From IMG/VR virus record IMGVR_UViG_3300023174_003073, positions 106,987 to 170,986 of that record: a DNA stretch of 64,000 bases. One strand, written 5' to 3'. Made by a program: the position numbers and the translations under genes. Below, piece after piece: positions 1 through 64,000 of the stretch; position 1 is the first letter of the stretch, and every line of letters starts with the position of its first letter. The notes beneath the pieces are model-generated. The model was given only the letters and a program-made list of their open reading frames with translations, was not told the DNA's origin and did no database searches. The DNA comes from a virus.

Positions 1-287
1 ACTTTAGTAGAGGGGTCTGTGAAATGAATCTTTGCTTCATCGACCTCTTGATGTCCTTCATCGGCTAATAATTTTTGCAATTCTTCATCATTAGCCAATT
101 CCAAATCACTTACGTCATACTTGCCAGTACTAGCCAATTTATGAATTAATGCTTGACGTTCATCAAATCCTTCTTTCAATGCAACCTTCATTAGTTTCAT
201 TAATTTAAGTTTTTGTTGAGGACTAGCCTCCTTAATTAAAGGACGAATCTTTTTAATTTGTTCAGTAATTAATTTAGACTTAGACAT
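1..287 (-). CDS. hypothetical protein, partial (runs off window start)
   Basis: Read manually: ATG at 287, MSKSKLITEQIKKIRPLIKEASPQQ..., open to position 1; not in the ORF track. Confidence 0.7.
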   Translation of the reverse strand, partial: MSKSKLITEQIKKIRPLIKEASPQQKLKLMKLMKVALKEGFDERQALIHKLASTGKYDVSDLELANDEELQKLLADEGHQEVDEAKIHFTDPSTK

Positions 288-288
288 T

Positions 289-645
289 TTAATAACACAA
301 TTTAATATAATTAATTGTACCTTCAGTACGTGTTACAACTTTTGCTCTTACCCATGCAAAATTACCAGTAACATTAACAAAATTAACTGCAGGTGTTCCA
401 ACTGAACCACCGTTATTGTTTCCCAATGTACATACTAGATTATATATCGGAAACCAATCTGTATCTAGTGTAGGATTTTCTACTAGTGTTCCTTGAACTA
501 CAACCGTACCCAAGAACCCACTTAACTTCCAAGTTAAAGTTTGTAATGTTTTACCGGCAACATAATAACTAGCACCGGGTTGTTTGTCCCCGGTAACTAC
601 TGTTATAGTCTGTGGTAATAGCGTGAGTGCAGTTGTTTGGCTCAT
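289..645 (-). CDS. small beta-rich putative virion protein
   Basis: 118 aa; G-T-x-x-x-Q-G...WF..I...NV.G.F...R motif shared with the C-terminus of 48441..49193. Confidence 0.5.
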   Translation of the reverse strand: MSQTTALTLLPQTITVVTGDKQPGASYYVAGKTLQTLTWKLSGFLGTVVVQGTLVENPTLDTDWFPIYNLVCTLGNNNGGSVGTPAVNFVNVTGNFAWVRAKVVTRTEGTINYIKLCY

Positions 646-812
646 TATGCTCTTACAACCTCAACGACTATGGCGTCGCCAACTAACTCTTGTGCGACTT
701 GTTCTAATGCTTGCTGGACATCATGGTTAGCTACGCTAGTAACTTCACCTTCACTGTCCTTAACGATTTTACTAAATTTGATGATTAATACATCTTCGAC
801 AATCTTTGCCAT
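645..812 (-). CDS. hypothetical protein, 55 aa (MAKIVEDVLIIKFSKIVKD...VEVVRA)
   Basis: Read manually; GGAG SD upstream; TAATG overlap with the next gene; GATAAATA promoter at 834-841. Confidence 0.75.
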   Translation of the reverse strand: MAKIVEDVLIIKFSKIVKDSEGEVTSVANHDVQQALEQVAQELVGDAIVVEVVRA

Positions 813-833
813 GGTAAATACTCCATTATAGAG

Positions 834-841
834 TATTTATC
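834..841 (-). promoter_or_regulatory. putative late promoter GATAAATA
   Basis: Variant of the T4 late box TATAAATA; recurs upstream of many genes here. Confidence 0.6.
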
Positions 842-844
842 ATT

Positions 845-1549
845 TTAAATTGACTCTGGACGCTTTTCTAGCGTGAATTTCCTAGAAATCATGTTAGTAA
901 AGGTTAATGCAAAAATAGTGATGAAACTCTCGTCATTATAGTCAATAAAATAGTGACTGCTACAATAACTGCGTTTCCAAGCTAACCAGCCCCCTAGACT
1001 AGGAGTTCCACTCTCAGTTAACCAATCACGTAATGATGGACTAGGAACAATTACAGTATTTGTACCCTTATATCGTTCAAACATATTCTGTAATTTCTTT
1101 GGGAAATCATCAGAAACACGCTTGCTTTTTAGATAGATACGATGCTTAAACTTAGGTTCTTCTACAAAATACTTTATACCTGTAGGGACGTTATCCTGCA
1201 CTTCAGTATAATCAACTATAAATCCTAATGTCTCTAGGCCTTTTAGGTAATTCAAATCATTAGAAAATACACTAGCAATATTGCCTTCAATTCTAATAGT
1301 TCCTTCACCCTTCTTCATTGCCTTTTTAAAAGCAGAGAATTTCACTAAGTCATCAGCATTTGCTGTTTTGATACTTTTGTTTGCTAGGATTCTTTTTTCA
1401 AAATCTTCTTTTTTTGAACTGTACGAACATAGATATGCACCAACCATATGTACTCTAGCACGATAAACATACTTGCTAAAATACAATGTTCTATATTCAA
1501 TGAATCCTATTCCGTCACTGCGGATCTGTGATAACCGTGATAATGCCAT
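845..1549 (-). CDS. hypothetical protein
   Basis: 234-aa ORF overlapping the clpA 3' end. Confidence 0.7.
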   Translation of the reverse strand: MALSRLSQIRSDGIGFIEYRTLYFSKYVYRARVHMVGAYLCSYSSKKEDFEKRILANKSIKTANADDLVKFSAFKKAMKKGEGTIRIEGNIASVFSNDLNYLKGLETLGFIVDYTEVQDNVPTGIKYFVEEPKFKHRIYLKSKRVSDDFPKKLQNMFERYKGTNTVIVPSPSLRDWLTESGTPSLGGWLAWKRSYCSSHYFIDYNDESFITIFALTFTNMISRKFTLEKRPESI

Positions 1550-3797
1550 CTTCGCCTACTTCTGCTTTAAGTTTAAGTTGAACATCAAAAACAATGTCCT
1601 CGTTTTCTAAATTAACATTGATTGTACTACTTTTGATACGCTCAAACAAGATTTTCTTGCTTAGAGGTACCCTAATTAATTCGTCAATCTTTCTTGCTAG
1701 TGGGCGGGCTCCCATTTTATTATCATAACCCTTTTCTGCTAGATACTCAACTACCGGTTCGCTTAAGTGTAATGAAATATCGTGTACATCTTTCAATGAC
1801 TTCTTCAAGTCCTCAGCAAATTTGACAACAATCTTTTTGATTGCCAACATATCTAGTTTGCTGAACTTACATACCAAGTCAATACGATTTCTGAACTCTG
1901 GCTTAAAGAACTCTTTCAATGCTTTGTCATCATCTCCTGAACGTTCTTGGCTACCAAATCCAATAACATTACGTTCACTATCACTACTACCCAAGTTACT
2001 GGTCATGATAATAATACAGTTTTTAGCATTGACTTCTTTACCATTGCTTCCTGTAACTCGACCTTCATCAAGCAACTGTAAGAAGATATTAAAGATATCT
2101 GGGTGAGCCTTTTCAACTTCATCAAACAATAATATTGAATGAGGATTCTTGCTTAAGTCATTAATCAATCGTCCACCACCTAGTGAACCTTCACCAAAGC
2201 CAACATAACCCGGGGGTGCGCCGATCAACGAACTAACGCTGAACTTCTCACCATACTCACTCATATCATACTTAAGTAGTTTCATGTCTAGGTTCTTAGA
2301 CAGCAATTTAGCTAATTCAGTCTTACCTGTACCAGTTGGGCCCAAGAATAAGAAACTTGCTAATGGTTTTTTCTCATTACCAATGCCTGCAAAACTAACA
2401 TATACTCGTTCAAGTACTTTGTCAACTGTTTCTTCTTGTCCATATAGTTTTGATTTAACATTAGATTCAAGATTAACAATACGTTCAGAGTTATCATCTG
2501 TTAACTTGTCAGCAGGAACACCTGTGTATTTTTCAATCTGTTCAAAGACTGATTCTTTAGTAATGATTGCACCTTTGTTGTCTGCTACACGTTGTTTAGC
2601 ACAAGCCGCATCTAACAAATCAATACTCTTATCCGGATTCTTACGATCCTGAATGTAACGTGTTGCACCTTCAACAGCGGCTTCAATTGCTTCGTCTGTA
2701 ATCTCTACGCTGTGGAAGTCATTCAATCGTACACTTAATCCTTTAAGAATACGCACAGTAGATTCACGACTTGGTTCATCAATAGACACACGATAGAATC
2801 TACGCATCAATGCACGATCCTTTTCAAAGGATTCGTAATATTCTTCCCAAGTAGTACTAGCAATAACTTTCAATGTACCTTTAGTGATTGCAGGCTTAAT
2901 CATGTTAGCAAAGTCTACTGCACCGTTTGTTGCACCACCTGCACCACGCATTGTATGTGCTTCGTCAATGAAAAGAATTGCATCTTTCTTAACGGTTAGT
3001 GCGTCAAGTACTGCTTTGACTTTTTCTTCAAAGTCACCTCGATACTTACTACCTGCTAACAAACTACCAATCTCTAAACTATAAAGTTCGTGACCTTTTA
3101 AGAATTCGGGTACTTCATCGTTGACAATCATTTGTGCTAGACCTTCAACGATTGCAGTTTTACCTACACCTGGATCACCGACAAGCAATACGTTTGACTT
3201 GAAACGCTTTGCGAGTACATTAACCATGTCATCAACTTCTTTACTACGACCAATCACAGGTTCTAATTTCTGTGCCTTAGCCATTTGTGTAAGATTGATA
3301 GTATATTCTTCTAGGATATCGTCTGCTTGTTCATCTGTCAACTTAACATCAGTATGTGAACCTTTATAATGTTTCTGCCAGAATGCAACAAACTCGTTCT
3401 TGACGAATCCATACTTCAATAAGAAATATTGTGCGTGACTATTACCTTCAGCCATGATACTGAGATACAAGTCAATAGTTGTTACAACTTTACGACCAGT
3501 GAACAATACTTGTGTTACTGAACGATTCATTACACGCTCTAAACTATTAGTTTTGCGTGGTTGAATTTCTTGCCCTTCGTCTACTGAGGATGTGATTGAA
3601 GACAATCCATCTAGGTAAGAAATAACTTCTTTACCCATTGTGTCAGTATCGATGCCGTAGCTGTCGATACATTTCTTAAATGGTGCATAAGAAATTAATG
3701 CTAATAGTAAGTGTTCTACTGTGCAATATTGATGATTGCGTTGTTTGGCTAAATCAATTGCCTTTTCAATGATTGATTCAATTTCTGGTGAGTGCAA
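1515..3797 (-). CDS. clpA: ClpA-type Clp/Hsp100 ATPase
   Basis: Clp N domain (EHLLLAL); two AAA+ modules GDPGVGKT/FIDEAH and GPTGTGKT/LFDEVEKAH; GARPL; no ClpB middle coiled coil; TTG start. Confidence 0.93.
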   Translation of the reverse strand: MHSPEIESIIEKAIDLAKQRNHQYCTVEHLLLALISYAPFKKCIDSYGIDTDTMGKEVISYLDGLSSITSSVDEGQEIQPRKTNSLERVMNRSVTQVLFTGRKVVTTIDLYLSIMAEGNSHAQYFLLKYGFVKNEFVAFWQKHYKGSHTDVKLTDEQADDILEEYTINLTQMAKAQKLEPVIGRSKEVDDMVNVLAKRFKSNVLLVGDPGVGKTAIVEGLAQMIVNDEVPEFLKGHELYSLEIGSLLAGSKYRGDFEEKVKAVLDALTVKKDAILFIDEAHTMRGAGGATNGAVDFANMIKPAITKGTLKVIASTTWEEYYESFEKDRALMRRFYRVSIDEPSRESTVRILKGLSVRLNDFHSVEITDEAIEAAVEGATRYIQDRKNPDKSIDLLDAACAKQRVADNKGAIITKESVFEQIEKYTGVPADKLTDDNSERIVNLESNVKSKLYGQEETVDKVLERVYVSFAGIGNEKKPLASFLFLGPTGTGKTELAKLLSKNLDMKLLKYDMSEYGEKFSVSSLIGAPPGYVGFGEGSLGGGRLINDLSKNPHSILLFDEVEKAHPDIFNIFLQLLDEGRVTGSNGKEVNAKNCIIIMTSNLGSSDSERNVIGFGSQERSGDDDKALKEFFKPEFRNRIDLVCKFSKLDMLAIKKIVVKFAEDLKKSLKDVHDISLHLSEPVVEYLAEKGYDNKMGARPLARKIDELIRVPLSKKILFERIKSSTINVNLENEDIVFDVQLKLKAEVGEDGIITVITDPQ

Positions 3798-3821
3798 AAT
3801 GATTTCCTTTTAAAATCTTAT

Positions 3822-4634
3822 TTAATTACCACGACTCTGCAAAATGCTAGCAGTTATCTTAGGATCTATTTTATCAGGAATAAATGGTTTAAGCAATATC
3901 AATTGGTCACCATTCCCTTGTTCATCCATGTGAGGGAGTCCTTGACCTGAAATACGCAGTGTAGTATCCGGTTGTGTTCCTGGCTTTACTTGAACTTGAA
4001 ATGATTTTCCACTGATAGTAACAAAGTCAAATGATGTACCCACAATCAAATCCAATACACTAATTCTATGTGGTGATATTAAATCTTGGCCTGCTCTGTC
4101 AAATCTTGGGTGAACGTGAACTCTGAATTCAACGATAAGAACTCCTCCTGCAATCAGACCATCATATCTTAATTGAGCACCGTTTTCTACACCTTTTGGA
4201 ATCTGAACTTTAATTGTTTGTGGGCCGCCTTGACCTTGTATTTGCAATATTTGTTCACCACCTGTATAGACTTGGTCTAATGAAACCCAAATAGTTGTTT
4301 TAAATGTTTGTTGAAAGTGATGTCCAAAAGGACTACCACGTTGTCCACCAAACATTTGTCCAAATATATCATTGAAGTGCATGTCAAATCCACCACCACC
4401 TGCTGTAAAGTGAAAGCCACCGGGGCCTCTACCTTGACCAAACGGATTTGGATTGTCGTACTCTTGTTTCTTTTGTGGGTCGCTTAGTGTTTCATAAGCA
4501 TTTTGAATCTTTTGAAACATAGCAGTATCACCACCCTTGTCCGGGTGATGTTGCCCTGCTAATTTGCGATATGCTTTTTTAATGTCATCAGGGGTAGCAT
4601 TTCTGTCTACCCCCAGGGTTTGATAATGTTCCAT
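3822..4634 (-). CDS. dnaJ: DnaJ/CbpA-type co-chaperone (class II)
   Basis: J domain with HPD, G/F-rich linker, C-terminal domain, no Zn finger. Confidence 0.9.
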   Translation of the reverse strand: MEHYQTLGVDRNATPDDIKKAYRKLAGQHHPDKGGDTAMFQKIQNAYETLSDPQKKQEYDNPNPFGQGRGPGGFHFTAGGGGFDMHFNDIFGQMFGGQRGSPFGHHFQQTFKTTIWVSLDQVYTGGEQILQIQGQGGPQTIKVQIPKGVENGAQLRYDGLIAGGVLIVEFRVHVHPRFDRAGQDLISPHRISVLDLIVGTSFDFVTISGKSFQVQVKPGTQPDTTLRISGQGLPHMDEQGNGDQLILLKPFIPDKIDPKITASILQSRGN

Positions 4635-4641
4635 AGTATTA

Positions 4642-4670
4642 AGTATAGCACAATTTGTGTGCTAAGTCAA
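4642..4670 (-). promoter_or_regulatory. sigma70-type promoter TTGACT-17-TATACT (extended -10), 7 nt before the dnaJ ATG
   Basis: Read directly; consensus spacing. Confidence 0.7.
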
Positions 4671-4673
4671 TAT

Positions 4674-5285
4674 TTATGAAGCTACGCCGGCTACCTTTTC
4701 TTTTGTACGACCATATGCGGCGATACCTAAAACTGCACCCATTGCGATGTGGTATAGACCAGCACCTTGCAGTGTTAATGGTTGCCATTGACTTGTAACT
4801 GAACCATGACTCATTGCTTGTAGTACTGACCATAGTACTGGAAAAATAACAAAGTCACAGGTACACGTCAACATATAAATCCAACCCATCATTGGGCGCA
4901 TTTTCTTGTTGATCCAATCTGTTGCACCTTTGTCTAATGCTACTGTGGATTCTCCACCTTCGCTCATTGCACCGCCGCCACTTTTTAGTGACTCTGCTTG
5001 ATTTTGTGTTACTGTTACTGTGCTTGTCATGTTAGAACTTCCTTGATTAGTTGGTGGTGCCATCACTGATGGACCTTGTGCTCCTGGACTTACATTCCCA
5101 AAGCTACCAAAGCCACTTGGTGCCGGTGCAGTACTCACTGTGTTACCACCTAACGGTGTGCTACCAAAACTGCTGCCTGCCGGGAATGCAGATACTGTTG
5201 GATCAGCCGCTAATATTTCGTGGTGATCGTCTGTTTTTGCTAATGGCATAGAGCCATCTGCTTTCTTTGCTAATAATGTTGCCAT
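4674..5285 (-). CDS. 3TM holin-like protein (GTA-holin type) with low-complexity N-terminal extension
   Basis: W...RP.MGW.Y...DF.IFP and LG...YGRT.EK motifs; hydrophobic segments; start trimmed to MATLLAK. Confidence 0.6.
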   Translation of the reverse strand: MATLLAKKADGSMPLAKTDDHHEILAADPTVSAFPAGSSFGSTPLGGNTVSTAPAPSGFGSFGNVSPGAQGPSVMAPPTNQGSSNMTSTVTVTQNQAESLKSGGGAMSEGGESTVALDKGATDWINKKMRPMMGWIYMLTCTCDFVIFPVLWSVLQAMSHGSVTSQWQPLTLQGAGLYHIAMGAVLGIAAYGRTKEKVAGVAS

Positions 5286-5286
5286 T

Positions 5287-5859
5287 TTATAATCCTGCCT
5301 TTGCAATAAAATCTTTTAATAAACTATCTTTTTCTTTGTTCATCTTAGCTGGTTCTAATCCAGCTTGCTTACGCATTTCATTTAATTCTGCGTCAATGTT
5401 TTCTTCTTTTGATTCTTCTTCACCATCTTCTGGATTAGCTTGACGATAAGTATGAGGACTTAATTCAAATAATCCCTTTAACTCTGATACATCTGCACCG
5501 TATTCTTCTCCATCAACAGTGATTGTCCAATCAGCTAATGACATATTTGTTAATGTTTCTAAATCATCAAGTAATTCAATGATACGTTGAACTGATGAGG
5601 TACGTCTTGGAATCTCAACGAATACTAAACTCTTTCCAGGAGTATATTCACCGTCACTTACTTGTGCATCAAGTATCCAATCATATCCACGCTCAAACCA
5701 ATCAACTAAATCTGTGCTAGCCGCATTACCTTTTACTTTGAATGCAAGTGTGATAATTTCATCATTACTACCAGACTTTGCTTCATATTCATCAATAGAC
5801 AATGTAGGAATTACTTGTCCAACCAAATCATGATAATCTAAATTTTCAAGTAGTCTCAT
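5287..5859 (-). CDS. hypothetical protein (probably late/virion-associated)
   Basis: 190 aa, acidic; TAATG-coupled to the upstream gene. Confidence 0.65.
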   Translation of the reverse strand: MRLLENLDYHDLVGQVIPTLSIDEYEAKSGSNDEIITLAFKVKGNAASTDLVDWFERGYDWILDAQVSDGEYTPGKSLVFVEIPRRTSSVQRIIELLDDLETLTNMSLADWTITVDGEEYGADVSELKGLFELSPHTYRQANPEDGEEESKEENIDAELNEMRKQAGLEPAKMNKEKDSLLKDFIAKAGL

Positions 5860-6485
5860 TACATTGCTCCTTGAGGAGGTGCCATTGGGGCAGGGGGCAT
5901 ACCACCCATTCCCATATCAGGTTGACCCATACCTTGATCGGCTGGTGCTTCACCTTGTTCTTCTGTACCTTCTTTGTCTAGATCCTCATCATATGCTTCG
6001 TCTAAGTCATCTAGTTCAATTGTTTGTCCTGCCAAGTCAATACTACCTTCACGTACATCATTCATTAATTCTTTTGGAATCTCAATGCGTACTAACCATA
6101 CTGGTTTTTCAATCATCTTAGGATAATGTGTACCTGGTTCATAATCATCAGATCCTTCAATCTTAACCGGAACTTCAATCATAGTCTTTTTGAAATGTAT
6201 TGAACATCCCAAGTGTGTTAATCTTTTGCCACCTCTTGGATCGGGCATTAGTTTTTCTGGATACATAAACACACAGGTTGTTGTGTATTTTTTAACAATA
6301 GGGCCGTTAACGATTTCACCTAGCTCCCAATTTTTATAAGCATATAAGTCTGCTTCATCTAATACACGCTCAAAGTCAAGCAATGTATTAATGGTACCGT
6401 CGCTGGTGAAAATACCCTTGATATTATCAATAATATTTGGATAATCTATATCTTTAAAAAAATCGTCAGATGGGAGTTTACTCAT
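5859..6485 (-). CDS. hypothetical protein (late)
   Basis: Start trimmed to MSKLPSD, 5 nt after GATAAATA (6491-6498); acidic and M/G/P-rich tail. Confidence 0.65.
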   Translation of the reverse strand: MSKLPSDDFFKDIDYPNIIDNIKGIFTSDGTINTLLDFERVLDEADLYAYKNWELGEIVNGPIVKKYTTTCVFMYPEKLMPDPRGGKRLTHLGCSIHFKKTMIEVPVKIEGSDDYEPGTHYPKMIEKPVWLVRIEIPKELMNDVREGSIDLAGQTIELDDLDEAYDEDLDKEGTEEQGEAPADQGMGQPDMGMGGMPPAPMAPPQGAM

Positions 6486-6652
6486 AGTTGTATTTATCAT
6501 TCTTGCAATGATAATGAGCAATTAGATTTTTTGTGGATTAGCCTAATATTTATCCCCGATGTGTGCGCTAAAAGTATACTATATTGCGCGGGCCGTTTGA
6601 CCTTAAATATACTTGAATGTTATGAGCATTCGGCTCTAAAAAGGAGAATATT

Positions 6653-7441
6653 TTGAGCAAACGCAAAACAAGTGCTTTACGCACTCAGGATCAAGATACT
6701 AGATACGCACACAGTAAAAAATACGATAACACACAGAAAACTTATTACACACAGGAATCAAAAACAATCAACTTTGACCAAAGTCGTCCTAAGCTGAACA
6801 CTAAGCCCATTGTCATGGTGCCTAAGTCAGTAAACCAAGAAAAATACATCCTCGCACTATTAGACCAAGAGACAGATATTGTCGTGGTCGGTGGACCTGC
6901 AGGAACAGGGAAGACTTATCTTGCTATGTTAGCGGCTATTAAAGCACTAAAAGCAGGTGAAGTTTCTCGTATTATTCTCACACGACCTGCAGTTGGGGTA
7001 GATGATGAAAAGCATGGCTTCTTACCAGGTGATCTAAATGCTAAGATGGAACCCTGGACAAGACCTTTGCTTGATGTATTGAGAGAATATTATACGGTAA
7101 AGGAAATCGCCCACATGCTAGAAGAACAGATAGTGGAAATTGCACCCCTAGCATTCTGTCGAGGTCGAAACTTTAAACATAGCTATATCGTATTAGATGA
7201 GGCTCAAAACGCAACCCCTGGTCAACTCAAAATGATTATGACTAGAATCGGTATTGGCAGTAAGATTGTAATTACTGGCGACATTGAACAAGCCGATAGA
7301 AAAACAGCCGACAATGGGCTACTAGACTTACAAAATCGATTGGGGAAGGGGGTGATTCCAGGGTTGCAGTTGTGTAACTTTGAACTGAAAGATGTTCAAC
7401 GACACAAGATTATAGAGCACGTACTTAGATTGTACGCTTAA
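6653..7441 (+). CDS. phoH: PhoH-family ATPase
   Basis: GPAGTGKT, LTRPAV, GFLPGDL..KM.PW, RGR, LDEAQN, TGD..Q.D; AAGGAG SD; TTG start. Confidence 0.95.
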   Translation: MSKRKTSALRTQDQDTRYAHSKKYDNTQKTYYTQESKTINFDQSRPKLNTKPIVMVPKSVNQEKYILALLDQETDIVVVGGPAGTGKTYLAMLAAIKALKAGEVSRIILTRPAVGVDDEKHGFLPGDLNAKMEPWTRPLLDVLREYYTVKEIAHMLEEQIVEIAPLAFCRGRNFKHSYIVLDEAQNATPGQLKMIMTRIGIGSKIVITGDIEQADRKTADNGLLDLQNRLGKGVIPGLQLCNFELKDVQRHKIIEHVLRLYA

Positions 7442-7447
7442 CTAGGT

Positions 7448-7478
7448 TTAGGGATGCTCATAACATCCCTAATTTTTT
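7448..7478 (+). terminator. intrinsic terminator after phoH
   Basis: TTAGGGATG/CATCCCTAA stem followed by T6. Confidence 0.75.
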
Positions 7479-7728
7479 ATGCTTCGTTTAACTGTTCAAG
7501 TTTTTCAATATGGTCTGGATAGACCTTCTTATAGTATTCAATTAAGGTATCCCAAGGTAAATTCATTACCTGTCCTTGAATAACATTTTTCTGAACATTC
7601 TTTTCTTTAAAATCCAAAATAATATTACATTGAGTAATATCTTTTTCCTTTAGATTTTTAGAAATCTCTACTTGTTCGTCAATCTTGCCATCGGGCTTTC
7701 TTACGTATGTTACTAAAAAATATCTCAT
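7477..7728 (-). CDS. hypothetical protein
   Basis: 83-aa ORF in operon. Confidence 0.65.
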   Translation of the reverse strand: MRYFLVTYVRKPDGKIDEQVEISKNLKEKDITQCNIILDFKEKNVQKNVIQGQVMNLPWDTLIEYYKKVYPDHIEKLEQLNEA

Positions 7729-7735
7729 ATTATTC

Positions 7736-8659
7736 TCAACTTGTTAATTCTACTAATGTAGCCGCAAGACTAATCTCAGGGATTCCAACTAGTGATAAGT
7801 TTGCTAGACCATTACGAATGATAATAATACTAGCATCACGTTTTTCTGCACTACTACCCCACAAATCTAAGTTGTTATACATCCAAACATAGATATCTTC
7901 TAAACGACTTGGATACAAACTCAAATGCTGTAGTAATTGCTGACGACCTTCTAAAATCTTTCCGGCTTTAAACAATTCAGTTGCTTCAAACAATAGACCA
8001 TCTTCACTGTTGCTTGCGTCTACAGGTGGCAATAATTTGCCTGTACTACTATTTACTTGAATCTGATTCAAGCATTTACGTAAGTCTGGATATGTAGCAC
8101 TTACATAGCTATCTAATATCTCTAATTCAAAATCAATGTTTTCAGCCACTAGAACAGTTGCGGCACGTGCTGTAAATTCTGTCTTGTCTGTTTTAGTTAT
8201 TCTAAATTCATGGCATCTGCTTTTAAGTGCAGGGATAATTCTATGTTCATAGTTGCAAGTTAGAATAAATCGTGCAGTCATATGATATGCTTCCATATCA
8301 TTACGCAATGCTGCCTGACCTGCTGGTGTTAGATAATCAGCTTCATCTAACAAAACAACTTTAAACTTACCAAAGGGCATTGTTTGTACAAAGCCAATGA
8401 TTTTGTTTCGTACTACATCAACACTATTTTCACGTGACGCATTGATTTCCAATACATCATATTCTTCTACACCTAATTCTTGTATAAGAACTTTTGCAAG
8501 CGTAGTCTTACCTGTACCGGGCTCACCACTCAATAATAGATGCGGAATGCTTTCATTTGCAATCCAACCAGTAACTTGCTCTTTCTGTCTATCGTCAACA
8601 AAGACATAATCATTTACAGAATGAGGTCTGTAAGCCTCTACCCAGAGTTGGTTTTTCAT
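7736..8659 (-). CDS. sliding-clamp loader large subunit (RFC/T4 gp44-like)
   Basis: LWVEAYRP, GEPGTGKT, EINAS, LLDEAD, FILTCN, SRC. Confidence 0.93.
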   Translation of the reverse strand: MKNQLWVEAYRPHSVNDYVFVDDRQKEQVTGWIANESIPHLLLSGEPGTGKTTLAKVLIQELGVEEYDVLEINASRENSVDVVRNKIIGFVQTMPFGKFKVVLLDEADYLTPAGQAALRNDMEAYHMTARFILTCNYEHRIIPALKSRCHEFRITKTDKTEFTARAATVLVAENIDFELEILDSYVSATYPDLRKCLNQIQVNSSTGKLLPPVDASNSEDGLLFEATELFKAGKILEGRQQLLQHLSLYPSRLEDIYVWMYNNLDLWGSSAEKRDASIIIIRNGLANLSLVGIPEISLAATLVELTS

Positions 8660-8988
8660 CGTTTTAGTGCTTCGTAAGTGATAATATGATTAAGTGATTC
8701 GCCCAAGTCTTTATCATGGGGTATAATATGCAATGAGTTTTTCATTCTGTCTGATTTTTCATCATATTGACGCAACTCAACTACATGCCCACCGTTAGCA
8801 GGATATAAATTAAAGCAAGTGCCACGACTTTCTAATTCACCAGATGAATCATGTCTTACTGGATTAAGACGAACATTGTTTTGTCTTTTACTACCAGTAA
8901 TAGCAAGATTGGGACCTTCGTCTGCTTCTTGCGGAATATTGTTTGCCCAGTGAACTTTCTTCATAAACCATTTATCAAACCACTTCAT
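8656..8988 (-). CDS. hypothetical protein
   Basis: 110 aa, ATGA-coupled. Confidence 0.65.
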   Translation of the reverse strand: MKWFDKWFMKKVHWANNIPQEADEGPNLAITGSKRQNNVRLNPVRHDSSGELESRGTCFNLYPANGGHVVELRQYDEKSDRMKNSLHIIPHDKDLGESLNHIITYEALKR

Positions 8989-8990
8989 TT

Positions 8991-9359
8991 TTATCCTTTA
9001 TCACCAAATGTTAAATCATTGACGGGTTCGTCAGATATGAGTAGTATATCATTTTCATCAACTCTACGCAATGTCTTTTCGCCCGTTTCATCTTCAACAT
9101 CGATGCCACGTGTCCATCTTCCATGTGCAATGCAAATCCATTTGCCCACTTTGATTTCATCGTCTTGGAATTGGTCACCCAGTGCATATACTTGTGCCCA
9201 TCGTGGTCTGATACCATTATCTTTACGATTGTCTGATGGGATGATAATACCACCATAACTAATACGTTCATCAAATTCCATATCACTTACAATGATATGT
9301 TTACCAATTGGTTTAAAATTTTCTTTCTTAAACTTATGTGGTTCAAATGCTAACTTCAT
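8991..9359 (-). CDS. groES: GroES-like co-chaperonin (T4 gp31 analogue)
   Basis: KPIGKHIIV, GGIIIP mobile loop, V.ALG, IKVG, E.DIL. Confidence 0.8.
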   Translation of the reverse strand: MKLAFEPHKFKKENFKPIGKHIIVSDMEFDERISYGGIIIPSDNRKDNGIRPRWAQVYALGDQFQDDEIKVGKWICIAHGRWTRGIDVEDETGEKTLRRVDENDILLISDEPVNDLTFGDKG

Positions 9360-9724
9360 TTCTTTGCTTTCGGTTTTGTAACTTCAACTTCTTCAACTTC
9401 TTCGTAGTCATCAAATTCTTCAAACGCTTGTTGTTCTTCAGGATTTAATTCTGTTGCAATTACTTCTGCAATTACATCCGGAGTAGGCGGAACCGTAATA
9501 GGCTCAACTACTTCATGTTCATCTTCCTGTATATTAGAAGGAAGTCTCACTGTTTTCTTATACAAACTGTTAACCCGTTGTGTATTTTCCTGCACTACAC
9601 GCCCGTGACTATCAATCACATCGCCCCTAGCATTAACATTCATGTTTCCTACAGCACGTACTTTTTCATTCTGTGCTACTAATACAGACATATCAATTGT
9701 TTTTCCTAATGCCGATCTATGCAT
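9356..9724 (-). CDS. hypothetical protein
   Basis: 122 aa, acidic C-terminus; AAGGAG SD. Confidence 0.65.
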   Translation of the reverse strand: MHRSALGKTIDMSVLVAQNEKVRAVGNMNVNARGDVIDSHGRVVQENTQRVNSLYKKTVRLPSNIQEDEHEVVEPITVPPTPDVIAEVIATELNPEEQQAFEEFDDYEEVEEVEVTKPKAKK

Positions 9725-9734
9725 AATTTTCTCC

Positions 9735-10241
9735 TTATTTTAAGAACTCGTCAATAGACAAGTCATAATGCAAACTATTTATACGGTGTATACCCAGCAA
9801 AAACAGAACATAGCTGGATACACTACTACCACGACCTACTCCCCAAACTACTTTGTTTGCTCTCATAGTGTCAACTAGGTATTTACAATAACGCAATAAT
9901 TGGAACAAATCTCGTTGCTGATATAATATCAATTCTTGCCCAACTCTTTGCAATTCTGCATTAGTTTGACAAAGGTCTAGTACATATTTGGCTATATCTA
10001 ATTGATTGTATTCTTCTGGTATAAACCAATTACGTTGTAGTTGTTTGTCAAACTCTTCCTTCGACAGAGTTTGTTGTTTGTATTTTTTGAATGTGGGTAT
10101 ATTTTCTATCTCTAAATCTTTATCAAAATAGATATCATCAGAGACTAATGCATTTTTGATTTTTATGTTTGGGTCAGATAAAAAGGCACTACATAAGTCC
10201 ATTTCATCTAATATTTGTTGACCGTATATATCAATTTGCAT
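9735..10241 (-). CDS. dnaE: DNA polymerase III alpha-like N-terminal palm fragment (split DnaE part 1)
   Basis: R...EL...LV...R...VVWGVGRGSSVSSYVLFLLGIHRI....YDL...EFLK matches DnaE GPGRGS..GS...Y.LGIT..DP...LLFERFL; no PHP domain. Confidence 0.85.
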   Translation of the reverse strand: MQIDIYGQQILDEMDLCSAFLSDPNIKIKNALVSDDIYFDKDLEIENIPTFKKYKQQTLSKEEFDKQLQRNWFIPEEYNQLDIAKYVLDLCQTNAELQRVGQELILYQQRDLFQLLRYCKYLVDTMRANKVVWGVGRGSSVSSYVLFLLGIHRINSLHYDLSIDEFLK

Positions 10242-10246
10242 ACGCT

Positions 10247-10275
10247 ATGATAACATAGTTTCTGCAAGAATACAA
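10247..10275 (-). promoter_or_regulatory. sigma70-type promoter TTGTAT-17-TATCAT (extended -10)
   Basis: 5 nt upstream of the ATG of dnaE part 1. Confidence 0.45.
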
Positions 10276-10290
10276 TAGCTATTTGCCCGT

Positions 10291-10521
10291 TTAGGTTTTG
10301 TCGATTTGGATATTGTTTTGGATGTTTTGTTTCTTGTACAATTCATCCATTCTTTTGGCATATTCTTTGTTATAGCCCTCAAGCACCATACTGATTTGGT
10401 TAACTAAAAATTCTTTACCACTACGATGTGCAAAGGTTAGTTTACCGGTAAGGTCTTGTATAGATGCTTGTAATTCATCTATGGTCTTTTTTGATATATC
10501 AGGCATGAAAGGATGTTCCAT
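10291..10521 (-). CDS. hypothetical protein
   Basis: 76-aa helical ORF. Confidence 0.6.
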   Translation of the reverse strand: MEHPFMPDISKKTIDELQASIQDLTGKLTFAHRSGKEFLVNQISMVLEGYNKEYAKRMDELYKKQNIQNNIQIDKT

Positions 10522-10523
10522 AA

Positions 10524-11336
10524 TTATACTCCGCCGTAAATTCCGTCACCAATCTTGCCCCAAATTGGTGTAGTACCATCATATGTACCAACACATATAT
10601 AAACAAAACTACCATCTGTACAAATTGCACCGGGTGCATCTCCTGGTGATCCCAATTCACCAGGATAACGTAATCCAATATAACTTGAAAGTCTACTTCT
10701 ATTCAATGGGAATATAGTTAATGTTGTTCCACAATTTACAGTAGTGATTTTAAACTGTAATTCTTTAACACCTGCAGCCGCAGTAATTTCATTTGTAAAA
10801 CTTGCATTTACTCCAGGACCACCCGGGCTATAATAGTTTTCTAATAAAGACACTGTTGTATCCATACCACCTACTAATATTGCACTTGAATTATATTGAC
10901 TTGATGGGAAATATATTTTATAACCCTCACTGTAATCAATATTCAAATTCAATTGTACGCTAGATTGTGTTCCAGTAGGTGCCCAACCTGCAAAACTGAT
11001 TGTAGTGTCTCCGGTAATAGTACCATATTGAACGTCACCTTTACTTACATCAACAACTAACGTATCATTTATTTCTGCACCTAAATTGTAAGTTGCTGTT
11101 CTAAAACTTCTAACGCTAGCATTACTAATTAATGCTCCTGCTAAATTATTATCTAAAGATGTTCCGGATAAAGGTGACTTTAAAAGTACTTTATTTTGTA
11201 AGTCAGTTAACTCTGTCTTGGTAGTATCCAAATTGTTTTTGATACTGGCAAAGTTGTCTCTGAATCCTTGGCTATTATTATTGACCCCGGGAACAGGATA
11301 ATTTACATCAATTGCGCTTGTATTTAATGAACTCAT
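10524..11336 (-). CDS. virion structural protein (tail/baseplate)
   Basis: FRDNF..IK N-terminal motif; C-terminal G.PGD..G....D....Y.C...Y.....IW module also in 40741..41601; TATAAATA at 11355-11362. Confidence 0.6.
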   Translation of the reverse strand: MSSLNTSAIDVNYPVPGVNNNSQGFRDNFASIKNNLDTTKTELTDLQNKVLLKSPLSGTSLDNNLAGALISNASVRSFRTATYNLGAEINDTLVVDVSKGDVQYGTITGDTTISFAGWAPTGTQSSVQLNLNIDYSEGYKIYFPSSQYNSSAILVGGMDTTVSLLENYYSPGGPGVNASFTNEITAAAGVKELQFKITTVNCGTTLTIFPLNRSRLSSYIGLRYPGELGSPGDAPGAICTDGSFVYICVGTYDGTTPIWGKIGDGIYGGV

Positions 11337-11365
11337 AGTTTGTATTCCATATTGTATTTATAGTG

Positions 11366-13519
11366 TTAAGCATTGGGTAAAATTGTTTTTCTAGGGAATA
11401 AAACGACAACATCATATTTATCCAAAGGATCCGGAACTGGAGTAGCACTAGGTAAATCAGTCCAAGCAGGAACTGATAGTTTAGTATTCCAATTATAAGT
11501 TGCACTCTTGTCTACCATTAACCTATCTATAGTAAAATCAATTTCATTTAGTTTATGTGACCAATTATTATTAATTAGGTCTTTAATAACTGTTGCTTTA
11601 CCTGGCTTAGTATAACATATCACCCATGCTTGAACAAAACCTAATGTTTCACTATTTGTTTGCTGTGTTACCATCCACTTAGGTAACAATCTACTATCAA
11701 AATTTTGTGTCATAGCTGTAGTAATACTGGATCTCATATTCTGCAATCCTGCAGGATATAATATACGAACTGATCCTGGACTTTGACTGGTTTTAATTGA
11801 TCCACTACTAATTGAATACTGTGTTGTGTTAGTAACAAACGACCCTTGACGTAGACTGATATTCTTATACCAGTGTAAATCATCTGCTAATTTATTACCA
11901 TCAATACTTTCTAAGTCATCTATAATTTTACTATATACAACTTCATATAGAATATTGCCATTATCGTCGGTTGCTACAGCAGTGTCAATTGGACCCAATA
12001 CAATTTTTCGTCTATAATGATTTTTTTGTATAGCATCAATGTATTTCTCTAGTGTGCTTGATTCCATGCCATAAACATGAACAAAACTAACATCTTTTGC
12101 TTTTCCAAAATACATATCATCTGCTCTGAATAGGTATTCATCTGGAATTAATGTCTTGTCCGTAAGTAGAGATTGAATTGTTCGCTTTCCTTTTAAATCA
12201 GGAAGTGCTTTTAGATATATATTTTCAAGTGGGTTAGGGTAATATTGATTTACGTTAATCGTAAATGTTTTAAAACTATGAAGTAAAGGGTATTCAGGGG
12301 AAAAACTTTCAACAGTAAAAGTAAAAAGTGTATCAGCACCCTCAGGTAATGCTCTTAGTGTTCCGGGTTGTTCTGCTACTCGACCTGTTATTTCACCGTT
12401 ACTTTGTAAAATTAAATTATTCGGTAGTGAGCCTGATGTTATTCTATAATTAAGTATATGTGCTGATGTTGCTTTAACCTGTAACATACTAATTGTACCA
12501 TTCAATATGGTTCCTAAACTAGTATCAGTATCCCAAACAATATCTTCGTCTATTTCATTTTTAATAGTAAAAACAAATGTTTCTTTTTTAGAAACTAATG
12601 CAGGCTTTATTTTTTTAGCAACAGTAACAGAAATAGTATAACTAAAAACACCCTTTCTTTCCAATATTGGTTTTCCAGTAATCCACCCAGTTGTTTTATT
12701 CCCTACTAAACCTTTAGGCAAATCACCATACTGATATATGAAATCATTATTATCAAAATCTTCACCTAGGATTTTAAATGAAAAATATTCATTGGCTTTA
12801 ATTGTAGGAAGTGTTCTGTTATTTAAAACATAATAATCATAGTAAGGATCGTCAGGAAGAATAGGTTCAGACTTTGGTTTTCTATTTAAAATTACAGGGA
12901 TTCTTGTGTTTTGTAATCCACCTAATTCTTTGTTACGTACTTCAATTGAATACACAACAGTATCATTTCCTAATTCACTGGTTAATTGAACTGAGAATGT
13001 ATATGTTTTTGTTGTAGGACTTCTGTCACCTAACACTGGTTTATCAGGATATCCCTTAATAAGACCGGTAGAATTTATATACAATCCCGGAGGTAAACTA
13101 CCAGATGAAATTGATGTGGTTACAACATTATCTGCGGAAGGATTAGAATATTTCAATTGATAAGAAACATACACACTATCAATTACATGTAGTATAGTTC
13201 CCGGTAATGTAGTTAGTTTAGGTTTATTTTCTGCACCTGAAATACTTATATTAAAGGATCTGTCTCGGATATTATTTAAATCGTCTGTTGCACGTATAGT
13301 GAAATTATATTCCTGAACAGTTGATGTATTTACTGGCGTACCAGAAATTGTTCCAAATCGACTTAAAGTGGTACCTACAGGTATCATACCACTTAGTAAT
13401 TTATATTGGACTAATGTTGCAGGAAACACCGCACCTGCACTTAACTGAACTACAAGAGGTAATCCTGTTGGGAAGGTACCTAAGTAACCTGAATTTGTAA
13501 TCCAATTTGGTTGTGACAT
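11366..13519 (-). CDS. baseplate/tail protein with putative Ig-like repeats
   Basis: Repeated (S)G.LP.GL....G.I.G.P......FT(V/I) units. Confidence 0.65.
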   Translation of the reverse strand: MSQPNWITNSGYLGTFPTGLPLVVQLSAGAVFPATLVQYKLLSGMIPVGTTLSRFGTISGTPVNTSTVQEYNFTIRATDDLNNIRDRSFNISISGAENKPKLTTLPGTILHVIDSVYVSYQLKYSNPSADNVVTTSISSGSLPPGLYINSTGLIKGYPDKPVLGDRSPTTKTYTFSVQLTSELGNDTVVYSIEVRNKELGGLQNTRIPVILNRKPKSEPILPDDPYYDYYVLNNRTLPTIKANEYFSFKILGEDFDNNDFIYQYGDLPKGLVGNKTTGWITGKPILERKGVFSYTISVTVAKKIKPALVSKKETFVFTIKNEIDEDIVWDTDTSLGTILNGTISMLQVKATSAHILNYRITSGSLPNNLILQSNGEITGRVAEQPGTLRALPEGADTLFTFTVESFSPEYPLLHSFKTFTINVNQYYPNPLENIYLKALPDLKGKRTIQSLLTDKTLIPDEYLFRADDMYFGKAKDVSFVHVYGMESSTLEKYIDAIQKNHYRRKIVLGPIDTAVATDDNGNILYEVVYSKIIDDLESIDGNKLADDLHWYKNISLRQGSFVTNTTQYSISSGSIKTSQSPGSVRILYPAGLQNMRSSITTAMTQNFDSRLLPKWMVTQQTNSETLGFVQAWVICYTKPGKATVIKDLINNNWSHKLNEIDFTIDRLMVDKSATYNWNTKLSVPAWTDLPSATPVPDPLDKYDVVVLFPRKTILPNA

Positions 13520-13520
13520 A

Positions 13521-14144
13521 TTAATGTCCTTGCAATAAATCTAACGCAAGATGATAATGATGCTGTCTATCTTCCAATCCAATAGTTCCGCCGTTAATGC
13601 GTTTTGTTAGTGTAACAAAATCATCATTGTCACAGTATTGATTTAAATTGTTATTGTCCCAGAACCAACCAGCAGAACTGACTGCACCTTCGGGTGTTTC
13701 TAAGTAAGCAACTGTTTCTTCAACACTAATACCTAAATCGGCTGCAAACTTAGTATAGTTGGCGCGACCGGTCAATTGAATTAAACCACGACCACAGAAA
13801 CGATATCCGTCTCCACTTGCCTCGTCACCGTTACTCATGCGATTTGCATAAACACGATTAGCAATCTTTTCAGGCTTACGTTCATATTGTCTTGCTAAGT
13901 CATCAGTGGGGAAATACTTTTTAAAAGTACCCATCAATCCTTTAGCACTATAGTTTAGATTCTCTTTAACAAAATTAAAACCACCTGATTCATGTGCAGT
14001 CTGTGCAACGAATGCTGCCGCTCTACGCATGTTATCATACATGTCATAGTATTCTGCAACTTCATGCAAAGGTTGTGCATATACTTGTAGTACTGTTGCT
14101 TTTGTCTTTGGGCATAATGCCTTTAATAATTCTAATGTTATCAT
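13521..14144 (-). CDS. GH19 chitinase/lysozyme-type endolysin
   Basis: AQTAHESGGF, ENLNYS, GRGLIQLTGRANY, TKRINGG..GL.DR; start trimmed to MITLELL. Confidence 0.9.
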   Translation of the reverse strand: MITLELLKALCPKTKATVLQVYAQPLHEVAEYYDMYDNMRRAAAFVAQTAHESGGFNFVKENLNYSAKGLMGTFKKYFPTDDLARQYERKPEKIANRVYANRMSNGDEASGDGYRFCGRGLIQLTGRANYTKFAADLGISVEETVAYLETPEGAVSSAGWFWDNNNLNQYCDNDDFVTLTKRINGGTIGLEDRQHHYHLALDLLQGH

Positions 14145-14155
14145 AATTTTTCCTT

Positions 14156-17100
14156 TTAAGCGTAAACTGCTGTTAGAGCATACCATTTAGTTAAACTACC
14201 TGCAACTAAATGTATTCTTGCTCCTGGTCCTAATGGATAAGAAGCAATGCCTTCGACTGTTACTCCTGTACCTTGTGGCAGAATATTAATAGTCTGTGCT
14301 GAGTCATTAAACACATACAATTGTCTACCAATAGAAACTGTAGGTGTTAATACATTATACGGGGTTGCACCTACCGCTGTAATAATGTTAATTGTTTTAT
14401 TCATAACCGGATTGTTAGAGGCTGCAGTTAGACCCTGATTTGAACTGAAGTTAACATGACTATCTGCGGCGTCAGTAACAACTAAACCACCTAATGTTGC
14501 TAAACCAGTACTAATACCATTCGTAACTGTTAGGCTGTTTAGTGTACCTACACCAGTAATGTTAGTATATGACCCTGGGGCAATACCATAAGTTAATGAT
14601 GAACTTGATACATTACCAATAATATTTGCACCGTTGGCTGCTGTAATAAAGAAACCATTTGCAAGTATGTTACCTGCATTTAAGTTACCTGCTAATGAAA
14701 GAGCACCGTTTGTAGTAAATGTTGCATTACTTGCACCTGCGCCAACAACTAAACTAATCAAATTACCAACTTGTGTAATTGCTGTTTGTGAACTACCAGT
14801 GACAGTTGTTGCGCTGCCTGCAGTTGATGCTGTGTTGGCTGCACTTGCTAGTGCTACGTAACCTGTAACATTTCCACCAACTAAATTAGACAAGCCACTA
14901 CCCACACCAGTAAATGCGCTGGCAATTATATTACCTGTTGCTGTTAATCCACCACCAAATGTAGCTGAACCAGTACTTATTAAGAATGGTCTAATATTCA
15001 ATGATGCAAGTGTTGTAACAATTGCTCCGGTGGGAGTTAATGTTGCAGTAAACGTAAATGTTCTTGCACCGGTTACTGTGATGACGAACCAATTTGGATT
15101 ACCACCACCAACGTTTGGTGGGTTAGTTGTCGCTGTCGTACCAGTTAATGTAATCTCAGTGCCTGTTGTTGCATTATGATTTGTAGAAGTAGTTACAGTT
15201 ATTAAATTACCAACGTTAGTAATAGAAGTGATACCAATTAATGTACTAGGTAAACTTAAATTTCCTACGTTTGCTGTTCCGGTAACTGCTAATATACCAC
15301 TAGCTACTAAGTTAGCTCCTGAGACATTTCCTGATACTGAAACTAATGTACCATTGATATCTCTAGTTGTGATGTTACCTATGCTTGCATTTCCAGTAAC
15401 TGTCAATAATCCATTGGTTACTAAGTTGCCACCTGATATATTACCAACAGCAGTCATTATACCACTAGATTTCAAAATACCTGCCTCAACATTGCCACTT
15501 AGGAACATATGTGGTGCAGAAAGATTACCAGCAAAACTAGATTGTGCAGTACCAGTGACTGTCAGTACACCACCAATGCTAGCCTCGCCAGTTGAAGTGA
15601 TAGAACCCGGTGTAGTTAAGTTACCAAATCTTGCATTACCTGTTATGTTTGCATTTGCACCATTAAAGTCACTTGCTTGGAAAGTTGTTCCTGAAATCAA
15701 TGAAGAAACAGATAAGTTTATTAGACCAGTTAAACTTCCTAAAATTTCAGCATTACCACCTACTCTTAATCGTCCGTCAAATATACCTGAACCTGCACTA
15801 GTAATTAAAGGTCTTACTGTAATCGTAATTGTTCCGCCTAATGTACCTGTTGGGGCAACTGCGGCTGTTACAGTGAATGTTGTTGGGTTACCACCTGAGT
15901 TAGGTGTAGCAGGTACAGTTGTTACTAAGAATACCCCGTTTGGTGCATTTGTACCTGTAGTTGTAACTCCGGATATTACTACTTCAGTACCAACAGTTAA
16001 ACCATGTGCTATAGTACTTGTAACAGTAATTGCAGTGCCTACATATGAAACAGATATTGTTCCTGACAATGTAGTTGCGGTTGGGAATCTTAAATTACCA
16101 ACATTAGCTTGTCCTGACACTAATAATGCACCACCAACGTTAGCATTACCAGATGCTACTACGTGTGTCATACTTGCATTACCAACGATAGCATTACCTC
16201 TAACGTTTAAAATACCTAACGTTTCTATATTACCGTGTGTACTATTACCTGATATGTTTGCAGTTGCTATGTTTGCAATACCGGTAATATTAGCATTAGC
16301 TGATTTAAGTAAACCATTTAGTGTTGTAATATCACCAGTAGATGTAATATGCATTACATCAGCAATATTACCTATGTTCGCATTTGCAGTTACTCTAAAC
16401 ACACTACCAGAGAAGTTTGCATTACCTGTTGAATCGATATGTAATGATGTTAGCGTACCGGTAATATTTGAACTTAATGCTTTAATTAAACCTGTATTAG
16501 CATATAAACTGCCCGCAGTTTCTAACATAGCAACGTTTGCTATACCAGTAACATTAGCATTTTGTGAAACTAAATAACCAGAGGTAGCAGATACGTTACC
16601 TAATGCAACAACGCTAGACGTATTGACATTACCGGCGGATACATTTCCGGCAATACTTGCAGAACCAGCACTAGATAATATAGGTCTAATTGTAATAGAA
16701 GTACTTGCCCCTACAGTAATTGGTGCTGAAGGTGCTACATTAACTATAAATTCGAATCTGTTTGCATCAACTATATTAGAAACAGTCCAAGTACCATTAG
16801 TTGTTGTACTTGCATTTGTTACAACAATTGTTGCTCCAACTACTGTCATACCGTGAGGATCTACAGTAGTAACACGAATAGTCGTACCAACATACAATAT
16901 TGATGTAATCTTAGATGTACCGGTTAGTACAACTGTTGGTAAAGTCATATGCGATACATTAGCTGTACCAGCAACAGTCAATTGTCCAGGTGTTGATAAG
17001 TTACCACCAGTCAATGTATTAGTTGCAACTAAGTTTGCAGCCTGAACATTTGCTTGAGATGTAATATTACCTGCTTGTGTTACTTCACCAAATTGTGCTT

Positions 17101-19924
17101 CTGCTGACACATTGAATAGTGATCCAGTGAATCTTGCATTACCTGAACTATTAACATGTAACAAAGTAGCAGTTCCAGTAATATTAGTATTGGCTGCTCT
17201 TAATAATCCACTGTTTGCATATAAATCACCAGAAGCAGTTAAGTGTGTAGTACTTGCATTACCAAATGTACCTGTACCAGTGACACTTAATGTTCCACCA
17301 AATACCCCCGAACCTGTACTTGTCATTAATGGTTTAATAGATAGTGTTGCGGCTCCTGAGCCAACACTACCTGTTGGTGTTGATGTTGCGGTAAATGTGA
17401 ATGATGTTGTAGAAACAATTGTTGCAACTATCCAAGTACCGTTAGGTGGATTAGTAGTTGCTGTCAATCCACTAATAGTAATCTGTGCACCTGCAACTGC
17501 CATACCATGGTCATTAGACGTAGTTACTGTTACCGTTGTACCAATATATGTTACACTTGATACTGCTACTGTAGTTATGTTAGGTAATACAACATGTGAG
17601 AAGTTAGCAGTACCGTTAACACTTAATGCATTACCATACATTGCACTTGCAGATACATTACCACCAGTAACATTACCGGCAGTAATTGCAGTAATGTTAG
17701 CATTGGCTGCATTTACCCAGCCACTTGTGGCGTTGATATTACCAGGTGTTCCTAAATTACCAAACTGTGCGTTACCTGTGATGTTTGCATTCTGTGCATT
17801 GACCCAGGCTGCTGTTGCATTAATATTACCAGTAGCAAAAATTTGTTGTGATACAGTGACATTCCCTTGTGATGTTAGTGTACCTACGTTTGCTATACCA
17901 TCAATGCTTGCATTACCTGTAGTTTTAAATGACCCTACATTAGCAAGACCTGAACTTACAAAACTACCACCGATTGTAATTGAAGTATTAGCACCGCCGT
18001 TAATATTACCTGTAGCTACAATAATACCTGTTGATAAGTTGCCTGCGCTTGCATTACCTACTACTGCTAGAATACCACCAGTAGTTATATTTGCACCATC
18101 TAGATTTCCTCTTGCAGACAAATCTAATGTTGTTAATTTTGTTGTTACGTTTACGTTAGCAGTTGTTACATTACCTGCATTGACAATAGTACCGTTGATG
18201 TTGGCGCCACCTTCTAATGCAGCCGAACCCACAACTCTGATAATACCGCTGGCAATAAGATTAGCACCACTGACGTTACCTGATACACTTACGACTGTAC
18301 CATCTAATCTTGTTGTTGTAATATTACCTACGTTTGCGTTACCCTGAACACGTAAAATTCCATTGGTTACTAGATTTGCACCAGTAACATTACCAGTAAC
18401 GTCTGCATCACCTCTACTAATTAAGGAAGCAACGTTTGCTGATGATGTAGCAAACATAATACCAGTTGACACTAAATTACCAGCAGAAAGATTTGCTGTA
18501 ATTGACATTAAACCTGTTGTTCTATTATATGTAGCACCAGTATGTGCGTTAGCAATACCACCGTCATTGAATAATAGTTGTGTAGTAGTTCCAGGAACTC
18601 CGATGTTACCTGAGATATTACCACTAACGTTTCCAGATACATTACCTGTCATAGTCCCAGATAAATTTCCACTGATGTTACCGGATACATTACCTGCAAC
18701 ATTTCCTGAGAAATCCCCTGAGATATTGCCGCTGACATTACCAGAGACATTACCAGTTAAAGTACCAAGTACATTTCCTGACATTGTGCCTACAGTCATT
18801 GTAGTTGCACTAAAGAATCCTGCATTCATTCTGGCTGCATCAACATTACCAGTCAATGAAATATTTCCACCGGTCATGTTACCTTCAACTGCTAATCCAT
18901 CTAATAAACCTACTTTTCTAATATTAGGTTGATTAGCAGATTGTACTGTACCAGTGATGAATGTTGCACTGATATTACCAATTGCGGCATTACCGTCAAC
19001 GTTTAGTGTAACTAGATTACCTAAACTAGTAATGTTAGGTTGATTGTTGCTTGTAACTTGTAATGCACGATCGGCAGTTCCAGTTAAATTACCAGTAACA
19101 TTACCCAATAAACTACCAGTAACATTACCTTGAATAGCAGGTGATATCAATGTACCGGCAACTTGTAGACTTGTTAATGTACCAACAGATGTAATATTAG
19201 GTTGAGCATTGCCACTTACTACACTTGCATTTGATGCAGGTCCAATGAATGTTCCATAATAATTTCTAGCATATACATCTTGTGTTACATTTACACTTTG
19301 ATTGATGTTTATATTTCCGTTAGTTACATTGAAATCACCAGTAAGATTTAGTGTCGTACCAGTATATACTAATCTAGATGCGGCTGCTAAGTTACCGCGA
19401 TTATTAAATAATACCTGAGTATTTGCACCGGGTGCAGAGAATGTACCTGATATAGTTCCACCAACCAAGTTACCAACAAAGTTGGCTGCTGTTACATTAC
19501 CTGTTACACCTAAAGATACTAATGTACCAACACTAGTAATGTAAGGTTGTGAGGGAGTACGTAATGTACCATAAATATTAGTAGATGTTAAATTAGCTAC
19601 TGTAATATTACCAGACAAACCAATAACAAACGGAGTTTGACCGTTAGTAATTGTTGCTGAATTTCCAGTAGCGGCTCCGATACCCACTGCTAATCCAGAT
19701 CCTGTTTGTATTGTTACACTTGGTATATTTGCAGTTATAACTACTGACCCAGTAGTTCTATTTTGTGCTAGTCCACTACCTGTGGTTAATGATACAACAC
19801 CTGTTGTAAGTGTTGTTGAATATAAATCTGTAAAGTTATTCTGTACCTTGGCAAAGGCTGCTCGTATCGGGTCGGCAGCAGGGTCATTTGGGAATGCGCC
19901 GAAATCTATAATTTGTTGTGCCAT
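14156..19924 (-). CDS. long tail fibre / receptor-binding protein (1922 aa)
   Basis: D..R.AF.K...NF N-terminus; G/N/T/A/V-rich GN-repeat shaft; four inserted HG domains; GATAAATA at 19944-19951. Confidence 0.8.
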   Translation of the reverse strand: MAQQIIDFGAFPNDPAADPIRAAFAKVQNNFTDLYSTTLTTGVVSLTTGSGLAQNRTTGSVVITANIPSVTIQTGSGLAVGIGAATGNSATITNGQTPFVIGLSGNITVANLTSTNIYGTLRTPSQPYITSVGTLVSLGVTGNVTAANFVGNLVGGTISGTFSAPGANTQVLFNNRGNLAAASRLVYTGTTLNLTGDFNVTNGNININQSVNVTQDVYARNYYGTFIGPASNASVVSGNAQPNITSVGTLTSLQVAGTLISPAIQGNVTGSLLGNVTGNLTGTADRALQVTSNNQPNITSLGNLVTLNVDGNAAIGNISATFITGTVQSANQPNIRKVGLLDGLAVEGNMTGGNISLTGNVDAARMNAGFFSATTMTVGTMSGNVLGTLTGNVSGNVSGNISGDFSGNVAGNVSGNISGNLSGTMTGNVSGNVSGNISGNIGVPGTTTQLLFNDGGIANAHTGATYNRTTGLMSITANLSAGNLVSTGIMFATSSANVASLISRGDADVTGNVTGANLVTNGILRVQGNANVGNITTTRLDGTVVSVSGNVSGANLIASGIIRVVGSAALEGGANINGTIVNAGNVTTANVNVTTKLTTLDLSARGNLDGANITTGGILAVVGNASAGNLSTGIIVATGNINGGANTSITIGGSFVSSGLANVGSFKTTGNASIDGIANVGTLTSQGNVTVSQQIFATGNINATAAWVNAQNANITGNAQFGNLGTPGNINATSGWVNAANANITAITAGNVTGGNVSASAMYGNALSVNGTANFSHVVLPNITTVAVSSVTYIGTTVTVTTSNDHGMAVAGAQITISGLTATTNPPNGTWIVATIVSTTSFTFTATSTPTGSVGSGAATLSIKPLMTSTGSGVFGGTLSVTGTGTFGNASTTHLTASGDLYANSGLLRAANTNITGTATLLHVNSSGNARFTGSLFNVSAEAQFGEVTQAGNITSQANVQAANLVATNTLTGGNLSTPGQLTVAGTANVSHMTLPTVVLTGTSKITSILYVGTTIRVTTVDPHGMTVVGATIVVTNASTTTNGTWTVSNIVDANRFEFIVNVAPSAPITVGASTSITIRPILSSAGSASIAGNVSAGNVNTSSVVALGNVSATSGYLVSQNANVTGIANVAMLETAGSLYANTGLIKALSSNITGTLTSLHIDSTGNANFSGSVFRVTANANIGNIADVMHITSTGDITTLNGLLKSANANITGIANIATANISGNSTHGNIETLGILNVRGNAIVGNASMTHVVASGNANVGGALLVSGQANVGNLRFPTATTLSGTISVSYVGTAITVTSTIAHGLTVGTEVVISGVTTTGTNAPNGVFLVTTVPATPNSGGNPTTFTVTAAVAPTGTLGGTITITVRPLITSAGSGIFDGRLRVGGNAEILGSLTGLINLSVSSLISGTTFQASDFNGANANITGNARFGNLTTPGSITSTGEASIGGVLTVTGTAQSSFAGNLSAPHMFLSGNVEAGILKSSGIMTAVGNISGGNLVTNGLLTVTGNASIGNITTRDINGTLVSVSGNVSGANLVASGILAVTGTANVGNLSLPSTLIGITSITNVGNLITVTTSTNHNATTGTEITLTGTTATTNPPNVGGGNPNWFVITVTGARTFTFTATLTPTGAIVTTLASLNIRPFLISTGSATFGGGLTATGNIIASAFTGVGSGLSNLVGGNVTGYVALASAANTASTAGSATTVTGSSQTAITQVGNLISLVVGAGASNATFTTNGALSLAGNLNAGNILANGFFITAANGANIIGNVSSSSLTYGIAPGSYTNITGVGTLNSLTVTNGISTGLATLGGLVVTDAADSHVNFSSNQGLTAASNNPVMNKTINIITAVGATPYNVLTPTVSIGRQLYVFNDSAQTINILPQGTGVTVEGIASYPLGPGARIHLVAGSLTKWYALTAVYA
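18600..18790 (-). repeat. imperfect 12-nt tandem repeat encoding G-N-[VIL]-S units
   Basis: GNVSGNVSGNISGDFSGNVAGNVSGNISGNLSGTMTGNVSGNVSGNISGNIG. Confidence 0.8.
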
Positions 19925-19975
19925 TTTATCCTACCTTATTAAGTATTTATCGTTTTTAATTAGTAAGAAGGGACC

Positions 19976-20005
19976 AAAAAAATAGCCCGGAGAACCGAGC
20001 TATTT
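19976..20005 (-). terminator. intrinsic terminator
   Basis: AAATAGCTCGG-TTCT-CCGGGCTATTT followed by a T-run on the minus strand. Confidence 0.75.
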
Positions 20006-20021
20006 AAAGTACGGATTTTTA

Positions 20022-22697
20022 TTATTTTATTCCGCTTAACTTTTTAAAGTCTTGTAGTAGACTTGTTGAATCTTTCAATAACGTTGTTTCAAAAGTAACT
20101 TGTGTTGGATTACCAACTGCTTGTGAACGCTTTTCTTTGTGCATGTCATTACCCATACTTAACAAATGCTTTAACTGTGCCATTTCTTCATGACCAGCTT
20201 CGTTTGCGTAATCTTCTTCAATACCTTCAGCATAAGGATTATCCGGTCCACGATATGCAGGGCGGGCTGCGCCTGGTAATTTTGATTTTGTTTGATGCCC
20301 TGGCCATGTGTTTCTAATATTAGTTTTTGCCACACCTTGCATTCGTTTCTTAAGTTCTTCCGGTGGTAGATTGCCAGCCTCAATATCATCTTGACGGTTT
20401 TGCAATCTATCAGGACTACGCATCCACTCACCTGTATGGGCTTTGTTGTATTGTGCATTTTGTGCGGCATTTCCACCAAATTTTTCATCTAACTGGCCTT
20501 CTTCAACTTGCTCTTCACCTGGCTCGCATACGCAACGTGCTTCAAACATACCACATTCGTTACATGTTCCGTGGTCTCCGTGGTCATGACCAGCTTCTTT
20601 AACTTTACCTTTGTATCCCGGAAAAGGGACATTTGCAGGATGTTTTTTATCAAACTCATCTTTTTCTGCAGGAGTTAATTCTTTACCTTCTTCTTCAAGA
20701 CTGCTTGTATCTGTATATTCCTTACCACCTATAGTGAATTCACCACCTTGAGGAGTATCTTTTAATTTCTCAGTCCATTCACTACCTTCATCTGTTTCTT
20801 CTTTACCATCTTCTTCATGGCTATGACCATCAGAACCATGTTGTGCTTGGTGATCGTCATCTGATCCTTCTTCGCTTTCATAGTCACTTGATGCTATGCC
20901 TTCTGGTTCGCCACTGTCTTGAATGCCTGACATTTTCTTAATCAATGCCATCATATCATCACCGTCTCCAACTACCGCTGGACTCATTTCTGGTTCGGAA
21001 CCAGCTCCTGTTGGTTCATGACCTCCCATTGGTGCACCATAATCACTATGTTCTTGTTCACCGCCGAATACACCTACGCCAGCAGAGCGTAGTACTTGTA
21101 GTAGTTGTTGAGCATCTCCGTCAGTAGCATTAACGCTTACTGAATCAGGTGACCCTTGTTGTCCTGTACTTGAAGATACTGTAATACCTTCGTTTAATAA
21201 AGAATTTAATTCTTTTTCCCAGTTCTCTAATTGAATATCTTTCATATTTTTACCTTCAAATGTTTTCTTGGGCTGACCCAAATTCTTTAAGAAACTTCCT
21301 GCTCTATCTGTGGCTGCATTGATAGGATCAACACTCCACGGCGTATGTTGTTGTGGTGCTTTAGCAATCTCAGCACGTTGTCTAATTGAACTTGGTTTAT
21401 TAGCATCCATGTAATGTTGTGTGAATTCACCTTCATCAGTGATTTTCTTTTTATTGTGGCCATGCACTTTTAAGAATGCTTCAAGTTTATCACTGCAATG
21501 ACCTGTTGAATTGAAGTTATCAATATCTTGTTGCAATTCTTGTAGCATGTCTTGCATGTCAGAATGTGTTTCATCCATCATTTCATTGAAGCTAATGCTT
21601 TCTTTGACTTTCTTTTTGTTACGTAATGTTTCAAGATCCTTAGCAGTAATTTTATCTTTTGGTGGCTCAACACCAGCAATTCTTTCTTGATTACCCGGTA
21701 AATCTTTTGCTTCCTCAACAGACTCTGAACTAGGACGTTTAAATCCATAGTGACGTTGCTGTGCTTGTCTCATACGGTCAGAAGTTCTAGGATAGCTAGG
21801 TTTTTCATCTTCCCAACCTTCATCATTGGCTCCACCGTCTTGTTGATAAGCATAAGAATCCTTCTTATCAAAACCTGTAGTTGCCGAATACTGGTCTCGG
21901 CTGTAAGCATCACGACCTCTATATCCACCTTCTTCTACTTGTTCTTCTTGTACTTTACCCCAGTCACCTTTAGCACGAATAGCAAATGCTAATTCTTTCA
22001 TGTTCTCGTACTGCTTGCTACCTTTTTCATGAGGTCCAGTTTTCTTTAAATGATTGTATGCTTTTAGTAATTCGCTTTTGCTTTTACCTTTGTACTTGCC
22101 TTTTTCTGATGGATCAGTTTTAACTGGCTTGTCAAATTCTTCGCCTAAATTATCACCGGCTAATGTCATTTCACCTTTGCCTAGTGATTGTTTAATTTGT
22201 GCGGCTAATTGTGGATTAGTAACTGTACCTAAAGTTTCATCACCTTGTTTGATAACCTGTGTATTTTGTTGAGCCGGTGCAATAGTTACTTGGTCAGCTT
22301 CATTAAGTTGATTTACTTCGGATGCTTCAATCCAATCTTTTAAACTTTTCTTTTCAGCTTTCTTTTCTTCTTTATCAGCATCTTTCATAGGTGTATGTTG
22401 ACTGCCTTTTTTACCTTTTGGTACATCACCTGTAGTGCGACCAAATATGTCACCTACTTTTTTATTCTTTGGATCGTCTTTGCCTGTCTTTGGCTTATCT
22501 GGATCTACTGGACGACCACGTGATTTTGGTTTGTCATCTTTAGGAGCAAGACTGGCTAAACTTACTTTGCCAATTGGTTTGCCGTATTGGTCAGTTTGTG
22601 TTTCTGAACCATGACGATTACCATATCCACCCGGACCTGCTTTGTGTACAGTCTCACTTATGTTATCCATTGATTGGAGTAATGATTTAAAATCCAT
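20022..22697 (-). CDS. large acidic low-complexity protein, candidate head-internal/scaffold protein
   Basis: 891 aa, D/E/K/G-rich, many [VIL]-x-E motifs. Confidence 0.55.
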   Translation of the reverse strand: MDFKSLLQSMDNISETVHKAGPGGYGNRHGSETQTDQYGKPIGKVSLASLAPKDDKPKSRGRPVDPDKPKTGKDDPKNKKVGDIFGRTTGDVPKGKKGSQHTPMKDADKEEKKAEKKSLKDWIEASEVNQLNEADQVTIAPAQQNTQVIKQGDETLGTVTNPQLAAQIKQSLGKGEMTLAGDNLGEEFDKPVKTDPSEKGKYKGKSKSELLKAYNHLKKTGPHEKGSKQYENMKELAFAIRAKGDWGKVQEEQVEEGGYRGRDAYSRDQYSATTGFDKKDSYAYQQDGGANDEGWEDEKPSYPRTSDRMRQAQQRHYGFKRPSSESVEEAKDLPGNQERIAGVEPPKDKITAKDLETLRNKKKVKESISFNEMMDETHSDMQDMLQELQQDIDNFNSTGHCSDKLEAFLKVHGHNKKKITDEGEFTQHYMDANKPSSIRQRAEIAKAPQQHTPWSVDPINAATDRAGSFLKNLGQPKKTFEGKNMKDIQLENWEKELNSLLNEGITVSSSTGQQGSPDSVSVNATDGDAQQLLQVLRSAGVGVFGGEQEHSDYGAPMGGHEPTGAGSEPEMSPAVVGDGDDMMALIKKMSGIQDSGEPEGIASSDYESEEGSDDDHQAQHGSDGHSHEEDGKEETDEGSEWTEKLKDTPQGGEFTIGGKEYTDTSSLEEEGKELTPAEKDEFDKKHPANVPFPGYKGKVKEAGHDHGDHGTCNECGMFEARCVCEPGEEQVEEGQLDEKFGGNAAQNAQYNKAHTGEWMRSPDRLQNRQDDIEAGNLPPEELKKRMQGVAKTNIRNTWPGHQTKSKLPGAARPAYRGPDNPYAEGIEEDYANEAGHEEMAQLKHLLSMGNDMHKEKRSQAVGNPTQVTFETTLLKDSTSLLQDFKKLSGIK

Positions 22698-22918
22698 TAT
22701 TTTGATCCTTGTTTTCTATCTAATTTATCTTCCATGCGAGTTAACTGTTTTTGTAACTCTATCATATTTCTTTTCATATCATCCATTTTAACACTTGATA
22801 CTTGTACACTAGTATCTAGCTCTTTAATTTTAGCATCTAGGGACATGTAACCTGTGCCACCGATACTACATGCACCAATGAGTATCCAACTCAATTGAGT
22901 AGATGTGAAATCAATCAT
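22697..22918 (-). CDS. small membrane-anchored coiled-coil protein
   Basis: N-terminal hydrophobic helix plus heptad-rich C-terminus. Confidence 0.55.
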   Translation of the reverse strand: MIDFTSTQLSWILIGACSIGGTGYMSLDAKIKELDTSVQVSSVKMDDMKRNMIELQKQLTRMEDKLDRKQGSK

Positions 22919-23523
22919 TTGTGTGCTCCGGTTGGTGGTTTTGCTGGCATTTTTACATTACTGAAGGGACTCGTTGTATGAATGCCTTCTTTACTTGTGT
23001 TCTTAATTGTTGCTGTTTTCTTTGCATTGTATGGGATATCAATGCTTGGCTCTTTTGGAATTACTTTATCTAAGTATTGATTAGCATAGTCTTTACTAGC
23101 CTGTTTACCGTTATCTTCTAACTCAGGAGTATTGAGCAATGCTTCTTTTTTCTCATCAGTTACTTGATTAGCATACTTGTCATTTTCAGCATTGATGCTG
23201 TCATTGTAGTCGCTAGTAACTGCACGAATTCGGTTGATGTTAACACCACAATGCTGTGCAACTTGTTGAATCATTGGTTCAGTTGCTGGATACTTAAATT
23301 CAACTTGAATGATTGTTACACTTTGATTCATCTCAGCTTCGGGAAATCCATAAGGATTTTTTTGAATTGGAGTTGTCTTTGGATCGCTGATTTTGACAGG
23401 ATCAAATTTGCTTAGATTGTGTGTGAACAAATCTATAAATTTATTGTCCACATCACCCAAGACTTTAATCGTGTAGTTGTATGTGCGAACACTTTCCATT
23501 AAGTAATGACGAAGGGTTTTCAT
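22915..23523 (-). CDS. hypothetical late protein
   Basis: 202 aa; GATAAATA at 23543-23550. Confidence 0.65.
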   Translation of the reverse strand: MKTLRHYLMESVRTYNYTIKVLGDVDNKFIDLFTHNLSKFDPVKISDPKTTPIQKNPYGFPEAEMNQSVTIIQVEFKYPATEPMIQQVAQHCGVNINRIRAVTSDYNDSINAENDKYANQVTDEKKEALLNTPELEDNGKQASKDYANQYLDKVIPKEPSIDIPYNAKKTATIKNTSKEGIHTTSPFSNVKMPAKPPTGAHK

Positions 23524-23548
23524 TATGTTATTCCTATTGTATTATTTA

Positions 23549-24034
23549 TCAATTTTCCGTTTTTTTGTTTGCCAATATGGTTTTGAGCAATTCGTTACGG
23601 TCTACTAGACTACCCTCACCTAAAGGGGTAGACTCTATTTCTTCTGTCTTACTGTTAATCTTCTGGTCTAATTGTGCTTTCTTAAGCTGTAAATCAAGCA
23701 TTTTTAGCTTTTTATTAATCTTTGCAGTCTTAGCAGTGATAGCATGTCCTAGCATACTACTTGCACTATTGAATATTTCACTAGCAAAGCGACTATCTAC
23801 CTGCATACCCAAATCCATCAAGTCTTTGTAGCTATCTTTTGCCAATGTAGCAAGCTCATCCATTTCAGTATCGCTGGCTTCTAATCCGCGCACTTGAGGC
23901 AATGCATTCTCAATTTTCTGTAATGTATCGTATGTTTCTTGGCTAGTAAGATTTACTTGAGTGTTTTCAAATACTTGAGTATTGATTTCTTCATCAACCG
24001 GTAGTTCAAATAATTCTTCTAATTTCTTAGTCAT
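23549..24034 (-). CDS. possible terminase small subunit-like helical protein
   Basis: Size, helical/coiled-coil pattern and position after the gp4-like gene; weak resemblance only. Confidence 0.35.
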   Translation of the reverse strand: MTKKLEELFELPVDEEINTQVFENTQVNLTSQETYDTLQKIENALPQVRGLEASDTEMDELATLAKDSYKDLMDLGMQVDSRFASEIFNSASSMLGHAITAKTAKINKKLKMLDLQLKKAQLDQKINSKTEEIESTPLGEGSLVDRNELLKTILANKKTEN

Positions 24035-24061
24035 ATATTGTCCTAAATAACAGTATATTTA

Positions 24062-24499
24062 TTACTTACGACGGCCCTGATGAAAAAGGTCATCTTCAGT
24101 TACGACACGAAATGCAAAACCATTTTGCTTACAATATGCATTGGCTGCTATCCATTTAGCATGATTAACTGCAACTACTGCTCTATCTCTAGCATTGGCA
24201 ACTTTGCTTTCAATAAGACTTTGTTTTTTTGGTTTTATTTCGACAACTTCGGCTACTTGTTGACCATGTCTGTTTTGATAAACTACAAAGAAATCGGGGA
24301 TATACATTGACATTTTGCCGGTTAATGGGTGGCGGTATGGGATACTGATTGCTTCGCTGGCCCATTTAAGTACATTCTTATTGTTATCACAAAACATCAT
24401 AAAGGTCATTTCCCATCCACTGCGATATCTTGGTTTATGTTTACCGATATACTTTTCAGTATTTTGAACTTCGTATATCCCCTGAGCAAAACTAGCCAT
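24062..24499 (-). CDS. head completion nuclease (T4 gp4-like, TnsA-N fold)
   Basis: YRS.WE..FM..CD.N..V..W.SE...IPY, Y.PDF, VEIKP. Confidence 0.88.
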   Translation of the reverse strand: MASFAQGIYEVQNTEKYIGKHKPRYRSGWEMTFMMFCDNNKNVLKWASEAISIPYRHPLTGKMSMYIPDFFVVYQNRHGQQVAEVVEIKPKKQSLIESKVANARDRAVVAVNHAKWIAANAYCKQNGFAFRVVTEDDLFHQGRRK

Positions 24500-24864
24500 T
24501 ATATTACTATATTTCGTTGTATAGATTCATTAGGTGTTGGATAAGCATTTACTCCATATAATGTAGTTTTGCTTTTAAGACTGTTGAGATAATATGCCAT
24601 CAATGCTGAAACTTTAATCTTATTTGAATTACCCTGTACATAATCTAATATAGTTAGCACTTCTTCGTTTAGCATATTAGCAATTCTAAATAACATGGTT
24701 GTGAAATTTCTTGCAGTATTTCTATCTTTACTAACTGATAAAAAATATGAAAATACAATTTCAAAGCGGTTAGCTTCAACTGTTATATCAAAATTATAGA
24801 ACTGGTCAAATACTCGTACAGTATTATCAAGTTGTGTTTGTGGGCCATCAATTAGTTGTGTCAT
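24499..24864 (-). CDS. hypothetical late protein
   Basis: 121 aa; TATAAATA at 24881-24888. Confidence 0.6.
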   Translation of the reverse strand: MTQLIDGPQTQLDNTVRVFDQFYNFDITVEANRFEIVFSYFLSVSKDRNTARNFTTMLFRIANMLNEEVLTILDYVQGNSNKIKVSALMAYYLNSLKSKTTLYGVNAYPTPNESIQRNIVI

Positions 24865-24893
24865 ATCTACCTCGTAGATATATTTATACTATG

Positions 24894-26165
24894 TTAAAAT
24901 AGTTTATTTCCGGCTGCATCGCTAGTTTGAACTATCGGCGGAGATGATGGGGGTGCTGAAGGCTTGGATCCAAATTTATTCACAACAGATCCAATTGCAT
25001 TATTAATGGATTGTGTACTAGAGGAAACAGCAGTAGGAAAATTGAATTGATTGTTTCTGTTTGGTGTACCTGATATAGCATTGGTTGCCATACCTAAGGC
25101 TTCACCCTTAGCAATGTTAAGTATGTTTGCAGGATTTTTGAATGTTTGTGCGGCTGCTCCGGCTTTTTGAATAGCCCCAACATAATTTCCACTAGCAATA
25201 TCATTTATAATACCACCGGCGGTGTCAACTAAACCACCTTGACCAAGAATACTTGCATTACTACCTGGCCTTGCAATAGGACTTAATGTTCTATCATATG
25301 TTGCATCATTACCAAAGTCTTTAACAATTTCACCGGGTGCTCTACCATCAATCGCACCATCGTAATATTTTACTGTTTCAAATTGAAATTGCATGGTATT
25401 TTCCATAACACCGCTTTCACTGTATGAATAGGTATCGTGTCCAAAACTTTCAATGATGGGATTTATCAATCTATACATAGCAAAGTTATGCTGATTAAAA
25501 CCATAGATATCAATTGACTTAAAGAAAGGAATTTTTACTTTACCCGGTAAACTACTTGAACTTACTGAATATTGATTACCTTCACCTATATAACCCCAAT
25601 CATCATTACCACTCAATGAAGGTTCGTATATATTACGATTATTGTCATATACTTTTCCGCTTGAAATTGCGGCTGCTTCTCTAGGTTGACCGGTTTGGCG
25701 TGAGTTATAAACATCCAAATCAACTTGTGCCGCATCTTTATAGTAATAGGTATAATAAGCATGCCATAGTTTTCTAACTAGGTTGTTATTATCATCGTGG
25801 AAAGTTATTTGTATTGGATCATACTTAATTTTTGTCTGTATGATTCTTTTTCTGTTGTATTGATTTAGTGTAGTCAAATCAAAACCATATTTTGGAAGTT
25901 GAACTGTTTTGACAGTTAATCCAAAATTTGCATCTTGTGGCCAATTTTTATCAACATCAGTGAATGCTTTATTGATATCAAAATAAACATGAAATAAATG
26001 TTTATATTTTGGTGCATAAGCATAACTATTGCTTCTAAAGGTTTTACTTGCGTGAGTGTAATCACGCAAGTAATCATTACCAAAAAATGCTTTTACTGCA
26101 TTTGTGCCTTCGGTTTTAACTGTTCTTACTGCGTCTTGCAGTACATTTTGAAAGAAACCTGACAT
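24894..26165 (-). CDS. tail-tube-like baseplate protein (gp48/gp54-like)
   Basis: LPK......NQYNRKR......YDPI.ITFHDD tube-fold signature; immediately follows the tube gene. Confidence 0.6.
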   Translation of the reverse strand: MSGFFQNVLQDAVRTVKTEGTNAVKAFFGNDYLRDYTHASKTFRSNSYAYAPKYKHLFHVYFDINKAFTDVDKNWPQDANFGLTVKTVQLPKYGFDLTTLNQYNRKRIIQTKIKYDPIQITFHDDNNNLVRKLWHAYYTYYYKDAAQVDLDVYNSRQTGQPREAAAISSGKVYDNNRNIYEPSLSGNDDWGYIGEGNQYSVSSSSLPGKVKIPFFKSIDIYGFNQHNFAMYRLINPIIESFGHDTYSYSESGVMENTMQFQFETVKYYDGAIDGRAPGEIVKDFGNDATYDRTLSPIARPGSNASILGQGGLVDTAGGIINDIASGNYVGAIQKAGAAAQTFKNPANILNIAKGEALGMATNAISGTPNRNNQFNFPTAVSSSTQSINNAIGSVVNKFGSKPSAPPSSPPIVQTSDAAGNKLF

Positions 26166-26177
26166 TAGTTACCTGAA

Positions 26178-26807
26178 TTATCTACCTAAACCAGTAACTG
26201 CGCCACCGCCAAATGCACGACCCACATTAGTACCGATACCAGAAGCTAACGGTGATTGAATTGCGTTATCAAAACGAATACTCAATTGAATTGTAGCTGG
26301 GTCATTTGATTTATAGTCCATGTTATTATAGTTAGCTGTCTTAATGAAACAACCATATAGTTCCCATGTTTCTAGTACGTTGGGTGTAAGTGTACCATTA
26401 CCACCGTCTAGAATTTCATAGTTAATTTGGAATTTATAATCTTGACCAGTTGCCGCACTTGCTTGTTCAACAAAGTCGAATTGTTTCTGTAGTTGTTGAC
26501 CAACTAATTTAGAAACGTTTCCGGCTGCGTCATCACGCAAATTGATTTGTGTTTCTTGCCATGAATGTTTACCAGCTAGATAAATCTTGCTGTTATAAAT
26601 GTCAATAACTGTTTCTTCAAACTGAACTTGAGGACGTTGAATGTCCATTACTTGCTTAGTCAACTCTTGTGTTGCACCACCAGTACCAAAGTTTAAAAAT
26701 AATGCTCTGAATCTAAACTGTAACTTAGGCATCAACAAACCCTGAGAACTAGGTGTGTTATCTGCTCCGACAGTCATGTTGAACAATGAATTTGAGGCTG
26801 TTGCCAT
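26178..26807 (-). CDS. tail tube protein (gp19-like)
   Basis: YLAGKHSW....I.LRDD, W.LYGCF......DY......I.L.IRFDNA; follows the sheath gene; GATAAATA at 26827-26834. Confidence 0.85.
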   Translation of the reverse strand: MATASNSLFNMTVGADNTPSSQGLLMPKLQFRFRALFLNFGTGGATQELTKQVMDIQRPQVQFEETVIDIYNSKIYLAGKHSWQETQINLRDDAAGNVSKLVGQQLQKQFDFVEQASAATGQDYKFQINYEILDGGNGTLTPNVLETWELYGCFIKTANYNNMDYKSNDPATIQLSIRFDNAIQSPLASGIGTNVGRAFGGGAVTGLGR

Positions 26808-26841
26808 ATTTCTATCTCCTATATATTATTTATCTTAAATA

Positions 26842-26859
26842 ACTCCCCCTAAGGGGAGT
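26842..26859 (-). terminator. hairpin or terminator between sheath and tube genes
   Basis: ACTCCCC/GGGGAGT stem followed by TATTT. Confidence 0.5.
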
Positions 26860-26863
26860 CATT

Positions 26864-29800
26864 TTATCCTGCTGAGGATAAAGCCCCAGTGTTCATAATA
26901 CGAACCGGTATATAGATAAATTCCGCTGCCTTAACAGGTTCAATAGCAATATCGATCCATAATTCATTTCTATCTATCTTCGCAGGTGTATTATTACTTG
27001 CATCACATACAACTAGATAGTCATATAAACCACGTTTAGCAACTAAGTCGATAAACAATGATTGTACTACACCGGATAATTGATTACGTGTTAGAGCATC
27101 ATTTGGTTCGAATACGAACGGACGAGCCGCAACTTGCAATCTTTCACGGATATAGCAAACTAAACGTGCAACATTAATACGATCCAATGCACTTTGTGTA
27201 TCTTTACTGTTCTTGTTACCATAATTCAATAAACCAATACCAGTAAAGTATGCTAATGGATTAATTTGATTTGTATAAAGAACATCACGGATACTCATAC
27301 GATTCTTAACTACTTGGAATTCACCAGTAGTTGAATCTAAATAACCGATATTTGTAGCATTATCAATTGTACCACGGCGTGTACCTGCTGGAGCTAACCA
27401 AGGATAACCGATAGTATCATTGCGTAACAATGTACGCAACATCATATGACTTGCTGGAACAACGGCTGCTGTACCTGTCAAATCTGTAGTAATACCGCTT
27501 GGATAGAATACACCCAAATAACTATCACGTGTAACCCATGCATCTTCACCTGTTGCTGTTGCTAATGAAGTGTTGTTTGCCCAAGCCGTGATGCTATTTG
27601 CATCATCAGCTAGTCTTAATGGAGTATCACCAACAATATAAGCAGTGTTATGGCGATCATTATTCAATGTTACCATATTAGGTTGTAGTTCAGGATATCC
27701 TGGAGCTGCAATCAAATTGAAAGTGTTATCTTCTTCACGGATTGTTTGATTAGTATCGATAGCTTGCTTCATTGCCGCTACTATCAATGCACGTTGTGCC
27801 TTACGGCCCATGTATGCTGATCCATCTGCCTTCAATCCACTTACACTCACCCATGTATAGCTAACTTGAGGTAAGTTAGCATTGTTTGCTGGGGCACCTG
27901 CATTATATATGCCTGCATTAGGATAATTTTTACCTGTAAAATAATCAGTAGTGAACTGTTTTACATTGTATCCTGAGCGGCGTGTATTGAATAATAACAT
28001 ACCCTGTGGATATAGTGCTGGATCCGGTGCATCTAAATCTAGATGGTCACTTGTTAATAAACTAGTAATAGTTGGAATTGGATCATTTACAGGATCAACG
28101 TTACCTGCATTTGCCCAACGTGCATCAGCAAATAATAATCCATTTGAACTTGTTTGGTCTGTCTTATCAATCAATACCCATTGATCCACAGAACTAACTG
28201 ATTCCCAACGATATAGCATTGGATAATTTTCTAGATCACCTGAATCAATCCATAAATCACCATACACTAATGCTGTACTATCAGATTGTGTTGTAGGGGC
28301 CGTAGCTGATACGATCGGTCCTGCTGGGTCTGTACTCGGAGAACCACTATTAGAAGGATGTCCATTGCTATCAAAGTTTACGTTTCTGTAACCTTTCCAT
28401 ACACCGTTCTTGTTGACCATAATATCAACTGAGCTTGGTGTGCTATAGAACCATTTTGTTCCATTAGCTGGATTCTGTACTGGCGCACCTTCGTTTGCAG
28501 TATAAGTTAACAATTCCCAATTAGATATTTGCAATGCATAACTAAAGTTAGGAGTACCACTCTTATATGCAACTGATACAATAGCTCCTGAGTTTACTCC
28601 GGTAACAGTTACTTTTAAATTATTTGAACTTGACAGTCCACCCAACTGTGCGTAAGAAATAGTAACTTCATCTCCTACAGTATATCCGGTTCCACTAGAA
28701 GCACTTATAATTTCGTAACTAGTTCCTACTTTAATATTAAATGAAGCACCGGATCCACCACCATTAGTAGCAGTAGGACTTGCTCCTAAATTATAGTAAG
28801 GAATAATTGGTCCAGCACGTACACTTACGTCTAATGGAGTAAAAGAATCATCATAAAATCCTAATTCTGCTAATATACCGGTAATTAAACCATCATCGCC
28901 TCTTTGGTCTATAATGATTTCACCACCTAATGTATGAGTAATCTGTAATGCACCATCAGTTGTAATGCTTGCAGTTGTATATGGAATTTGTGCAAGTTGC
29001 CAATCATTTACAAAAGAAGCAAGAGTTGTATCCGAATTATAGAATGTACGAGAAATTCCAGGTAAGCCATCGCCTACTACTTCACCAGGTGCACTTACAT
29101 ATACTGTTAATTTATTTCCAGATGTAAGTGTTGGGTCTGCGATAGGAGAAGTAAATACCGTTGGTCCTGTTGCAAATCTTCTCAATAAACCTAAAGGTGC
29201 ATCTGTATAATTATTATTAAAACAATATTTACCAAATACGGTACCTACTGGAATTGCTTTTCCACCTGTACTGTCTAACGCTGAAATAGCGTCAACATCA
29301 TTGCGATAAAAAGAAACATTGGCGCCGGACCATGATCCTGTAGTGGTACTATATTCTGATAAAGCAAGATTTAAACCTTTTCCTGCGGCGCTTGTTTTAA
29401 TCCAAACACTTCCGGTTGGGTGTGGGAATGCTTGACTAGCTGTCCATAATGGCATTCTTGCACTTGAACCGTATACTACTTCAGGTGCATTATACATTTT
29501 TTCAGTAATGCCTAAATCATCCAAAACAGTACTACCGGCAACACTAATAATTCTAATATAATTCATAGTAGTTGTTGGATAATTAGAATATATATTAAGT
29601 TTTCCATCAATAACTGCTGCATTTAAATAACCGTCATTCAAGTTATTGATTGCTGTTGCAAGACCGTCAACTGTATTATTAGGTGATGCTGGAACTGTGA
29701 CAGTTCTATCGCCGGAGCCGTTGTTATTTAATTTAAATGTATGTCCTGCTGTCAATCCAGGATTTGATGCTGTTCCAGAAACTGTTGGAATAACACCACT

Positions 29801-30445
29801 CCAAAAGCGACTGCCCAAAGTAACCCAAATATTACCAACTGATTTTAACCAATATGTTGCCGGTGCGTTTTGCATTGAAATTATTGCATAGTCACCTACA
29901 TTTCCAATAGTATCTAATGGAAAGTTTGATTCTGTCATTTGATCGGCGCTAGTAATGACTATCGGAGATTTTTCAACAAACAAACCAGTTGTTGCATTAA
30001 ATTCATAGATACCCCATGTAGAATTAGTTGTATCTAACCAATATGCACCATCTTCTGCTTCACCTGATGGTCTAGAAACTGAACCTACTAATTCAGCTAA
30101 GTCAATATCTGCTCTTACAATATAGCAACGATTAGTCAAACCCATTAACGAATAAGCAGCCAATAAGCCGTATTCATTTAATTCATATCCATGAATTGGT
30201 GTTCCGTTTGTTGTTTTGTAAAAGAATGGATTACCGAATAATGTTGTTAAGTCACGCTGACTTGTTACTTGGTACATTTTATTTGCATTTGCTTTTGTTG
30301 TACCTGCCGCAACTGCGGTTGCTGCCGCATTTGCTTTGCTTTGTGCTGATGCCACAATTAATAGTGGGACTGAATTTGATGCTGCCGGTAAGTATTGACT
30401 TTCATCAATGATGTTTACTTCTACACCTGCTGATACTAGTGCCAT
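26864..30445 (-). CDS. contractile tail sheath protein (gp18-like) with large internal insertions
   Basis: MALVSAGVEV..IDES N-terminus; C-terminal PWLAPAGTRRG, LY...INP, SALDRINVARL, FEPND, PVKAAEFIYI. Confidence 0.93.
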   Translation of the reverse strand: MALVSAGVEVNIIDESQYLPAASNSVPLLIVASAQSKANAAATAVAAGTTKANANKMYQVTSQRDLTTLFGNPFFYKTTNGTPIHGYELNEYGLLAAYSLMGLTNRCYIVRADIDLAELVGSVSRPSGEAEDGAYWLDTTNSTWGIYEFNATTGLFVEKSPIVITSADQMTESNFPLDTIGNVGDYAIISMQNAPATYWLKSVGNIWVTLGSRFWSGVIPTVSGTASNPGLTAGHTFKLNNNGSGDRTVTVPASPNNTVDGLATAINNLNDGYLNAAVIDGKLNIYSNYPTTTMNYIRIISVAGSTVLDDLGITEKMYNAPEVVYGSSARMPLWTASQAFPHPTGSVWIKTSAAGKGLNLALSEYSTTTGSWSGANVSFYRNDVDAISALDSTGGKAIPVGTVFGKYCFNNNYTDAPLGLLRRFATGPTVFTSPIADPTLTSGNKLTVYVSAPGEVVGDGLPGISRTFYNSDTTLASFVNDWQLAQIPYTTASITTDGALQITHTLGGEIIIDQRGDDGLITGILAELGFYDDSFTPLDVSVRAGPIIPYYNLGASPTATNGGGSGASFNIKVGTSYEIISASSGTGYTVGDEVTISYAQLGGLSSSNNLKVTVTGVNSGAIVSVAYKSGTPNFSYALQISNWELLTYTANEGAPVQNPANGTKWFYSTPSSVDIMVNKNGVWKGYRNVNFDSNGHPSNSGSPSTDPAGPIVSATAPTTQSDSTALVYGDLWIDSGDLENYPMLYRWESVSSVDQWVLIDKTDQTSSNGLLFADARWANAGNVDPVNDPIPTITSLLTSDHLDLDAPDPALYPQGMLLFNTRRSGYNVKQFTTDYFTGKNYPNAGIYNAGAPANNANLPQVSYTWVSVSGLKADGSAYMGRKAQRALIVAAMKQAIDTNQTIREEDNTFNLIAAPGYPELQPNMVTLNNDRHNTAYIVGDTPLRLADDANSITAWANNTSLATATGEDAWVTRDSYLGVFYPSGITTDLTGTAAVVPASHMMLRTLLRNDTIGYPWLAPAGTRRGTIDNATNIGYLDSTTGEFQVVKNRMSIRDVLYTNQINPLAYFTGIGLLNYGNKNSKDTQSALDRINVARLVCYIRERLQVAARPFVFEPNDALTRNQLSGVVQSLFIDLVAKRGLYDYLVVCDASNNTPAKIDRNELWIDIAIEPVKAAEFIYIPVRIMNTGALSSAG

Positions 30446-30563
30446 GTTATTTTTCCTTTATGTTATGATTATGAGGGTTAACGCCCTAACGTACTAATAT
30501 TTAGTGTAAATGGTAAAAAAGTACCAATTACCGTGCCTTCGAAGGTTCCTAGCTAAATACTTA

Positions 30564-30905
30564 ATGAGACCTATCTGCAAAACATGTGGTAAGAATAACA
30601 CAGCCGTAAACTATAAACGTGACGGTGTGACACATTATCGTAGTATGTGTGATGAGTGTGGTCGTAAGAAAAATAAACTTAAACCAAGAGAGCCTAGTTG
30701 GAAAAAGTCAGGGTATAAGAAAAAAGCCACATGTGACTTATGTGGCTTTAAAAGTTTATATCCTAGTCAATTAACAGTCTTTCATATAGACGGTAAATTA
30801 GAACACACTGAGTTTACTAATCTACGTACAATTTGTTTAAATTGTGTAGAAGTTGTCAAAAGAAAAGAAGTTAATTGGAAGCGTGGTGACTTAGAAGTTG
30901 ACTAA
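30564..30905 (+). CDS. Zn-finger / degenerate HNH-like protein
   Basis: Four CxxC pairs; HIDG......NL..IC.NC lacks the final His; start trimmed to MRPICK. Confidence 0.6.
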   Translation: MRPICKTCGKNNTAVNYKRDGVTHYRSMCDECGRKKNKLKPREPSWKKSGYKKKATCDLCGFKSLYPSQLTVFHIDGKLEHTEFTNLRTICLNCVEVVKRKEVNWKRGDLEVD

Positions 30906-31518
30906 GTGTAGCATGTAAATCATCAATTGACCCGTTATTATCAATGTAATGGTCGTATTCTAATCCTACACTAGAATATTCACTAGCATGAATTTTAGCC
31001 TTATCTAATTTAGCTTTGCTTAGTGACCAAAGACTATTTCCGTCAGGACCCTTATTGTATGCCTTGGCAGCATCATACCAATCAGGGTCAGGACCTCTGT
31101 TAGCTCTTAATGTAATTCCGCCTGCATTTTTGATAGCATTAACTTCATTGGGGAACCTACAATCAGTGATTACAATATCGTCTTTAGTTTGACGCAATTT
31201 GTTCTCTACACTTGCCACCCAGATATCATCATGGAAGTTAGCACGACAAACTTCTGTACCCCATTGCTGTAGTATCCATCTTGGGGTGAGTTCGGGTATA
31301 CCTAATCGGGCACCCCACCAAGGATCAACTTGTTCACGCCATTTACGGCTAGATTTAGTTGTACCTTCTAGCATATCTCTGTCCCAGCCAAAGACATTTG
31401 CTACTGCATCCTTGAGACTGGATGCAAAACTTATTCGTTTAAATTTATGATTAGTTACTAGATAGTCAGCAATTGTATCTTTGCCGCTTCCAATTAATCC
31501 TGTCACTCCTATAATCAT
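30871..31518 (-). CDS. deoxynucleoside monophosphate kinase (T4 gp1-like)
   Basis: IIGVTGLIGSGKDT, SFA..LK, TPR..LQ.WGTE..R, ITDCRFPNE, H.SE. Confidence 0.9.
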   Translation of the reverse strand: MIIGVTGLIGSGKDTIADYLVTNHKFKRISFASSLKDAVANVFGWDRDMLEGTTKSSRKWREQVDPWWGARLGIPELTPRWILQQWGTEVCRANFHDDIWVASVENKLRQTKDDIVITDCRFPNEVNAIKNAGGITLRANRGPDPDWYDAAKAYNKGPDGNSLWSLSKAKLDKAKIHASEYSSVGLEYDHYIDNNGSIDDLHATLSQLLSHHASN

Positions 31519-31575
31519 ACGATCTCCTGTAGTACTAATTGTATTACTAACGTATGACATATGCTAGTATTTAGG

Positions 31576-32346
31576 TTAACCTTGTACCCAAGTTAGTGGC
31601 TGACTATAGTCCACATATCGTTTCAAATCTTCTATCAATGCGGCTTGCATTTCTTTAGCTTCTGATTTTAATGTACCACCATTTAATTGAGTACCACCAC
31701 CCGGGCCTGCAATGCTAGCAAACTTTTCACGTGCTTCACCTAAAATATATTTCAATTGGCTAAGTGTCCAATCTCCGATCCAAACACCACTACCCGGATC
31801 CTGAAGTAAAGTAGATTCTGGTTTCTGAATGTCAGCCCAAATTAATATCTTTTCACCACTGCCTTTAATGTGTCTTACTAATCGGATTTCTTTAGTTACA
31901 TTATTGAATGTGTAGATAACATATCCACCAAACATACGTGCAGCCAATTCAACATATCCTGCATAAAAGTCATAAGTTGCTAACCCACCTGCGGAATTGT
32001 AATTAAGCAAATATGTGTTAAGAATGGCACTACTAAATGGGTCAAAACTGCTTCCAGCAGGTCCTGTTTCTAACCCAACAGTACGGCGGAATACTTGTCT
32101 TACATTAATAAATTCTTTAGGAAGTGTGTAAACATCCTGATCCACATGTAGTTCTAGCAATGTGTAAGATTCTTCGGTCGCATTTTGTGCTCGTTGACGA
32201 TATACTTGTACCGCATATTTGTATGCAGCCTCAAAATGTTCAGGATCTAATTCAACGTCAACTATACCTTCACCCATACGAAGGCGTAGATTTCTAAATA
32301 ATTCTTCTTTTAATGCGTCTAAACTAGTTGATTGCAGGATTGCCAT
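31576..32346 (-). CDS. neck protein (T4 gp13-like)
   Basis: LRMG..IVDVEL; K..LGEAR.KF..I.GPGGG..LNG..L..EA. Confidence 0.8.
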   Translation of the reverse strand: MAILQSTSLDALKEELFRNLRLRMGEGIVDVELDPEHFEAAYKYAVQVYRQRAQNATEESYTLLELHVDQDVYTLPKEFINVRQVFRRTVGLETGPAGSSFDPFSSAILNTYLLNYNSAGGLATYDFYAGYVELAARMFGGYVIYTFNNVTKEIRLVRHIKGSGEKILIWADIQKPESTLLQDPGSGVWIGDWTLSQLKYILGEAREKFASIAGPGGGTQLNGGTLKSEAKEMQAALIEDLKRYVDYSQPLTWVQG

Positions 32347-32349
32347 TGT

Positions 32350-32380
32350 GTTCTCCAGATATTGTATTTATCTGGAGAAC
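32350..32380 (-). promoter_or_regulatory. RBS-occluding hairpin overlapping late promoter GATAAATA
   Basis: 12-bp perfect stem GTTCTCCAGATA/TATCTGGAGAAC; GGAG SD in the 3' arm; promoter at 32365-32372. Confidence 0.75.
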
Positions 32381-32388
32381 TTGGTATG

Positions 32389-32979
32389 TTAGCGAAACTC
32401 AAATAAATCAGTTGCTAGCATATCAGCAGTGCCTAAAAGTTTTTTCATTCCTGAATTTGGAATACGCATTGCATAACTTTTACTTGTACCCTTTTTATTC
32501 GGTTTATGTTCAAGCACACCGTACTGTCCGCCTGAGATAGTCTGACCGGTAATAATTTCACCCTGTACTGTAAGTTCAGCCCTACAATCTTCGTATGCTT
32601 CCTCAAGATGTTTCTGAATTTCAGGATGTGACAAATCGACAACTTTACCAGATGCACTTGCATCCTCTCTGATGGTAACACGATATTGCTTTTGAAGTTT
32701 TTGTTTAAATGATGTTTCATTCCAAGGCGTGTTAATGATATCATCAAATTTCATATTACCTATAGTATGATGAGAATTAGTATTTGCTGACCTAGTTTTG
32801 ATTTCAATGTCAATAGTAGGTAAATCGACAGTACCATTGCTATCTATAGGAAATCCCTGCTTCTTCATAGCTTGTTCAAGTATTTTACCATTAGTACCGT
32901 CATTGACTTTTGATGGGTCCTTAAAGGGTACTTTTGATAAATCTACCTTAAGACTTTTAATTTTTACTTTGTTATTCAT
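32389..32979 (-). CDS. PD-(D/E)xK restriction-endonuclease-like protein
   Basis: G.ILE ... VDL...DIEIKTR catalytic-like spacing. Confidence 0.55.
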   Translation of the reverse strand: MNNKVKIKSLKVDLSKVPFKDPSKVNDGTNGKILEQAMKKQGFPIDSNGTVDLPTIDIEIKTRSANTNSHHTIGNMKFDDIINTPWNETSFKQKLQKQYRVTIREDASASGKVVDLSHPEIQKHLEEAYEDCRAELTVQGEIITGQTISGGQYGVLEHKPNKKGTSKSYAMRIPNSGMKKLLGTADMLATDLFEFR

Positions 32980-33410
32980 ACATCCCCTGCCTTTCTATTT
33001 TCACTGTTAAACACGTTAAACTCACCACCGGGATATCGTGCTTTAAGTTTCTCTATGTTCTCGGCAATAACATCATTAGGATCTAGGCGAAGTGCCCTGC
33101 AAGCATTGATCCAGTACCACATGATATCACCTAGTTCACGTTTCATATGGTAGACATTATCGTCAGTTAGGGGCTTACCTTGAAAGAAAATCTTCTTAGG
33201 AATCTCAATAAACTCACCTGACTCGGCTGCTAACCCTAGGCAAGCAGTAAGCAATAACGGGACGTTGATATCAGGCCCATGTGTGTCAGTAGCAGAATTA
33301 AAGCTACCGTCTATTTCATCTAACCGATTCATAAAGGTCGTCAAGTCATTACTAGGTTGACTGGTAACAGCCTTTACAAAATCACTATATTTGTTTAAAT
33401 CTACACTCAT
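32976..33410 (-). CDS. mazG: MazG-like NTP pyrophosphohydrolase
   Basis: GLAAESGEF.E..KK, ELGDIMWY, N.EKL..RYP. Confidence 0.88.
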   Translation of the reverse strand: MSVDLNKYSDFVKAVTSQPSNDLTTFMNRLDEIDGSFNSATDTHGPDINVPLLLTACLGLAAESGEFIEIPKKIFFQGKPLTDDNVYHMKRELGDIMWYWINACRALRLDPNDVIAENIEKLKARYPGGEFNVFNSENRKAGDV

Positions 33411-33595
33411 ACTAAATCCTTAAACATTTGTTTTGCCCCTCGTTCACCTAGATGGTAAACAAAGATTTCGCTTACTCGTTGCAACATCGCACAAGCCATC
33501 ATAAGCTGGTCCTCTTTGTCATCGCACATAAGTAATTGTTGTTCGACTGGAGCCATTAACTCCGTCATCCTTTCTTTTATATTATCATTATCCAT
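33407..33595 (-). CDS. hypothetical protein
   Basis: 62 aa, coupled on both sides. Confidence 0.6.
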   Translation of the reverse strand: MDNDNIKERMTELMAPVEQQLLMCDDKEDQLMMACAMLQRVSEIFVYHLGERGAKQMFKDLV

Positions 33596-34749
33596 TAGAA
33601 TGCTTTCAAAATAATCATATTCTCATTGAACCTACCATTAGGCGCAGTTGCTACTGCTTTAATCTCTTTAAAGTACTTACGTGCCGCAGGCTTGCTACCC
33701 ATTAGTTCTTTAATCTGCTCACCCGGCTTACGCAATGTTTTGACTTCACTTGTATTGCTATCAAAGCCTAGGATCGTATTACCCTTAACCGTAAAACACT
33801 TGCTATACTCGTCAGCAATGTAGTGATGCATCTTACGCTTTGCAGTATCATAGACCCATGCCTCACTTGCACCATGCAACTTAGTTGGATGCACACTAAT
33901 CAAGTCAAGTTTGTTAACTGGATCTTTGAATTCTTTCAAGTACTTGAGTTTAGCAACAATTTTCTCAACAGGAACTGCCTTGCGTTTGCGAGGTGCTTTG
34001 CTTGCTTTCTTAATTGAGATATAACTGTTCAAGTCACCTAGGACACTATCTACAAATTTGATAAGATTACGTACCTGTACTTTGCCTAAGAATGCATAAG
34101 CCTCGTTCAGGTCTTTATCTTGACCCTCGGATAGTTCGTTGAATTCTTCTGCTTTGCGTTTCCAAATCTCAACAATGATAGGGATATGTTGAGGCATGAC
34201 ATTGAATTTTGCAACAATGTCAACTGTCTTTTGTGTAGTCTTACCTGTAGTCATGTACTCGTCAAGCAAACCTTCAAGTTCACCTGCGGCTTCACCTGCT
34301 TTTTCACGCATCAATTCCTGAATGTTAGGACGATTGCTAGGTGCTACTTCTTTTACTACTTCTGGTTTATGAACCAGTTTCATTAGTCGGGAGATTTCGT
34401 TTTCTAGTGTAACTGATTCATGTTCGTTCAGTTCAAGACCACGCAAACTCATACGTGCTAACCAGCACAATGTCATAATGTATTCAGATTCATGTACCTT
34501 ACGCAAATACTTAGCATCTGCTGTTCGTTCATGGCTATCTAAGTATTGACATAATAGTTCTTTAGCGTCTTTTTTACCGTAGAACCTATTGTACCAAGTG
34601 AAACTATTAGTCAATGCAAGTTTCCTACCATCACTATCAGGTTGCAACGGGAAATAGGGCTCTTCGCCCATGTACTTCATATCAGCATCTTTTGGGTTCA
34701 GTGCTTTAACAAAGTGGTCTGCTGTTGCTTTGGGTTTACGTGTTGCCAT
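33595..34749 (-). CDS. conserved phage hypothetical protein (early)
   Basis: Start trimmed to MATRKP (AGGAG SD); downstream of a consensus sigma70 promoter. Confidence 0.7.
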   Translation of the reverse strand: MATRKPKATADHFVKALNPKDADMKYMGEEPYFPLQPDSDGRKLALTNSFTWYNRFYGKKDAKELLCQYLDSHERTADAKYLRKVHESEYIMTLCWLARMSLRGLELNEHESVTLENEISRLMKLVHKPEVVKEVAPSNRPNIQELMREKAGEAAGELEGLLDEYMTTGKTTQKTVDIVAKFNVMPQHIPIIVEIWKRKAEEFNELSEGQDKDLNEAYAFLGKVQVRNLIKFVDSVLGDLNSYISIKKASKAPRKRKAVPVEKIVAKLKYLKEFKDPVNKLDLISVHPTKLHGASEAWVYDTAKRKMHHYIADEYSKCFTVKGNTILGFDSNTSEVKTLRKPGEQIKELMGSKPAARKYFKEIKAVATAPNGRFNENMIILKAF

Positions 34750-34773
34750 AGTTACTCCTGTTACGATTTCATT

Positions 34774-34802
34774 ATTATATATGATTGTCCAATTATTGTC
34801 AA
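34774..34802 (-). promoter_or_regulatory. consensus sigma70 promoter TTGACA-17-TATAAT
   Basis: Exact consensus. Confidence 0.85.
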
Positions 34803-34838
34803 GCATTTTGTAAGGTAATACTTTTGCTTTAGGAATGC

Positions 34839-34846
34839 GATAAATA
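34839..34846 (+). promoter_or_regulatory. late promoter GATAAATA, 4 nt before ATG 34851
   Basis: Read directly. Confidence 0.65.
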
Positions 34847-34850
34847 CACT

Positions 34851-36539
34851 ATGCCAAGATTATCCTTATACCGCGAGAAAAAATCCAATGATTATAAGTT
34901 CTTTGACAGAGTTATCAAAGAGCAATTTACTGTAGGTGGAACGGATTTGTATGTCCATAAATATATGGGTATTTCGAATCAAGGACCAAGTGCAGACTTA
35001 TCACAACCTCAACGTAGCATATTAGACCCCACTAAAATACAAGATTTGTTATTCTTAGAAAATCGTGACCGCAATTATGCCCCTGATATCTATCGTCTAC
35101 GTGGTCATTATAATGTACAGAATTTAGACTTTGACCTAAGTCAATTTGGATTGTTCTTAAACAATGACACGATATTCATTACCATTCACTATAATGAAAT
35201 GATTGACTTGATTGGTCGTAAATTAATGGTAGGTGATGTATTAGAGTTACCGCATTTAACTGACTATCATCCATTAAATGAAACTATTCCTACAAGTTTA
35301 CGCAGATATTATCAAGTAACTGATGGCAATTTTGCAAGTGAAGGATTCAGTAGTACATGGTATCCGCATCTGTGGCGCATCAAGTGTGAGCCGTTAGTTG
35401 ATAGTCAAGAATTTTCAAGTATACTTGAACAACCAATTAATAAGGATACATATTTAGGAGTATGGGATAAATTAAAAACGTATGTTCCTGGATATGTTGT
35501 TACTTATGGTGATAAGAATTATACCACAATTACCAATGTTCCAGTTGGAACCCCGTGTACTATATTTGATGAGGCCACTCAAACATATATTCCTAATGCA
35601 CCGTATTGGGAATTAGACACTGCTGACAACTTGAAAGATATTTTGAGTAGATATAACACAAACATTGCAATTAATGATGCGGCAATTGCAGAAGCTAAAA
35701 GATTATTGCCTAAATCAGGATATGATAATAGTAATCTATATGTTGTTCCTACTGATGATAACGATGAACCTATAAGTGCAAATAGCATTGTAACATTAAA
35801 GGGTGCCCCTGTCAGACCAGAAGGTACTATTGAAGAAATTATTTCACGTGGACAAAATTACTTTGTTGTAAGAGTTGGGGCAGGTGCATTAAAAAGTATT
35901 TGGGATATGACCGCTGATGCTGATGACACTAAATTAGCAGAGTTTGTAAAAATGAGTTTGAAAGTTGCAAGAACAAAACCAAAACAAACAGAAACTGGTT
36001 CAGGGCAAGTTAAAGGTGATTTAGTATTATCAGTAAAAGCATTGAGTGCAGTCACTGGTCCCTATGGTACAACAGATAACGAATATAGTGAAGCCGACCA
36101 GAACCCAATATTAGATGGATTCACTGGTACAATTATTCCTGATATCATGGACTATCGTGCTGATAGTGATCCAAGATTCCATTATGTTGCAAAAAGCAGT
36201 CCAAGAAGTTTTGGATACTCAGGTGGCTACATGGTTGGCACAGGAGCTGCACCTAATGGTACTCCAACAGGTGCAGGTATTACATTCCCTTCTAGCCCAA
36301 TTAAAGGTGATTACTTCCTAAGAACAGATTATTTACCGCAACAATTATTCCGATGGGATGGTAGCTTGTGGGTTAAGATTAGTGAAAACGTTAGAACTGG
36401 ATCAGCATTAGGAAATGATGATGCAACAATGAGAGCATCTTTCATTAACAATACCAATGTAACCACATTAAGTGACGGAGTTACAACAATACCAGAACGT
36501 CAATCACTTTCACAGATATTAAAAATACAAACAGATTAA
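34851..36539 (+). CDS. neck/head-tail connector protein (gp14-like) with extension
   Basis: DFDLSQFGLFL..D...IT.H...M...IGRK...GDV.ELPHL; adjacent to the gp15-like gene. Confidence 0.6.
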   Translation: MPRLSLYREKKSNDYKFFDRVIKEQFTVGGTDLYVHKYMGISNQGPSADLSQPQRSILDPTKIQDLLFLENRDRNYAPDIYRLRGHYNVQNLDFDLSQFGLFLNNDTIFITIHYNEMIDLIGRKLMVGDVLELPHLTDYHPLNETIPTSLRRYYQVTDGNFASEGFSSTWYPHLWRIKCEPLVDSQEFSSILEQPINKDTYLGVWDKLKTYVPGYVVTYGDKNYTTITNVPVGTPCTIFDEATQTYIPNAPYWELDTADNLKDILSRYNTNIAINDAAIAEAKRLLPKSGYDNSNLYVVPTDDNDEPISANSIVTLKGAPVRPEGTIEEIISRGQNYFVVRVGAGALKSIWDMTADADDTKLAEFVKMSLKVARTKPKQTETGSGQVKGDLVLSVKALSAVTGPYGTTDNEYSEADQNPILDGFTGTIIPDIMDYRADSDPRFHYVAKSSPRSFGYSGGYMVGTGAAPNGTPTGAGITFPSSPIKGDYFLRTDYLPQQLFRWDGSLWVKISENVRTGSALGNDDATMRASFINNTNVTTLSDGVTTIPERQSLSQILKIQTD

Positions 36540-36547
36540 GGTTTATA

Positions 36548-37924
36548 ATGGCACAGTTTTTCTTTGATAATCAGATACGTAGATTTTTAATTCAGTTTGC
36601 AAGAATTTTCAGTGACTGGCAAGTAACTAAAGGTAAAGACCCTGCAGGTAATGACATTCTAATCCGTGTACCAATTCAATATGGTGATGCTAGTAGAATG
36701 GCACAGGCGCAAATAAGTAATAATAGTGCAAGTAGTTTACCAAGTGCACCGTTAATTACATATAATATCACTGGGTTAGAATATGACCAAAGTAGAACAC
36801 AAGATCCTTATTTTGTAGATAAATTGTCAATCAGACAACGTACATTCAATCAAGACACCGGACAATTTGAGCAAACACAAGGACAAGCATATACTGTTGA
36901 AAGACTAATGCCTGTACCATATAAACTAAGTGTCAATGTAGATTTTTGGACTACAAACTATAATCAAAAATTAGAATTAATTGAGCAGTTAGGTGTACTA
37001 TTCAACCCTGCATTAGAAATTCAAAGTACAGATAACTTTATTGATTGGACTTCATTATCAGTTGTTTACCAAGATGGGTTAACTTTTAGTAGTCGTACTA
37101 TACCCCAAGGGTCAGGTAATCCAGTTGATATTATGAGTTGGAAATTTCACATGCCTATATGGATAAGTGGTCCAGCCAAGATTAAGAAATTGGGAGTAAT
37201 TCAGAAAATTGTTGCTAGTATATTTAAAGGTTCTGCACTAACAGATATGCAAGATAGTGATTTACTATTAGGAACAAGGCCTAAAATTACACCATATGGT
37301 TATAAACTTTTATTATTAGGTGATACACTACAAATTTTACCTGCTGGCACTCCGATAGATGGAATCAATTTATCTATGCAACTAAATGAAAATGCAGATA
37401 GTTCAATTTATTGGTCTGCTTTTTTAAATGTATACGGTACTGTAACAAATGGAATTTCACAAATATGGTTAGAAAATCCATATATGGATACTGATATTGT
37501 AGGTACTATTTCTATAAATCCAACAGATGATAGAATATTATTATTTGATATCGATACTGATACACTGCCACAGAATACATTAGATCCAGTAACTAGTATC
37601 ATCAATCCGCAAACAAAAGGACCCAATCATGGACTACCGGCTCCTGTTAATGGACAAAGATATTTGTTAGTAGATGATATAGGTAATATTGACAATGAAG
37701 TTCCTGCTCTTGCTTGGGGAGATGTTGTTGCGTATGCAAATGATATTATACAATATAACAGTAGCACACAAAAATGGCAAGTTGATTTTGATAGTAGAAA
37801 TACAACCACAACTGAATATGTAACCAATTTAACTAGCAGTGTTCAATATAGATATACCGATGGCATGTGGGTTAAGTCATACGAAGGTTATTATGAAGCC
37901 GGAGATTTTTCTATAGTCATCTAA
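36548..37924 (+). CDS. tail terminator / sheath stabiliser (gp15-like)
   Basis: FFD.QIRRF..QF...FS, VPI.YG, YD..R, PVPY.L......WT....Q..EL.EQ...LFNP. Confidence 0.75.
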   Translation: MAQFFFDNQIRRFLIQFARIFSDWQVTKGKDPAGNDILIRVPIQYGDASRMAQAQISNNSASSLPSAPLITYNITGLEYDQSRTQDPYFVDKLSIRQRTFNQDTGQFEQTQGQAYTVERLMPVPYKLSVNVDFWTTNYNQKLELIEQLGVLFNPALEIQSTDNFIDWTSLSVVYQDGLTFSSRTIPQGSGNPVDIMSWKFHMPIWISGPAKIKKLGVIQKIVASIFKGSALTDMQDSDLLLGTRPKITPYGYKLLLLGDTLQILPAGTPIDGINLSMQLNENADSSIYWSAFLNVYGTVTNGISQIWLENPYMDTDIVGTISINPTDDRILLFDIDTDTLPQNTLDPVTSIINPQTKGPNHGLPAPVNGQRYLLVDDIGNIDNEVPALAWGDVVAYANDIIQYNSSTQKWQVDFDSRNTTTTEYVTNLTSSVQYRYTDGMWVKSYEGYYEAGDFSIVI

Positions 37925-37941
37925 CTGTGATAAATCATAGT

Positions 37942-38361
37942 ATGAAAGACAATACCTCAGCAGGAATCTTTTTTTACGCAAGTGATACACAAAGATTTCT
38001 TTATCTACTTAGAAATGATAATAAAAATCCAGGTAATTGGGGTATACCGGGTGGAAAAATTGAAGCAAATGAAACATTACTTGAAGGTGTTGAAAGAGAA
38101 TGTTTAGAAGAAGTAGGTTTCTTTCCAAAGAATGCTAAACTAGTTCCAATACAAAAATTTATTAACAACACATTCACATATCATACATTCTTTTGTAAAG
38201 TAGACAAAGAGTTTATTCCAGTATTGAATGAAGAACATTGCGGGTATGCTTGGACTGACAGTAAACACTATCCTAAGCCATTACATCCTGGACTGTTTAA
38301 CACAGTGAACTTTGATGTAGTACAAGACAAACTACAGAAACTAATAAAAAAAGCCGCATAA
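37942..38361 (+). CDS. Nudix hydrolase
   Basis: Nudix box GGKIEANETLLEGVERECLEEVG; start trimmed to MKDNTS. Confidence 0.9.
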   Translation: MKDNTSAGIFFYASDTQRFLYLLRNDNKNPGNWGIPGGKIEANETLLEGVERECLEEVGFFPKNAKLVPIQKFINNTFTYHTFFCKVDKEFIPVLNEEHCGYAWTDSKHYPKPLHPGLFNTVNFDVVQDKLQKLIKKAA

Positions 38362-38373
38362 TGCGGCTTTTTT
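38347..38373. terminator. bidirectional intrinsic terminator
   Basis: AAAAAAGCCGCA-TAA-TGCGGCTTTTTT between convergent genes. Confidence 0.85.
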
Positions 38374-38390
38374 GTTGATGCTTAATAATA

Positions 38391-39608
38391 TTAAGTGTTA
38401 GCAATTTTAACAGTTGTGTTCAATGTTGCTGAACCAAATGTCCATTGTACTGCTGAATCAGTAGCAAATTGTGTGCCAGTACCTCTAGTAACAGTAGCCT
38501 TACGACCATTTAGTTTTGTTACAAAATATGTGCCACCTGCACTATCAGTAGCAGTGATAGTCATTTCGCCAATTGCAGATACCGCTGATCCTTTTAATTG
38601 GCAAATTGCAATACCATCTGCTGTTTTAACTTTGAATCTTCGTGCACCAACTTGACGAATAATGTCACCAATTTTAGATCCATTGTCATCAGTATCAGCA
38701 TAAATGGTAATAGCATTTTCTTGATTACCTGCACTGTAAGGGATACCATTATCTGTAGTTAACACAGAAGTTCCTGCTGCCGTGCCACCACTGAATGTAG
38801 GAGCCGCATCAGAAACTGTCGAATACCCGGAACCCGTCTCACTCATTTCTACGCCACTAACACCATACGTGATAGTCAAGGTAGCACCTGTACCACCTGT
38901 TGGTGCAACTGTTGTTGATTTTGCTCCACTAGAGACACTAGTATAGTCACCTTGTTCAGCAACCGCAACAGTAGAAACTCCCCATGCAGTGATGTTAACT
39001 TGTAAATTAATACCGTTATAGTCTGAACCGGCTGCAACTTGAGTCTTAGTCATACCAATTGTATTGCTCGGTAATGCACCACTTGTCCACACACCACCGT
39101 TAACAATAGAAACTGCTGTGGCTGTACCTGTAGTTGAGGCTGTTACACGAACTCTTAATGGAGTTGCAAAACCAGCAATAGCAAATGTAAACTCGTCGCC
39201 CACATCGTTTGCTGAACCACCGTTGTTGAGTGTGATACCTACTACTGTTAAACCAGTAACACTGAATGTTGCCGGTGTAACTACACCAGTACCTGTTGGT
39301 AATGTCAATACATCAGCTAAATGATAGCCAGTACCAGCCGCTGTAGCAACAGCAGTCAATGCATGACCGTGTACTATACCAGTAGCACGTACTGCACCAA
39401 TACCTACTAAATCAGGATCGCTGAATGTTACTGTGGGCAACGCAGAAGTATATGTACCTTCTGTATTGATTGTAACACTTGCTACACCTTCACCACCAAT
39501 GCGGTCATCACTGTAGTTTTGACTGTTTGATAAACCACCTGTTGTTTGGTCGCCACCAGTACCGATGTTACGATTACCAAAATATTTTTTATTTAAACTT
39601 TTTGCCAT
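38391..39608 (-). CDS. virion structural protein, paralogue B
   Basis: G/T/S/A-rich; N- and C-termini nearly identical to 39620..40639. Confidence 0.65.
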   Translation of the reverse strand: MAKSLNKKYFGNRNIGTGGDQTTGGLSNSQNYSDDRIGGEGVASVTINTEGTYTSALPTVTFSDPDLVGIGAVRATGIVHGHALTAVATAAGTGYHLADVLTLPTGTGVVTPATFSVTGLTVVGITLNNGGSANDVGDEFTFAIAGFATPLRVRVTASTTGTATAVSIVNGGVWTSGALPSNTIGMTKTQVAAGSDYNGINLQVNITAWGVSTVAVAEQGDYTSVSSGAKSTTVAPTGGTGATLTITYGVSGVEMSETGSGYSTVSDAAPTFSGGTAAGTSVLTTDNGIPYSAGNQENAITIYADTDDNGSKIGDIIRQVGARRFKVKTADGIAICQLKGSAVSAIGEMTITATDSAGGTYFVTKLNGRKATVTRGTGTQFATDSAVQWTFGSATLNTTVKIANT

Positions 39609-39619
39609 TTTATTTTTCC

Positions 39620-40639
39620 TTAAGCGTTAGTTATAGATACAGAGACACCGTTTACTGGGGCACCAAATGTCCATGGAACACTTGAATCTGTAGCAAACTG
39701 AGTACCACCGTTAGATGCTTTGCGAACAACTGTGCAACGATGACCACCTAGTTTCTTAACCCAATATTCCCCACCGGCACTGTCAAAAGCAGTTAAGTCC
39801 ATTTCACCGGCTGCGTTTGCAACACCATCAGTTACTAGTGAACAAGTCATAACACCGTCTGCTGTTTTAACCTTGTAACGGCGTGCACCAACTTGACGAA
39901 TAATATCAGCTACTTGGCGACTTCCACCTGTTACATATGCGTAAGGGATGATAGCATTTTCTTGATTACCGGCACTGTAAGGAATACCGTTGTCTGTAGT
40001 CAATACGATTGTACCTGCTGGTACTGTACCATTTGTTGTACCTGGCTTAGTAAATGTAAATGTTTCATTACCTGTATAACCAGATCCTTTTTCAGTAATA
40101 GTTACTGTAGATTCTTTAACACGGAATGCAATGTCAACTAAGAATGTTGACGCTGTACCTGATCCTGCAATTTTAGTTAAAGTAATACCAACTGTATCTT
40201 TTGGAATGTCTGCAAGTGCTAGAGCATCACCCCGAGCCGCACCGGTTGCTATTACTGAGAACACAGCATTAGCACCTGACAAGTCAGTAACTTTAGCAAT
40301 CATTCCTGGTACACTTGCCACACCAAATGTGTCGCCAACTGCTAAGTTAGTTTTGCCTGCACCAGTTCCTACGCTTTCAACTTCAAATTGTGCAGTGTAA
40401 GTTGCTTGTACACCGCCTGGAATTGTCGGAGCTGGCAGTGCTGTTAGTGCTGTCAACACTTGAACGTTACTGTTGCCTTGGAATGAACCAAGTGTTGACC
40501 AGTTGATACTAGCAATGCCTTCGCCACCAATTCTGTCATCACTATAATTTTGACTGTTTGATTGATTACCAGTAGTCTGGTCACCGCCGGTACCAATGTT
40601 ACGGTTACCAAAATATTTTTTGTTTAGATTAGCTGCCAT
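39620..40639 (-). CDS. virion structural protein, paralogue A
   Basis: As for paralogue B; late promoter at 40721-40728. Confidence 0.65.
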   Translation of the reverse strand: MAANLNKKYFGNRNIGTGGDQTTGNQSNSQNYSDDRIGGEGIASINWSTLGSFQGNSNVQVLTALTALPAPTIPGGVQATYTAQFEVESVGTGAGKTNLAVGDTFGVASVPGMIAKVTDLSGANAVFSVIATGAARGDALALADIPKDTVGITLTKIAGSGTASTFLVDIAFRVKESTVTITEKGSGYTGNETFTFTKPGTTNGTVPAGTIVLTTDNGIPYSAGNQENAIIPYAYVTGGSRQVADIIRQVGARRYKVKTADGVMTCSLVTDGVANAAGEMDLTAFDSAGGEYWVKKLGGHRCTVVRKASNGGTQFATDSSVPWTFGAPVNGVSVSITNA

Positions 40640-40663
40640 TTTATTTTTCCTTTATATTATGGG

Positions 40664-40717
40664 CGTTCTAGGCCTACGCAGTGGCTTACTGCGTAAACTC
40701 TCATTCAAGAGCGAACA
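40664..40717 (-). promoter_or_regulatory. candidate structured 5'-UTR (multi-stem RNA)
   Basis: Outer GTTC/GAAC stem enclosing GCTCT/AGAGT and TACGCAGT/ACTGCGTA stems; starts about 4 nt after GATAAATA. Confidence 0.45.
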
Positions 40718-40740
40718 TTGTATTTATCTTTTTTTGGGTA

Positions 40741-41601
40741 TTAGAAGGAGGTATCGTCTAATAAGACTCTAGTCCAAATGTCAGTTACATTATCAACGTA
40801 GTTACTTCTGCAATAATACATATACATATTGTCAAATGCTATTGTTCCTACTGTGTCTCCGGCAGCACCATAGCTATGTGTAGGTGGAGTTCCACCGGCA
40901 GAGATTAACATCTTACCTACTGTTGCAGTACCTGATACAGTCAAGCCAGTTAATGTACCCAAACTAGTAATGTTAGCCTGTGCATTAGAAGTTACTGTAC
41001 CTGCTTTAGTGGCAGTTGTTGCAGTACCTGAACTATTTGCATACGTAGCATTTGCTATATTATTAGGAGTACCCCAACTTAATGCTGTGCCGTTAGTAGT
41101 TAAGAACTGTCCATTGTGTGTAGATTGTGCGGGTAATGTTGTACCGCCACCTGATGATGTAGTCCAAGTTAAGTTACCTTGACCATCTGTTGAAAGTAAC
41201 CCACCGCTCATCCCACCTAGTATTGAAATATTGGCTGCATCACCTAATTTTATTTTAATGTTTGCAGTTGGTCCAACATTTGCGCCAGTCCAATTAACTA
41301 CACTATTAGCAACTGATGCATTGCCATCAAATACTAAAATTTGACCTGTTCTCGGATCATTTAAACTTACAAATGTATTGCTTGATCCTGCAATTTGTGT
41401 AAAAGGTATTTCTGAAACTTCAGTAAGAATTTCAGTCTGAGTTGTCATTTCATTCTCAGCAACAGGAACTAATACAGGATCGTTTCCTATATAGACTTTT
41501 TGTGCGTCTGATGCAAATCCAATTTCCCCCGTGTCTAATTGAGGCAAATCTACATTTGCACCTACTCTGTGAATTATTTTGCTTATTTGTACGATGGCCA
41601 T
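40741..41601 (-). CDS. tail fibre/baseplate-associated structural protein
   Basis: I..R.G....LP.L..GE.G...D...VYIG N-terminus; NITSLGTLTGLTV fibre motif; C-terminal module shared with 10524..11336. Confidence 0.6.
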   Translation of the reverse strand: MAIVQISKIIHRVGANVDLPQLDTGEIGFASDAQKVYIGNDPVLVPVAENEMTTQTEILTEVSEIPFTQIAGSSNTFVSLNDPRTGQILVFDGNASVANSVVNWTGANVGPTANIKIKLGDAANISILGGMSGGLLSTDGQGNLTWTTSSGGGTTLPAQSTHNGQFLTTNGTALSWGTPNNIANATYANSSGTATTATKAGTVTSNAQANITSLGTLTGLTVSGTATVGKMLISAGGTPPTHSYGAAGDTVGTIAFDNMYMYYCRSNYVDNVTDIWTRVLLDDTSF

Positions 41602-41633
41602 AGTTTAATCTTCGGTTGATTAAACTATTTATC
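41600..41633 (-). promoter_or_regulatory. start-codon-occluding hairpin overlapping late promoter
   Basis: 11-bp stem ATAGTTTAATC/GATTAAACTAT includes the AT of ATG; GATAAATA at 41626-41633. Confidence 0.7.
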
Positions 41634-41638
41634 ACGAT

Positions 41639-42325
41639 TTACAGGAACTTCGTATAGAACTGCTCACATCGTTTGAACCACATGTCTGTGTACTTGTCAA
41701 ATTCAGCACCCTCAACAATGAATTCCTGATATTCATTGGCTGCTGAACACATGAAAATAACACCTTTGCGTATCTTTGTCCCGTGTACTTCATTATGTGC
41801 ATTAGCATACGCAGTCAATTGAACAAAGTAATCATCAATCCACTCACGTTTCTTGGGCTTATTTGTCTGCTTGTGATCCATGATTGCTTCTGCATTATCA
41901 TGTATCCCACATAAATCAGTAGTACCAGCATATATTGAGGGGAAATACAAAGGAACTTCTGTACCCCAGTATTCATTACATTTAGATAGTCCTTGTGCAA
42001 TGATGCTTGATGCCATTGCATGACTCTGTATTGAATATGGATTACTGCCGGGTGTACCTATCTCGCCTGTTTTGATGTAATCTTCAAGCCACTTGTGCAT
42101 ACGTGTTCCGCGACCTGCGGCTTCAGTAGTTATCTCTTGTGCTTTTTGAGCACCAACTCGTTTACGCCACTCCATCAATGCTTTTTTAGATTCTTCTGAT
42201 TTAGTAGCATCTAGTATTGTAGTGACTGATGGTAGCTTATTTCCATCGGGCGTTGCATATCTACGACCTTCTGGTGTATCAATGCGCTTGATTGCTTCGT
42301 ATTTAAATTTGTTGGGGTTATACAT
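41639..42325 (-). CDS. PD-(D/E)xK exonuclease (RecB/Cas4/MGME1-like)
   Basis: PSVTTIL, RGT.MH, E..LY...YAGTTD, DHK, Q..AY. Confidence 0.85.
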   Translation of the reverse strand: MYNPNKFKYEAIKRIDTPEGRRYATPDGNKLPSVTTILDATKSEESKKALMEWRKRVGAQKAQEITTEAAGRGTRMHKWLEDYIKTGEIGTPGSNPYSIQSHAMASSIIAQGLSKCNEYWGTEVPLYFPSIYAGTTDLCGIHDNAEAIMDHKQTNKPKKREWIDDYFVQLTAYANAHNEVHGTKIRKGVIFMCSAANEYQEFIVEGAEFDKYTDMWFKRCEQFYTKFL

Positions 42326-42333
42326 TATAGTCG

Positions 42334-42362
42334 ATTATAGTGAATTATAATCCAACTGTCAA
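42334..42362 (-). promoter_or_regulatory. consensus sigma70 promoter TTGACA-17-TATAAT
   Basis: Exact consensus, 8 nt before ATG 42325. Confidence 0.85.
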
Positions 42363-42372
42363 CTGTATTTGG

Positions 42373-42687
42373 TTACTTGACTTGTTTGTTAGCCATTTGT
42401 TGACGAATCTTTTCATTTTCGTCAGGACCTTGTTCTTGTCCTTCTAAATCATTTTCTTGGCCTCTGAAAATAACTTTATCATCACTAACATCTGCAATGA
42501 TATTTTTTAATGGTTCTTTTTCAACAATGTCAAACAAATCTCTTTTGTCTAATGAGATCCCGTTTTTATTCAACACAGTTAAGAATTCGTCAGCGGTCAT
42601 AGGTTCAGTTTGTGTAGAAAGTTGGCTAGCTACTGCAACCAACTTTACACGCAAAGGATCTGCATCACTGAATTCAAATAAGCGCAT
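42373..42687 (-). CDS. hypothetical late protein
   Basis: 104 aa, MRLFEF N-terminus. Confidence 0.65.
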   Translation of the reverse strand: MRLFEFSDADPLRVKLVAVASQLSTQTEPMTADEFLTVLNKNGISLDKRDLFDIVEKEPLKNIIADVSDDKVIFRGQENDLEGQEQGPDENEKIRQQMANKQVK

Positions 42688-42689
42688 GT

Positions 42690-43424
42690 TTAACGCTTGG
42701 CTCTGCCTACTGCCGGAACAGGTTCTTCTGGTTCTTCTTCAGGCATCTCAGGAGCTGCCATTGCGTCAGCACCCATTTCTTCTCCACCCATGTCAGGAGC
42801 CATTTCATCGCCGCCTGCTATTGGATCTGCACCCATGCCATCATCCATACCAGCGCCCATCTCATCACCCATGCCAAAGCCACCATCTTGACCTGTCACA
42901 ACGCCTAATGCGCCTTGTAGACCTGTCTTAGATTGTGTTAGTGCGGCTTGTAATGAAGTCAATGCCTCTGATACTTGGCTACTAAATTGTTCACCTTCAC
43001 TTGTACCAAACTCGCTGTTAACACCGTCAACAACTGCTGGTAATTCTTTTACTAGCATATCACTAACTTGTTCAATCATCTTCTGCATTGAATCAACCAT
43101 TTCTTGTGCGGCTAGAACAACTTGAGATTTTTCAACTTCTTCGTTCTCGACTACAATTCGTGGATTATACATTGGAAGTGATTTCAAATCACCATAGTGA
43201 TGTGTTAATGCTTGTTCCATGAATACAAGTTTCAAGTAAGCAGGATTTTGCTCTCCGCTCATTGATTTTTGTTTAGCTTCTGACATCAATCCTTTGACTT
43301 TCTTAAGCATATTCTTGGTCTCATAAAGACCTAGCTTATCAACATTGAAGGATGTGTTGAAGTGTTCTTTCAGTGCTTGTTTAGCGACTGAAGTTGGTTT
43401 AGCGTTAAATTCGGTTAGTTTCAT
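42690..43424 (-). CDS. hypothetical late protein (possible prohead core/scaffold)
   Basis: MKLTEF N-terminus, helical, acidic G/M-rich tail; GATAAATA at 43450-43457. Confidence 0.55.
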   Translation of the reverse strand: MKLTEFNAKPTSVAKQALKEHFNTSFNVDKLGLYETKNMLKKVKGLMSEAKQKSMSGEQNPAYLKLVFMEQALTHHYGDLKSLPMYNPRIVVENEEVEKSQVVLAAQEMVDSMQKMIEQVSDMLVKELPAVVDGVNSEFGTSEGEQFSSQVSEALTSLQAALTQSKTGLQGALGVVTGQDGGFGMGDEMGAGMDDGMGADPIAGGDEMAPDMGGEEMGADAMAAPEMPEEEPEEPVPAVGRAKR

Positions 43425-43467
43425 AGTTTTTCCTAGAGTACTGATAATATATTTATCATTGGTTTAA

Positions 43468-43959
43468 TTATTTTGCGGAGTTTAGTGCAAATTGTTTGTG
43501 CTGCCAAGCATTGGCTTTCTCTACAAACTTCTCTAATTCATCCAATAAATGCTGTTTCTTTAGCATATCTTCGTTCATTTTAGCAATGACGATAGTCTTA
43601 GTTTCCAAGTTTTTAATGGTTTTACTAAGTTTTTGACGAACTTTTAGGTTCTCAATTGTCCCGTATAATATGCTGTCCAAATAAAGTACACGGTTAGCAT
43701 CAGTTACAGAATTTGTTTTATCTAATGTAATCCAAGTGACAGCGTTCTTTAATTCAGCAAATGTATAGGTAGTGTGAGTTTTATTCTTGCTCATTACATA
43801 TCCCATATCATTCTTTTTTATAGAATATTCTCCATATAAATGATAAACACCAGCCGAATCCTGATAAACAATTTCTTTTTCTAATTTTGACAGTTTCTCT
43901 TTACTAAGCATTTTAGCTAAGATAGAGAATAATTTATCATTTTTATTACCCATGCTCAA
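43468..43959 (-). CDS. hypothetical protein
   Basis: 163-aa ORF. Confidence 0.65.
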   Translation of the reverse strand: MSMGNKNDKLFSILAKMLSKEKLSKLEKEIVYQDSAGVYHLYGEYSIKKNDMGYVMSKNKTHTTYTFAELKNAVTWITLDKTNSVTDANRVLYLDSILYGTIENLKVRQKLSKTIKNLETKTIVIAKMNEDMLKKQHLLDELEKFVEKANAWQHKQFALNSAK

Positions 43960-44404
43960 TTACCTCAAAATATATATTTCTTAATTCAGGACTAACATCT
44001 AAAAATGTCGGCAACTTATTTAATTCTGTTCCAATATGTATCATTGGTACACCATCACAATCTGTAAATAAATGTCCCAATTCTTCAGTTCCATTATTAA
44101 ATACACTTCCAAACATCACAGTAAAATCAAACGTCCAGACCGGACAAGGTGTTTCTGATTCTAATAAAAATCCAAATTTTTCCGTATCAGTTAATGATAT
44201 TTCATCTTTATGTGGATCAGTAATATCTTCAGGTAAACTACGTAATGAAATTACTTGGATAATTGTATCAAAATTGCATTGCGTATTTCTTTGCTTTTCC
44301 CACAGTGATATCTTTTCATCTACTGGAACAGGTGTATTTCTTCTATTTGTAATGCCTGTTTTTGTAATATCAAACAGGGTATAGCATCTTATTTTTAACG
44401 ACAT
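43946..44404 (-). CDS. hypothetical late protein
   Basis: 152 aa; TATAAATA at 44409-44416, 4 nt before the ATG. Confidence 0.65.
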   Translation of the reverse strand: MSLKIRCYTLFDITKTGITNRRNTPVPVDEKISLWEKQRNTQCNFDTIIQVISLRSLPEDITDPHKDEISLTDTEKFGFLLESETPCPVWTFDFTVMFGSVFNNGTEELGHLFTDCDGVPMIHIGTELNKLPTFLDVSPELRNIYFEVIEHG

Positions 44405-44421
44405 ACACTATTTATAGAGGT

Positions 44422-44449
44422 AAAAAAGCCCGCAATAAAAGCGGGCTTT
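44422..44449 (-). terminator. intrinsic terminator
   Basis: AAAGCCCGC/GCGGGCTTT stem with a T-run on the minus strand. Confidence 0.8.
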
Positions 44450-44463
44450 ATGAGTCTATATTA

Positions 44464-45237
44464 TTACGGTACTATAGGTGAAGCTGTTCCGCGATTATAT
44501 GCTAATCTAGCCTGTTGATCCATTGATAACGGATCATGTGCAGTTGAAGAACCTACTGTTTCTTTTGAACCATTAAATGAATATGCTTGAGTATTTGCTT
44601 GTCCAATAGTTGCCATTACTTTAGCAACTTTGTCATAACTCTTACTCGCAACCGCTTGTTGTAACTCTTTCTGATATGCCCCGTCATTCCACTTATTTGT
44701 CACTAAATATCCGTCCACAAATCCACCAAGGTCAAACGGTTTACCATGTGTTTGTGCAATCATTTCATTATGTTTTATTTGATTAATAAACTTCTTACTA
44801 AAGATTTGTATTGCTCTGCGTTGCACCATTGATTGTGCTGGGTTTTTAAACCAGCTATATTTTGCGGCTGTAGGACCTGTTTGTGTCTGTGATGCAGTCG
44901 TTGGGGTAGTTTGTGTTGGGGTTGTTTGTGTTGGGGTAGTTTGTGCCTGTGATGAAGTTGATGGAGTGGTTTGTGTTGGAGTTGTTTGTGCTTGTGTAGA
45001 GGCAGTATAAGGGGACGGTGGAATAACTCTTCCGGGCACCTGATATGAACCGTTACCTGCAGCCATGGTAGTTGTTGCATTGCTAGCAGACTGCATGTTT
45101 GTAGGCGCTGTTGGAGCTGAAGTTGTAGGGGCTAGATTGGACCTTTGAGCGTTAGCATTGCGTCTTTTAGCGTTCATACTAGCTTGTTTACGGCGGCTAG
45201 CATTACCCTCATCTAATATAAATTCACTCGCTCTCAT
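44464..45237 (-). CDS. hypothetical protein with Thr/Pro/Gln-rich repeat linker
   Basis: MRASEFILDE N-terminus; QTTPT repeats. Confidence 0.65.
   Translation of the reverse strand: MRASEFILDEGNASRRKQASMNAKRRNANAQRSNLAPTTSAPTAPTNMQSASNATTTMAAGNGSYQVPGRVIPPSPYTASTQAQTTPTQTTPSTSSQAQTTPTQTTPTQTTPTTASQTQTGPTAAKYSWFKNPAQSMVQRRAIQIFSKKFINQIKHNEMIAQTHGKPFDLGGFVDGYLVTNKWNDGAYQKELQQAVASKSYDKVAKVMATIGQANTQAYSFNGSKETVGSSTAHDPLSMDQQARLAYNRGTASPIVP
44878..44998 (-). repeat. 15-nt tandem repeats encoding QTTPT
   Basis: gtttgtgttggggta-like units on the + strand. Confidence 0.75.
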
Positions 45238-45475
45238 TATCTTTTTTCCTCAAACTTTTTGAGAATCTACCTTGGTCACGTGCTTTAATTGCACTTAGCA
45301 ATTTTCTCTCTAAAATTTGAGCCTTTTCACCGTCATAATGCTTATTAATCATTTCTAATAAATTAATTGCACTGGTAATAATATTGTGGGCACGGCTTTC
45401 AATAATATGTGACGTATCACGATTATTGCCAATTGCTTCTAATTCTTCTAAAAGACTGCGAGTTTTTCGTTGCAT
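45224..45475 (-). CDS. hypothetical late protein
   Basis: 83 aa; GATAAATA at 45497-45504. Confidence 0.65.
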   Translation of the reverse strand: MQRKTRSLLEELEAIGNNRDTSHIIESRAHNIITSAINLLEMINKHYDGEKAQILERKLLSAIKARDQGRFSKSLRKKDNESE

Positions 45476-45502
45476 TTTTGGTATAGATCCTAATAGTATT
45501 TA

Positions 45503-46915
45503 TCAATTTTTGAGATTGTTAAGTAGTGCTTTTAATTTGCTACCCTGCACGTCTGCAACTACCCGTTTAGTTTCTTCAGGAATATAGATATTTTCCCCAA
45601 CCACAGTTGACTGGGGCTTTAATTGATTCATAATCTCGTTAGGACTAGGGGCAGGACGATACTTCATTTGCTGATCTCCATGACCCTCAGGATCCTCGTC
45701 TGTAATTCTCATGGTTTCTACGTTATATTCCAAGTCAATTTTTTGACCTACACCAGTCGAACTACGACTTTTCATACACTGAATCTGATACTTACCGCGT
45801 TCACGCATACTACGACTTGTAAAGATACCAAATACGTTATCTGCTGTATTAATCTTACTGATACCACCTGCAATATGACTATGGTCAAACTCAATTTCTT
45901 CAACTGCACTACGATTCAACTGACTTGCAGTAACCATTAATACACCTAATTCTTTGGATAGGTTACGCAATTCTTCTGACACATACTTGTCTTTAATAAA
46001 CTGGTCGTTAGGATTTACTTTAACAGACACGGGCATTACTAGATCCAGATAGTCAATCATCACAAAGTCAACTTTGATACCTGTTTGTATCTGTACTTCT
46101 TTCAAGTAACTACGAATATCGTTAACATTGCTTTGTGCGGGCAATCCTTTAACACGATAGTCACCTGATTTCTTACCTGCTAATTTAACTTTAAGTTCAG
46201 TATTATCAATATCTTTACGAATGTCTCTGGTACTCATCATAGTCAACATCGCATCAGTTCTAAGTGAAGTCAATTCTTCTGAGAGTTCCAATGAGATATA
46301 AACGCCACTCAATCCCATACCTAACCAATTCAGTGCAATGTTCATCATCACCAATGATTTACCTGAACCTGAACCACCTGCAAAGATATTCAATTCACCT
46401 CGACTAAAGCCACCATACAACAACCTATCAAGTTGCGGCCAGCCTGTGCTTTGTTGTCCACCTGCATTAAAGTATTTGTGCAATCGTCCTTTAGGGTCAG
46501 CAAAGTAATCTGTACCCATATCTCGTTGTAAACTAATCTGCACTGCTTCTTTGATTAGTTTCTCGACGGGACCAAAGTCACCCTTCTCTAACAAATCGGC
46601 TGCTTTGAGGATTGCTCGTTCTAATTCTTGTCTTTTAGTAAATGATTCAAATTCTTCTAAGAACCATTCAGTATGTTTATCACCGAAATCTTCAACCATA
46701 TCAAGTTGAACACCTGTGGTCGCTACAATTTGTTTACTATCGGGTAGTAAACTATACTTCTCACTATATTCTATCATAAACTCTGCAACAGGTCTTAAAG
46801 ACTTGTCAAAGTTCTGAGCATTCATAATATTCATTACCCTTGTATACAATTCTGCATTTGTCAGAATCATTTGTAAAAAGAGTTTTTGAATCTCTACGTT
46901 ATATTCCTTTTGCAA
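45503..46915 (-). CDS. replicative DNA helicase (DnaB/T4 gp41-like)
   Basis: GGSGSGKS, YISLEL, IDYLDL, TASQLNR, TAD, KSR; TTG start. Confidence 0.92.
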   Translation of the reverse strand: MQKEYNVEIQKLFLQMILTNAELYTRVMNIMNAQNFDKSLRPVAEFMIEYSEKYSLLPDSKQIVATTGVQLDMVEDFGDKHTEWFLEEFESFTKRQELERAILKAADLLEKGDFGPVEKLIKEAVQISLQRDMGTDYFADPKGRLHKYFNAGGQQSTGWPQLDRLLYGGFSRGELNIFAGGSGSGKSLVMMNIALNWLGMGLSGVYISLELSEELTSLRTDAMLTMMSTRDIRKDIDNTELKVKLAGKKSGDYRVKGLPAQSNVNDIRSYLKEVQIQTGIKVDFVMIDYLDLVMPVSVKVNPNDQFIKDKYVSEELRNLSKELGVLMVTASQLNRSAVEEIEFDHSHIAGGISKINTADNVFGIFTSRSMRERGKYQIQCMKSRSSTGVGQKIDLEYNVETMRITDEDPEGHGDQQMKYRPAPSPNEIMNQLKPQSTVVGENIYIPEETKRVVADVQGSKLKALLNNLKN

Positions 46916-46916
46916 T

Positions 46917-47417
46917 TCAATTTCCTTTGTTTATTGATGTGTCATATTGACCATCAATCAAAATATATAACATACGACATACATTTGATGACCTATTAGC
47001 CCATGCATGGTTAGTACCTCGTTGTATTACAACTGCCCCTTTTTGTAAATCAACTTCTGAATCATCTAATACTAATGTAATCTCTCCTTCCATCACGATA
47101 CTATAATCAATTGATTCAGTGACATGCATTAAGGGATGTGGTTTTAAAAATCTAAATTCTGTAGTCTCAGGTGGAATATCAGCAAATCTAATTCTTGTAC
47201 CATTTTTTGGAGGTTCAAATTTTAATGGGCTGTTTGTAGGATCAATCCTATTATCAATTATTGCTGGCATTTCTGTAGTATTCCATACTTCGTGTAATAC
47301 AAGACCTGGAATAATATCTAAATCAAAAACATTAGGCAAAGTTCCATTTGAAGTTATTATTGATTTACCCTCATTGTTGTGACCTGTAACCACACGATGA
47401 ATCTTGGGATAAGTCAT
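46917..47417 (-). CDS. cupin-domain protein
   Basis: RVVTGH...GKS; MH.TESIDY.IV.EGEI.L.LD; G.VVIQRGTNHAW.N. Confidence 0.88.
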   Translation of the reverse strand: MTYPKIHRVVTGHNNEGKSIITSNGTLPNVFDLDIIPGLVLHEVWNTTEMPAIIDNRIDPTNSPLKFEPPKNGTRIRFADIPPETTEFRFLKPHPLMHVTESIDYSIVMEGEITLVLDDSEVDLQKGAVVIQRGTNHAWANRSSNVCRMLYILIDGQYDTSINKGN

Positions 47418-48391
47418 TCTATGGCCTTTAATAATTTACGCTTTTGCATTTCTATTTTAATTTTACTCATTGTAGCATTTTCTAATATACTTAGTAAAGT
47501 AGGCAATCTACCATATTTTACCACTGCATCATTCACATCTTTAACTGAGCTATCCCAATCAGGTAAACTAACACTATACCCAAACTCTAATGCTTTGTCA
47601 CATATCTCCAGACCAGTCGCATCACGATCGGGTACAACGATTATTTTCTTATTCAATTGTGCTAGCAATTGTGCTTGTTCTGTTGATATTGTATTATGTG
47701 TTAAAGCACAACCATGAATGCTCAATGCATCAAAAATACCTTCAACTACGATACATGCTTGCCATTCTGGTTTCTGAAAATCATATCCAAATACATATCC
47801 TGCTTCTTGGTCATTGATATACTTAGGAATTCTGTTATCTAAAAATCTGCTCGTATGACCTACAGTTTTTCCCTTATATGTATAGGGGATAACAATTCGA
47901 TTTGATTGTCTGCCCTTATCATTGGGTGTGACTACAAAGGGTAATATTGTTTTATCAATCTTTCTGTTTTGTAGATATTGTAAGAATACACTATGATTAG
48001 GATTATTGCTATCTAACAATTCACCGTCAGGTAATTCTCTTGCTTTAAACGAAATTGTTTCACGAACCTTTTTGGTATATGTAAAATCTAAAAAGTCTTT
48101 GTTGCGTAAACTTTCAAGACTCCAAAGTTGAATCTGTTCTATGTCAACACCACACCACAATAAGAATTGTTTTGCTCTTTCAGAAATAACTCTTCCCAAA
48201 GTAAAACTGCAACTATAGCTACAGTTAAAGCAATGGTATACCCAGTTAGTTTGTCCATCAAACTTAATACCACCTCTGAATCTATCATCAGGCCTATGCC
48301 CACGATGGGAACAACAAATTGCGTTGAAACTAGTCCAACCACCACTTGTTTGTTTCTTACGACCGGGTATTATTGAGAGTATATCAAACAT
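47414..48391 (-). CDS. DNA primase (T4 gp61-like; Zn finger + TOPRIM)
   Basis: C..C and HCFNC Zn ligands; RIVIP, PKY; VEGIFDA, PDRD..G, KDVNDA. Confidence 0.9.
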   Translation of the reverse strand: MFDILSIIPGRKKQTSGGWTSFNAICCSHRGHRPDDRFRGGIKFDGQTNWVYHCFNCSYSCSFTLGRVISERAKQFLLWCGVDIEQIQLWSLESLRNKDFLDFTYTKKVRETISFKARELPDGELLDSNNPNHSVFLQYLQNRKIDKTILPFVVTPNDKGRQSNRIVIPYTYKGKTVGHTSRFLDNRIPKYINDQEAGYVFGYDFQKPEWQACIVVEGIFDALSIHGCALTHNTISTEQAQLLAQLNKKIIVVPDRDATGLEICDKALEFGYSVSLPDWDSSVKDVNDAVVKYGRLPTLLSILENATMSKIKIEMQKRKLLKAIE

Positions 48392-48398
48392 CTGTGTT

Positions 48399-48427
48399 AG
48401 TATAACACAATGTCATTCATATTACAA
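48399..48427 (-). promoter_or_regulatory. sigma70-type promoter TTGTAA-17-TATACT (extended -10), 7 nt before the primase ATG
   Basis: Read directly. Confidence 0.65.
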
Positions 48428-48440
48428 GAATGATGGTTAC

Positions 48441-49193
48441 TTATCTTACTAAAATCTGGTTAATTGTTCCGCCCGAACTATAGAACTCTACACGCAAACG
48501 AGGGAAATACCCTTCCACATTGATATAGTCAGTGCTTGTATAACCAGAATAAGATACTTCATCGCTGATGTAAAACCATTCAGTATCGTTACCGGATACA
48601 GATCCTTGTATTCGCAGTGTACCCATATAATCAGTAAGTTGTGTTTGGAACGTAAAGAATGATACATCATTTGGTGTGTAAGGTGAGCTATAGAATGTTA
48701 CCGGAGCTTGTTCAGTTGGTGTAGTATGTACAGGTATATCCAATTGCTCAGAGGGTAGATACTTTGGTAATACACTATTAACTATGTCAATAACACCTCT
48801 GCCACCTGCACTATCATCCACAAATACTGGATACTCAAATGTACTTTCCGGAATAGTCAACGAATAATAACACAATGTTGCATCCATTTCTAATGTTTCA
48901 CTGGAAAGTACCTGTAATGTTGCAATCCCAGTCAAAGGATATAATAGTGTTAATGCTTTCTGTAGTATAACTTCTGATCCATCATAACTCATTAATCTGC
49001 AATTAATTGTCTTTCCTGTGATATCAACGGGTTTTTGGTCTTGATTTAAAAACTGAAATTGCAGTTGATTGTCAATTCCTTTGTGGATTTTTAGATTTTT
49101 AGCATACACGGTTTGATATCTCCTAGGTGAGGATCCTGAATACAATACTACAGTTTGTCGGGGGATATAATAGTTTACTGAGGTAGAATACAA
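48441..49193 (-). CDS. putative virion protein (BppU-like N domain)
   Basis: KG.DN.LQFQ..NQDQKPVDITG; C-terminal module like 289..645; TTG start. Confidence 0.5.
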   Translation of the reverse strand: MYSTSVNYYIPRQTVVLYSGSSPRRYQTVYAKNLKIHKGIDNQLQFQFLNQDQKPVDITGKTINCRLMSYDGSEVILQKALTLLYPLTGIATLQVLSSETLEMDATLCYYSLTIPESTFEYPVFVDDSAGGRGVIDIVNSVLPKYLPSEQLDIPVHTTPTEQAPVTFYSSPYTPNDVSFFTFQTQLTDYMGTLRIQGSVSGNDTEWFYISDEVSYSGYTSTDYINVEGYFPRLRVEFYSSGGTINQILVR

Positions 49194-49276
49194 AATATTG
49201 GTCCTTTACTATATTTATTAAATTTAAATACATTGGGCAACCAAATATGATAAATAAATCCGAGAACACTAAAATA

Positions 49277-49657
49277 ATGATTCAAAACGAATTCTTCAAC
49301 AAACTAACTAAAAATCACCCCTTCATAACCATTTGTTCCTACGCAGGACAAGATTACGTTGGAATAGTACAAAATCGTGATGAAATAGTCACAACTATCT
49401 ATGATTACGGGGCGATAGTTGATAACATTCTTAGGGAAAAGTTCTTAGAATTAGGTGATACATGGTGGTGGGAAAGTAATCGATTAGTACCCATCAATAT
49501 GTTCTTAAAAGAAGAATGGATCATGTTCAAACCCTATCTTAGAACATTCAATAACAAAAGTCTCACTGTAGTTCATGGCCCGATATGCAGTATATTAGAA
49601 CTGGCCAAAAGAAAATCAAAAAGAAAATCAATTACTCTCGTTAAGAGAATGTCCTAA
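49277..49657 (+). CDS. conserved phage hypothetical protein
   Basis: WWWESNR..PI..FL motif; GATAAATA at 49249-49256; start trimmed to MIQNEF. Confidence 0.6.
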   Translation: MIQNEFFNKLTKNHPFITICSYAGQDYVGIVQNRDEIVTTIYDYGAIVDNILREKFLELGDTWWWESNRLVPINMFLKEEWIMFKPYLRTFNNKSLTVVHGPICSILELAKRKSKRKSITLVKRMS

Positions 49658-50221
49658 TTCTTCTAATAAGTTCATATGAACAACTACCAAGTGTGCGTAG
49701 GCAATAGCATGACTTTTCTTAAAGCTATACCCATCAATATTCTTCTCCCACACTGTCTCCGCAACTTCTTTCCAAGATAATCCAATTAAATGCTTTTTAG
49801 CAGGTCGAATGATTGCTAGCATCATAGCAAGTCTCGGTATGCTATTGATAGGTTCTAACATCTTTTGCATACTATAATAATGATTGCTCAAGTGAATTAA
49901 TTGTTCCACGAATGTTTTGTCATTTAGTTTATCCCAATTAGGTTCACGCATCAATTCAATTAGATGCTGTTCGTCACGTACTTTATCATATACATGAACA
50001 TTCAAAAAGTCTAGTTTGAGATACCCTCGTTGGTCTGCTTCACTATAGTCTATATTAGCCATGTCAAGTAATGCATCGTATGGAACTTCTGTTACATAGA
50101 TACCTGTTGCATGTTTACGAATAGGGTTTGCTCTACGCATTGCCGCAGGAACATGAGATATATATTGTAAAATATTATCTCTGTTCCCGAAGTCAATATC
50201 AATATCAGACTGAAACTTCAT
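49628..50221 (-). CDS. dnaE: DNA polymerase III alpha-like catalytic fragment (split DnaE part 2, miniaturised)
   Basis: SDIDIDF, KHATGIYV, GYLKLDFL, LAIIRP, GYSFKKSHAIAYA correspond to DnaE PDFDIDF, KHAGGVVI, GLVKFDFL, ALYRP, GYGFNKSHSAAYA. Confidence 0.88.
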   Translation of the reverse strand: MKFQSDIDIDFGNRDNILQYISHVPAAMRRANPIRKHATGIYVTEVPYDALLDMANIDYSEADQRGYLKLDFLNVHVYDKVRDEQHLIELMREPNWDKLNDKTFVEQLIHLSNHYYSMQKMLEPINSIPRLAMMLAIIRPAKKHLIGLSWKEVAETVWEKNIDGYSFKKSHAIAYAHLVVVHMNLLEELGHSLNESN

Positions 50222-50999
50222 TATATTTTGGTATGCAAACGTTTAGTGCTGATTCAAGGCTTTGAATTGGAAAAACAGATTCTAGTTTAACAGTGTTTAA
50301 CACACAATTACTACGCGGTGCAACTACTGCTTTTGCAAATTCTTCTTTAGTAAACCATTCTTTCTTTAAACCAAGTTTATCTGCTAACTCTTTTGTTGTC
50401 GCCGAGCCATGATTGCAAACATTATACAATCCTTTTGGTATTGTCTTATAATTGTTTGCAAACTCAACTGCAACTTTAGCAACATCAGGAACATAACTTA
50501 AACTGTTTTCATAATCAATAAGTTTGTCGTAACGTGCTAACTTACTGAACAAATTCTTGGGGTCATGGTCATCGCTGAATGGCATGCGAATACGCAATAG
50601 ATAACTCTTATTCATATAGGGCTCTAATAGTTTTTGTTCTAGTGCTTTACTACCGCTATAGAAACTACCATTATTAAAGTTGAAGTTAGGTTCATCTAAT
50701 TCAGTGTAATGCTTTTCATACCCGGTATATACACAGCCACTGCTGATATGTACAATGGGACATTTCTCAGTTTGTTCTAAGAACAATGGATACAACACAT
50801 TGCCATCAATTGTTTCTTGTTTGTAAATCTCACACGCATCCACGTTAGGCACACCAGTAAACCCGGTAGCATTAATGATTGCTCGTTTGCCAGGTGGAAC
50901 AGGATCAGTATGTCTAATCCATGTGTGTTCTAAATTTTGTGCTTGTAATTCTTTTTGTATCGCTTTACCGATATATCCATGTCCAATAAGTACTATCAT
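50205..50999 (-). CDS. NDP-4-keto-6-deoxyglucose 3,5-epimerase/4-reductase (NRS/ER-type, RmlD superfamily)
   Basis: G.GYIG, G.TG.PNVD.CE, SSGCVY, GSFYS.SK, LRIRMP, APRSN. Confidence 0.75.
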   Translation of the reverse strand: MIVLIGHGYIGKAIQKELQAQNLEHTWIRHTDPVPPGKRAIINATGFTGVPNVDACEIYKQETIDGNVLYPLFLEQTEKCPIVHISSGCVYTGYEKHYTELDEPNFNFNNGSFYSGSKALEQKLLEPYMNKSYLLRIRMPFSDDHDPKNLFSKLARYDKLIDYENSLSYVPDVAKVAVEFANNYKTIPKGLYNVCNHGSATTKELADKLGLKKEWFTKEEFAKAVVAPRSNCVLNTVKLESVFPIQSLESALNVCIPKYNEVSV

Positions 51000-51484
51000 A
51001 GTTGTCCTTTATATCTTTCTATAATTTCTGGGCTATGCTGAGCCGGTGCATTTGCACTTGTGTCTTTTTGTTTTTCCAATTCATAAACACGCTTACGCAA
51101 TTCACTAGAACTGTAATTGTGTTGTCTCTTATGATAATGCAATTCAATGCTATTGTCAATACAATATTGCTTTCCGGTAAAATCTCTATTGAGATATTCT
51201 TCACTTAGGAAACGAATATTAATAGTTTGGGTCATTAACATTTGTAGTAAATCGTATTCAGTTGAGTATACCAAAATCTCATCAACATACTTACATGCCT
51301 GCAATTGCACATAGCGTTCATATACACTTTGACATGGTTTGTTTTTAACACCCGGTCTATCAATTGTGGGATCAACTTGTAGTGCAACTATTAAATAGTC
51401 GCACAATTCTTTTTCCATCTTTAACATTGTTACATGTCCGGCATGAAACAAATCAAAACTGCTACAATTAAATCCTATTTTCAT
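50996..51484 (-). CDS. cytidylyltransferase (TagD/glycerol-3-phosphate cytidylyltransferase-like)
   Basis: FDLFHAGH, YLIVAL, ER..QL..CKYVDEI, R.H.YSSS.LR. Confidence 0.85.
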   Translation of the reverse strand: MKIGFNCSSFDLFHAGHVTMLKMEKELCDYLIVALQVDPTIDRPGVKNKPCQSVYERYVQLQACKYVDEILVYSTEYDLLQMLMTQTINIRFLSEEYLNRDFTGKQYCIDNSIELHYHKRQHNYSSSELRKRVYELEKQKDTSANAPAQHSPEIIERYKGQL

Positions 51485-52391
51485 TTTTATACCATTCTAT
51501 TGTTTTTTTCAAACCTACACCTAATGAATGTGATACATTCCAATCTGTGTCACGTAATACTAAACTGATATCAGTACTATATCTCATATCATGTCCCGGT
51601 CTATCATTTACGTATGTAATTAAATCAGTACTTGATTCCATCAAATTCAATATTTGTTTAACCAAATCAATGTTTTTGATTTCACAATCGCCACCAATAC
51701 AGTATCTATCTTGCTTGTTGTCTAGCTGAGAAATTTTATAAATTGCATCACATGTATCTTCTACATAAATCCAATCACGAACCTGTAAACCCTGACCATA
51801 CACCGGAATACTTTTATTCTGTAAAATATTAGAGATTGTTTTGGGAATCATCTTTTCAGTGTGTTGATATGGTCCATAGTTATTACTGCTATTAATAATA
51901 ACACCCTTCATACCGTATGTGTTTTTAAACGCGGTTACAAAATGTTCAGCACTTGCCTTACTAGCAGAGTATGGATTATGAGGATCAATTTGTGATTGTT
52001 CATTGAACTTATATGGCTCTGCAACTTCTCCAAATACTTCATCAGTTGAGATATGTATGAACTTAACATTTTTATTACGGAAATAATTCAATAGATTGAT
52101 AGTACCGTGAATGTTTGATTTTACAAAAGGTTGAACATCGTTTATTGAATTGTCTACGTGACTTTCTGCGGCAAAGTGATAAACTTCTGTAAAAGAAAAT
52201 CTATCTAATTCTTTTAAAGAATGTTCGTCTGCAATATCAATAACTGCATAGTTAACTGATAACTTCTTCAATGCTTCTGGATTGCTTGCATAGGTTAATT
52301 TGTCAATGACAAATATATCTTTTTTCTTTTCTAATAAGTATTTGACAAAGTTCAAACCAATGAACCCAGCACCGCCTGTTACTAATATCAT
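51468..52391 (-). CDS. rmlB: dTDP-glucose 4,6-dehydratase
   Basis: VTGGAGFIG, DKLTYA, HFAAESHVDNSI, ISTDEV, PYSASKA, NNYGPYQH.EK, RDWIYVED, DRPGHD.RY. Confidence 0.93.
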   Translation of the reverse strand: MILVTGGAGFIGLNFVKYLLEKKKDIFVIDKLTYASNPEALKKLSVNYAVIDIADEHSLKELDRFSFTEVYHFAAESHVDNSINDVQPFVKSNIHGTINLLNYFRNKNVKFIHISTDEVFGEVAEPYKFNEQSQIDPHNPYSASKASAEHFVTAFKNTYGMKGVIINSSNNYGPYQHTEKMIPKTISNILQNKSIPVYGQGLQVRDWIYVEDTCDAIYKISQLDNKQDRYCIGGDCEIKNIDLVKQILNLMESSTDLITYVNDRPGHDMRYSTDISLVLRDTDWNVSHSLGVGLKKTIEWYKNENRI

Positions 52392-52951
52392 TTTTTACTC
52401 TCCACTAATCCTGCTTTTATTAATTTCATATATGCTTTCTGTACAACAATAGCCTGCCGTTCAGCATCTTCTACTGCCTTGTGACTTGTAACATGTCCAC
52501 CGTCTTTTAGACTTACTCCAGTAATATCAAATAATGTTCGTGTATCTCTTACTGTATAGAAAGCCCAGGGTATTGGATTAGGTCTAGTTGATGTTTGTCT
52601 TAGTGCTGACTCCATGACAACAACGTCAAAAGGTGCACCATGCGACCACACAGCACGACGGTTCCAACAAAACTTATATAGTTTCTCCATACAGTCAGAT
52701 AATGATTCACGTCCAGAATCTCCCATAGCTTCTTCTTGTGCAGCCACACTTTGAGTACTCCACCAACGCAATGTATCTTCATTGATACTACGGTTGTAGA
52801 TTTCAGTTTGATCCTCAATAGTAGGTCGTAGTTCTAATCGTTCTACTACACCAGAGCCTTTAGGATCGAATCGTACAGCACCGATAGTAAGTATAACACA
52901 ATCAGGTGTTGTGTTCAAACTTTCAATGTCAATCATCACATCGTTTGCCAT
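52388..52951 (-). CDS. DEDDh 3'-5' exonuclease
   Basis: MIDIES, IGAV.F, W.HG..FD, RDTRT, H.A.EDA. Confidence 0.85.
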   Translation of the reverse strand: MANDVMIDIESLNTTPDCVILTIGAVRFDPKGSGVVERLELRPTIEDQTEIYNRSINEDTLRWWSTQSVAAQEEAMGDSGRESLSDCMEKLYKFCWNRRAVWSHGAPFDVVVMESALRQTSTRPNPIPWAFYTVRDTRTLFDITGVSLKDGGHVTSHKAVEDAERQAIVVQKAYMKLIKAGLVESKK

Positions 52952-52952
52952 A

Positions 52953-53198
52953 TTATTGCCACCTTAATAGAAACATCATAAAGTCTGATTCTTGTAAAAA
53001 AGTTATACTGTTTGAATCATCAATATTATCAGTCCAACGAACTGCTTCTAACTTTTCATTGTATCCAGGCTTGCCGAATGTTTTCTTACACCACTTCTGC
53101 ATATCTTTGTTGGTGTGTTCAATACTGCGAACCCAACTCACAGTATAGAATGTGGTAGCTGAGCCAGGATAGATATATTTCTTTTGAGTTAGTTCCAT
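52953..53198 (-). CDS. small FxLRW-family protein J
   Basis: KWCKKTFG...ITFLQESDFMMFLLRWQ; TAATG start overlap. Confidence 0.7.
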   Translation of the reverse strand: MELTQKKYIYPGSATTFYTVSWVRSIEHTNKDMQKWCKKTFGKPGYNEKLEAVRWTDNIDDSNSITFLQESDFMMFLLRWQ

Positions 53199-53473
53199 TA
53201 GTTTTTCCACATCTCATACATAAATTTTAACTTATCGTCCCATACCTCAATTATTAATAATTCACTTATCCACATAAAGTCCCAGCCTGAACCACGATGC
53301 CCCATATTTCTACGACACCATTTAATATGTTCATTAGGATAACCTTTGTGATGGCGATAATCAATTTTATAAATGGTCTTACTACCAGACGTAGTTACTT
53401 CACTGCGGTCAAAGTTTGGCGCCTGGATAATAGGTGAAATATAAGTGTATGCGTTTGTTGTGGATATTGCCAT
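53198..53473 (-). CDS. small FxLRW-family protein I (divergent)
   Basis: KWCRRNMG...IEVWDDKLKFMYEMWKN. Confidence 0.65.
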   Translation of the reverse strand: MAISTTNAYTYISPIIQAPNFDRSEVTTSGSKTIYKIDYRHHKGYPNEHIKWCRRNMGHRGSGWDFMWISELLIIEVWDDKLKFMYEMWKN

Positions 53474-53691
53474 TATTGATATTTTAGTGTAAACCAGGTT
53501 GCAAGTGATTCTTTATAGAATTTGAATACAGTGTATCTATTGTACACGTTATCTCCACTCCAGTCATTAAAAACGGGCTTATGATATTCAAAATCAAATT
53601 CAATACCTTGAAGATATCCTTTACTACGCAACTCACGTACTATTTCCATAATCTCGTTGGGTTGTTTATCTATTAAAGTTACAGTTATCAT
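53473..53691 (-). CDS. small FxLRW-family protein H
   Basis: VFKFYKESLATWFTLKYQ. Confidence 0.7.
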   Translation of the reverse strand: MITVTLIDKQPNEIMEIVRELRSKGYLQGIEFDFEYHKPVFNDWSGDNVYNRYTVFKFYKESLATWFTLKYQ

Positions 53692-53909
53692 TGTGGAAAT
53701 TTTATTAAAAAGAAACTAGCATAGCTTTCATTTTCAAATGTAAGAGTCCAATATCTATTAGATACTCCCGGATCCCATTGTTGTTTTGCTAACCAGCCCT
53801 GTCCACCGATACTGTTATGAATATAATGCAATCTAGGCCCAATATTTTTTACTAGCCATCGTTCTTCCCATGCATCTAATCCATTTTTAAGTTTGATAGT
53901 TATAGCCAT
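53688..53909 (-). CDS. small FxLRW-family protein G
   Basis: Start trimmed to MAITIK; RWLVKNIG...LTFENESYASFFLIKF. Confidence 0.7.
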   Translation of the reverse strand: MAITIKLKNGLDAWEERWLVKNIGPRLHYIHNSIGGQGWLAKQQWDPGVSNRYWTLTFENESYASFFLIKFPQ

Positions 53910-53910
53910 C

Positions 53911-54102
53911 TTATTCCCAGCGCATCCTAAACCAAAATGCATCTTTGTTGTCACCAAAATGATAATCCGCTTCTGACCTACCCTCATCTTCAACGTCCCA
54001 ATGCCAAGTTTCACTAAGATAACTCTTACAATGTTCTCTAGCCCACTGTGCTGGAGTTTCTTTATTATGGGATCTAAGTGGTAGTGTTATAGTATGTCTC
54101 AT
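53911..54102 (-). CDS. small FxLRW-family protein F
   Basis: QWAREHC...YHFGDNKDAFWFRMRWE; ATGA overlap. Confidence 0.7.
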   Translation of the reverse strand: MRHTITLPLRSHNKETPAQWAREHCKSYLSETWHWDVEDEGRSEADYHFGDNKDAFWFRMRWE

Positions 54103-54338
54103 TGCCACCTCAACACAAATAAAATATACTCTTGTTCACACAAGAACTTGAATCTAAATGCATCACCTTCTCCGCCTTCTACAAAGATCCGCGGATGCTT
54201 GCGTTCTTCACGCAACCAGTGACTTGCTTTAAAATAAGTTTGATAATCAGGTACAGTAGCATAAATCCATTTGTTGCGCCTACATTGAGGCTTGTGACGG
54301 CAAAAGTCTTCCTGTGTTAGCGTGGTAGTTTCCGTCAT
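54099..54338 (-). CDS. small FxLRW-family protein E
   Basis: HWLREE...FKFLCEQEYILFVLRWQ; ATGA overlap. Confidence 0.7.
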   Translation of the reverse strand: MTETTTLTQEDFCRHKPQCRRNKWIYATVPDYQTYFKASHWLREERKHPRIFVEGGEGDAFRFKFLCEQEYILFVLRWQ

Positions 54339-54640
54339 TGCCACCTCAGCAAAAACCATTCACAATCTGGTTTGTCTCTAAACCAAAACTTAGCATTGTT
54401 TGCATACCATCTATCTCCGGGAGTCCATACTCCAGGAGCGCCGGGTGTGCCGCTTGGTCCAAATATGTTAACACACCAAGCAGTCATTTTGTTCCATTCA
54501 TTCGGTGATACTATGGGGTCAATCTGATGATAGGGCATGTCGTAGGCATATCCTATGCCTACATAGTTAACACTACGGTATGCGGCCCAGCCACCGTTAG
54601 CTCCGTATAACTTATTAGTCATTTGCTTTTTCTTAATCAT
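54335..54640 (-). CDS. small FxLRW-family protein D
   Basis: AWCVNIFG...FWFRDKPDCEWFLLRWQ; ATGA overlap. Confidence 0.7.
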   Translation of the reverse strand: MIKKKQMTNKLYGANGGWAAYRSVNYVGIGYAYDMPYHQIDPIVSPNEWNKMTAWCVNIFGPSGTPGAPGVWTPGDRWYANNAKFWFRDKPDCEWFLLRWQ

Positions 54641-54942
54641 AGCCACCTCAGGCTAAACCATTCAGCCTCTTTTTTAGACTTGAATATAAATGTTTTTCCT
54701 CTGGATAAAAAACCTCTTTTACAATTTTTTGTTACCCAATCTCTAAGTTCAATTGATTTTTCTATACTTCCTAATGTTAGTAACTCAACAGTGTACCAAC
54801 CTGAATCAATCAATAAGTCTTTCATAATATCAAAGTCCATTTGCTCAGATAATTCTCTAGCTTTGTCCTCAGCTATTTGTTCTTCTAATTTAAGTCTGTT
54901 ATATGCACTTGCCGCATTAGCCGCATCGTATATATGTTTCAT
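54637..54942 (-). CDS. small FxLRW-family protein C
   Basis: DWVTKNC...FIFKSKKEAEWFSLRWL. Confidence 0.7.
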   Translation of the reverse strand: MKHIYDAANAASAYNRLKLEEQIAEDKARELSEQMDFDIMKDLLIDSGWYTVELLTLGSIEKSIELRDWVTKNCKRGFLSRGKTFIFKSKKEAEWFSLRWL

Positions 54943-55091
54943 TTCTTTTTATTAACAATGTCAGGTGTAATGGCATCAATCGTATTAACTGTAGTCTTTA
55001 TTGCATAAACTGCGGTAGTACCGGCAGCATCAGCGATAGCAAGTACAGTACAACCTTGCAAACATAAAATGATTGGTAAAAATATTTTCAT
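54939..55091 (-). CDS. small lipoprotein, 50 aa (MKIFLPIILCLQGCTVLAIADAAG...PDIVNKKK)
   Basis: Read manually; type II signal peptide with lipobox LQGC; ATGA overlaps at both ends. Confidence 0.75.
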   Translation of the reverse strand: MKIFLPIILCLQGCTVLAIADAAGTTAVYAIKTTVNTIDAITPDIVNKKK

Positions 55092-55345
55092 AGATATTTT
55101 AAAACAAAGAATAGATATTTCTTTTCGTCAACAACTTCATAGGTTTCAGTTAGGTGGCCCTCATTAGAATAAATGATTCTAATTCCAAATGTTTGTAACA
55201 TCCATTGATTAAACAATAAGCTAGAATCTTTCCTATCAAATTCAGCTTTCAATTTTCGTACAGCCGCCCAATACTTCCATCTTCTAGCTTTTCGGTCACG
55301 ATCCCATTCTTCAAAAGATTCATCTGCCGGATTGAAACCTCTCAT
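55088..55345 (-). CDS. small FxLRW-family protein B (divergent)
   Basis: QWMLQTFG...YEVVDEKKYLFFVLKYL. Confidence 0.65.
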   Translation of the reverse strand: MRGFNPADESFEEWDRDRKARRWKYWAAVRKLKAEFDRKDSSLLFNQWMLQTFGIRIIYSNEGHLTETYEVVDEKKYLFFVLKYL

Positions 55346-55986
55346 CGTTGCATTAGTTCGTTTGCAAAATTTAATAGAAGTTTGTGATGTTTACCGTCAT
55401 GGTAATGTGCTTTCATCCAGCTATAACTTTCATACCAGAATGGTTGACTTTCTGGGTGGCACCCAATCAATCCTAATCTGTTCTGAAATATAGCCATTGC
55501 GTCTCCATTACTATAAGTAGCAACTGTCTCAAACTTTGTGTCATCGCCCACTAACGCACATCCATCATACCAGAACATTTTCATTGGTTCGCCTCTCCAA
55601 GTGATAGGCATGTTCTTTGCATGTGGTCTTCGTGTGTCAGTTCCAGGACGTTTGAGATATTGTACAGCATCTACGCCGTCAAGTAAAGAGAAATAGTGTG
55701 AACCTGCCCAGTATGCGCCCATGCATATGCCCAGATATCTTCCACCGTTGTTAACAAAATCAATTACACGTTTTCCATTGTGTTGAAATAGTTTCTCGTA
55801 GCTATCGCTATCTCCAAACCCACCGGGAACAGCTATCATATCAACTCCTTTAAAGAAGTCTTTTTCTAATGCATTCTTGGAAAATAGTTTGAAGTTGTAC
55901 TGAGAATCCAAAGAACTGATTATTCCGTTGGAACTCTGTACTGAGCATTTTGGGTCTGCTACGAAAAGTGCGATTGTTGGTTTCAT
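55342..55986 (-). CDS. class I glutamine amidotransferase-like (BPL_N-type) protein
   Basis: VPGG, YLGICMGAY nucleophile elbow, HPE. Confidence 0.8.
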   Translation of the reverse strand: MKPTIALFVADPKCSVQSSNGIISSLDSQYNFKLFSKNALEKDFFKGVDMIAVPGGFGDSDSYEKLFQHNGKRVIDFVNNGGRYLGICMGAYWAGSHYFSLLDGVDAVQYLKRPGTDTRRPHAKNMPITWRGEPMKMFWYDGCALVGDDTKFETVATYSNGDAMAIFQNRLGLIGCHPESQPFWYESYSWMKAHYHDGKHHKLLLNFANELMQR

Positions 55987-56020
55987 TAGTATAATATTTA
56001 GTCAGTGAAATATTACACTA

Positions 56021-56257
56021 TTATAACCACCTCAAGCTAAAATGTATAGCGTCTTTCTCGTCTTGGAAATAAAAATCCATATATTCTTCGGTAGGATGAG
56101 TACTATATTTGTCTCCTGGCAACCCAAACTGTTCCATTGCCCATATGCAGGTTTCATCCCATCGGGTTATAGAATCACCCTTCTTCCAAGGTATACGTAC
56201 TTTAGTAGCCTGCAATACGAAGGGTGTCTCTGATTTGTTGTTTAAGGTCTGGTTCAC
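56021..56257 (-). CDS. small FxLRW-family protein A
   Basis: IWAMEQFG...FYFQDEKDAIHFSLRWL; exact start uncertain. Confidence 0.65.
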   Translation of the reverse strand: MNQTLNNKSETPFVLQATKVRIPWKKGDSITRWDETCIWAMEQFGLPGDKYSTHPTEEYMDFYFQDEKDAIHFSLRWL

Positions 56258-56906
56258 GATGAAATTTTAATGCCCATTGTTCTGGATTTATATAATCGAT
56301 TACGATTTTCACATGTTCTGGATTTAATGTTTCCAGAAATTTAGTTCCACTATCACTACAATATAGCATCCAAGGACTAATTTTCCCAGTAGTGATATTC
56401 AAACAAATTCTATTCACATTTCCGTATCGTAGGATATCATGAGGTTGAATTTTATCTGTCTCTGCTAGATTGATACAAGTCTCAACACTACGATGTATTG
56501 CATCAAATGGATCTTCATGTCGTAGATATTCTATCAAAAATTTAGTATAGGTAACATCGCTATTCCAACTATCAATTTTAATATTGTTCTTTAATAACCA
56601 ATCAACATATCTACCGACATTAATAACGTTAACTTCTGCACAATAATTACCAAACTTTACAAATGCAATGTAATATGCATTCTTAATGAATTCTTCATAT
56701 GTTTTATTTTTGGTCTTACTCATGCTATTCTTAGCATAGAATTGTAACCAAGACTGAAAGCCCAATCTATTGCCTAGATGGTCACGATTTTGCCAACGCT
56801 GTTTCTGTTCACAGATATGGCTAAACAATGTTCGCTCTCTTACAAACTCTCGTTTGCAAAATTCGCAACTATGTTTAATTTCAACCGTTTCCGTGGTCTT
56901 TTTCAT
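56202..56906 (-). CDS. hypothetical protein with N-terminal Zn finger
   Basis: CEFCKREF......SHIC. Confidence 0.65.
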   Translation of the reverse strand: MKKTTETVEIKHSCEFCKREFVRERTLFSHICEQKQRWQNRDHLGNRLGFQSWLQFYAKNSMSKTKNKTYEEFIKNAYYIAFVKFGNYCAEVNVINVGRYVDWLLKNNIKIDSWNSDVTYTKFLIEYLRHEDPFDAIHRSVETCINLAETDKIQPHDILRYGNVNRICLNITTGKISPWMLYCSDSGTKFLETLNPEHVKIVIDYINPEQWALKFHREPDLKQQIRDTLRIAGY

Positions 56907-57468
56907 ATTGTGTTATATCTTTGTCAGTTATGATTGTGGCTAGTGTTTCAATATCTTCTATCTTCAAATGAGGGAATTCATTTGCTAGATAAACCTTTTT
57001 CTTTTGTGATGCTACAAATTCTTCACTAATAGCATGTAAATTTGCACCACTTGCTTTGGGATATATTTTAGTAAAGTAATCACGTATATCTTTTTCTTTA
57101 GGTGTTTCTTTTAGTTGTGCTACTTTACCTGATAGATGAGGTATCCATTGATGAAACTGTTTACCTAAGCCAGGGCTTGCCGCACATAGCATCAACCACT
57201 GTAGCTTGGGATGTTTCTGAACATACTCGTTGAACAAATGTTTGTTTGCAGTGTAGTCAGTGTTCATCAAATAATAAGAACTTAAGCCTGCATTTGCTTT
57301 GATAGCACTCATCCAATGAGTCATCATATATGGCACAAATTTCTTTTGTTGTTCTTCAGTTAATCTATCATAATAACCATAGTCTTTTTTATCCATTGCG
57401 GCTAATGCCTCGAATAAATCAAAGTCTACCTTCTCAAATTTTTCATCAACTGGAGTTTTAGTTGCCAT
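56881..57468 (-). CDS. possible clamp-loader small subunit (gp62-like)
   Basis: DLF..L.A...K...Y.......K.F.PYM...WMS...N...H..LQ.....G...H.W pattern; replication context. Confidence 0.45.
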   Translation of the reverse strand: MATKTPVDEKFEKVDFDLFEALAAMDKKDYGYYDRLTEEQQKKFVPYMMTHWMSAIKANAGLSSYYLMNTDYTANKHLFNEYVQKHPKLQWLMLCAASPGLGKQFHQWIPHLSGKVAQLKETPKEKDIRDYFTKIYPKASGANLHAISEEFVASQKKKVYLANEFPHLKIEDIETLATIITDKDITQYEKDHGNG

Positions 57469-57971
57469 TAGAAAGCCTGATCGTAATCTATTATCTCACA
57501 ATTTCTACTAACTTCTTTTACAAAATAAACACAGCGAGGTTTATGTCCATCATCAATCGGGACACAAAGAAATTGTCCGTTCTTTAGTCGGGGTGCATAC
57601 CAAGTTACATCATGGTAAATGTCTACTATCTCAATGTCTTGAAAGCTAGGTCTGAATGCACTTAGTGGGTTGAATTCAAATGCCTTGAATCCTCTATCAT
57701 TGATACTTGTCAATGGTAATGTTTCTAGATCACCCATCTCAGGTTCACCGATTAGTATCTGCCAGTCTACTGGCATCTTAACTGTTCTATCACCAATACG
57801 TAACACAAGTGCAGGGCTGTTAAAACTCTCTAAAAAGATTAACGGAATATAATGATAATCTACATTCTGTGGATTACTATTATCTAATATTGCAAATCGT
57901 AAATCATCTACCTCATCAGGAAGTGTTTCAAGATTATAGTGCTCGTTGTATTCTAAGTTTAGTATTCTCAT
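57468..57971 (-). CDS. conserved beta-rich hypothetical protein
   Basis: 167 aa following uvsW. Confidence 0.65.
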   Translation of the reverse strand: MRILNLEYNEHYNLETLPDEVDDLRFAILDNSNPQNVDYHYIPLIFLESFNSPALVLRIGDRTVKMPVDWQILIGEPEMGDLETLPLTSINDRGFKAFEFNPLSAFRPSFQDIEIVDIYHDVTWYAPRLKNGQFLCVPIDDGHKPRCVYFVKEVSRNCEIIDYDQAF

Positions 57972-57978
57972 ATGATGT

Positions 57979-58007
57979 AGTGTAACACAATTTTACTTGT
58001 ATGTCAA
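57979..58007 (-). promoter_or_regulatory. sigma70-type promoter TTGACA-17-TACACT (extended -10), 7 nt before ATG 57971
   Basis: Read directly. Confidence 0.7.
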
Positions 58008-59450
58008 CTTCTCCATATCAAAAGGGTAATTTGCTTCTTTATAGAAGGTCTTGCGTTGCGTCAAATGTCTTTTGGCAAATTTGCAGGAGCTTGTGAGGTC
58101 CCAGATTTGCACGAAATCTTTGTCATCCGCTTTTCTAATACCCCGGCCAATGCTCTGGATAACCCTAACAAAACTCTTGCCAGGTTCAATAAGAACAAGG
58201 TTGAATATTCGTGGTATGTTGATACCAACCGCTGCCACGCCGTAGGTCGCAACGATAATTTTGTTTGTACTGGTCGCAATTTCATCGTATTCCTCTTTTC
58301 TTTCAGTCATGTTTGTTTCACCCGAAACAAACACTGCGTCGGGTAATCTGCTAATCAATTCTTTGCCGGCATTTACTCTATCTACTAATACTAGTGTATT
58401 CCCCGATTCCTTGATATTTAGTATCAATTGAGCCATAGTATCTAATCTTTTTGTATCTTCCAGCAAGTGTTTTAATTCACTTTGATAGTTAGTAAACTCT
58501 ACATCATCTTTCAACTGTACAATGTTTACATGACATTGTGCCAATACACCTTTTTCTTGTAATTCACTTGCGCTAAGTTTGTTAGTTAGATTACCGATAC
58601 TCACATACAATGCTTGTGCTTCAAAGATTGCTTTAGGTATCGTTCCAGTCAAGCCCCAACGAATTGGAATATGACTCATTACTCCGGTCAATAGTTCTTT
58701 CAACACCTCAGCCTTAGCCATGTGAACCTCGTCAACCATGACACATACAACACCTTCAATGAACTCACCAATTGATACTTCGGCTTCATCTGCTTTTGTT
58801 TTCTTAAGCATATTGCCTAAACTTTGCCAAGTACAGATAGTATGTGTCTTACCATATTCTTTTCTGTCACCAAAGTATACACCAACATCTAATCCTAGAT
58901 TAATATAGTCTGCTTCTGTTTGTACAACAAGACTTTTATTAGGGACGATAACAATACTGCGACCGTAATTTTCTATGCTGTAACTTAGTGCGGCAGTCAT
59001 TAACGTTTTACCTGCGCCCGTTGCTACCTCTTGTATTGATTGAGGATTAGATAAAAATTCATTCACTACAGTTAACTGATAGTCACGAAACATTACAGGT
59101 TCTCCTGCTTTAGGATGACCTTTCGGCCATGTATGATGACTGAATGTATCTTCCTTAATTTCAGTGAAATTGAATGTAGTGCTATACTCACGCAAATCCT
59201 GCAATTCGATATCGTATCCTGCATTATCAATCAATGGTAAGATTTCCGGTAACAGATTGACATAGCTACTACCGCCTAGACTGAAGAAACTGATTTTACC
59301 ATTCCAACGACCTAGCCGGACACTTGGTAGATATCTTGCACCAGGCTTTTCGTATTCAAATTTCTTCATCAATGCTTTTCTTTCGGCAAGTTCTAAGCCT
59401 TCAATTTTAACATTGACCTCGTCTTTAATAATTAATTTACATTGTTTCAT
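57993..59450 (-). CDS. uvsW: SF2 DNA helicase (UvsW-like)
   Basis: RDYQ, ATGAGKT, DEVH, GLTGT, GINIP, QSIGRG.R. Confidence 0.9.
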   Translation of the reverse strand: MKQCKLIIKDEVNVKIEGLELAERKALMKKFEYEKPGARYLPSVRLGRWNGKISFFSLGGSSYVNLLPEILPLIDNAGYDIELQDLREYSTTFNFTEIKEDTFSHHTWPKGHPKAGEPVMFRDYQLTVVNEFLSNPQSIQEVATGAGKTLMTAALSYSIENYGRSIVIVPNKSLVVQTEADYINLGLDVGVYFGDRKEYGKTHTICTWQSLGNMLKKTKADEAEVSIGEFIEGVVCVMVDEVHMAKAEVLKELLTGVMSHIPIRWGLTGTIPKAIFEAQALYVSIGNLTNKLSASELQEKGVLAQCHVNIVQLKDDVEFTNYQSELKHLLEDTKRLDTMAQLILNIKESGNTLVLVDRVNAGKELISRLPDAVFVSGETNMTERKEEYDEIATSTNKIIVATYGVAAVGINIPRIFNLVLIEPGKSFVRVIQSIGRGIRKADDKDFVQIWDLTSSCKFAKRHLTQRKTFYKEANYPFDMEKLTYK

Positions 59451-60454
59451 TTGACCTCAATTGGTATACTGTTGGCTAGTCCAATTATTTTTCCTAAATA
59501 CTTGATACTATCATCTGCTTTTATCATACCAAAATTTAACTTCACTGGCATTGTGTACTGACGTAAATCTTCTTTAAAAGATTCAGGACCTTTAATTCTA
59601 ATAGTATGTTTAATTTTATTTGCCTTAAGATTATTAGCAACCTCTAACATATAAGATTTGTTGACTCCGTACATTTGATTGAGTATCACGTAATCAGCAC
59701 CGATATGTTGTAACGATTCAATGATATGTTTGATATCATAATGTTCAAGTGTTGCACTAAAAGTAGATGCAAATGTATCAACATCAGTATCAATGTTGAT
59801 ACCAAATCGAACAAGTCTTGCAATTGTTGCAGGGTTATCATTCAATTCAATATCTTTTATTGTCTCGTACAATACCTTGTTACATGCAACAACATAGTAA
59901 TTACCATTGCGTTTAATCAATGTCGGAGACCAATACTTTACTTCTTCGTATGGTTTAAGTTGAACCAATATTTCTTCAATAATAGGACAATAATTGACAG
60001 TTGAATAATTCTCACGTGATATTTCTATCAATTCTTTCAATCTAAATTCTGCATAAGGTGTATGCCATAATTTATTATCTTTGTCCCAATGCATATACTC
60101 TAAAGCCTTCAAACTCTTTACAAATTCTTTCCTAAATGGACTATGAATTACAATGTCTTTGTCATCTGCTACGGAGATGTATGCTTGCGTAAATTGAGGG
60201 CTACTTTCAATTGGCTGTAGTGTCCAAGGTAATTGAATTAGTTCTTCACTGTTCAATTCCTTTTTTAAGAATTGTCTATGATATCTTGCTGTAATTTTGT
60301 TAAGCAACTCGGCTTGATTGGTAGTTACCGGATTCTTAATTGTAAAATTCAATTGCACAATGTTATCTAAAAACTTTTTGTCGTAGGTTCCTAGGCTAAT
60401 ATGCTTTAGCATAAAGTCTACTAATTGTTCTTTTGTGTTCGGTTTCACTTTCAT
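59447..60454 (-). CDS. hypothetical protein
   Basis: 335 aa, ATGA-coupled to uvsW. Confidence 0.7.
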   Translation of the reverse strand: MKVKPNTKEQLVDFMLKHISLGTYDKKFLDNIVQLNFTIKNPVTTNQAELLNKITARYHRQFLKKELNSEELIQLPWTLQPIESSPQFTQAYISVADDKDIVIHSPFRKEFVKSLKALEYMHWDKDNKLWHTPYAEFRLKELIEISRENYSTVNYCPIIEEILVQLKPYEEVKYWSPTLIKRNGNYYVVACNKVLYETIKDIELNDNPATIARLVRFGINIDTDVDTFASTFSATLEHYDIKHIIESLQHIGADYVILNQMYGVNKSYMLEVANNLKANKIKHTIRIKGPESFKEDLRQYTMPVKLNFGMIKADDSIKYLGKIIGLANSIPIEVK

Positions 60455-60460
60455 GTTCCT

Positions 60461-60489
60461 ATTATACTACTTATTGTATCGCAAAGCAA
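60461..60489 (-). promoter_or_regulatory. sigma70-type promoter TTGCTT-17-TATAAT, 6 nt before ATG 60454
   Basis: Read directly. Confidence 0.6.
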
Positions 60490-60498
60490 ACATAGTGG

Positions 60499-60527
60499 AA
60501 AAAAGAGGGACATGTAAGTCCCTCTTT
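60499..60527 (-). terminator. intrinsic terminator
   Basis: AAAGAGGGAC/GTCCCTCTTT stem with a T-run. Confidence 0.8.
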
Positions 60528-60548
60528 ACTGCTTGACGAAAGGGTAAA

Positions 60549-61598
60549 TCAAGCAGATTTCATACAAGTACTAACAGTCAAAGCCTTCCAATTGCTAGGA
60601 CTAATCTTTACTAAGTCTGCAATTTTCAGACACATACGCATACTCAACTCACGCAAGCGACTTTGATTCTCAAACATAAAATCAATAATCATCTCACCTT
60701 CATTGTTTTCAAAGTCATAGTCTTTGAACAAACCACCATCAGCATCACGATGCACCTGCTTGATACGCAACATTTTGTCACGTTCACTGTCAATAGTCAG
60801 GTCAAGAAAGTGACAACGGCTTTGCAATGCCTCTAAGTGATCCTGTAACTTTTTGCTTTTCACATTTTCAAACTTCAAGTTTGTAATGAAAATAGCAGTA
60901 CCGTTAAAGTCAAAACTATCAGGGATACCTTCACGGCGCAACAGACTAGAATCACTATTCCAGCAAATGCGTCTACGCTTACCTGAATCCAATGCAGCCT
61001 TAAGAATGTTCAATGACAAGTCATCGGCAAACACACTATCACAATCGTCAAACACTAACACGTTTTTACGATCCGAGTACTTGTACAATTGTGCGTACAA
61101 GCCCAGTGCGGTCATCGCACCTTTGATGACTTCATAGCGAACACGCTTACCTGCAATTTTGTCAAACAAACTTGCTTTTTCAAGTTGTGTTTCAACACCG
61201 AATGACTTACCAACTCCAGGGGGACCTGACACAATCATCGCACGGATATCACCGTTGATAGCCGCTTTTGACATTTCATCAAGCACCTGAAAGCGGGTAG
61301 CAATACGATTCATTGCTTCCTCGTCAGATTCTTTGATTACGGGTGCTTTAGGCTGCTTTGCTACAAACTGAATAGCATCTCCTGTCATTTCTACTTCTCC
61401 ATTAATAAATTCAATGTTTTCAATACCACCTACCTTAACTTTAATATTTTCAATATTAACGCTAGGGAAGTGACCTTCGTTTTTAACTGTTACAAAACCA
61501 CCTTTTGCACCTGTCTGATAACCCTTGACAAGTTTAAAAGTTTTGTTCACAACAGGCATATTGCGATACTCACCGTACTTAACACAAATCGTTGACAT
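60549..61598 (-). CDS. AAA+ ATPase
   Basis: GPPGVGKS, LVFDDCD, IFITN, ALQSRC; start trimmed to MSTICV. Confidence 0.8.
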   Translation of the reverse strand: MSTICVKYGEYRNMPVVNKTFKLVKGYQTGAKGGFVTVKNEGHFPSVNIENIKVKVGGIENIEFINGEVEMTGDAIQFVAKQPKAPVIKESDEEAMNRIATRFQVLDEMSKAAINGDIRAMIVSGPPGVGKSFGVETQLEKASLFDKIAGKRVRYEVIKGAMTALGLYAQLYKYSDRKNVLVFDDCDSVFADDLSLNILKAALDSGKRRRICWNSDSSLLRREGIPDSFDFNGTAIFITNLKFENVKSKKLQDHLEALQSRCHFLDLTIDSERDKMLRIKQVHRDADGGLFKDYDFENNEGEMIIDFMFENQSRLRELSMRMCLKIADLVKISPSNWKALTVSTCMKSA

Positions 61599-61628
61599 AA
61601 AACCCCTTTTCAATCAATCAATACAAGT

Positions 61629-61657
61629 ATTATATATGAGAATCCAATTACTGTCAA
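61629..61657 (-). promoter_or_regulatory. consensus sigma70 promoter TTGACA-17-TATAAT
   Basis: Exact consensus; spacer resembles that at 34774-34802. Confidence 0.85.
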
Positions 61658-61878
61658 GTTCTGGAACTAATCTGATCCAATTTTTCGTTAGACTCAAGTC
61701 GTGCTAAAACAACACCGTATATACCATATACCATTAAACCTACTAGGATAATACCACATGCATATTGCAATACGATAGTAGATGTGTAGAAAAGTATTAC
61801 ATTCAGTAACAGTGAACCACCTACAATACCTAGGACGATTGCGATAGTCTGATAAATTGCTTTTTCTTTAAGAGTCAT
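61654..61878 (-). CDS. small two-TM membrane protein
   Basis: Two hydrophobic helices; AAGGA SD; start trimmed to MTLKEK. Confidence 0.65.
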   Translation of the reverse strand: MTLKEKAIYQTIAIVLGIVGGSLLLNVILFYTSTIVLQYACGIILVGLMVYGIYGVVLARLESNEKLDQISSRT

Positions 61879-61907
61879 TTTTGTTCCTTTATTTAATTGA
61901 TACATGT

Positions 61908-61936
61908 ATTGTACACCCAAACGGATTTATTGTCAA
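61908..61936 (-). promoter_or_regulatory. sigma70-type promoter TTGACA-17-TACAAT
   Basis: Read directly. Confidence 0.75.
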
Positions 61937-62805
61937 ATATTTTCTAGTTTCCAATTTTTAACACTAAAGTATTCAAAATCATCACGTGACTTTTTATGAT
62001 ACAAACCTGCTATTTGCATTGGTTCATTCTTAGCAAAGAGTTTAGACCATATGTGTTCTAATGGATTTGATACATCAAGTACAAACTGCACTGCCATTTC
62101 TGTTTCAACATCTTTAAACCAATAGTGATGTGTTGTAGCACTTTTTCTTTTAGAAATTATTTTACTTAATGGTTTAAGTGTTCTAGGTAAACTAGAACCC
62201 ATTTGATGAAATGTTACATTTGATTTTGGATTAACCTGTACACGTACTTCATCTACCCCACTATCGTATTCATAGAAATATGGAAGATAGTAAATCATAC
62301 CCATCAAATCATTTTTGACCAGTAAAGGTGTTGGACTATGAATATATGTGTTCAATTCATCACGAAACTTTGAGAACCGAGCATTCTTAAGTTTCCATAT
62401 CATAATCTTCTTGCTATAGTAATCACGAATTTCTTGACCAAGTTCTCTATCCTCATCAGTCACATGCATGAATAATTCTTTACTGAGTAAGTTAGATACA
62501 CTGGCTACTGCTGATGGATTAGTCTTGTTCAATCTTTTCCAAGTAACACTTAGTGCAAGTACATCTTCTGGACTTTCATATACTTCGTATTTTTTAACAC
62601 CTTCATGGTATTTAGATGTTACACTGAGTTCATCCCATTGAATACCACTAGTCAACGAATTTGATAGGTTCAATCCTTGCAAATTTTGCAAAGTAATTGT
62701 AGATACTTGTCCTGATGACAACCCTGAAGCCACAGTGTATGTTGCTGGTCCTCCTGATCCGCCACCGGTTGTTTGATAAAGTCCTTTACCTCTGTATTGT
62801 GTCAT
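61933..62805 (-). CDS. hypothetical protein
   Basis: Start trimmed to MTQYRG; the upstream extension is antisense to the homing endonuclease. Confidence 0.65.
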   Translation of the reverse strand: MTQYRGKGLYQTTGGGSGGPATYTVASGLSSGQVSTITLQNLQGLNLSNSLTSGIQWDELSVTSKYHEGVKKYEVYESPEDVLALSVTWKRLNKTNPSAVASVSNLLSKELFMHVTDEDRELGQEIRDYYSKKIMIWKLKNARFSKFRDELNTYIHSPTPLLVKNDLMGMIYYLPYFYEYDSGVDEVRVQVNPKSNVTFHQMGSSLPRTLKPLSKIISKRKSATTHHYWFKDVETEMAVQFVLDVSNPLEHIWSKLFAKNEPMQIAGLYHKKSRDDFEYFSVKNWKLENI

Positions 62806-62833
62806 AATGATATGTCTTCCATTCCTGCTGTTC
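62802..62833 (-). pseudogene. relic of the original uvsY 3' end ((R)TAGMEDISL*)
   Basis: GA ACA GCA GGA ATG GAA GAC ATA TCA TTA TGA parallels the live uvsY end RSAGMEDITMG*. Confidence 0.8.
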
Positions 62834-62849
62834 AATGATAAATAAGTAT

Positions 62850-63494
62850 ATGATACACTATATTTACAAACTTGTACACACAAATGGGAGATATTATGTC
62901 GGTAGACATAGTACCAATAATATTGATGATGGATATATGGGTTCCGGAAAATGGCCTCGTAGTATAAAACATCAAGAAGGGCTGTCCAAAGAAATAATTG
63001 CGTATTGTAATTCATTTGATGAATTACTAATAGCAGAAAAAATATTGTTAACAGAGCATGTTGGCAAACCATTATGCATGAATTTTAACAATAATTCTGT
63101 AGGATTTGCAACCGGAGAGTTAAATCCAGCTAAATCAGAAAAAGAAAAAATTAGAAAATCAAAATTGAAGGGGACTCTTAGTCCAATGTTCAATAAATCT
63201 CATTCATTAGATGCTAAAAATAAAATGTCTGAGTCTAGGAAAGGAAAACCAACTTGGAATAAAGGACTGACTGATATCAAAACATCAAACAAAGGACAAC
63301 CTGCTTGGAACAAGGGAGTTCACACTGGACATCAATCATTTACCGGTAAATCTCATACCAATGAAAGTATTTTATTAATGAAAGAAAAGCATGCCAATCG
63401 TGAAAAATTAACATGCCCACACTGTAATAGAACTATTGACAAACCTAATTATACTAGATATCACGGTGATAAATGTAAATTTAACCCATTGTAA
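62850..63494 (+). mobile_element. free-standing GIY-YIG homing endonuclease (Seg-like, NUMOD3 repeats)
   Basis: YIYK...YYVGRH...DGYMGSG; NUMOD3-like F.KSH...K..MS..RKG twice; C-terminal CPHC..H..C; own late promoter GATAAATA at 62837-62844; opposite strand to neighbours. Confidence 0.85.
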
Positions 63495-63945
63495 TATCTT
63501 CCATACCAGCAGACCTTAAGCGAACTACATGGCCCAGCATAAAATTTTTAGACTCAAGACCCTTCATAATACCTAACCATCGATTGCGTAGTAAGGCCAC
63601 TTCATTGATTAGTGTTTCATAATCAATCACTTCATCTTCGCCATCAACATACTTTTCAGCATCACGACTGGTCAGTGCTCTATTATACGCTTCTAAATAC
63701 TTTTGAAAATGTTTTCGGCGAATTTTCCGAAGTTGAATATTGAGGTAGTTCAACACAGCCTCAATCTCTTGCAACTGATTGAACCTATGCTCAGTGGTAC
63801 CGGGTAATGCGGCAATGTTCTTTTCAACATTACCGTATATCTTTACATCATTTTTTGCTGAGTTTAACTCAGTTTGATAATACGATATAAAATCCGGTAT
63901 CACTGACAAATCATAAGTGATTCGTGTATACCAATTTTGTGACAT
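63481..63945 (-). CDS. uvsY: recombination mediator UvsY-like protein
   Basis: Helical 154 aa; Y...L...D...Y.DG...V...........K.L..K.F.L......R..G pattern; near uvsW. Confidence 0.7.
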   Translation of the reverse strand: MSQNWYTRITYDLSVIPDFISYYQTELNSAKNDVKIYGNVEKNIAALPGTTEHRFNQLQEIEAVLNYLNIQLRKIRRKHFQKYLEAYNRALTSRDAEKYVDGEDEVIDYETLINEVALLRNRWLGIMKGLESKNFMLGHVVRLRSAGMEDITMG

Positions 63946-64000
63946 TTAATTCCAATCTTCTGGATCGTGGTCTTCGTCTTCGTATTCTTCGTATTCTTCT
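63946..64000 (-). CDS. partial CDS, acidic C-terminus (...EEYEEYEDEDHDPEDWN*)
   Basis: Stop TAA directly before the uvsY ATG; runs off the window end. Confidence 0.55.
   Translation of the reverse strand, partial: EEYEEYEDEDHDPEDWN

Follow-up and report, generated by a model that had tools for sequence, protein, structure and literature searches.

The window analyzed here is a 64,000-nucleotide stretch of IMG/VR record IMGVR_UViG_3300023174_003073, a contig of an uncultivated jumbo phage. It carries two small ORFs, named part 1 and part 2, that are homologous to the N-terminal and C-terminal halves of the catalytic core of DNA polymerase III alpha (Table 1). A first-pass annotation, made from the sequence alone, had the coordinates of both ORFs right and did not give their strand, which is the minus strand for both. 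In the window, 39.4 kb separates the two genes. The distance between the halves ranged from 34 to 182 kb in relatives, and in one of these (G004) they were on opposite strands.

Table 1. Genes around the two halves of the split polymerase core in the window
Feature	Position	Strand	Details
RFC/gp44-like clamp loader	7736-8659	minus	downstream of part 1; phrog_168, E 4.5e-69
GroES-like co-chaperonin	8991-9359	minus	downstream of part 1; phrog_931/3188
Small ORF	9356-9724	minus	downstream of part 1; phrog_14844
Part 1	9735..10241	minus	168 aa; N-terminal half of minimal Pol III alpha core
DnaB-like helicase	45503-46870	minus	downstream of part 2; phrog_47/phrog_19 matches in region
Cupin ORF	between primase and DnaB-like helicase (45503..48391 block)	minus	
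Primase	47414-48391	minus	downstream of part 2; phrog_47/phrog_19 matches in region
Convergent small ORF	49247..49657	plus	136 aa; phrog_11637; 3' end overlaps 3' end of part 2
Part 2	49628..50221	minus	197 aa; C-terminal half; catalytic Asp D6, D8 and D71, K69, reduced fingers with RP and KSH, no thumb
Three sugar-nucleotide genes	50205..52391	minus	between exonuclease and part 2; Pfam and PHROG matches
Epimerase/reductase-like	50205-50999	minus	sugar-nucleotide gene; Pfam/PHROG
Cytidylyltransferase-like	50996-51484	minus	sugar-nucleotide gene; Pfam/PHROG
Dehydratase	51468-52391	minus	sugar-nucleotide gene; Pfam/PHROG
Rv2179c-like DEDDh 3'-5' exonuclease	52388..52951	minus	187 aa; PF16473, E 1.6e-31; phrog_255

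Part 1 matched the Pfam family PF07733 (DNA_pol3_alpha) with an E value of 2.4e-8 and 34.4 bits (cut-off 23.9). It also matched phrog_11127 'DNA polymerase' (E 3e-41). Profile comparison with the PDB placed its residues 98–168 on E. coli alpha 322–392, and structure alignment placed residues 68–167 on 277/279–393. The AF2 model had a pLDDT of 85.6, and VIA aligned 91–97 residues with DnaE/PolC (Z 8.6–10.5, rmsd 2.1–3.0). In this model, residues 68–167 form the first part of the palm and carry the GVGRGSS loop. This is the nucleotide-binding GxGRGS loop of PF07733 that is expected of a C-family polymerase, and W132-G-V-G-R-G-S-S139 was invariant in 23 sequences. The C-terminal end, EFLK, was likewise kept in 23 diverse relatives. 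Residues 1–67 are a family-specific N-terminal extension, which touches part 2 in the complex model. The dN/dS of part 1 was 0.07–0.09, indicating strong purifying selection.

The Pfam search of part 2 gave no match, and its PHROG match was phrog_11778 'DNA polymerase' (E 1e-54). In the profile comparison with the PDB, part 2 started at E. coli alpha 399 (MPDFDVDF). Its D6/D8 corresponded to D401/D403, K69/D71 to K553/D555, and KSH to K758-S759-H760. D6, D8 and D71 are thus the three catalytic acidic palm residues (D401, D403 and D555) by which the C family is recognized. Across 54 relatives with identities as low as 30%, these residues never varied, and neither did D10, K69, R139, P140 and H171. 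Residues 1–193 aligned structurally with E. coli alpha 397–784. Part 2 lacks about half of that span, namely the thumb and some of the fingers, much as the first-pass annotation had described, and the protein then ends. The AF2 model had a pLDDT of 93.6. VIA aligned 183–194 of the 197 residues with PolC/DnaE (Z 6.0–9.8); the top 13 rows of its list were all PolC/DnaE, and the next row had a Z of 3.4. The dN/dS of part 2 was 0.06–0.08, again indicating strong purifying selection, and its C-terminal tail was not conserved among relatives.

These data bear on the idea that the two genes are dead remnants of an ancestral dnaE, or that their products have a purely structural or regulatory role. The extreme truncation and the many records that label these genes hypothetical are in its favor. 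However, the catalytic and nucleotide-binding residues are all invariant, the dN/dS of 0.06–0.09 over both genes shows none of the decay that was looked for, and thousands of clusters are kept in metagenomes (about 7,400 and 7,900 at 90% identity for the two halves). We regard this idea as hardly credible.

PDB profile searches with either half returned Pol III alpha chains only, colinear with the E. coli motifs. The palm/finger fold of both halves superposed on solved DnaE/PolC structures, which were the best and only significant fold matches; other families reached a Z of at most 3.4 in VIA. The split core shares with bacterial DnaE/PolC (PDB 2hnh, 2hpi and 3f2b) a Pol-beta-like palm, the GRGS loop, the Asp triad D401/D403/D555 with K553, and the RP and KSH motifs. 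In contrast, it has about 365 aa instead of more than 1100, its chain is broken at E. coli 393/397, and it has no PHP, thumb, HhH/clamp-binding, OB-fold or tau-binding domain. A canonical full-length DnaE replicase, which would have the PHP, thumb, HhH/clamp-binding, OB and tau-binding domains, was rejected.

Many members of the Pol-beta superfamily are transferases that are not polymerases. A Pol-beta-fold nucleotidyltransferase that no longer copies a template, and acts as a terminal transferase, in nucleotide-second-messenger synthesis or in adding nucleotides to DNA ends or proteins, would agree with this background and with the loss of the thumb and all DNA-duplex-binding modules. The invariant RP and KSH, which are polymerase finger motifs in DnaE, argue against it. 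So do the nearest folds, which are exclusively replicative C-family enzymes, with Z falling from at least 6.0 to 3.4. We consider such a transferase improbable.

In the structure alignment, the junction of the halves fell at E. coli alpha 393/397, that is, with about three residues between them. The observation that the halves 'abut almost exactly' was therefore accurate. No extra sequence and no intein motif was present at the junction, and with part 1 reaching E. coli 393 and part 2 taking over at 397, a split-intein DnaE was rejected. Cyanobacterial split-intein DnaE also builds a dnaE-type polymerase from two separated genes; unlike there, the phage genes have no intein halves and their products are minimal, not full length, so non-covalent joining of the phage halves is expected. 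Three relatives from different sources (P0280, P0391 and P0392) encode fused single-chain forms of 375–376 aa, in which a linker of only 9 residues joins part 1 to part 2, a Rosetta-stone type of evidence. Because these natural single-chain versions exist, the size of about 365 aa and the junction of the split core are confirmed.

A heterodimer model of part 1 and part 2 had an ipSAE of 0.91 in three runs, and the best control reached 0.23. The runs shared at least 97% of contacts, and the partner pLDDT was at least 89. Of 80 solved complexes, 58 reached the mark that the model passed, as did 2 of 110 mismatched pairs. The pass may be due in part to full-length DnaE structures learned by the model. 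In the modeled complex, the GRGS loop of part 1 (residues 132–133) contacts D8–F11 of part 2.

The two halves also occurred together. Both were present in all five large related contigs. Isolate records of the two halves numbered 92 and 96 with the same genus counts, giving co-occurrence in at least 92 of 96. The cluster numbers of the two halves in metagenomes, given above, count toward co-occurrence as well.

A separate family B polymerase, whose presence the first-pass annotation had proposed to check, was found in the same contig (926-aa frame) and in four of five relatives. The clamp loader, primase and DnaB-like helicase in the window complete the picture of a T4-type replisome. No match to the PHP domain (PF02811) or to the finger Pfam models was found in the window's contig. 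The DnaE profile phrog_405 (1190 positions) was searched against two CheckV-complete (100%) relatives and matched nothing beyond the two small ORFs, with matches confined to positions about 315–440 and 576–809. For the thumb, HhH/clamp-binding, OB and tau-binding domains, likewise, there was no profile match outside the two ORFs. As the window's contig is 43% complete, the absence of further DnaE domains is a property of these relatives, not of this genome. The split core has no thumb and no recognizable duplex-DNA-binding or clamp-binding element with which to hold a primer-template, which counts against an active polymerase. Every check supported the first description of a two-gene Pol-beta-fold C-family core of about 365 aa, too stripped to be a processive replicase.

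The missing domains (PHP or proofreader, thumb, clamp binding and OB) might instead be supplied by other phage genes, so that a Pol III-type replicase of the conventional kind results. In favor of this, the genome has many small ORFs of unknown function, the exonuclease and the conserved convergent small ORF flank part 2, and the contig is incomplete. Against this, the full-length DnaE profile found only the two ORFs in the two complete relatives, and a complete T4-type family B polymerase with its clamp loader is present. Iyer et al. (PMC7824862) came to the same negative view. A replicase assembled in trans is very unlikely.

Part 1 had been described as heading an operon that contains the clamp loader. 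The clamp loader does lie two genes downstream; the heading position was not supported, as promoter-like sites were not enriched (22 vs 19 ± 4.4). PA5oct had a similar order, with a hypothetical gene, a 'chaperonin', a 309-aa unannotated ORF at the clamp loader position and PhoH on the opposite strand. Structural genes were interleaved at both the part 1 and part 2 loci, so gene neighborhood is weak evidence for a role.

Part 2 had been assigned to a coupled operon with a DEDDh exonuclease, near primase and helicase. The exonuclease does stand first in a row of overlapping ORFs whose last member is part 2, with three sugar-nucleotide genes lying between the two. Relatives had zero to three genes at this position, and the sugar-nucleotide genes are a variable cassette and no part of the polymerase. 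In about 49 of 50 related IMG/VR loci, part 2 was immediately preceded by the exonuclease gene on the same strand, and the two often abutted, a stronger link than the window by itself indicates. The exonuclease was absent upstream of part 2 in PA5oct and was not found in G005; therefore, it cannot be an obligatory subunit. It is a candidate partner of the split core. Primase and helicase, first noted as lying nearby, were just downstream of part 2. The primase was downstream of part 2 in all 67 loci, and the primase/helicase order next to part 2 was identical in PA5oct, RaK2 and Atu_ph07. All 67 related loci also had the convergent small ORF, downstream of part 2 and on the other strand. In PA5oct, RaK2 and Atu_ph07, the annotation has small ORFs on the opposite strand at this place, a likeness of position.

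Minimal split Pol III alpha has been known since 2021, and the window holds another member of the family. Comparative genomics described it in group 2.2 jumbo phages (Iyer, Anantharaman, Krishnan, Burroughs, Aravind 2021, Viruses 13:63, PMC7824862); orthologues occur in PA5oct, RaK2, 121Q/PBECO4, CBB, Atu_ph07 and SCTP-2. As in that account, two genes far apart in the window each encode a standalone protein, one the N-terminal piece that binds NTP and the other the C-terminal piece that binds Mg and template DNA. A family B polymerase goes with them, and further Pol III domains were absent from the two complete relatives. The PHROG families and flanking synteny were the same as in the isolates. 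By tblastn, identity to the isolates' proteins was 36–45% over 95–97% for part 2 and 35–48% for part 1, and both halves are orthologous to those proteins. Part 1 has a fuller N-terminal extension than RaK2-type proteins, its tblastn match to them starting at residue 72. The environmental clade studied here also differs from the isolates in having the Rv2179c-like exonuclease immediately upstream of part 2. Fused relatives of 375 aa, as found here, are absent from the description in the available sections of that article. Our literature search found no biochemical, genetic or expression study of any family member.

We consider it likely that the two ORFs encode the subunits of the minimal split Pol III alpha known from group 2.2 jumbo phages (RaK2/PA5oct/Atu_ph07-like), probably for short-patch synthesis beside Pol B. 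Part 1 would give the first half of the Pol-beta-like palm and the triphosphate-binding GRGS loop. Part 2 would bring the Asp triad that binds metal, K69 and reduced fingers. The halves would be translated separately and, without an intein or a covalent link, come together as a core of about 365 aa. This core has a full C-family active site and lacks the PHP, thumb, clamp-binding/HhH and OB domains. Such a heterodimer would be a template-directed, poorly processive DNA polymerase and would work beside the phage family B replicase. Because part 2 is fixed beside primase and helicase across the whole family, we infer that its most likely role is short-patch synthesis at the fork, for example extending primase-made primers or filling gaps. 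In this clade, it may team up with the adjacent Rv2179c-like 3'-5' exonuclease.

The same heterodimer could instead be a dedicated repair polymerase, for gap filling or base excision, and no component of the fork. The analogue would be ASFV Pol X, a minimal X-family enzyme with a nucleotidyltransferase fold and one further subdomain that works with AP endonuclease in repair (PMC11646218). Both are reduced Pol-beta-fold polymerases encoded by viruses, and Pol X may serve as a model for a thumb-less, distributive, short-patch enzyme. The likeness is a functional analogy only, since Pol X belongs to family X and not C, is a single chain and comes from a eukaryotic virus. The reduction to palm and partial fingers, as in minimal Pol X (PMC11646218), and the tight linkage of a 3'-5' exonuclease gene in this clade speak for repair, which is also among the options of Iyer et al. 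(PMC7824862). However, what is conserved beside the halves across the family is primase, helicase and clamp loader; repair nucleases and ligase are not among these neighbors, and no linkage to AP endonuclease or ligase was seen. We hold a dedicated repair role to be rather unlikely.

The preferred fork polymerase can also be taken further. In this large environmental clade, the split core with the abutting exonuclease, and perhaps the convergent small ORF, might form a minimal proofreading C-family polymerase, coupled to primase and helicase, that extends primers before hand-off to clamp-bound Pol B. This proposal is speculative, and we think it unlikely. If true, it would imply a two-polymerase replisome, like Firmicutes DnaE/PolC or eukaryotic Pol alpha/delta, from parts of about 170–200 aa.

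To the known family, this work adds the fused forms, the heterodimer model, the deep synteny of part 2 with primase and helicase, and the exonuclease linkage in about 49 of 50 loci. The fused forms, the model and the exonuclease linkage offer easier starting points for biochemical work. Members of the family are abundant in metagenomes and also occur in phage-therapy candidates such as PA5oct and RaK2-like phages. If active, the split core would be the smallest known C-family polymerase, with two chains totalling about 365 aa or one chain of 375 aa, and would show what the bacterial replicase fold needs at minimum for catalysis. T4-like jumbo phages would then run a second, bacterial-type polymerase beside their family B enzyme.

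The first-pass annotation had claimed two DnaE-like ORFs in the window, and both were present, on the minus strand of a 170,986-bp IMG/VR viral contig with a CheckV completeness of 43%; the window covers the final 64 kb of this contig. We refer to them as part 1 and part 2, the N- and C-terminal halves of a minimal Pol III alpha core. Part 1 exceeded the gathering score of Pfam DNA_pol3_alpha (E = 2.4e-8; residues 98–167 on profile positions 25–94) and also matched phrog_11127, annotated as DNA polymerase (E = 3e-41). The Pfam search gave no match for part 2. It matched phrog_11778, also annotated as DNA polymerase (E = 1e-54), and was weakly matched by positions 577–636 and 773–809 of the full-length DnaE PHROG. 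Single-sequence phmmer searches of PDB sequences with either half recovered no polymerase. Polymerases were reached by profiles only, and the PDB chains matched by profiles of either half were all Pol III alpha. In the profile alignments, part 1 residues 98–168 corresponded to residues 322–392 of E. coli alpha. Part 2 started at E. coli residue 399 (MPDFDVDF), and its D6 and D8 therefore correspond to D401 and D403. K69 and D71 corresponded to K553 and D555, the RP motif to residues 639–640, and the KSH motif to K758–H760.

Features of the split polymerase and its neighbourhoods
Feature	Position	Strand	Description
PhoH-like ATPase	6815-7441	+	flanks clamp loader
GroES-like or T4 gp31-like co-chaperonin	8991-9359	-	flanks clamp loader
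Part 1	9735-10241	-	168 aa
Cupin-domain ORF	46917-47417	-	166 aa; PF07883, E = 3.6e-9; between primase and DnaB-like helicase
Convergent small ORF	49247-49657	+	136 aa; phrog_11637; no Pfam match
Part 2	49628-50221	-	197 aa
Three sugar-nucleotide genes (4,6-dehydratase-like, cytidylyltransferase-like, epimerase/reductase-like)	50205-52391	-	between exonuclease and part 2
Family B polymerase	~15 kb before window, same contig		926-aa frame

Conservation was analyzed with 23 diverse relatives of part 1 (38–94% identity) and 54 relatives of part 2 (30–91%). In part 1, W71, P74, Y77, R98, E102, and the entire loop from W132 to the last serine of GVGRGSS (139) were invariant, and the C-terminal end was nearly always EFLK. 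In part 2, D6, D8, D10, K69, D71, W96, R139, P140, and H171 were invariant; the catalytic aspartates D6, D8, and D71 were thus kept in all 54 relatives. The dN/dS values against close relatives were 0.07–0.09 for part 1 and 0.06–0.08 for part 2, which excluded pseudogene decay. An inactive relic is an unlikely reading of these genes. A complete C-family active site is divided between the two co-occurring, strongly constrained proteins. That the pair is a non-templated transferase is also unlikely.

AlphaFold2 gave confident models of both halves, which were folded separately (pLDDT 85.6 for part 1 and 93.6 for part 2). With plain Foldseek, the E-values of part 2 were weak (best 3e-3), yet rows 1–11 were all Pol III alpha. 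VIA was then run, and the fold match of part 2 rests on it. The best 13 VIA matches were all PolC or DnaE (Z 6.0–9.8, rmsd 3.1–4.6), and Z fell to 3.4 at the first row after them. In these matches 183–194 of the 197 residues were aligned, covering E. coli residues 397–784. Since the 197 residues span 388 residues of E. coli alpha, part 2 lacks a thumb and much of the finger domain. Part 1 residues 68–167 were matched by DnaE and PolC at Z 8.6–10.5, with an E. coli range of 277/279–393. Part 1 thus ends at E. coli residue 393 and part 2 starts at 397, so that the products abut within about 3 residues, almost exactly as had been proposed. The junction has no extra sequence and no room for intein fragments; intein trans-splicing was therefore excluded, and the halves are intein-free, as first described.

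Residues 1–67 of part 1 form an N-terminal extension that none of the structure searches matched. RaK2-type relatives carry a different, shorter N-terminus in its place. In the complex model, the extension contacts part 2 through residues 43–51 and 65–68. A vestigial PHP domain is one possible reading of it.

The two parts also occur fused in nature. Three natural proteins of 375–376 aa (P0280, P0391, and P0392), from ENA and Logan assemblies, consist of part 1, a 9-residue linker, and part 2. They share 78–81% identity, and at one of their loci the small convergent ORF that usually accompanies part 2 is present. The fused proteins tie part 1 to part 2 independently of any model. An alignment based on the fused forms was dropped from the folding, as MAFFT had wrongly aligned sequences of part 1 with the C-terminal half. 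Among split versions, those nearest to the fused forms (L168) have a 200-aa gene overlapping part 2; this gene was tested as part 1 and rejected. A further metagenomic protein, P0381 (233 aa), resembles the part 2 N-terminus (DxDxD to KLD) over its first ~105 residues, followed by apparently unrelated sequence. Chimeric assembly may explain it, or truncation and recombination of a copy.

The complex of part 1 and part 2 was predicted with custom alignments. The ipSAE was 0.91 in three runs, and the best control reached 0.23. The runs agreed in at least 97% of contacts, with a partner pLDDT of at least 89. The prediction passed a mark that 58 of 80 solved complexes, but just 2 of 110 mismatched pairs, had attained. 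Structures of full-length DnaE exist, and the pass may in part reflect the model's memory of them. The prediction shows likeness, not binding. In the model, the GRGS loop contacts the DxD strand, and the two halves together make up a single predicted palm-finger unit.

Part 2 was found in all five large related contigs, which were selected through part 1 and two of which were rated 100% complete. Among isolate phage records, some of them partial, part 2 was present in 96 and part 1 in 92, with identical genus distribution. Metagenome proteins formed ~7,400–7,900 clusters at 90% identity for each half. In G004, a related IMG/VR contig, the halves lie on opposite strands, 128 kb apart, which excluded co-transcription as a requirement.

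Part 2 had been placed near primase and helicase, and this order was conserved. All 67 related IMG/VR loci showed the order part 2, convergent ORF, structural protein, primase, helicase, as did PA5oct, RaK2, and Atu_ph07. The convergent ORF shares 30 nt with the 3′ end of part 2 and was present in all 67 loci. Opposite-strand small ORFs are annotated at its position in the three isolates. This ORF may encode a partner of part 2 or regulate it. The part 1 locus runs through a small ORF, a GroES-like protein, and the clamp loader, with PhoH further on. The PA5oct locus is similar in order, with chaperonin and PhoH annotated in the same relative order; the ORF in the place of the clamp loader carries no such annotation. 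A sigma-70 promoter scan around part 1 showed no enrichment, with 22 sites versus 19 expected.

The exonuclease that had been linked to part 2 proved to be an Rv2179c-like DEDDh enzyme (PF16473, E = 1.6e-31) lying upstream. In the window, the three sugar-nucleotide genes intervene between the two. Of 50 related loci, ~49 have the exonuclease directly upstream on the same strand, and it frequently abuts part 2 or overlaps it. With 0–3 inserted genes in relatives, the position acts as a hot spot for insertions. The PA5oct gene upstream of part 2 was tested as the exonuclease and was unrelated; the link is therefore clade-specific.

A conventional replicase completed in trans is unlikely. PHP and finger Pfam models had no match in the window contig (43% complete), and a 1190-position DnaE profile found nothing beyond the two small ORFs in two complete relatives. 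A separate family B polymerase was found on the window's own contig and in four of five relatives. The window also encodes an RFC-like clamp loader, a primase, and a DnaB-like helicase. In G004, the family B match consists of two separate open frames of 560 and 417 aa (G004:C1:73352-75780), and this polymerase may be split or interrupted.

Members of this system have been reported. Buttimer et al. (2017, PMC5259590) described the 172-aa Pol III alpha of phage CBB as "truncated", and Attai et al. (2018, PMC6102473) noted conserved alpha and epsilon homologues in RaK2-like phages. Iyer et al. (PMC7824862) described a minimal split Pol III alpha that occurs together with a family B polymerase; they noted the absence of further Pol III domains and suggested strand-specific synthesis or repair. 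The window finding is a correct, independent rediscovery of a system published since 2021, to which the window adds an environmental member that is new.

The main alternative is a repair polymerase, by analogy with ASFV Pol X (PMC11646218), and the role suggested by Iyer et al. includes repair. We favor a fork-associated short-patch role, because part 2 is fixed beside primase and helicase. The heterodimer would be an active, template-directed, distributive polymerase working beside the family B polymerase, and it may extend primers or fill gaps. The first-pass interpretation is supported. Our literature search found no biochemical or genetic study of split Pol III alpha. With natural fusions, a model of the heterodimer, and the link to the exonuclease in hand, the system can be tested directly.

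Follow-up and report, generated by a model that had tools for sequence, protein, structure and literature searches.

Mobile open reading frames (mORFs) that insert a foreign C-terminus into a host gene have been described in fungal mitochondria, in atp6 of Allomyces macrogynus (Paquin, Laforest and Lang 1994, as cited in PMC3630166) and in atp6, atp9, cox2 and nad3 of Glomus (PMC3630166); C-terminal duplications have likewise been described for atp6 and cob of Endoconidiophora (PMC6279837). These mobile ORFs are the closest known parallel to the uvsY locus analyzed here, which lies in the genome of an uncultured freshwater jumbo phage related to RaK2 and PA5oct. As in the mORFs, the host gene appears to have gained a divergent in-frame C-terminus together with an endonuclease ORF, while the native C-terminus stayed downstream. 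Also as in the mORFs, the native copy is identical or nearly so to that of an element-free relative (30/30 bases here), whereas the inserted copy is divergent (22/40) and groups elsewhere (83% identity). Unlike the mORFs, which are carried by organelles and lie on the strand of the host gene, often in phase with it, the endonuclease of the uvsY locus is carried by a phage, is antisense to and convergent with uvsY, overlaps its stop by 14 nt and has its own putative late-type promoter. A further difference is that the uvsY relic continues to overlap the start of the downstream gene and that the duplicated part amounts to just ~10 codons. Because the endonuclease lies on the opposite strand, the uvsY locus would work like the mORF elements but as a structural variant of them.

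Among phages, the free-standing endonucleases of T4 spread with co-conversion of their flanks (PMC2988022). The gene at the uvsY locus resembles those of the T4 Seg enzymes (SegA-G), which home without introns, in being an intergenic, free-standing GIY-YIG and NUMOD3-type gene of polymorphic presence with co-converted flanks; it shares its antisense orientation with segD, and a late promoter (a putative one here) adjoining the ORF with I-TevI and segB (PMC2988022). In contrast to the uvsY-locus gene, the T4 seg genes lie in intergenic positions or in the place of promoters (PMC2988022). The word stem 'duplicat' is absent from that review of the T4 endonucleases (PMC2988022), so that a replaced gene terminus with a kept relic falls outside the T4 picture. 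The hosts differ as well, the T4 Seg hosts being Tevenvirinae and the present one a lineage of RaK2/PA5oct-related jumbo phages, with a predicted enzyme. Insertion of an endonuclease gene inside a conserved gene is exemplified by mobE (HNH) in nrdA of Aeromonas phage Aeh1, where the insertion splits the host gene into two parts that are both functional. As at mobE/nrdA, a free-standing endonuclease gene appears to have entered the coding sequence of a conserved gene of DNA metabolism whose function was kept; unlike in that split, the function of uvsY would be kept by way of a replacement terminus, and the enzyme is of the GIY-YIG rather than the HNH type.

Organization of the uvsY locus

The features of the locus are given in Table 1, numbered by their position in the window, i.e., the whole stretch of 64,000 nucleotides that was analyzed. 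The end of the live uvsY and a relic of it on the far side of the endonuclease gene, overlapping the ATG of the downstream gene dn, were found at the coordinates and with the sequence given in the first-pass annotation. The live protein terminates in RLRSAGMEDITMG, its last residues being RSAGMEDITMG. On the minus strand (62834..62802) the relic reads TGA ACA GCA GGA ATG GAA GAC ATA TCA TTA TGA, and its stop codon (62804..62802) overlaps the ATG of dn (62805..62803) as ATGA. The relic and the live end agree at 6 of 9 residues and at 18 of 27 bases. The codon preceding the shared peptide had been read as a possible arginine in the relic; this did not hold in the window, where it is TGA, but a true arginine codon (AGA) was present in the sister locus L105.

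Table 1. Features of the uvsY locus, with positions numbered from the first base of the window.
Feature	Position	Strand	Description
Live uvsY	63945..63481	minus	154 aa, predicted recombination mediator; phrog_231 'UvsY-like recombination mediator', E 5.5e-15
Foreign (probably co-converted) uvsY 3′ tract	63481..63555	minus	encodes SKNFMLGHVVRLRSAGMEDITMG and the stop
Live copy of the duplicated segment	63484..63516	minus	RSAGMEDITMG (AGG TCT ... GGT); 26.2 bits on the UvsY C-terminus matrix
Endonuclease gene	62850..63494	plus	Seg-like GIY-YIG/NUMOD3 (predicted), free-standing; 214 aa from a conserved ATG at 62850
T4-late-promoter-like box	62837..62844	plus	GATAAATA; 5 nt 5′ of the endonuclease ATG, 2 nt from the relic
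Relic (resident uvsY 3′ end)	62802..62834	minus	former Arg codon (now TGA), TAGMEDISL, TGA stop
Downstream gene dn	62805..61933	minus	290 aa; homologues directly 3′ of uvsY in relatives

Identity of the uvsY protein was 44-52% with UvsY-like genes annotated in jumbo phages and 76-90% with 80 loci from IMG/VR, the best 80 of at least 600 uvsY loci; the Pfam UvsY model gave no match to it at E ≤ 0.01. A RecA_N gene was located two genes upstream of uvsY in L105 and L106. Judged by family homology and synteny, the product is a UvsY recombination mediator. Searches of 61900-64000 against GenBank phages with megablast and blastn returned nothing, and relatives were found at the protein level only. 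All the relatives compared were metagenomic contigs, designated here by L numbers. For dn, profile searches of Pfam and PHROG found no family match, and there was no homology to the gene that follows uvsY in K64-1 or in Vibrio phage 2.275.O.

The endonuclease gene and its product

The endonuclease gene runs antisense to the operon and head-on into uvsY, its overlap with the uvsY end occupying 63481-63494. The ORF is also open from an ATG at 62835, which in L111 is out of frame. A second copy of the gene was not found in the 171-kb record. The protein matched phrog_314 'homing endonuclease' (E 2.9e-27) and, over two to three stretches, NUMOD3 (PF07460; E 2.9e-6, 27.5 bits, cutoff 20.4), and shared 28-33% identity with Seg-like and GIY-YIG genes annotated in T4-like phages (tblastn E 1e-10 to 5e-18). 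The Pfam GIY-YIG model (PF01541) did not match it even at E ≤ 10, and phmmer against PDB sequences gave nothing meaningful. In an alignment of 14 homologues, Y6 (the 'IY' of GIY), Y16, G18 (Y-V/I-G motif) and N78 were invariant and E63 nearly so, R20 was kept in the close group of homologues, and residues 192-209 contained a conserved C-x2-C...H-x3-C motif.

An AF2 model of the protein had pLDDT values of 75-93 over residues 1-80. The best structural match of this N-domain was the catalytic domain of I-TevI (1ln0_A; Z 7.0, rmsd 3.3, 79/92 residues aligned), with further matches to GIY-YIG PD-T4-3, the UvrC GIY-YIG domain and UPF0213, and Foldseek probability was 0.75-0.77. Since Z is below 8, support for the fold is moderate; to that degree, the model points to a GIY-YIG alpha/beta fold for the N-terminal domain.

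The proposal that the endonuclease has its own late promoter was found to be plausible. The box GATAAATA was invariant across all occupied loci, with a spacer to the ATG that varied from 5 to 7 nt, and 15 of the 19 [GT]ATAAATA sites in the window had the ATG of an ORF of at least 50 codons within 35 nt downstream, compared with a mean of 2.5 for random positions. Equal spacing to an ATG, 4-5 nt, was seen at three other [GT]ATAAATA sites in the window. Scanning for sigma-70 promoters and terminators gave weak consensus matches only.

Endonuclease-free alleles and the foreign uvsY terminus

In L106/L107, L102/L103 and L100/L101, dn was 77-90% identical to that of the window and the endonuclease gene was missing. 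Where the whole of uvsY was present (L102, L103, L106 and L107), it encoded 153 aa, ended in RLRTAGMEDISL and overlapped dn through ATGA. The cut upstream ORF of L100 overlapped dn likewise, and the L101 contig, which starts inside the uvsY end, agreed with L100 in the bases present. Homologues of dn were joined to uvsY by ATGA in L010, L022 and L034 as well as in L102, L103, L106 and L107. This is the arrangement that had been predicted for endonuclease-free relatives from the window, namely a uvsY ending in RTAGMEDISL and joined by ATGA to the gene at 62805. Indeed, the relic was identical at 30 of 30 bases to the live uvsY ends of the endonuclease-free L106 and L107. The endonuclease gene was absent in 79/79 relatives that were fetched via uvsY and readable past its stop, and in the loci read from three cultured jumbo phages no gene directly after uvsY was annotated as an endonuclease.

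Identity between the window and L106 was 91.5% in the 5′ part of uvsY, fell to 55% (22/40) in 63555-63516 and was 100% in the relic. Compared with the empty alleles L106 and L102 together, the tract showed 55-57% identity over 40 alignable nt, as against 90-92% for the 5′ part. It was 87.5% identical to that of the occupied L105. In the comparison that took in other lineages, it was 55-62% identical to L106 and L102 but resembled unrelated endonuclease-free loci (83% for L032, 82% for L005). These values bear out the earlier proposal of a foreign replacement terminus. They also qualify the proposed insertion at the arginine codon, where the junction repeat does lie but upstream of which, by ~13 codons and near 63555, the foreign tract already begins. 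The terminus had further been described as recoded; this was not supported, in that the amino acids themselves change (SKNFML..V against AKQWQM..I), as in a natural allele of another lineage and not a synonymous one. By these comparisons the live uvsY is a hybrid gene, composed of a resident 5′ part of ~390 nt and a foreign last ~24 codons.

The breakpoint was visible only in the close set of empty and occupied alleles, where its resolution is ~20 nt. Both haplotypes, SKNFML and AKQWQM, are also present among endonuclease-free phages, and occupied alleles carry either of them upstream of the repeat. A nucleotide signature that distinguishes occupied live ends from empty ends, sought as a sign of cleavage resistance, was not apparent, and greater likeness of occupied alleles in the 3′ quarter of uvsY, as a signature of co-conversion, was not found across distant occupied loci.

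Occupied loci and age of the element

Ten distinct occupied loci were identified: the window, L085, L086, L087 (identical to L088), L093, L105, L109, L110, L111 and L112. All had in common the junction of relic, 2 nt and GATAAATA, the relics of L085-88, L093, L105 and L109-112 being homologous to that of the window. In L093 the endonuclease gene was internally deleted, with residues 1-24 fused to 199-217 only. In three lineages, the distal relic and the dn start matched those of the lineage's own empty allele (window/L105 with L106, L109 with L017/L015, and L086 with L032), and the proximal 12 nt of the relic agreed with the cassette consensus. In a phylogeny of the uvsY 5′ part, no fewer than 5 changes of endonuclease label were needed, and well-supported branches forced 3 or more of these; the window and L105 shared a 99%-supported clade with the endonuclease-free L103 and L107. 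On this evidence, the locus is an occupied/empty polymorphism among close relatives, with co-converted flanks (breakpoint ~63555).

The endonuclease gene is, by its dN/dS of 0.07-0.15, under purifying selection. Between the window and L105, the dS of the endonuclease gene (0.46) was similar in size to that of the flanking uvsY (0.37), indicating that the element is old in the window/L105 clade, which lends some probability to a vertical descent with later loss or replacement in L103, L106 and L107. The pristine relic might be read as a sign of recent arrival; this was rejected on the same dS of 0.46.

Proposed route of insertion

The alignments make it highly probable that a Seg-like GIY-YIG cassette at the uvsY/dn junction supplied a foreign uvsY terminus and left the resident end behind as a relic. 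In the order of endonuclease transcription, the mobile unit would consist of a uvsY stub of 12-17 nt (R-T-A-G-M), the late-type promoter GATAAATA, the 214-aa ORF and ~72 nt of foreign uvsY 3′ end, the last overlapping the end of the endonuclease ORF on the opposite strand. At entry of the cassette, the left crossover would have fallen within uvsY near 63555, and UvsY would for that reason have gained a foreign yet functional C-terminus. The right joint would be at the conserved R-T-A-G-M-E-D codons, so that the resident last ten codons would have remained, still overlapping the dn start via ATGA. The enzyme would cut endonuclease-free uvsY 3′ ends and spread by double-strand-break repair and co-conversion, with the stub serving as right-hand homology or annealing site. 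The relic would persist as the carrier of the translation start region of dn.

Alternative explanations

Alternatively, the relic may be alive, kept or exapted as a translation leader of dn whose mini-ORF (MEDISL and a stop here) preserves the termination-reinitiation coupling or ribosome site of dn from its time as a direct neighbor of uvsY. This is a serious possibility to which we give slightly less than an even chance; it is compatible with the insertion history and bears solely on the reason for which the relic persists. The frame from the relic Met codon (TTG in L085) was open in 9/9 distinct occupied lineages read, the relic region of L112 being identical to that of L110; in 8 of the 9 it ended at a stop that overlaps the start of dn, and in L111 it ran into the dn ATG itself. 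The deletions in the relics were all multiples of 3 (3 nt in L086; 6 nt in L085, L087, L093 and L110), although they represent only ~2-4 independent events. GGAATGGA and the dn start were kept in the relics while other positions decayed, but the ATG of the mini-ORF lacks a good Shine-Dalgarno sequence at the usual distance. Lastly, the relic was 30/30 identical among the window, L105 and L106 despite a dS of 0.3-0.46 in the flanking genes; however, five other patches of 100% identity were present among 50-nt windows in the comparison of the window with L105, and the 30/30 identity alone is thus weak evidence for a leader role.

It is more doubtful, and in our view rather unlikely, that the cassette was built to invade phages with an unrelated downstream gene, the 12-17 nt R-T-A-G-M-E-D stub beside the promoter being a portable right arm and the relic being kept afterwards as a mini-ORF leader for dn coupling. 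With a portable stub, each invasion would leave a new relic of the resident end at that one junction. The relic may then double as an operator of the endonuclease beside the endonuclease promoter. I-TevI has an operator that resembles its homing site.

An endonuclease ancestral in the clade, lost secondarily from L102/103 and L106/107 through recombination with endonuclease-free phages, would account for the nesting of the empty L103 and L107 within the clade of the window and L105 (99%; inner node 91) and for the long residence implied by the window-L105 endonuclease dS of 0.46. We consider it improbable. The empty alleles have the AKQWQM...ISL tract and not the SKNFML of the cassette, and simple deletion between the repeats therefore cannot yield them. 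Furthermore, the relic proves a prior endonuclease-free state of the same junction type, and the empty state prevails among the relatives and was also that of the cultured jumbo phages at the loci read. Such a history would in any case alter just the polarity of recent events and leave the origin of the relic untouched.

Tandem duplication of the uvsY 3′ end in situ, followed by divergence and later landing of the endonuclease between the copies, would explain the imperfect direct repeat of ~30 nt (18/27 bases identical) that flanks the insert, but is very improbable: divergence extends to the 40 nt upstream of the repeat, which share just 55% identity with the empty allele and match other lineages, and the copy with 100% identity to the empty allele is the relic and not the live one, as would be expected if the live copy were foreign.

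A position-specific UvsY C-terminus matrix, built from the C-terminal 8-mers of the 79 endonuclease-free relatives, was scanned over the ~128,000 six-frame positions of the window, with the relic scoring highest (31.7 bits), followed by the live end (26.2 bits) and, as the next best unrelated site, one of 0.26 bits. Chance resemblance of the relic to the uvsY end, conceivable in that only ten codons are concerned, has a negligible likelihood and is refuted by this margin of 31 bits, by the identity of the relic to the real uvsY end of L106 and by its recurrence at nine other distinct occupied loci.

Implications

With one homing site at hand in its occupied, empty and decayed forms, the probable insertion of a terminus-replacing cassette at uvsY offers a clean natural experiment in a phage, and the locus provides substrates for mapping a new GIY-YIG specificity. 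For annotation, it is a warning that short 'orphan' peptide echoes by endonuclease genes can mark insertion history, and that such echoes may hold the start signals of the next gene.

The locus suggests that free-standing endonucleases of phages can gain entry to the coding end of conserved genes when they provide a new terminus in exchange, a strategy so far described for fungal mitochondrial mobile ORFs. UvsY is the recombination mediator on which homing in T4 itself depends (PMC2988022), and the gene invaded here encodes that mediator. Insertion of this kind would be a source of mosaicism in an abundant group of freshwater jumbo phages, seen at the uvsY 3′ end, which is dimorphic (SKNFML/AKQWQM), and in the hypervariable neighbor gene.

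Organization of the uvsY region

The window makes up the final 64 kb of an IMG/VR viral record that is 171 kb long and has an estimated completeness of 43%. Within it, uvsY and the next minus-strand gene (dn) are separated by an endonuclease gene whose final 14 nt overlap the uvsY stop and its last four codons. Against UvsY-like genes annotated in jumbo phages, among them RaK2/K64-1, PA5oct-like phages and Vibrio 2.275.O, UvsY showed 44-52% identity. Pfam and PHROG family searches returned zero family matches for dn, and in neither K64-1 nor Vibrio phage 2.275.O was the gene that follows uvsY homologous to dn. Next after dn comes a 74-aa membrane-looking ORF (61654-61878) with a weak holin-family match (phrog_1299, E 0.006), and then an AAA-type ATPase of 354 aa that belongs to phrog_1250.

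Features of the uvsY-dn region
Feature	Coordinates	Strand	Description
uvsY	63945..63481	minus	154-aa UvsY-like recombination mediator; phrog_231, E 5.5e-15
endonuclease gene	62835/62850-63494	plus	219/214 aa; phrog_314 'homing endonuclease', E 2.9e-27; Pfam NUMOD3 above cutoff
relic	62834..62802	minus	TGA-TAGMEDISL-TGA, between endonuclease start and dn
dn	62805..61933	minus	290 aa

The first-pass annotation had proposed that insertion of the endonuclease replaced the uvsY 3′ end and stranded the old end, here termed the relic, as a fossil. The minus strand reads there as it described, so the sequence and coordinates were correct, save that the codon given as '(R)' is TGA. The relic's final TGA shares bases with the dn ATG (ATGA). 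A UvsY C-terminus matrix, for which 79 endonuclease-free relatives supplied the C-terminal 8-mers, was run over the six frames of the window (~128,000 positions) and scored the relic at 31.7 bits and the live uvsY end at 26.2 bits. The next best site scored 0.26 bits, which ruled out a chance resemblance of the relic to a uvsY end.

Empty alleles in endonuclease-free relatives

A uvsY-based IMG/VR scan yielded at least 600 loci, the best 80 of which encoded UvsY 76-90% identical to that of the window. Of these, none of the 79 readable past the uvsY stop carried an endonuclease gene after uvsY. Their uvsY ends fell into two classes, one terminating in ...I[TS]IG-stop or similar and the other, shorter by one residue, in ...RTAGMED-x-x-[LIV]-stop. 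In the relatives L010, L022 and L034 the shorter class was joined to a dn homologue via ATGA, and the terminus of L084 was exactly RTAGMEDISL. Because dn in these loci was only 24-48% identical to that of the window, dn itself was used as the query and the contigs of the closest relatives were fetched. Across the window and L005-L112 the gene at this position is hypervariable, with that same range among phages sharing such similar UvsY proteins, and the dn N-terminus is Gly/Ser-rich.

The endonuclease gene was absent from L102/L103 (dn 86% identical to the window's) and L106/L107 (77%; L106 from a 262-kb contig), in which a 153-aa uvsY ending in RTAGMEDISL overlapped dn by 4 nt. Also empty were L100 and L101 (dn 90% identical): L100 has a cut ORF upstream of dn, with a 4-nt overlap between the two, and the L101 contig starts within the uvsY end, its bases agreeing with L100. 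Indeed, the allele predicted for endonuclease-free relatives, uvsY ...RTAGMEDISL joined to dn by ATGA, was found exactly, the relic (62831..62802) matching the live uvsY terminus in L106 at 30/30 bases.

Relative L043 carries another, unannotated 190-aa ORF between uvsY and dn (L043:4463-5035), and thus the junction takes other inserts too. In L033 (4393-5774), the ORF after uvsY encodes 404 aa, contains a CxxxCxxC motif and resembles a radical-SAM enzyme; next come a second copy of the uvsY N-terminus (56 aa, 78% identical) and a secreted protein with a haem motif. The arrangement reflects either a further insertion that left a gene end duplicated or a chimeric assembly.

Source of the live uvsY terminus

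Between the window and L106, which lacks the endonuclease gene, identity was 91.5% over 390 nt of the uvsY 5′ part, 55% (22/40) over the 40 alignable nt of 63555-63516, and 100% over the relic. Differences were dense from 63553 on, with SKNFMLGHVVRLR after GLE in the window versus AKQWQMGHIVRLR in L106. The live 72-nt tract of the window was 87.5% identical to that of the endonuclease-bearing (occupied) locus L105 and 82-83% identical to those of L032 and L005, two endonuclease-free loci that share only 75-82% identity with the window in their 5′ parts, versus 59-62% for L106 and L102. By this affinity, the live end derives from another lineage. Replacement of the terminus by foreign sequence therefore stood, but over a tract that exceeds ten codons and is longer than first proposed, with divergence from ~63555. 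The accompanying claim of a recoded terminus did not hold, as the live end differs in its amino acids and is a naturally occurring allele, not a synonymous recoding. No signature of cleavage resistance was found in live ends on comparing occupied with empty loci.

Across the population, residues 131-137 of UvsY take one of two forms, SKNFML or AKQWQ[ML] (window 63516-63555, same columns in L005-L112), and both haplotypes are present in empty as well as occupied phages. They are shuffled with respect to the remainder of uvsY and to the terminal class (G-stop or one residue shorter). Between occupied L085 and L087, uvsY identity was 88-94% in the first three quarters and only 69% in the last.

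A junction shared by occupied loci

L105 (261-kb contig; dn 80% identical) has the layout of the window and an endonuclease 90% identical. Searches with the endonuclease returned more close homologues (72-79% identity) in L085-L088 from IMG/VR and L109-L112 from metagenome contigs, with L087 identical to L088, and L110 to L112 over the regions read. All were antisense between uvsY and a dn homologue. In L093 (2990-3140), endonuclease residues 1-24 are fused in frame to 199-217, leaving a mini-ORF of ~45 codons between an intact uvsY (ending ...ITVN) and relic plus dn. This is a decayed endonuclease copy, as the homing-endonuclease life cycle predicts.

All occupied loci have in common a left junction comprising the former Arg codon (TGA; AGA in L105), AC-, and GATAAATA 2 nt beyond. 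Each also retains the relic, decayed to a varying extent: L085, L086, L087, L093 and L110 have each lost one or two codons in frame. The distal relic and dn start matched the empty allele of the same lineage in three lineages: window/L105 with L106/L107 (type ...ISL-stop/ATGA), L109 with L017/L015 (type ...ITIG-stop/TTGGCTAA), and L086 with L032. The proximal 12 nt of the relic follow a cassette-wide consensus resembling TGA ACA GCA GGA. A short stub of target codons may thus travel with the cassette, and the joint to resident DNA would form inside the invariant A-G-M-E-D codons, giving a new relic in each lineage. Alternatively, dn and the distal relic could have been swapped afterwards by recombination at the same place.

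The endonuclease and its promoter-like box

The Pfam GIY-YIG model did not match the endonuclease. In an alignment of 14 homologues Y6, Y16, G18 and N78 were invariant and E63 nearly so, and a C-terminal C-x2-C...H-x3-C motif was present. The AlphaFold model of the N-domain (pLDDT 75-93) matched the I-TevI catalytic domain best (Z 7.0, rmsd 3.3, 79 residues), followed by PD-T4-3, UvrC and UPF0213, the best matches all being GIY-YIG proteins. A tblastn search matched it at 28-33% identity to T4-like phage genes annotated as Seg-like or GIY-YIG. The protein is predicted at the sequence level, with moderate support from the modeled fold, to be a Seg-like GIY-YIG homing endonuclease.

GATAAATA (62837-62844) was invariant in all occupied loci. 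The ORF start was placed at 62850 because this ATG is conserved, the 5-7 nt separating it from GATAAATA vary, and the upstream ATG is out of frame in L111. An ATG of an ORF of at least 50 codons lay within 35 nt downstream of 15 of the 19 [GT]ATAAATA sites in the window (random positions under the same criterion: mean 2.5, maximum 8). These sites include 6498, 11362, 34839 and 44416; at several, three besides the GATAAATA site of the endonuclease gene, an ATG lies only 4-5 nt on, which would imply near-leaderless late mRNAs. Its invariance and the association of such sites with gene starts make it plausible that GATAAATA is the endonuclease's own late promoter, as first suggested, in which case the endonuclease mRNA would be near-leaderless.

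Mobility or descent of the element and fate of the relic

In a phylogeny of the uvsY 5′ part that left out the converted tract, presence of the endonuclease required at least five changes, at least three of them forced by well-supported branches, and none of 500 label shuffles reached so low a score. Empty L103 and L107 group with the window and L105 in a clade of 99% support. That the empty alleles of this clade arose through replacement by recombination with empty phages is improbable, and simple deletion between the repeats is ruled out because the empty alleles are without the SKNFML tract. The dN/dS of the endonuclease gene (0.07-0.15) reflects purifying selection, and its window-L105 dS (0.46) is close to the value for the uvsY 5′ part (0.37). 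By these substitution rates, the element is functional and did not arrive very recently in the window/L105 clade.

The relic carries the dn start and whatever comes before it. In every occupied lineage the frame that begins at its Met codon remains open, reaching a stop that shares bases with the start of dn or, in L111, the ATG of dn itself; its deletions are all multiples of three, and the window, L105 and L106 are identical over it though nearby dS is 0.3-0.46. This modest evidence suggests retention of the relic as a leader mini-ORF or translation-initiation region. However, 50-nt patches of perfect conservation occur elsewhere in these comparisons, and a canonical Shine-Dalgarno upstream of the mini-ORF was absent.

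Relation to known systems

Free-standing T4 endonucleases spread via double-strand-break repair with co-conversion of flanks, and their genes can be antisense (segD) and can have a late promoter (PMC2988022); replacement of a gene terminus with the relic kept is not described in that review. Non-exhaustive text searches of the literature found no phage example. In fungal mitochondria, endonuclease mORFs insert a foreign C-terminus into atp6, atp9, cox2 and nad3 of Glomus and into atp6 of Allomyces macrogynus (PMC3630166). The native C-terminus is kept downstream and is the same as in the relative that lacks the element (PMC3630166; also PMC6279837). The uvsY locus has the same working and architecture, but differs in being in a phage, in its antisense endonuclease gene overlapping the stop of the host gene, and in a duplicated part of only ~10 codons that still overlaps the start of the next gene.

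These data confirm the original observation and support the endonuclease-insertion interpretation in outline, refined by a longer foreign tract, a new end that is a natural allele, a relic that may be functional, and the element's age within its clade. In Pseudomonas phage vB_Pa-PAC2 (L002:663-2498), a 'Hef-like homing endonuclease' is annotated upstream of uvsY, next to a RecA-like gene on its other side. Endonuclease genes may repeatedly settle in the recombination gene cluster of jumbo phages.
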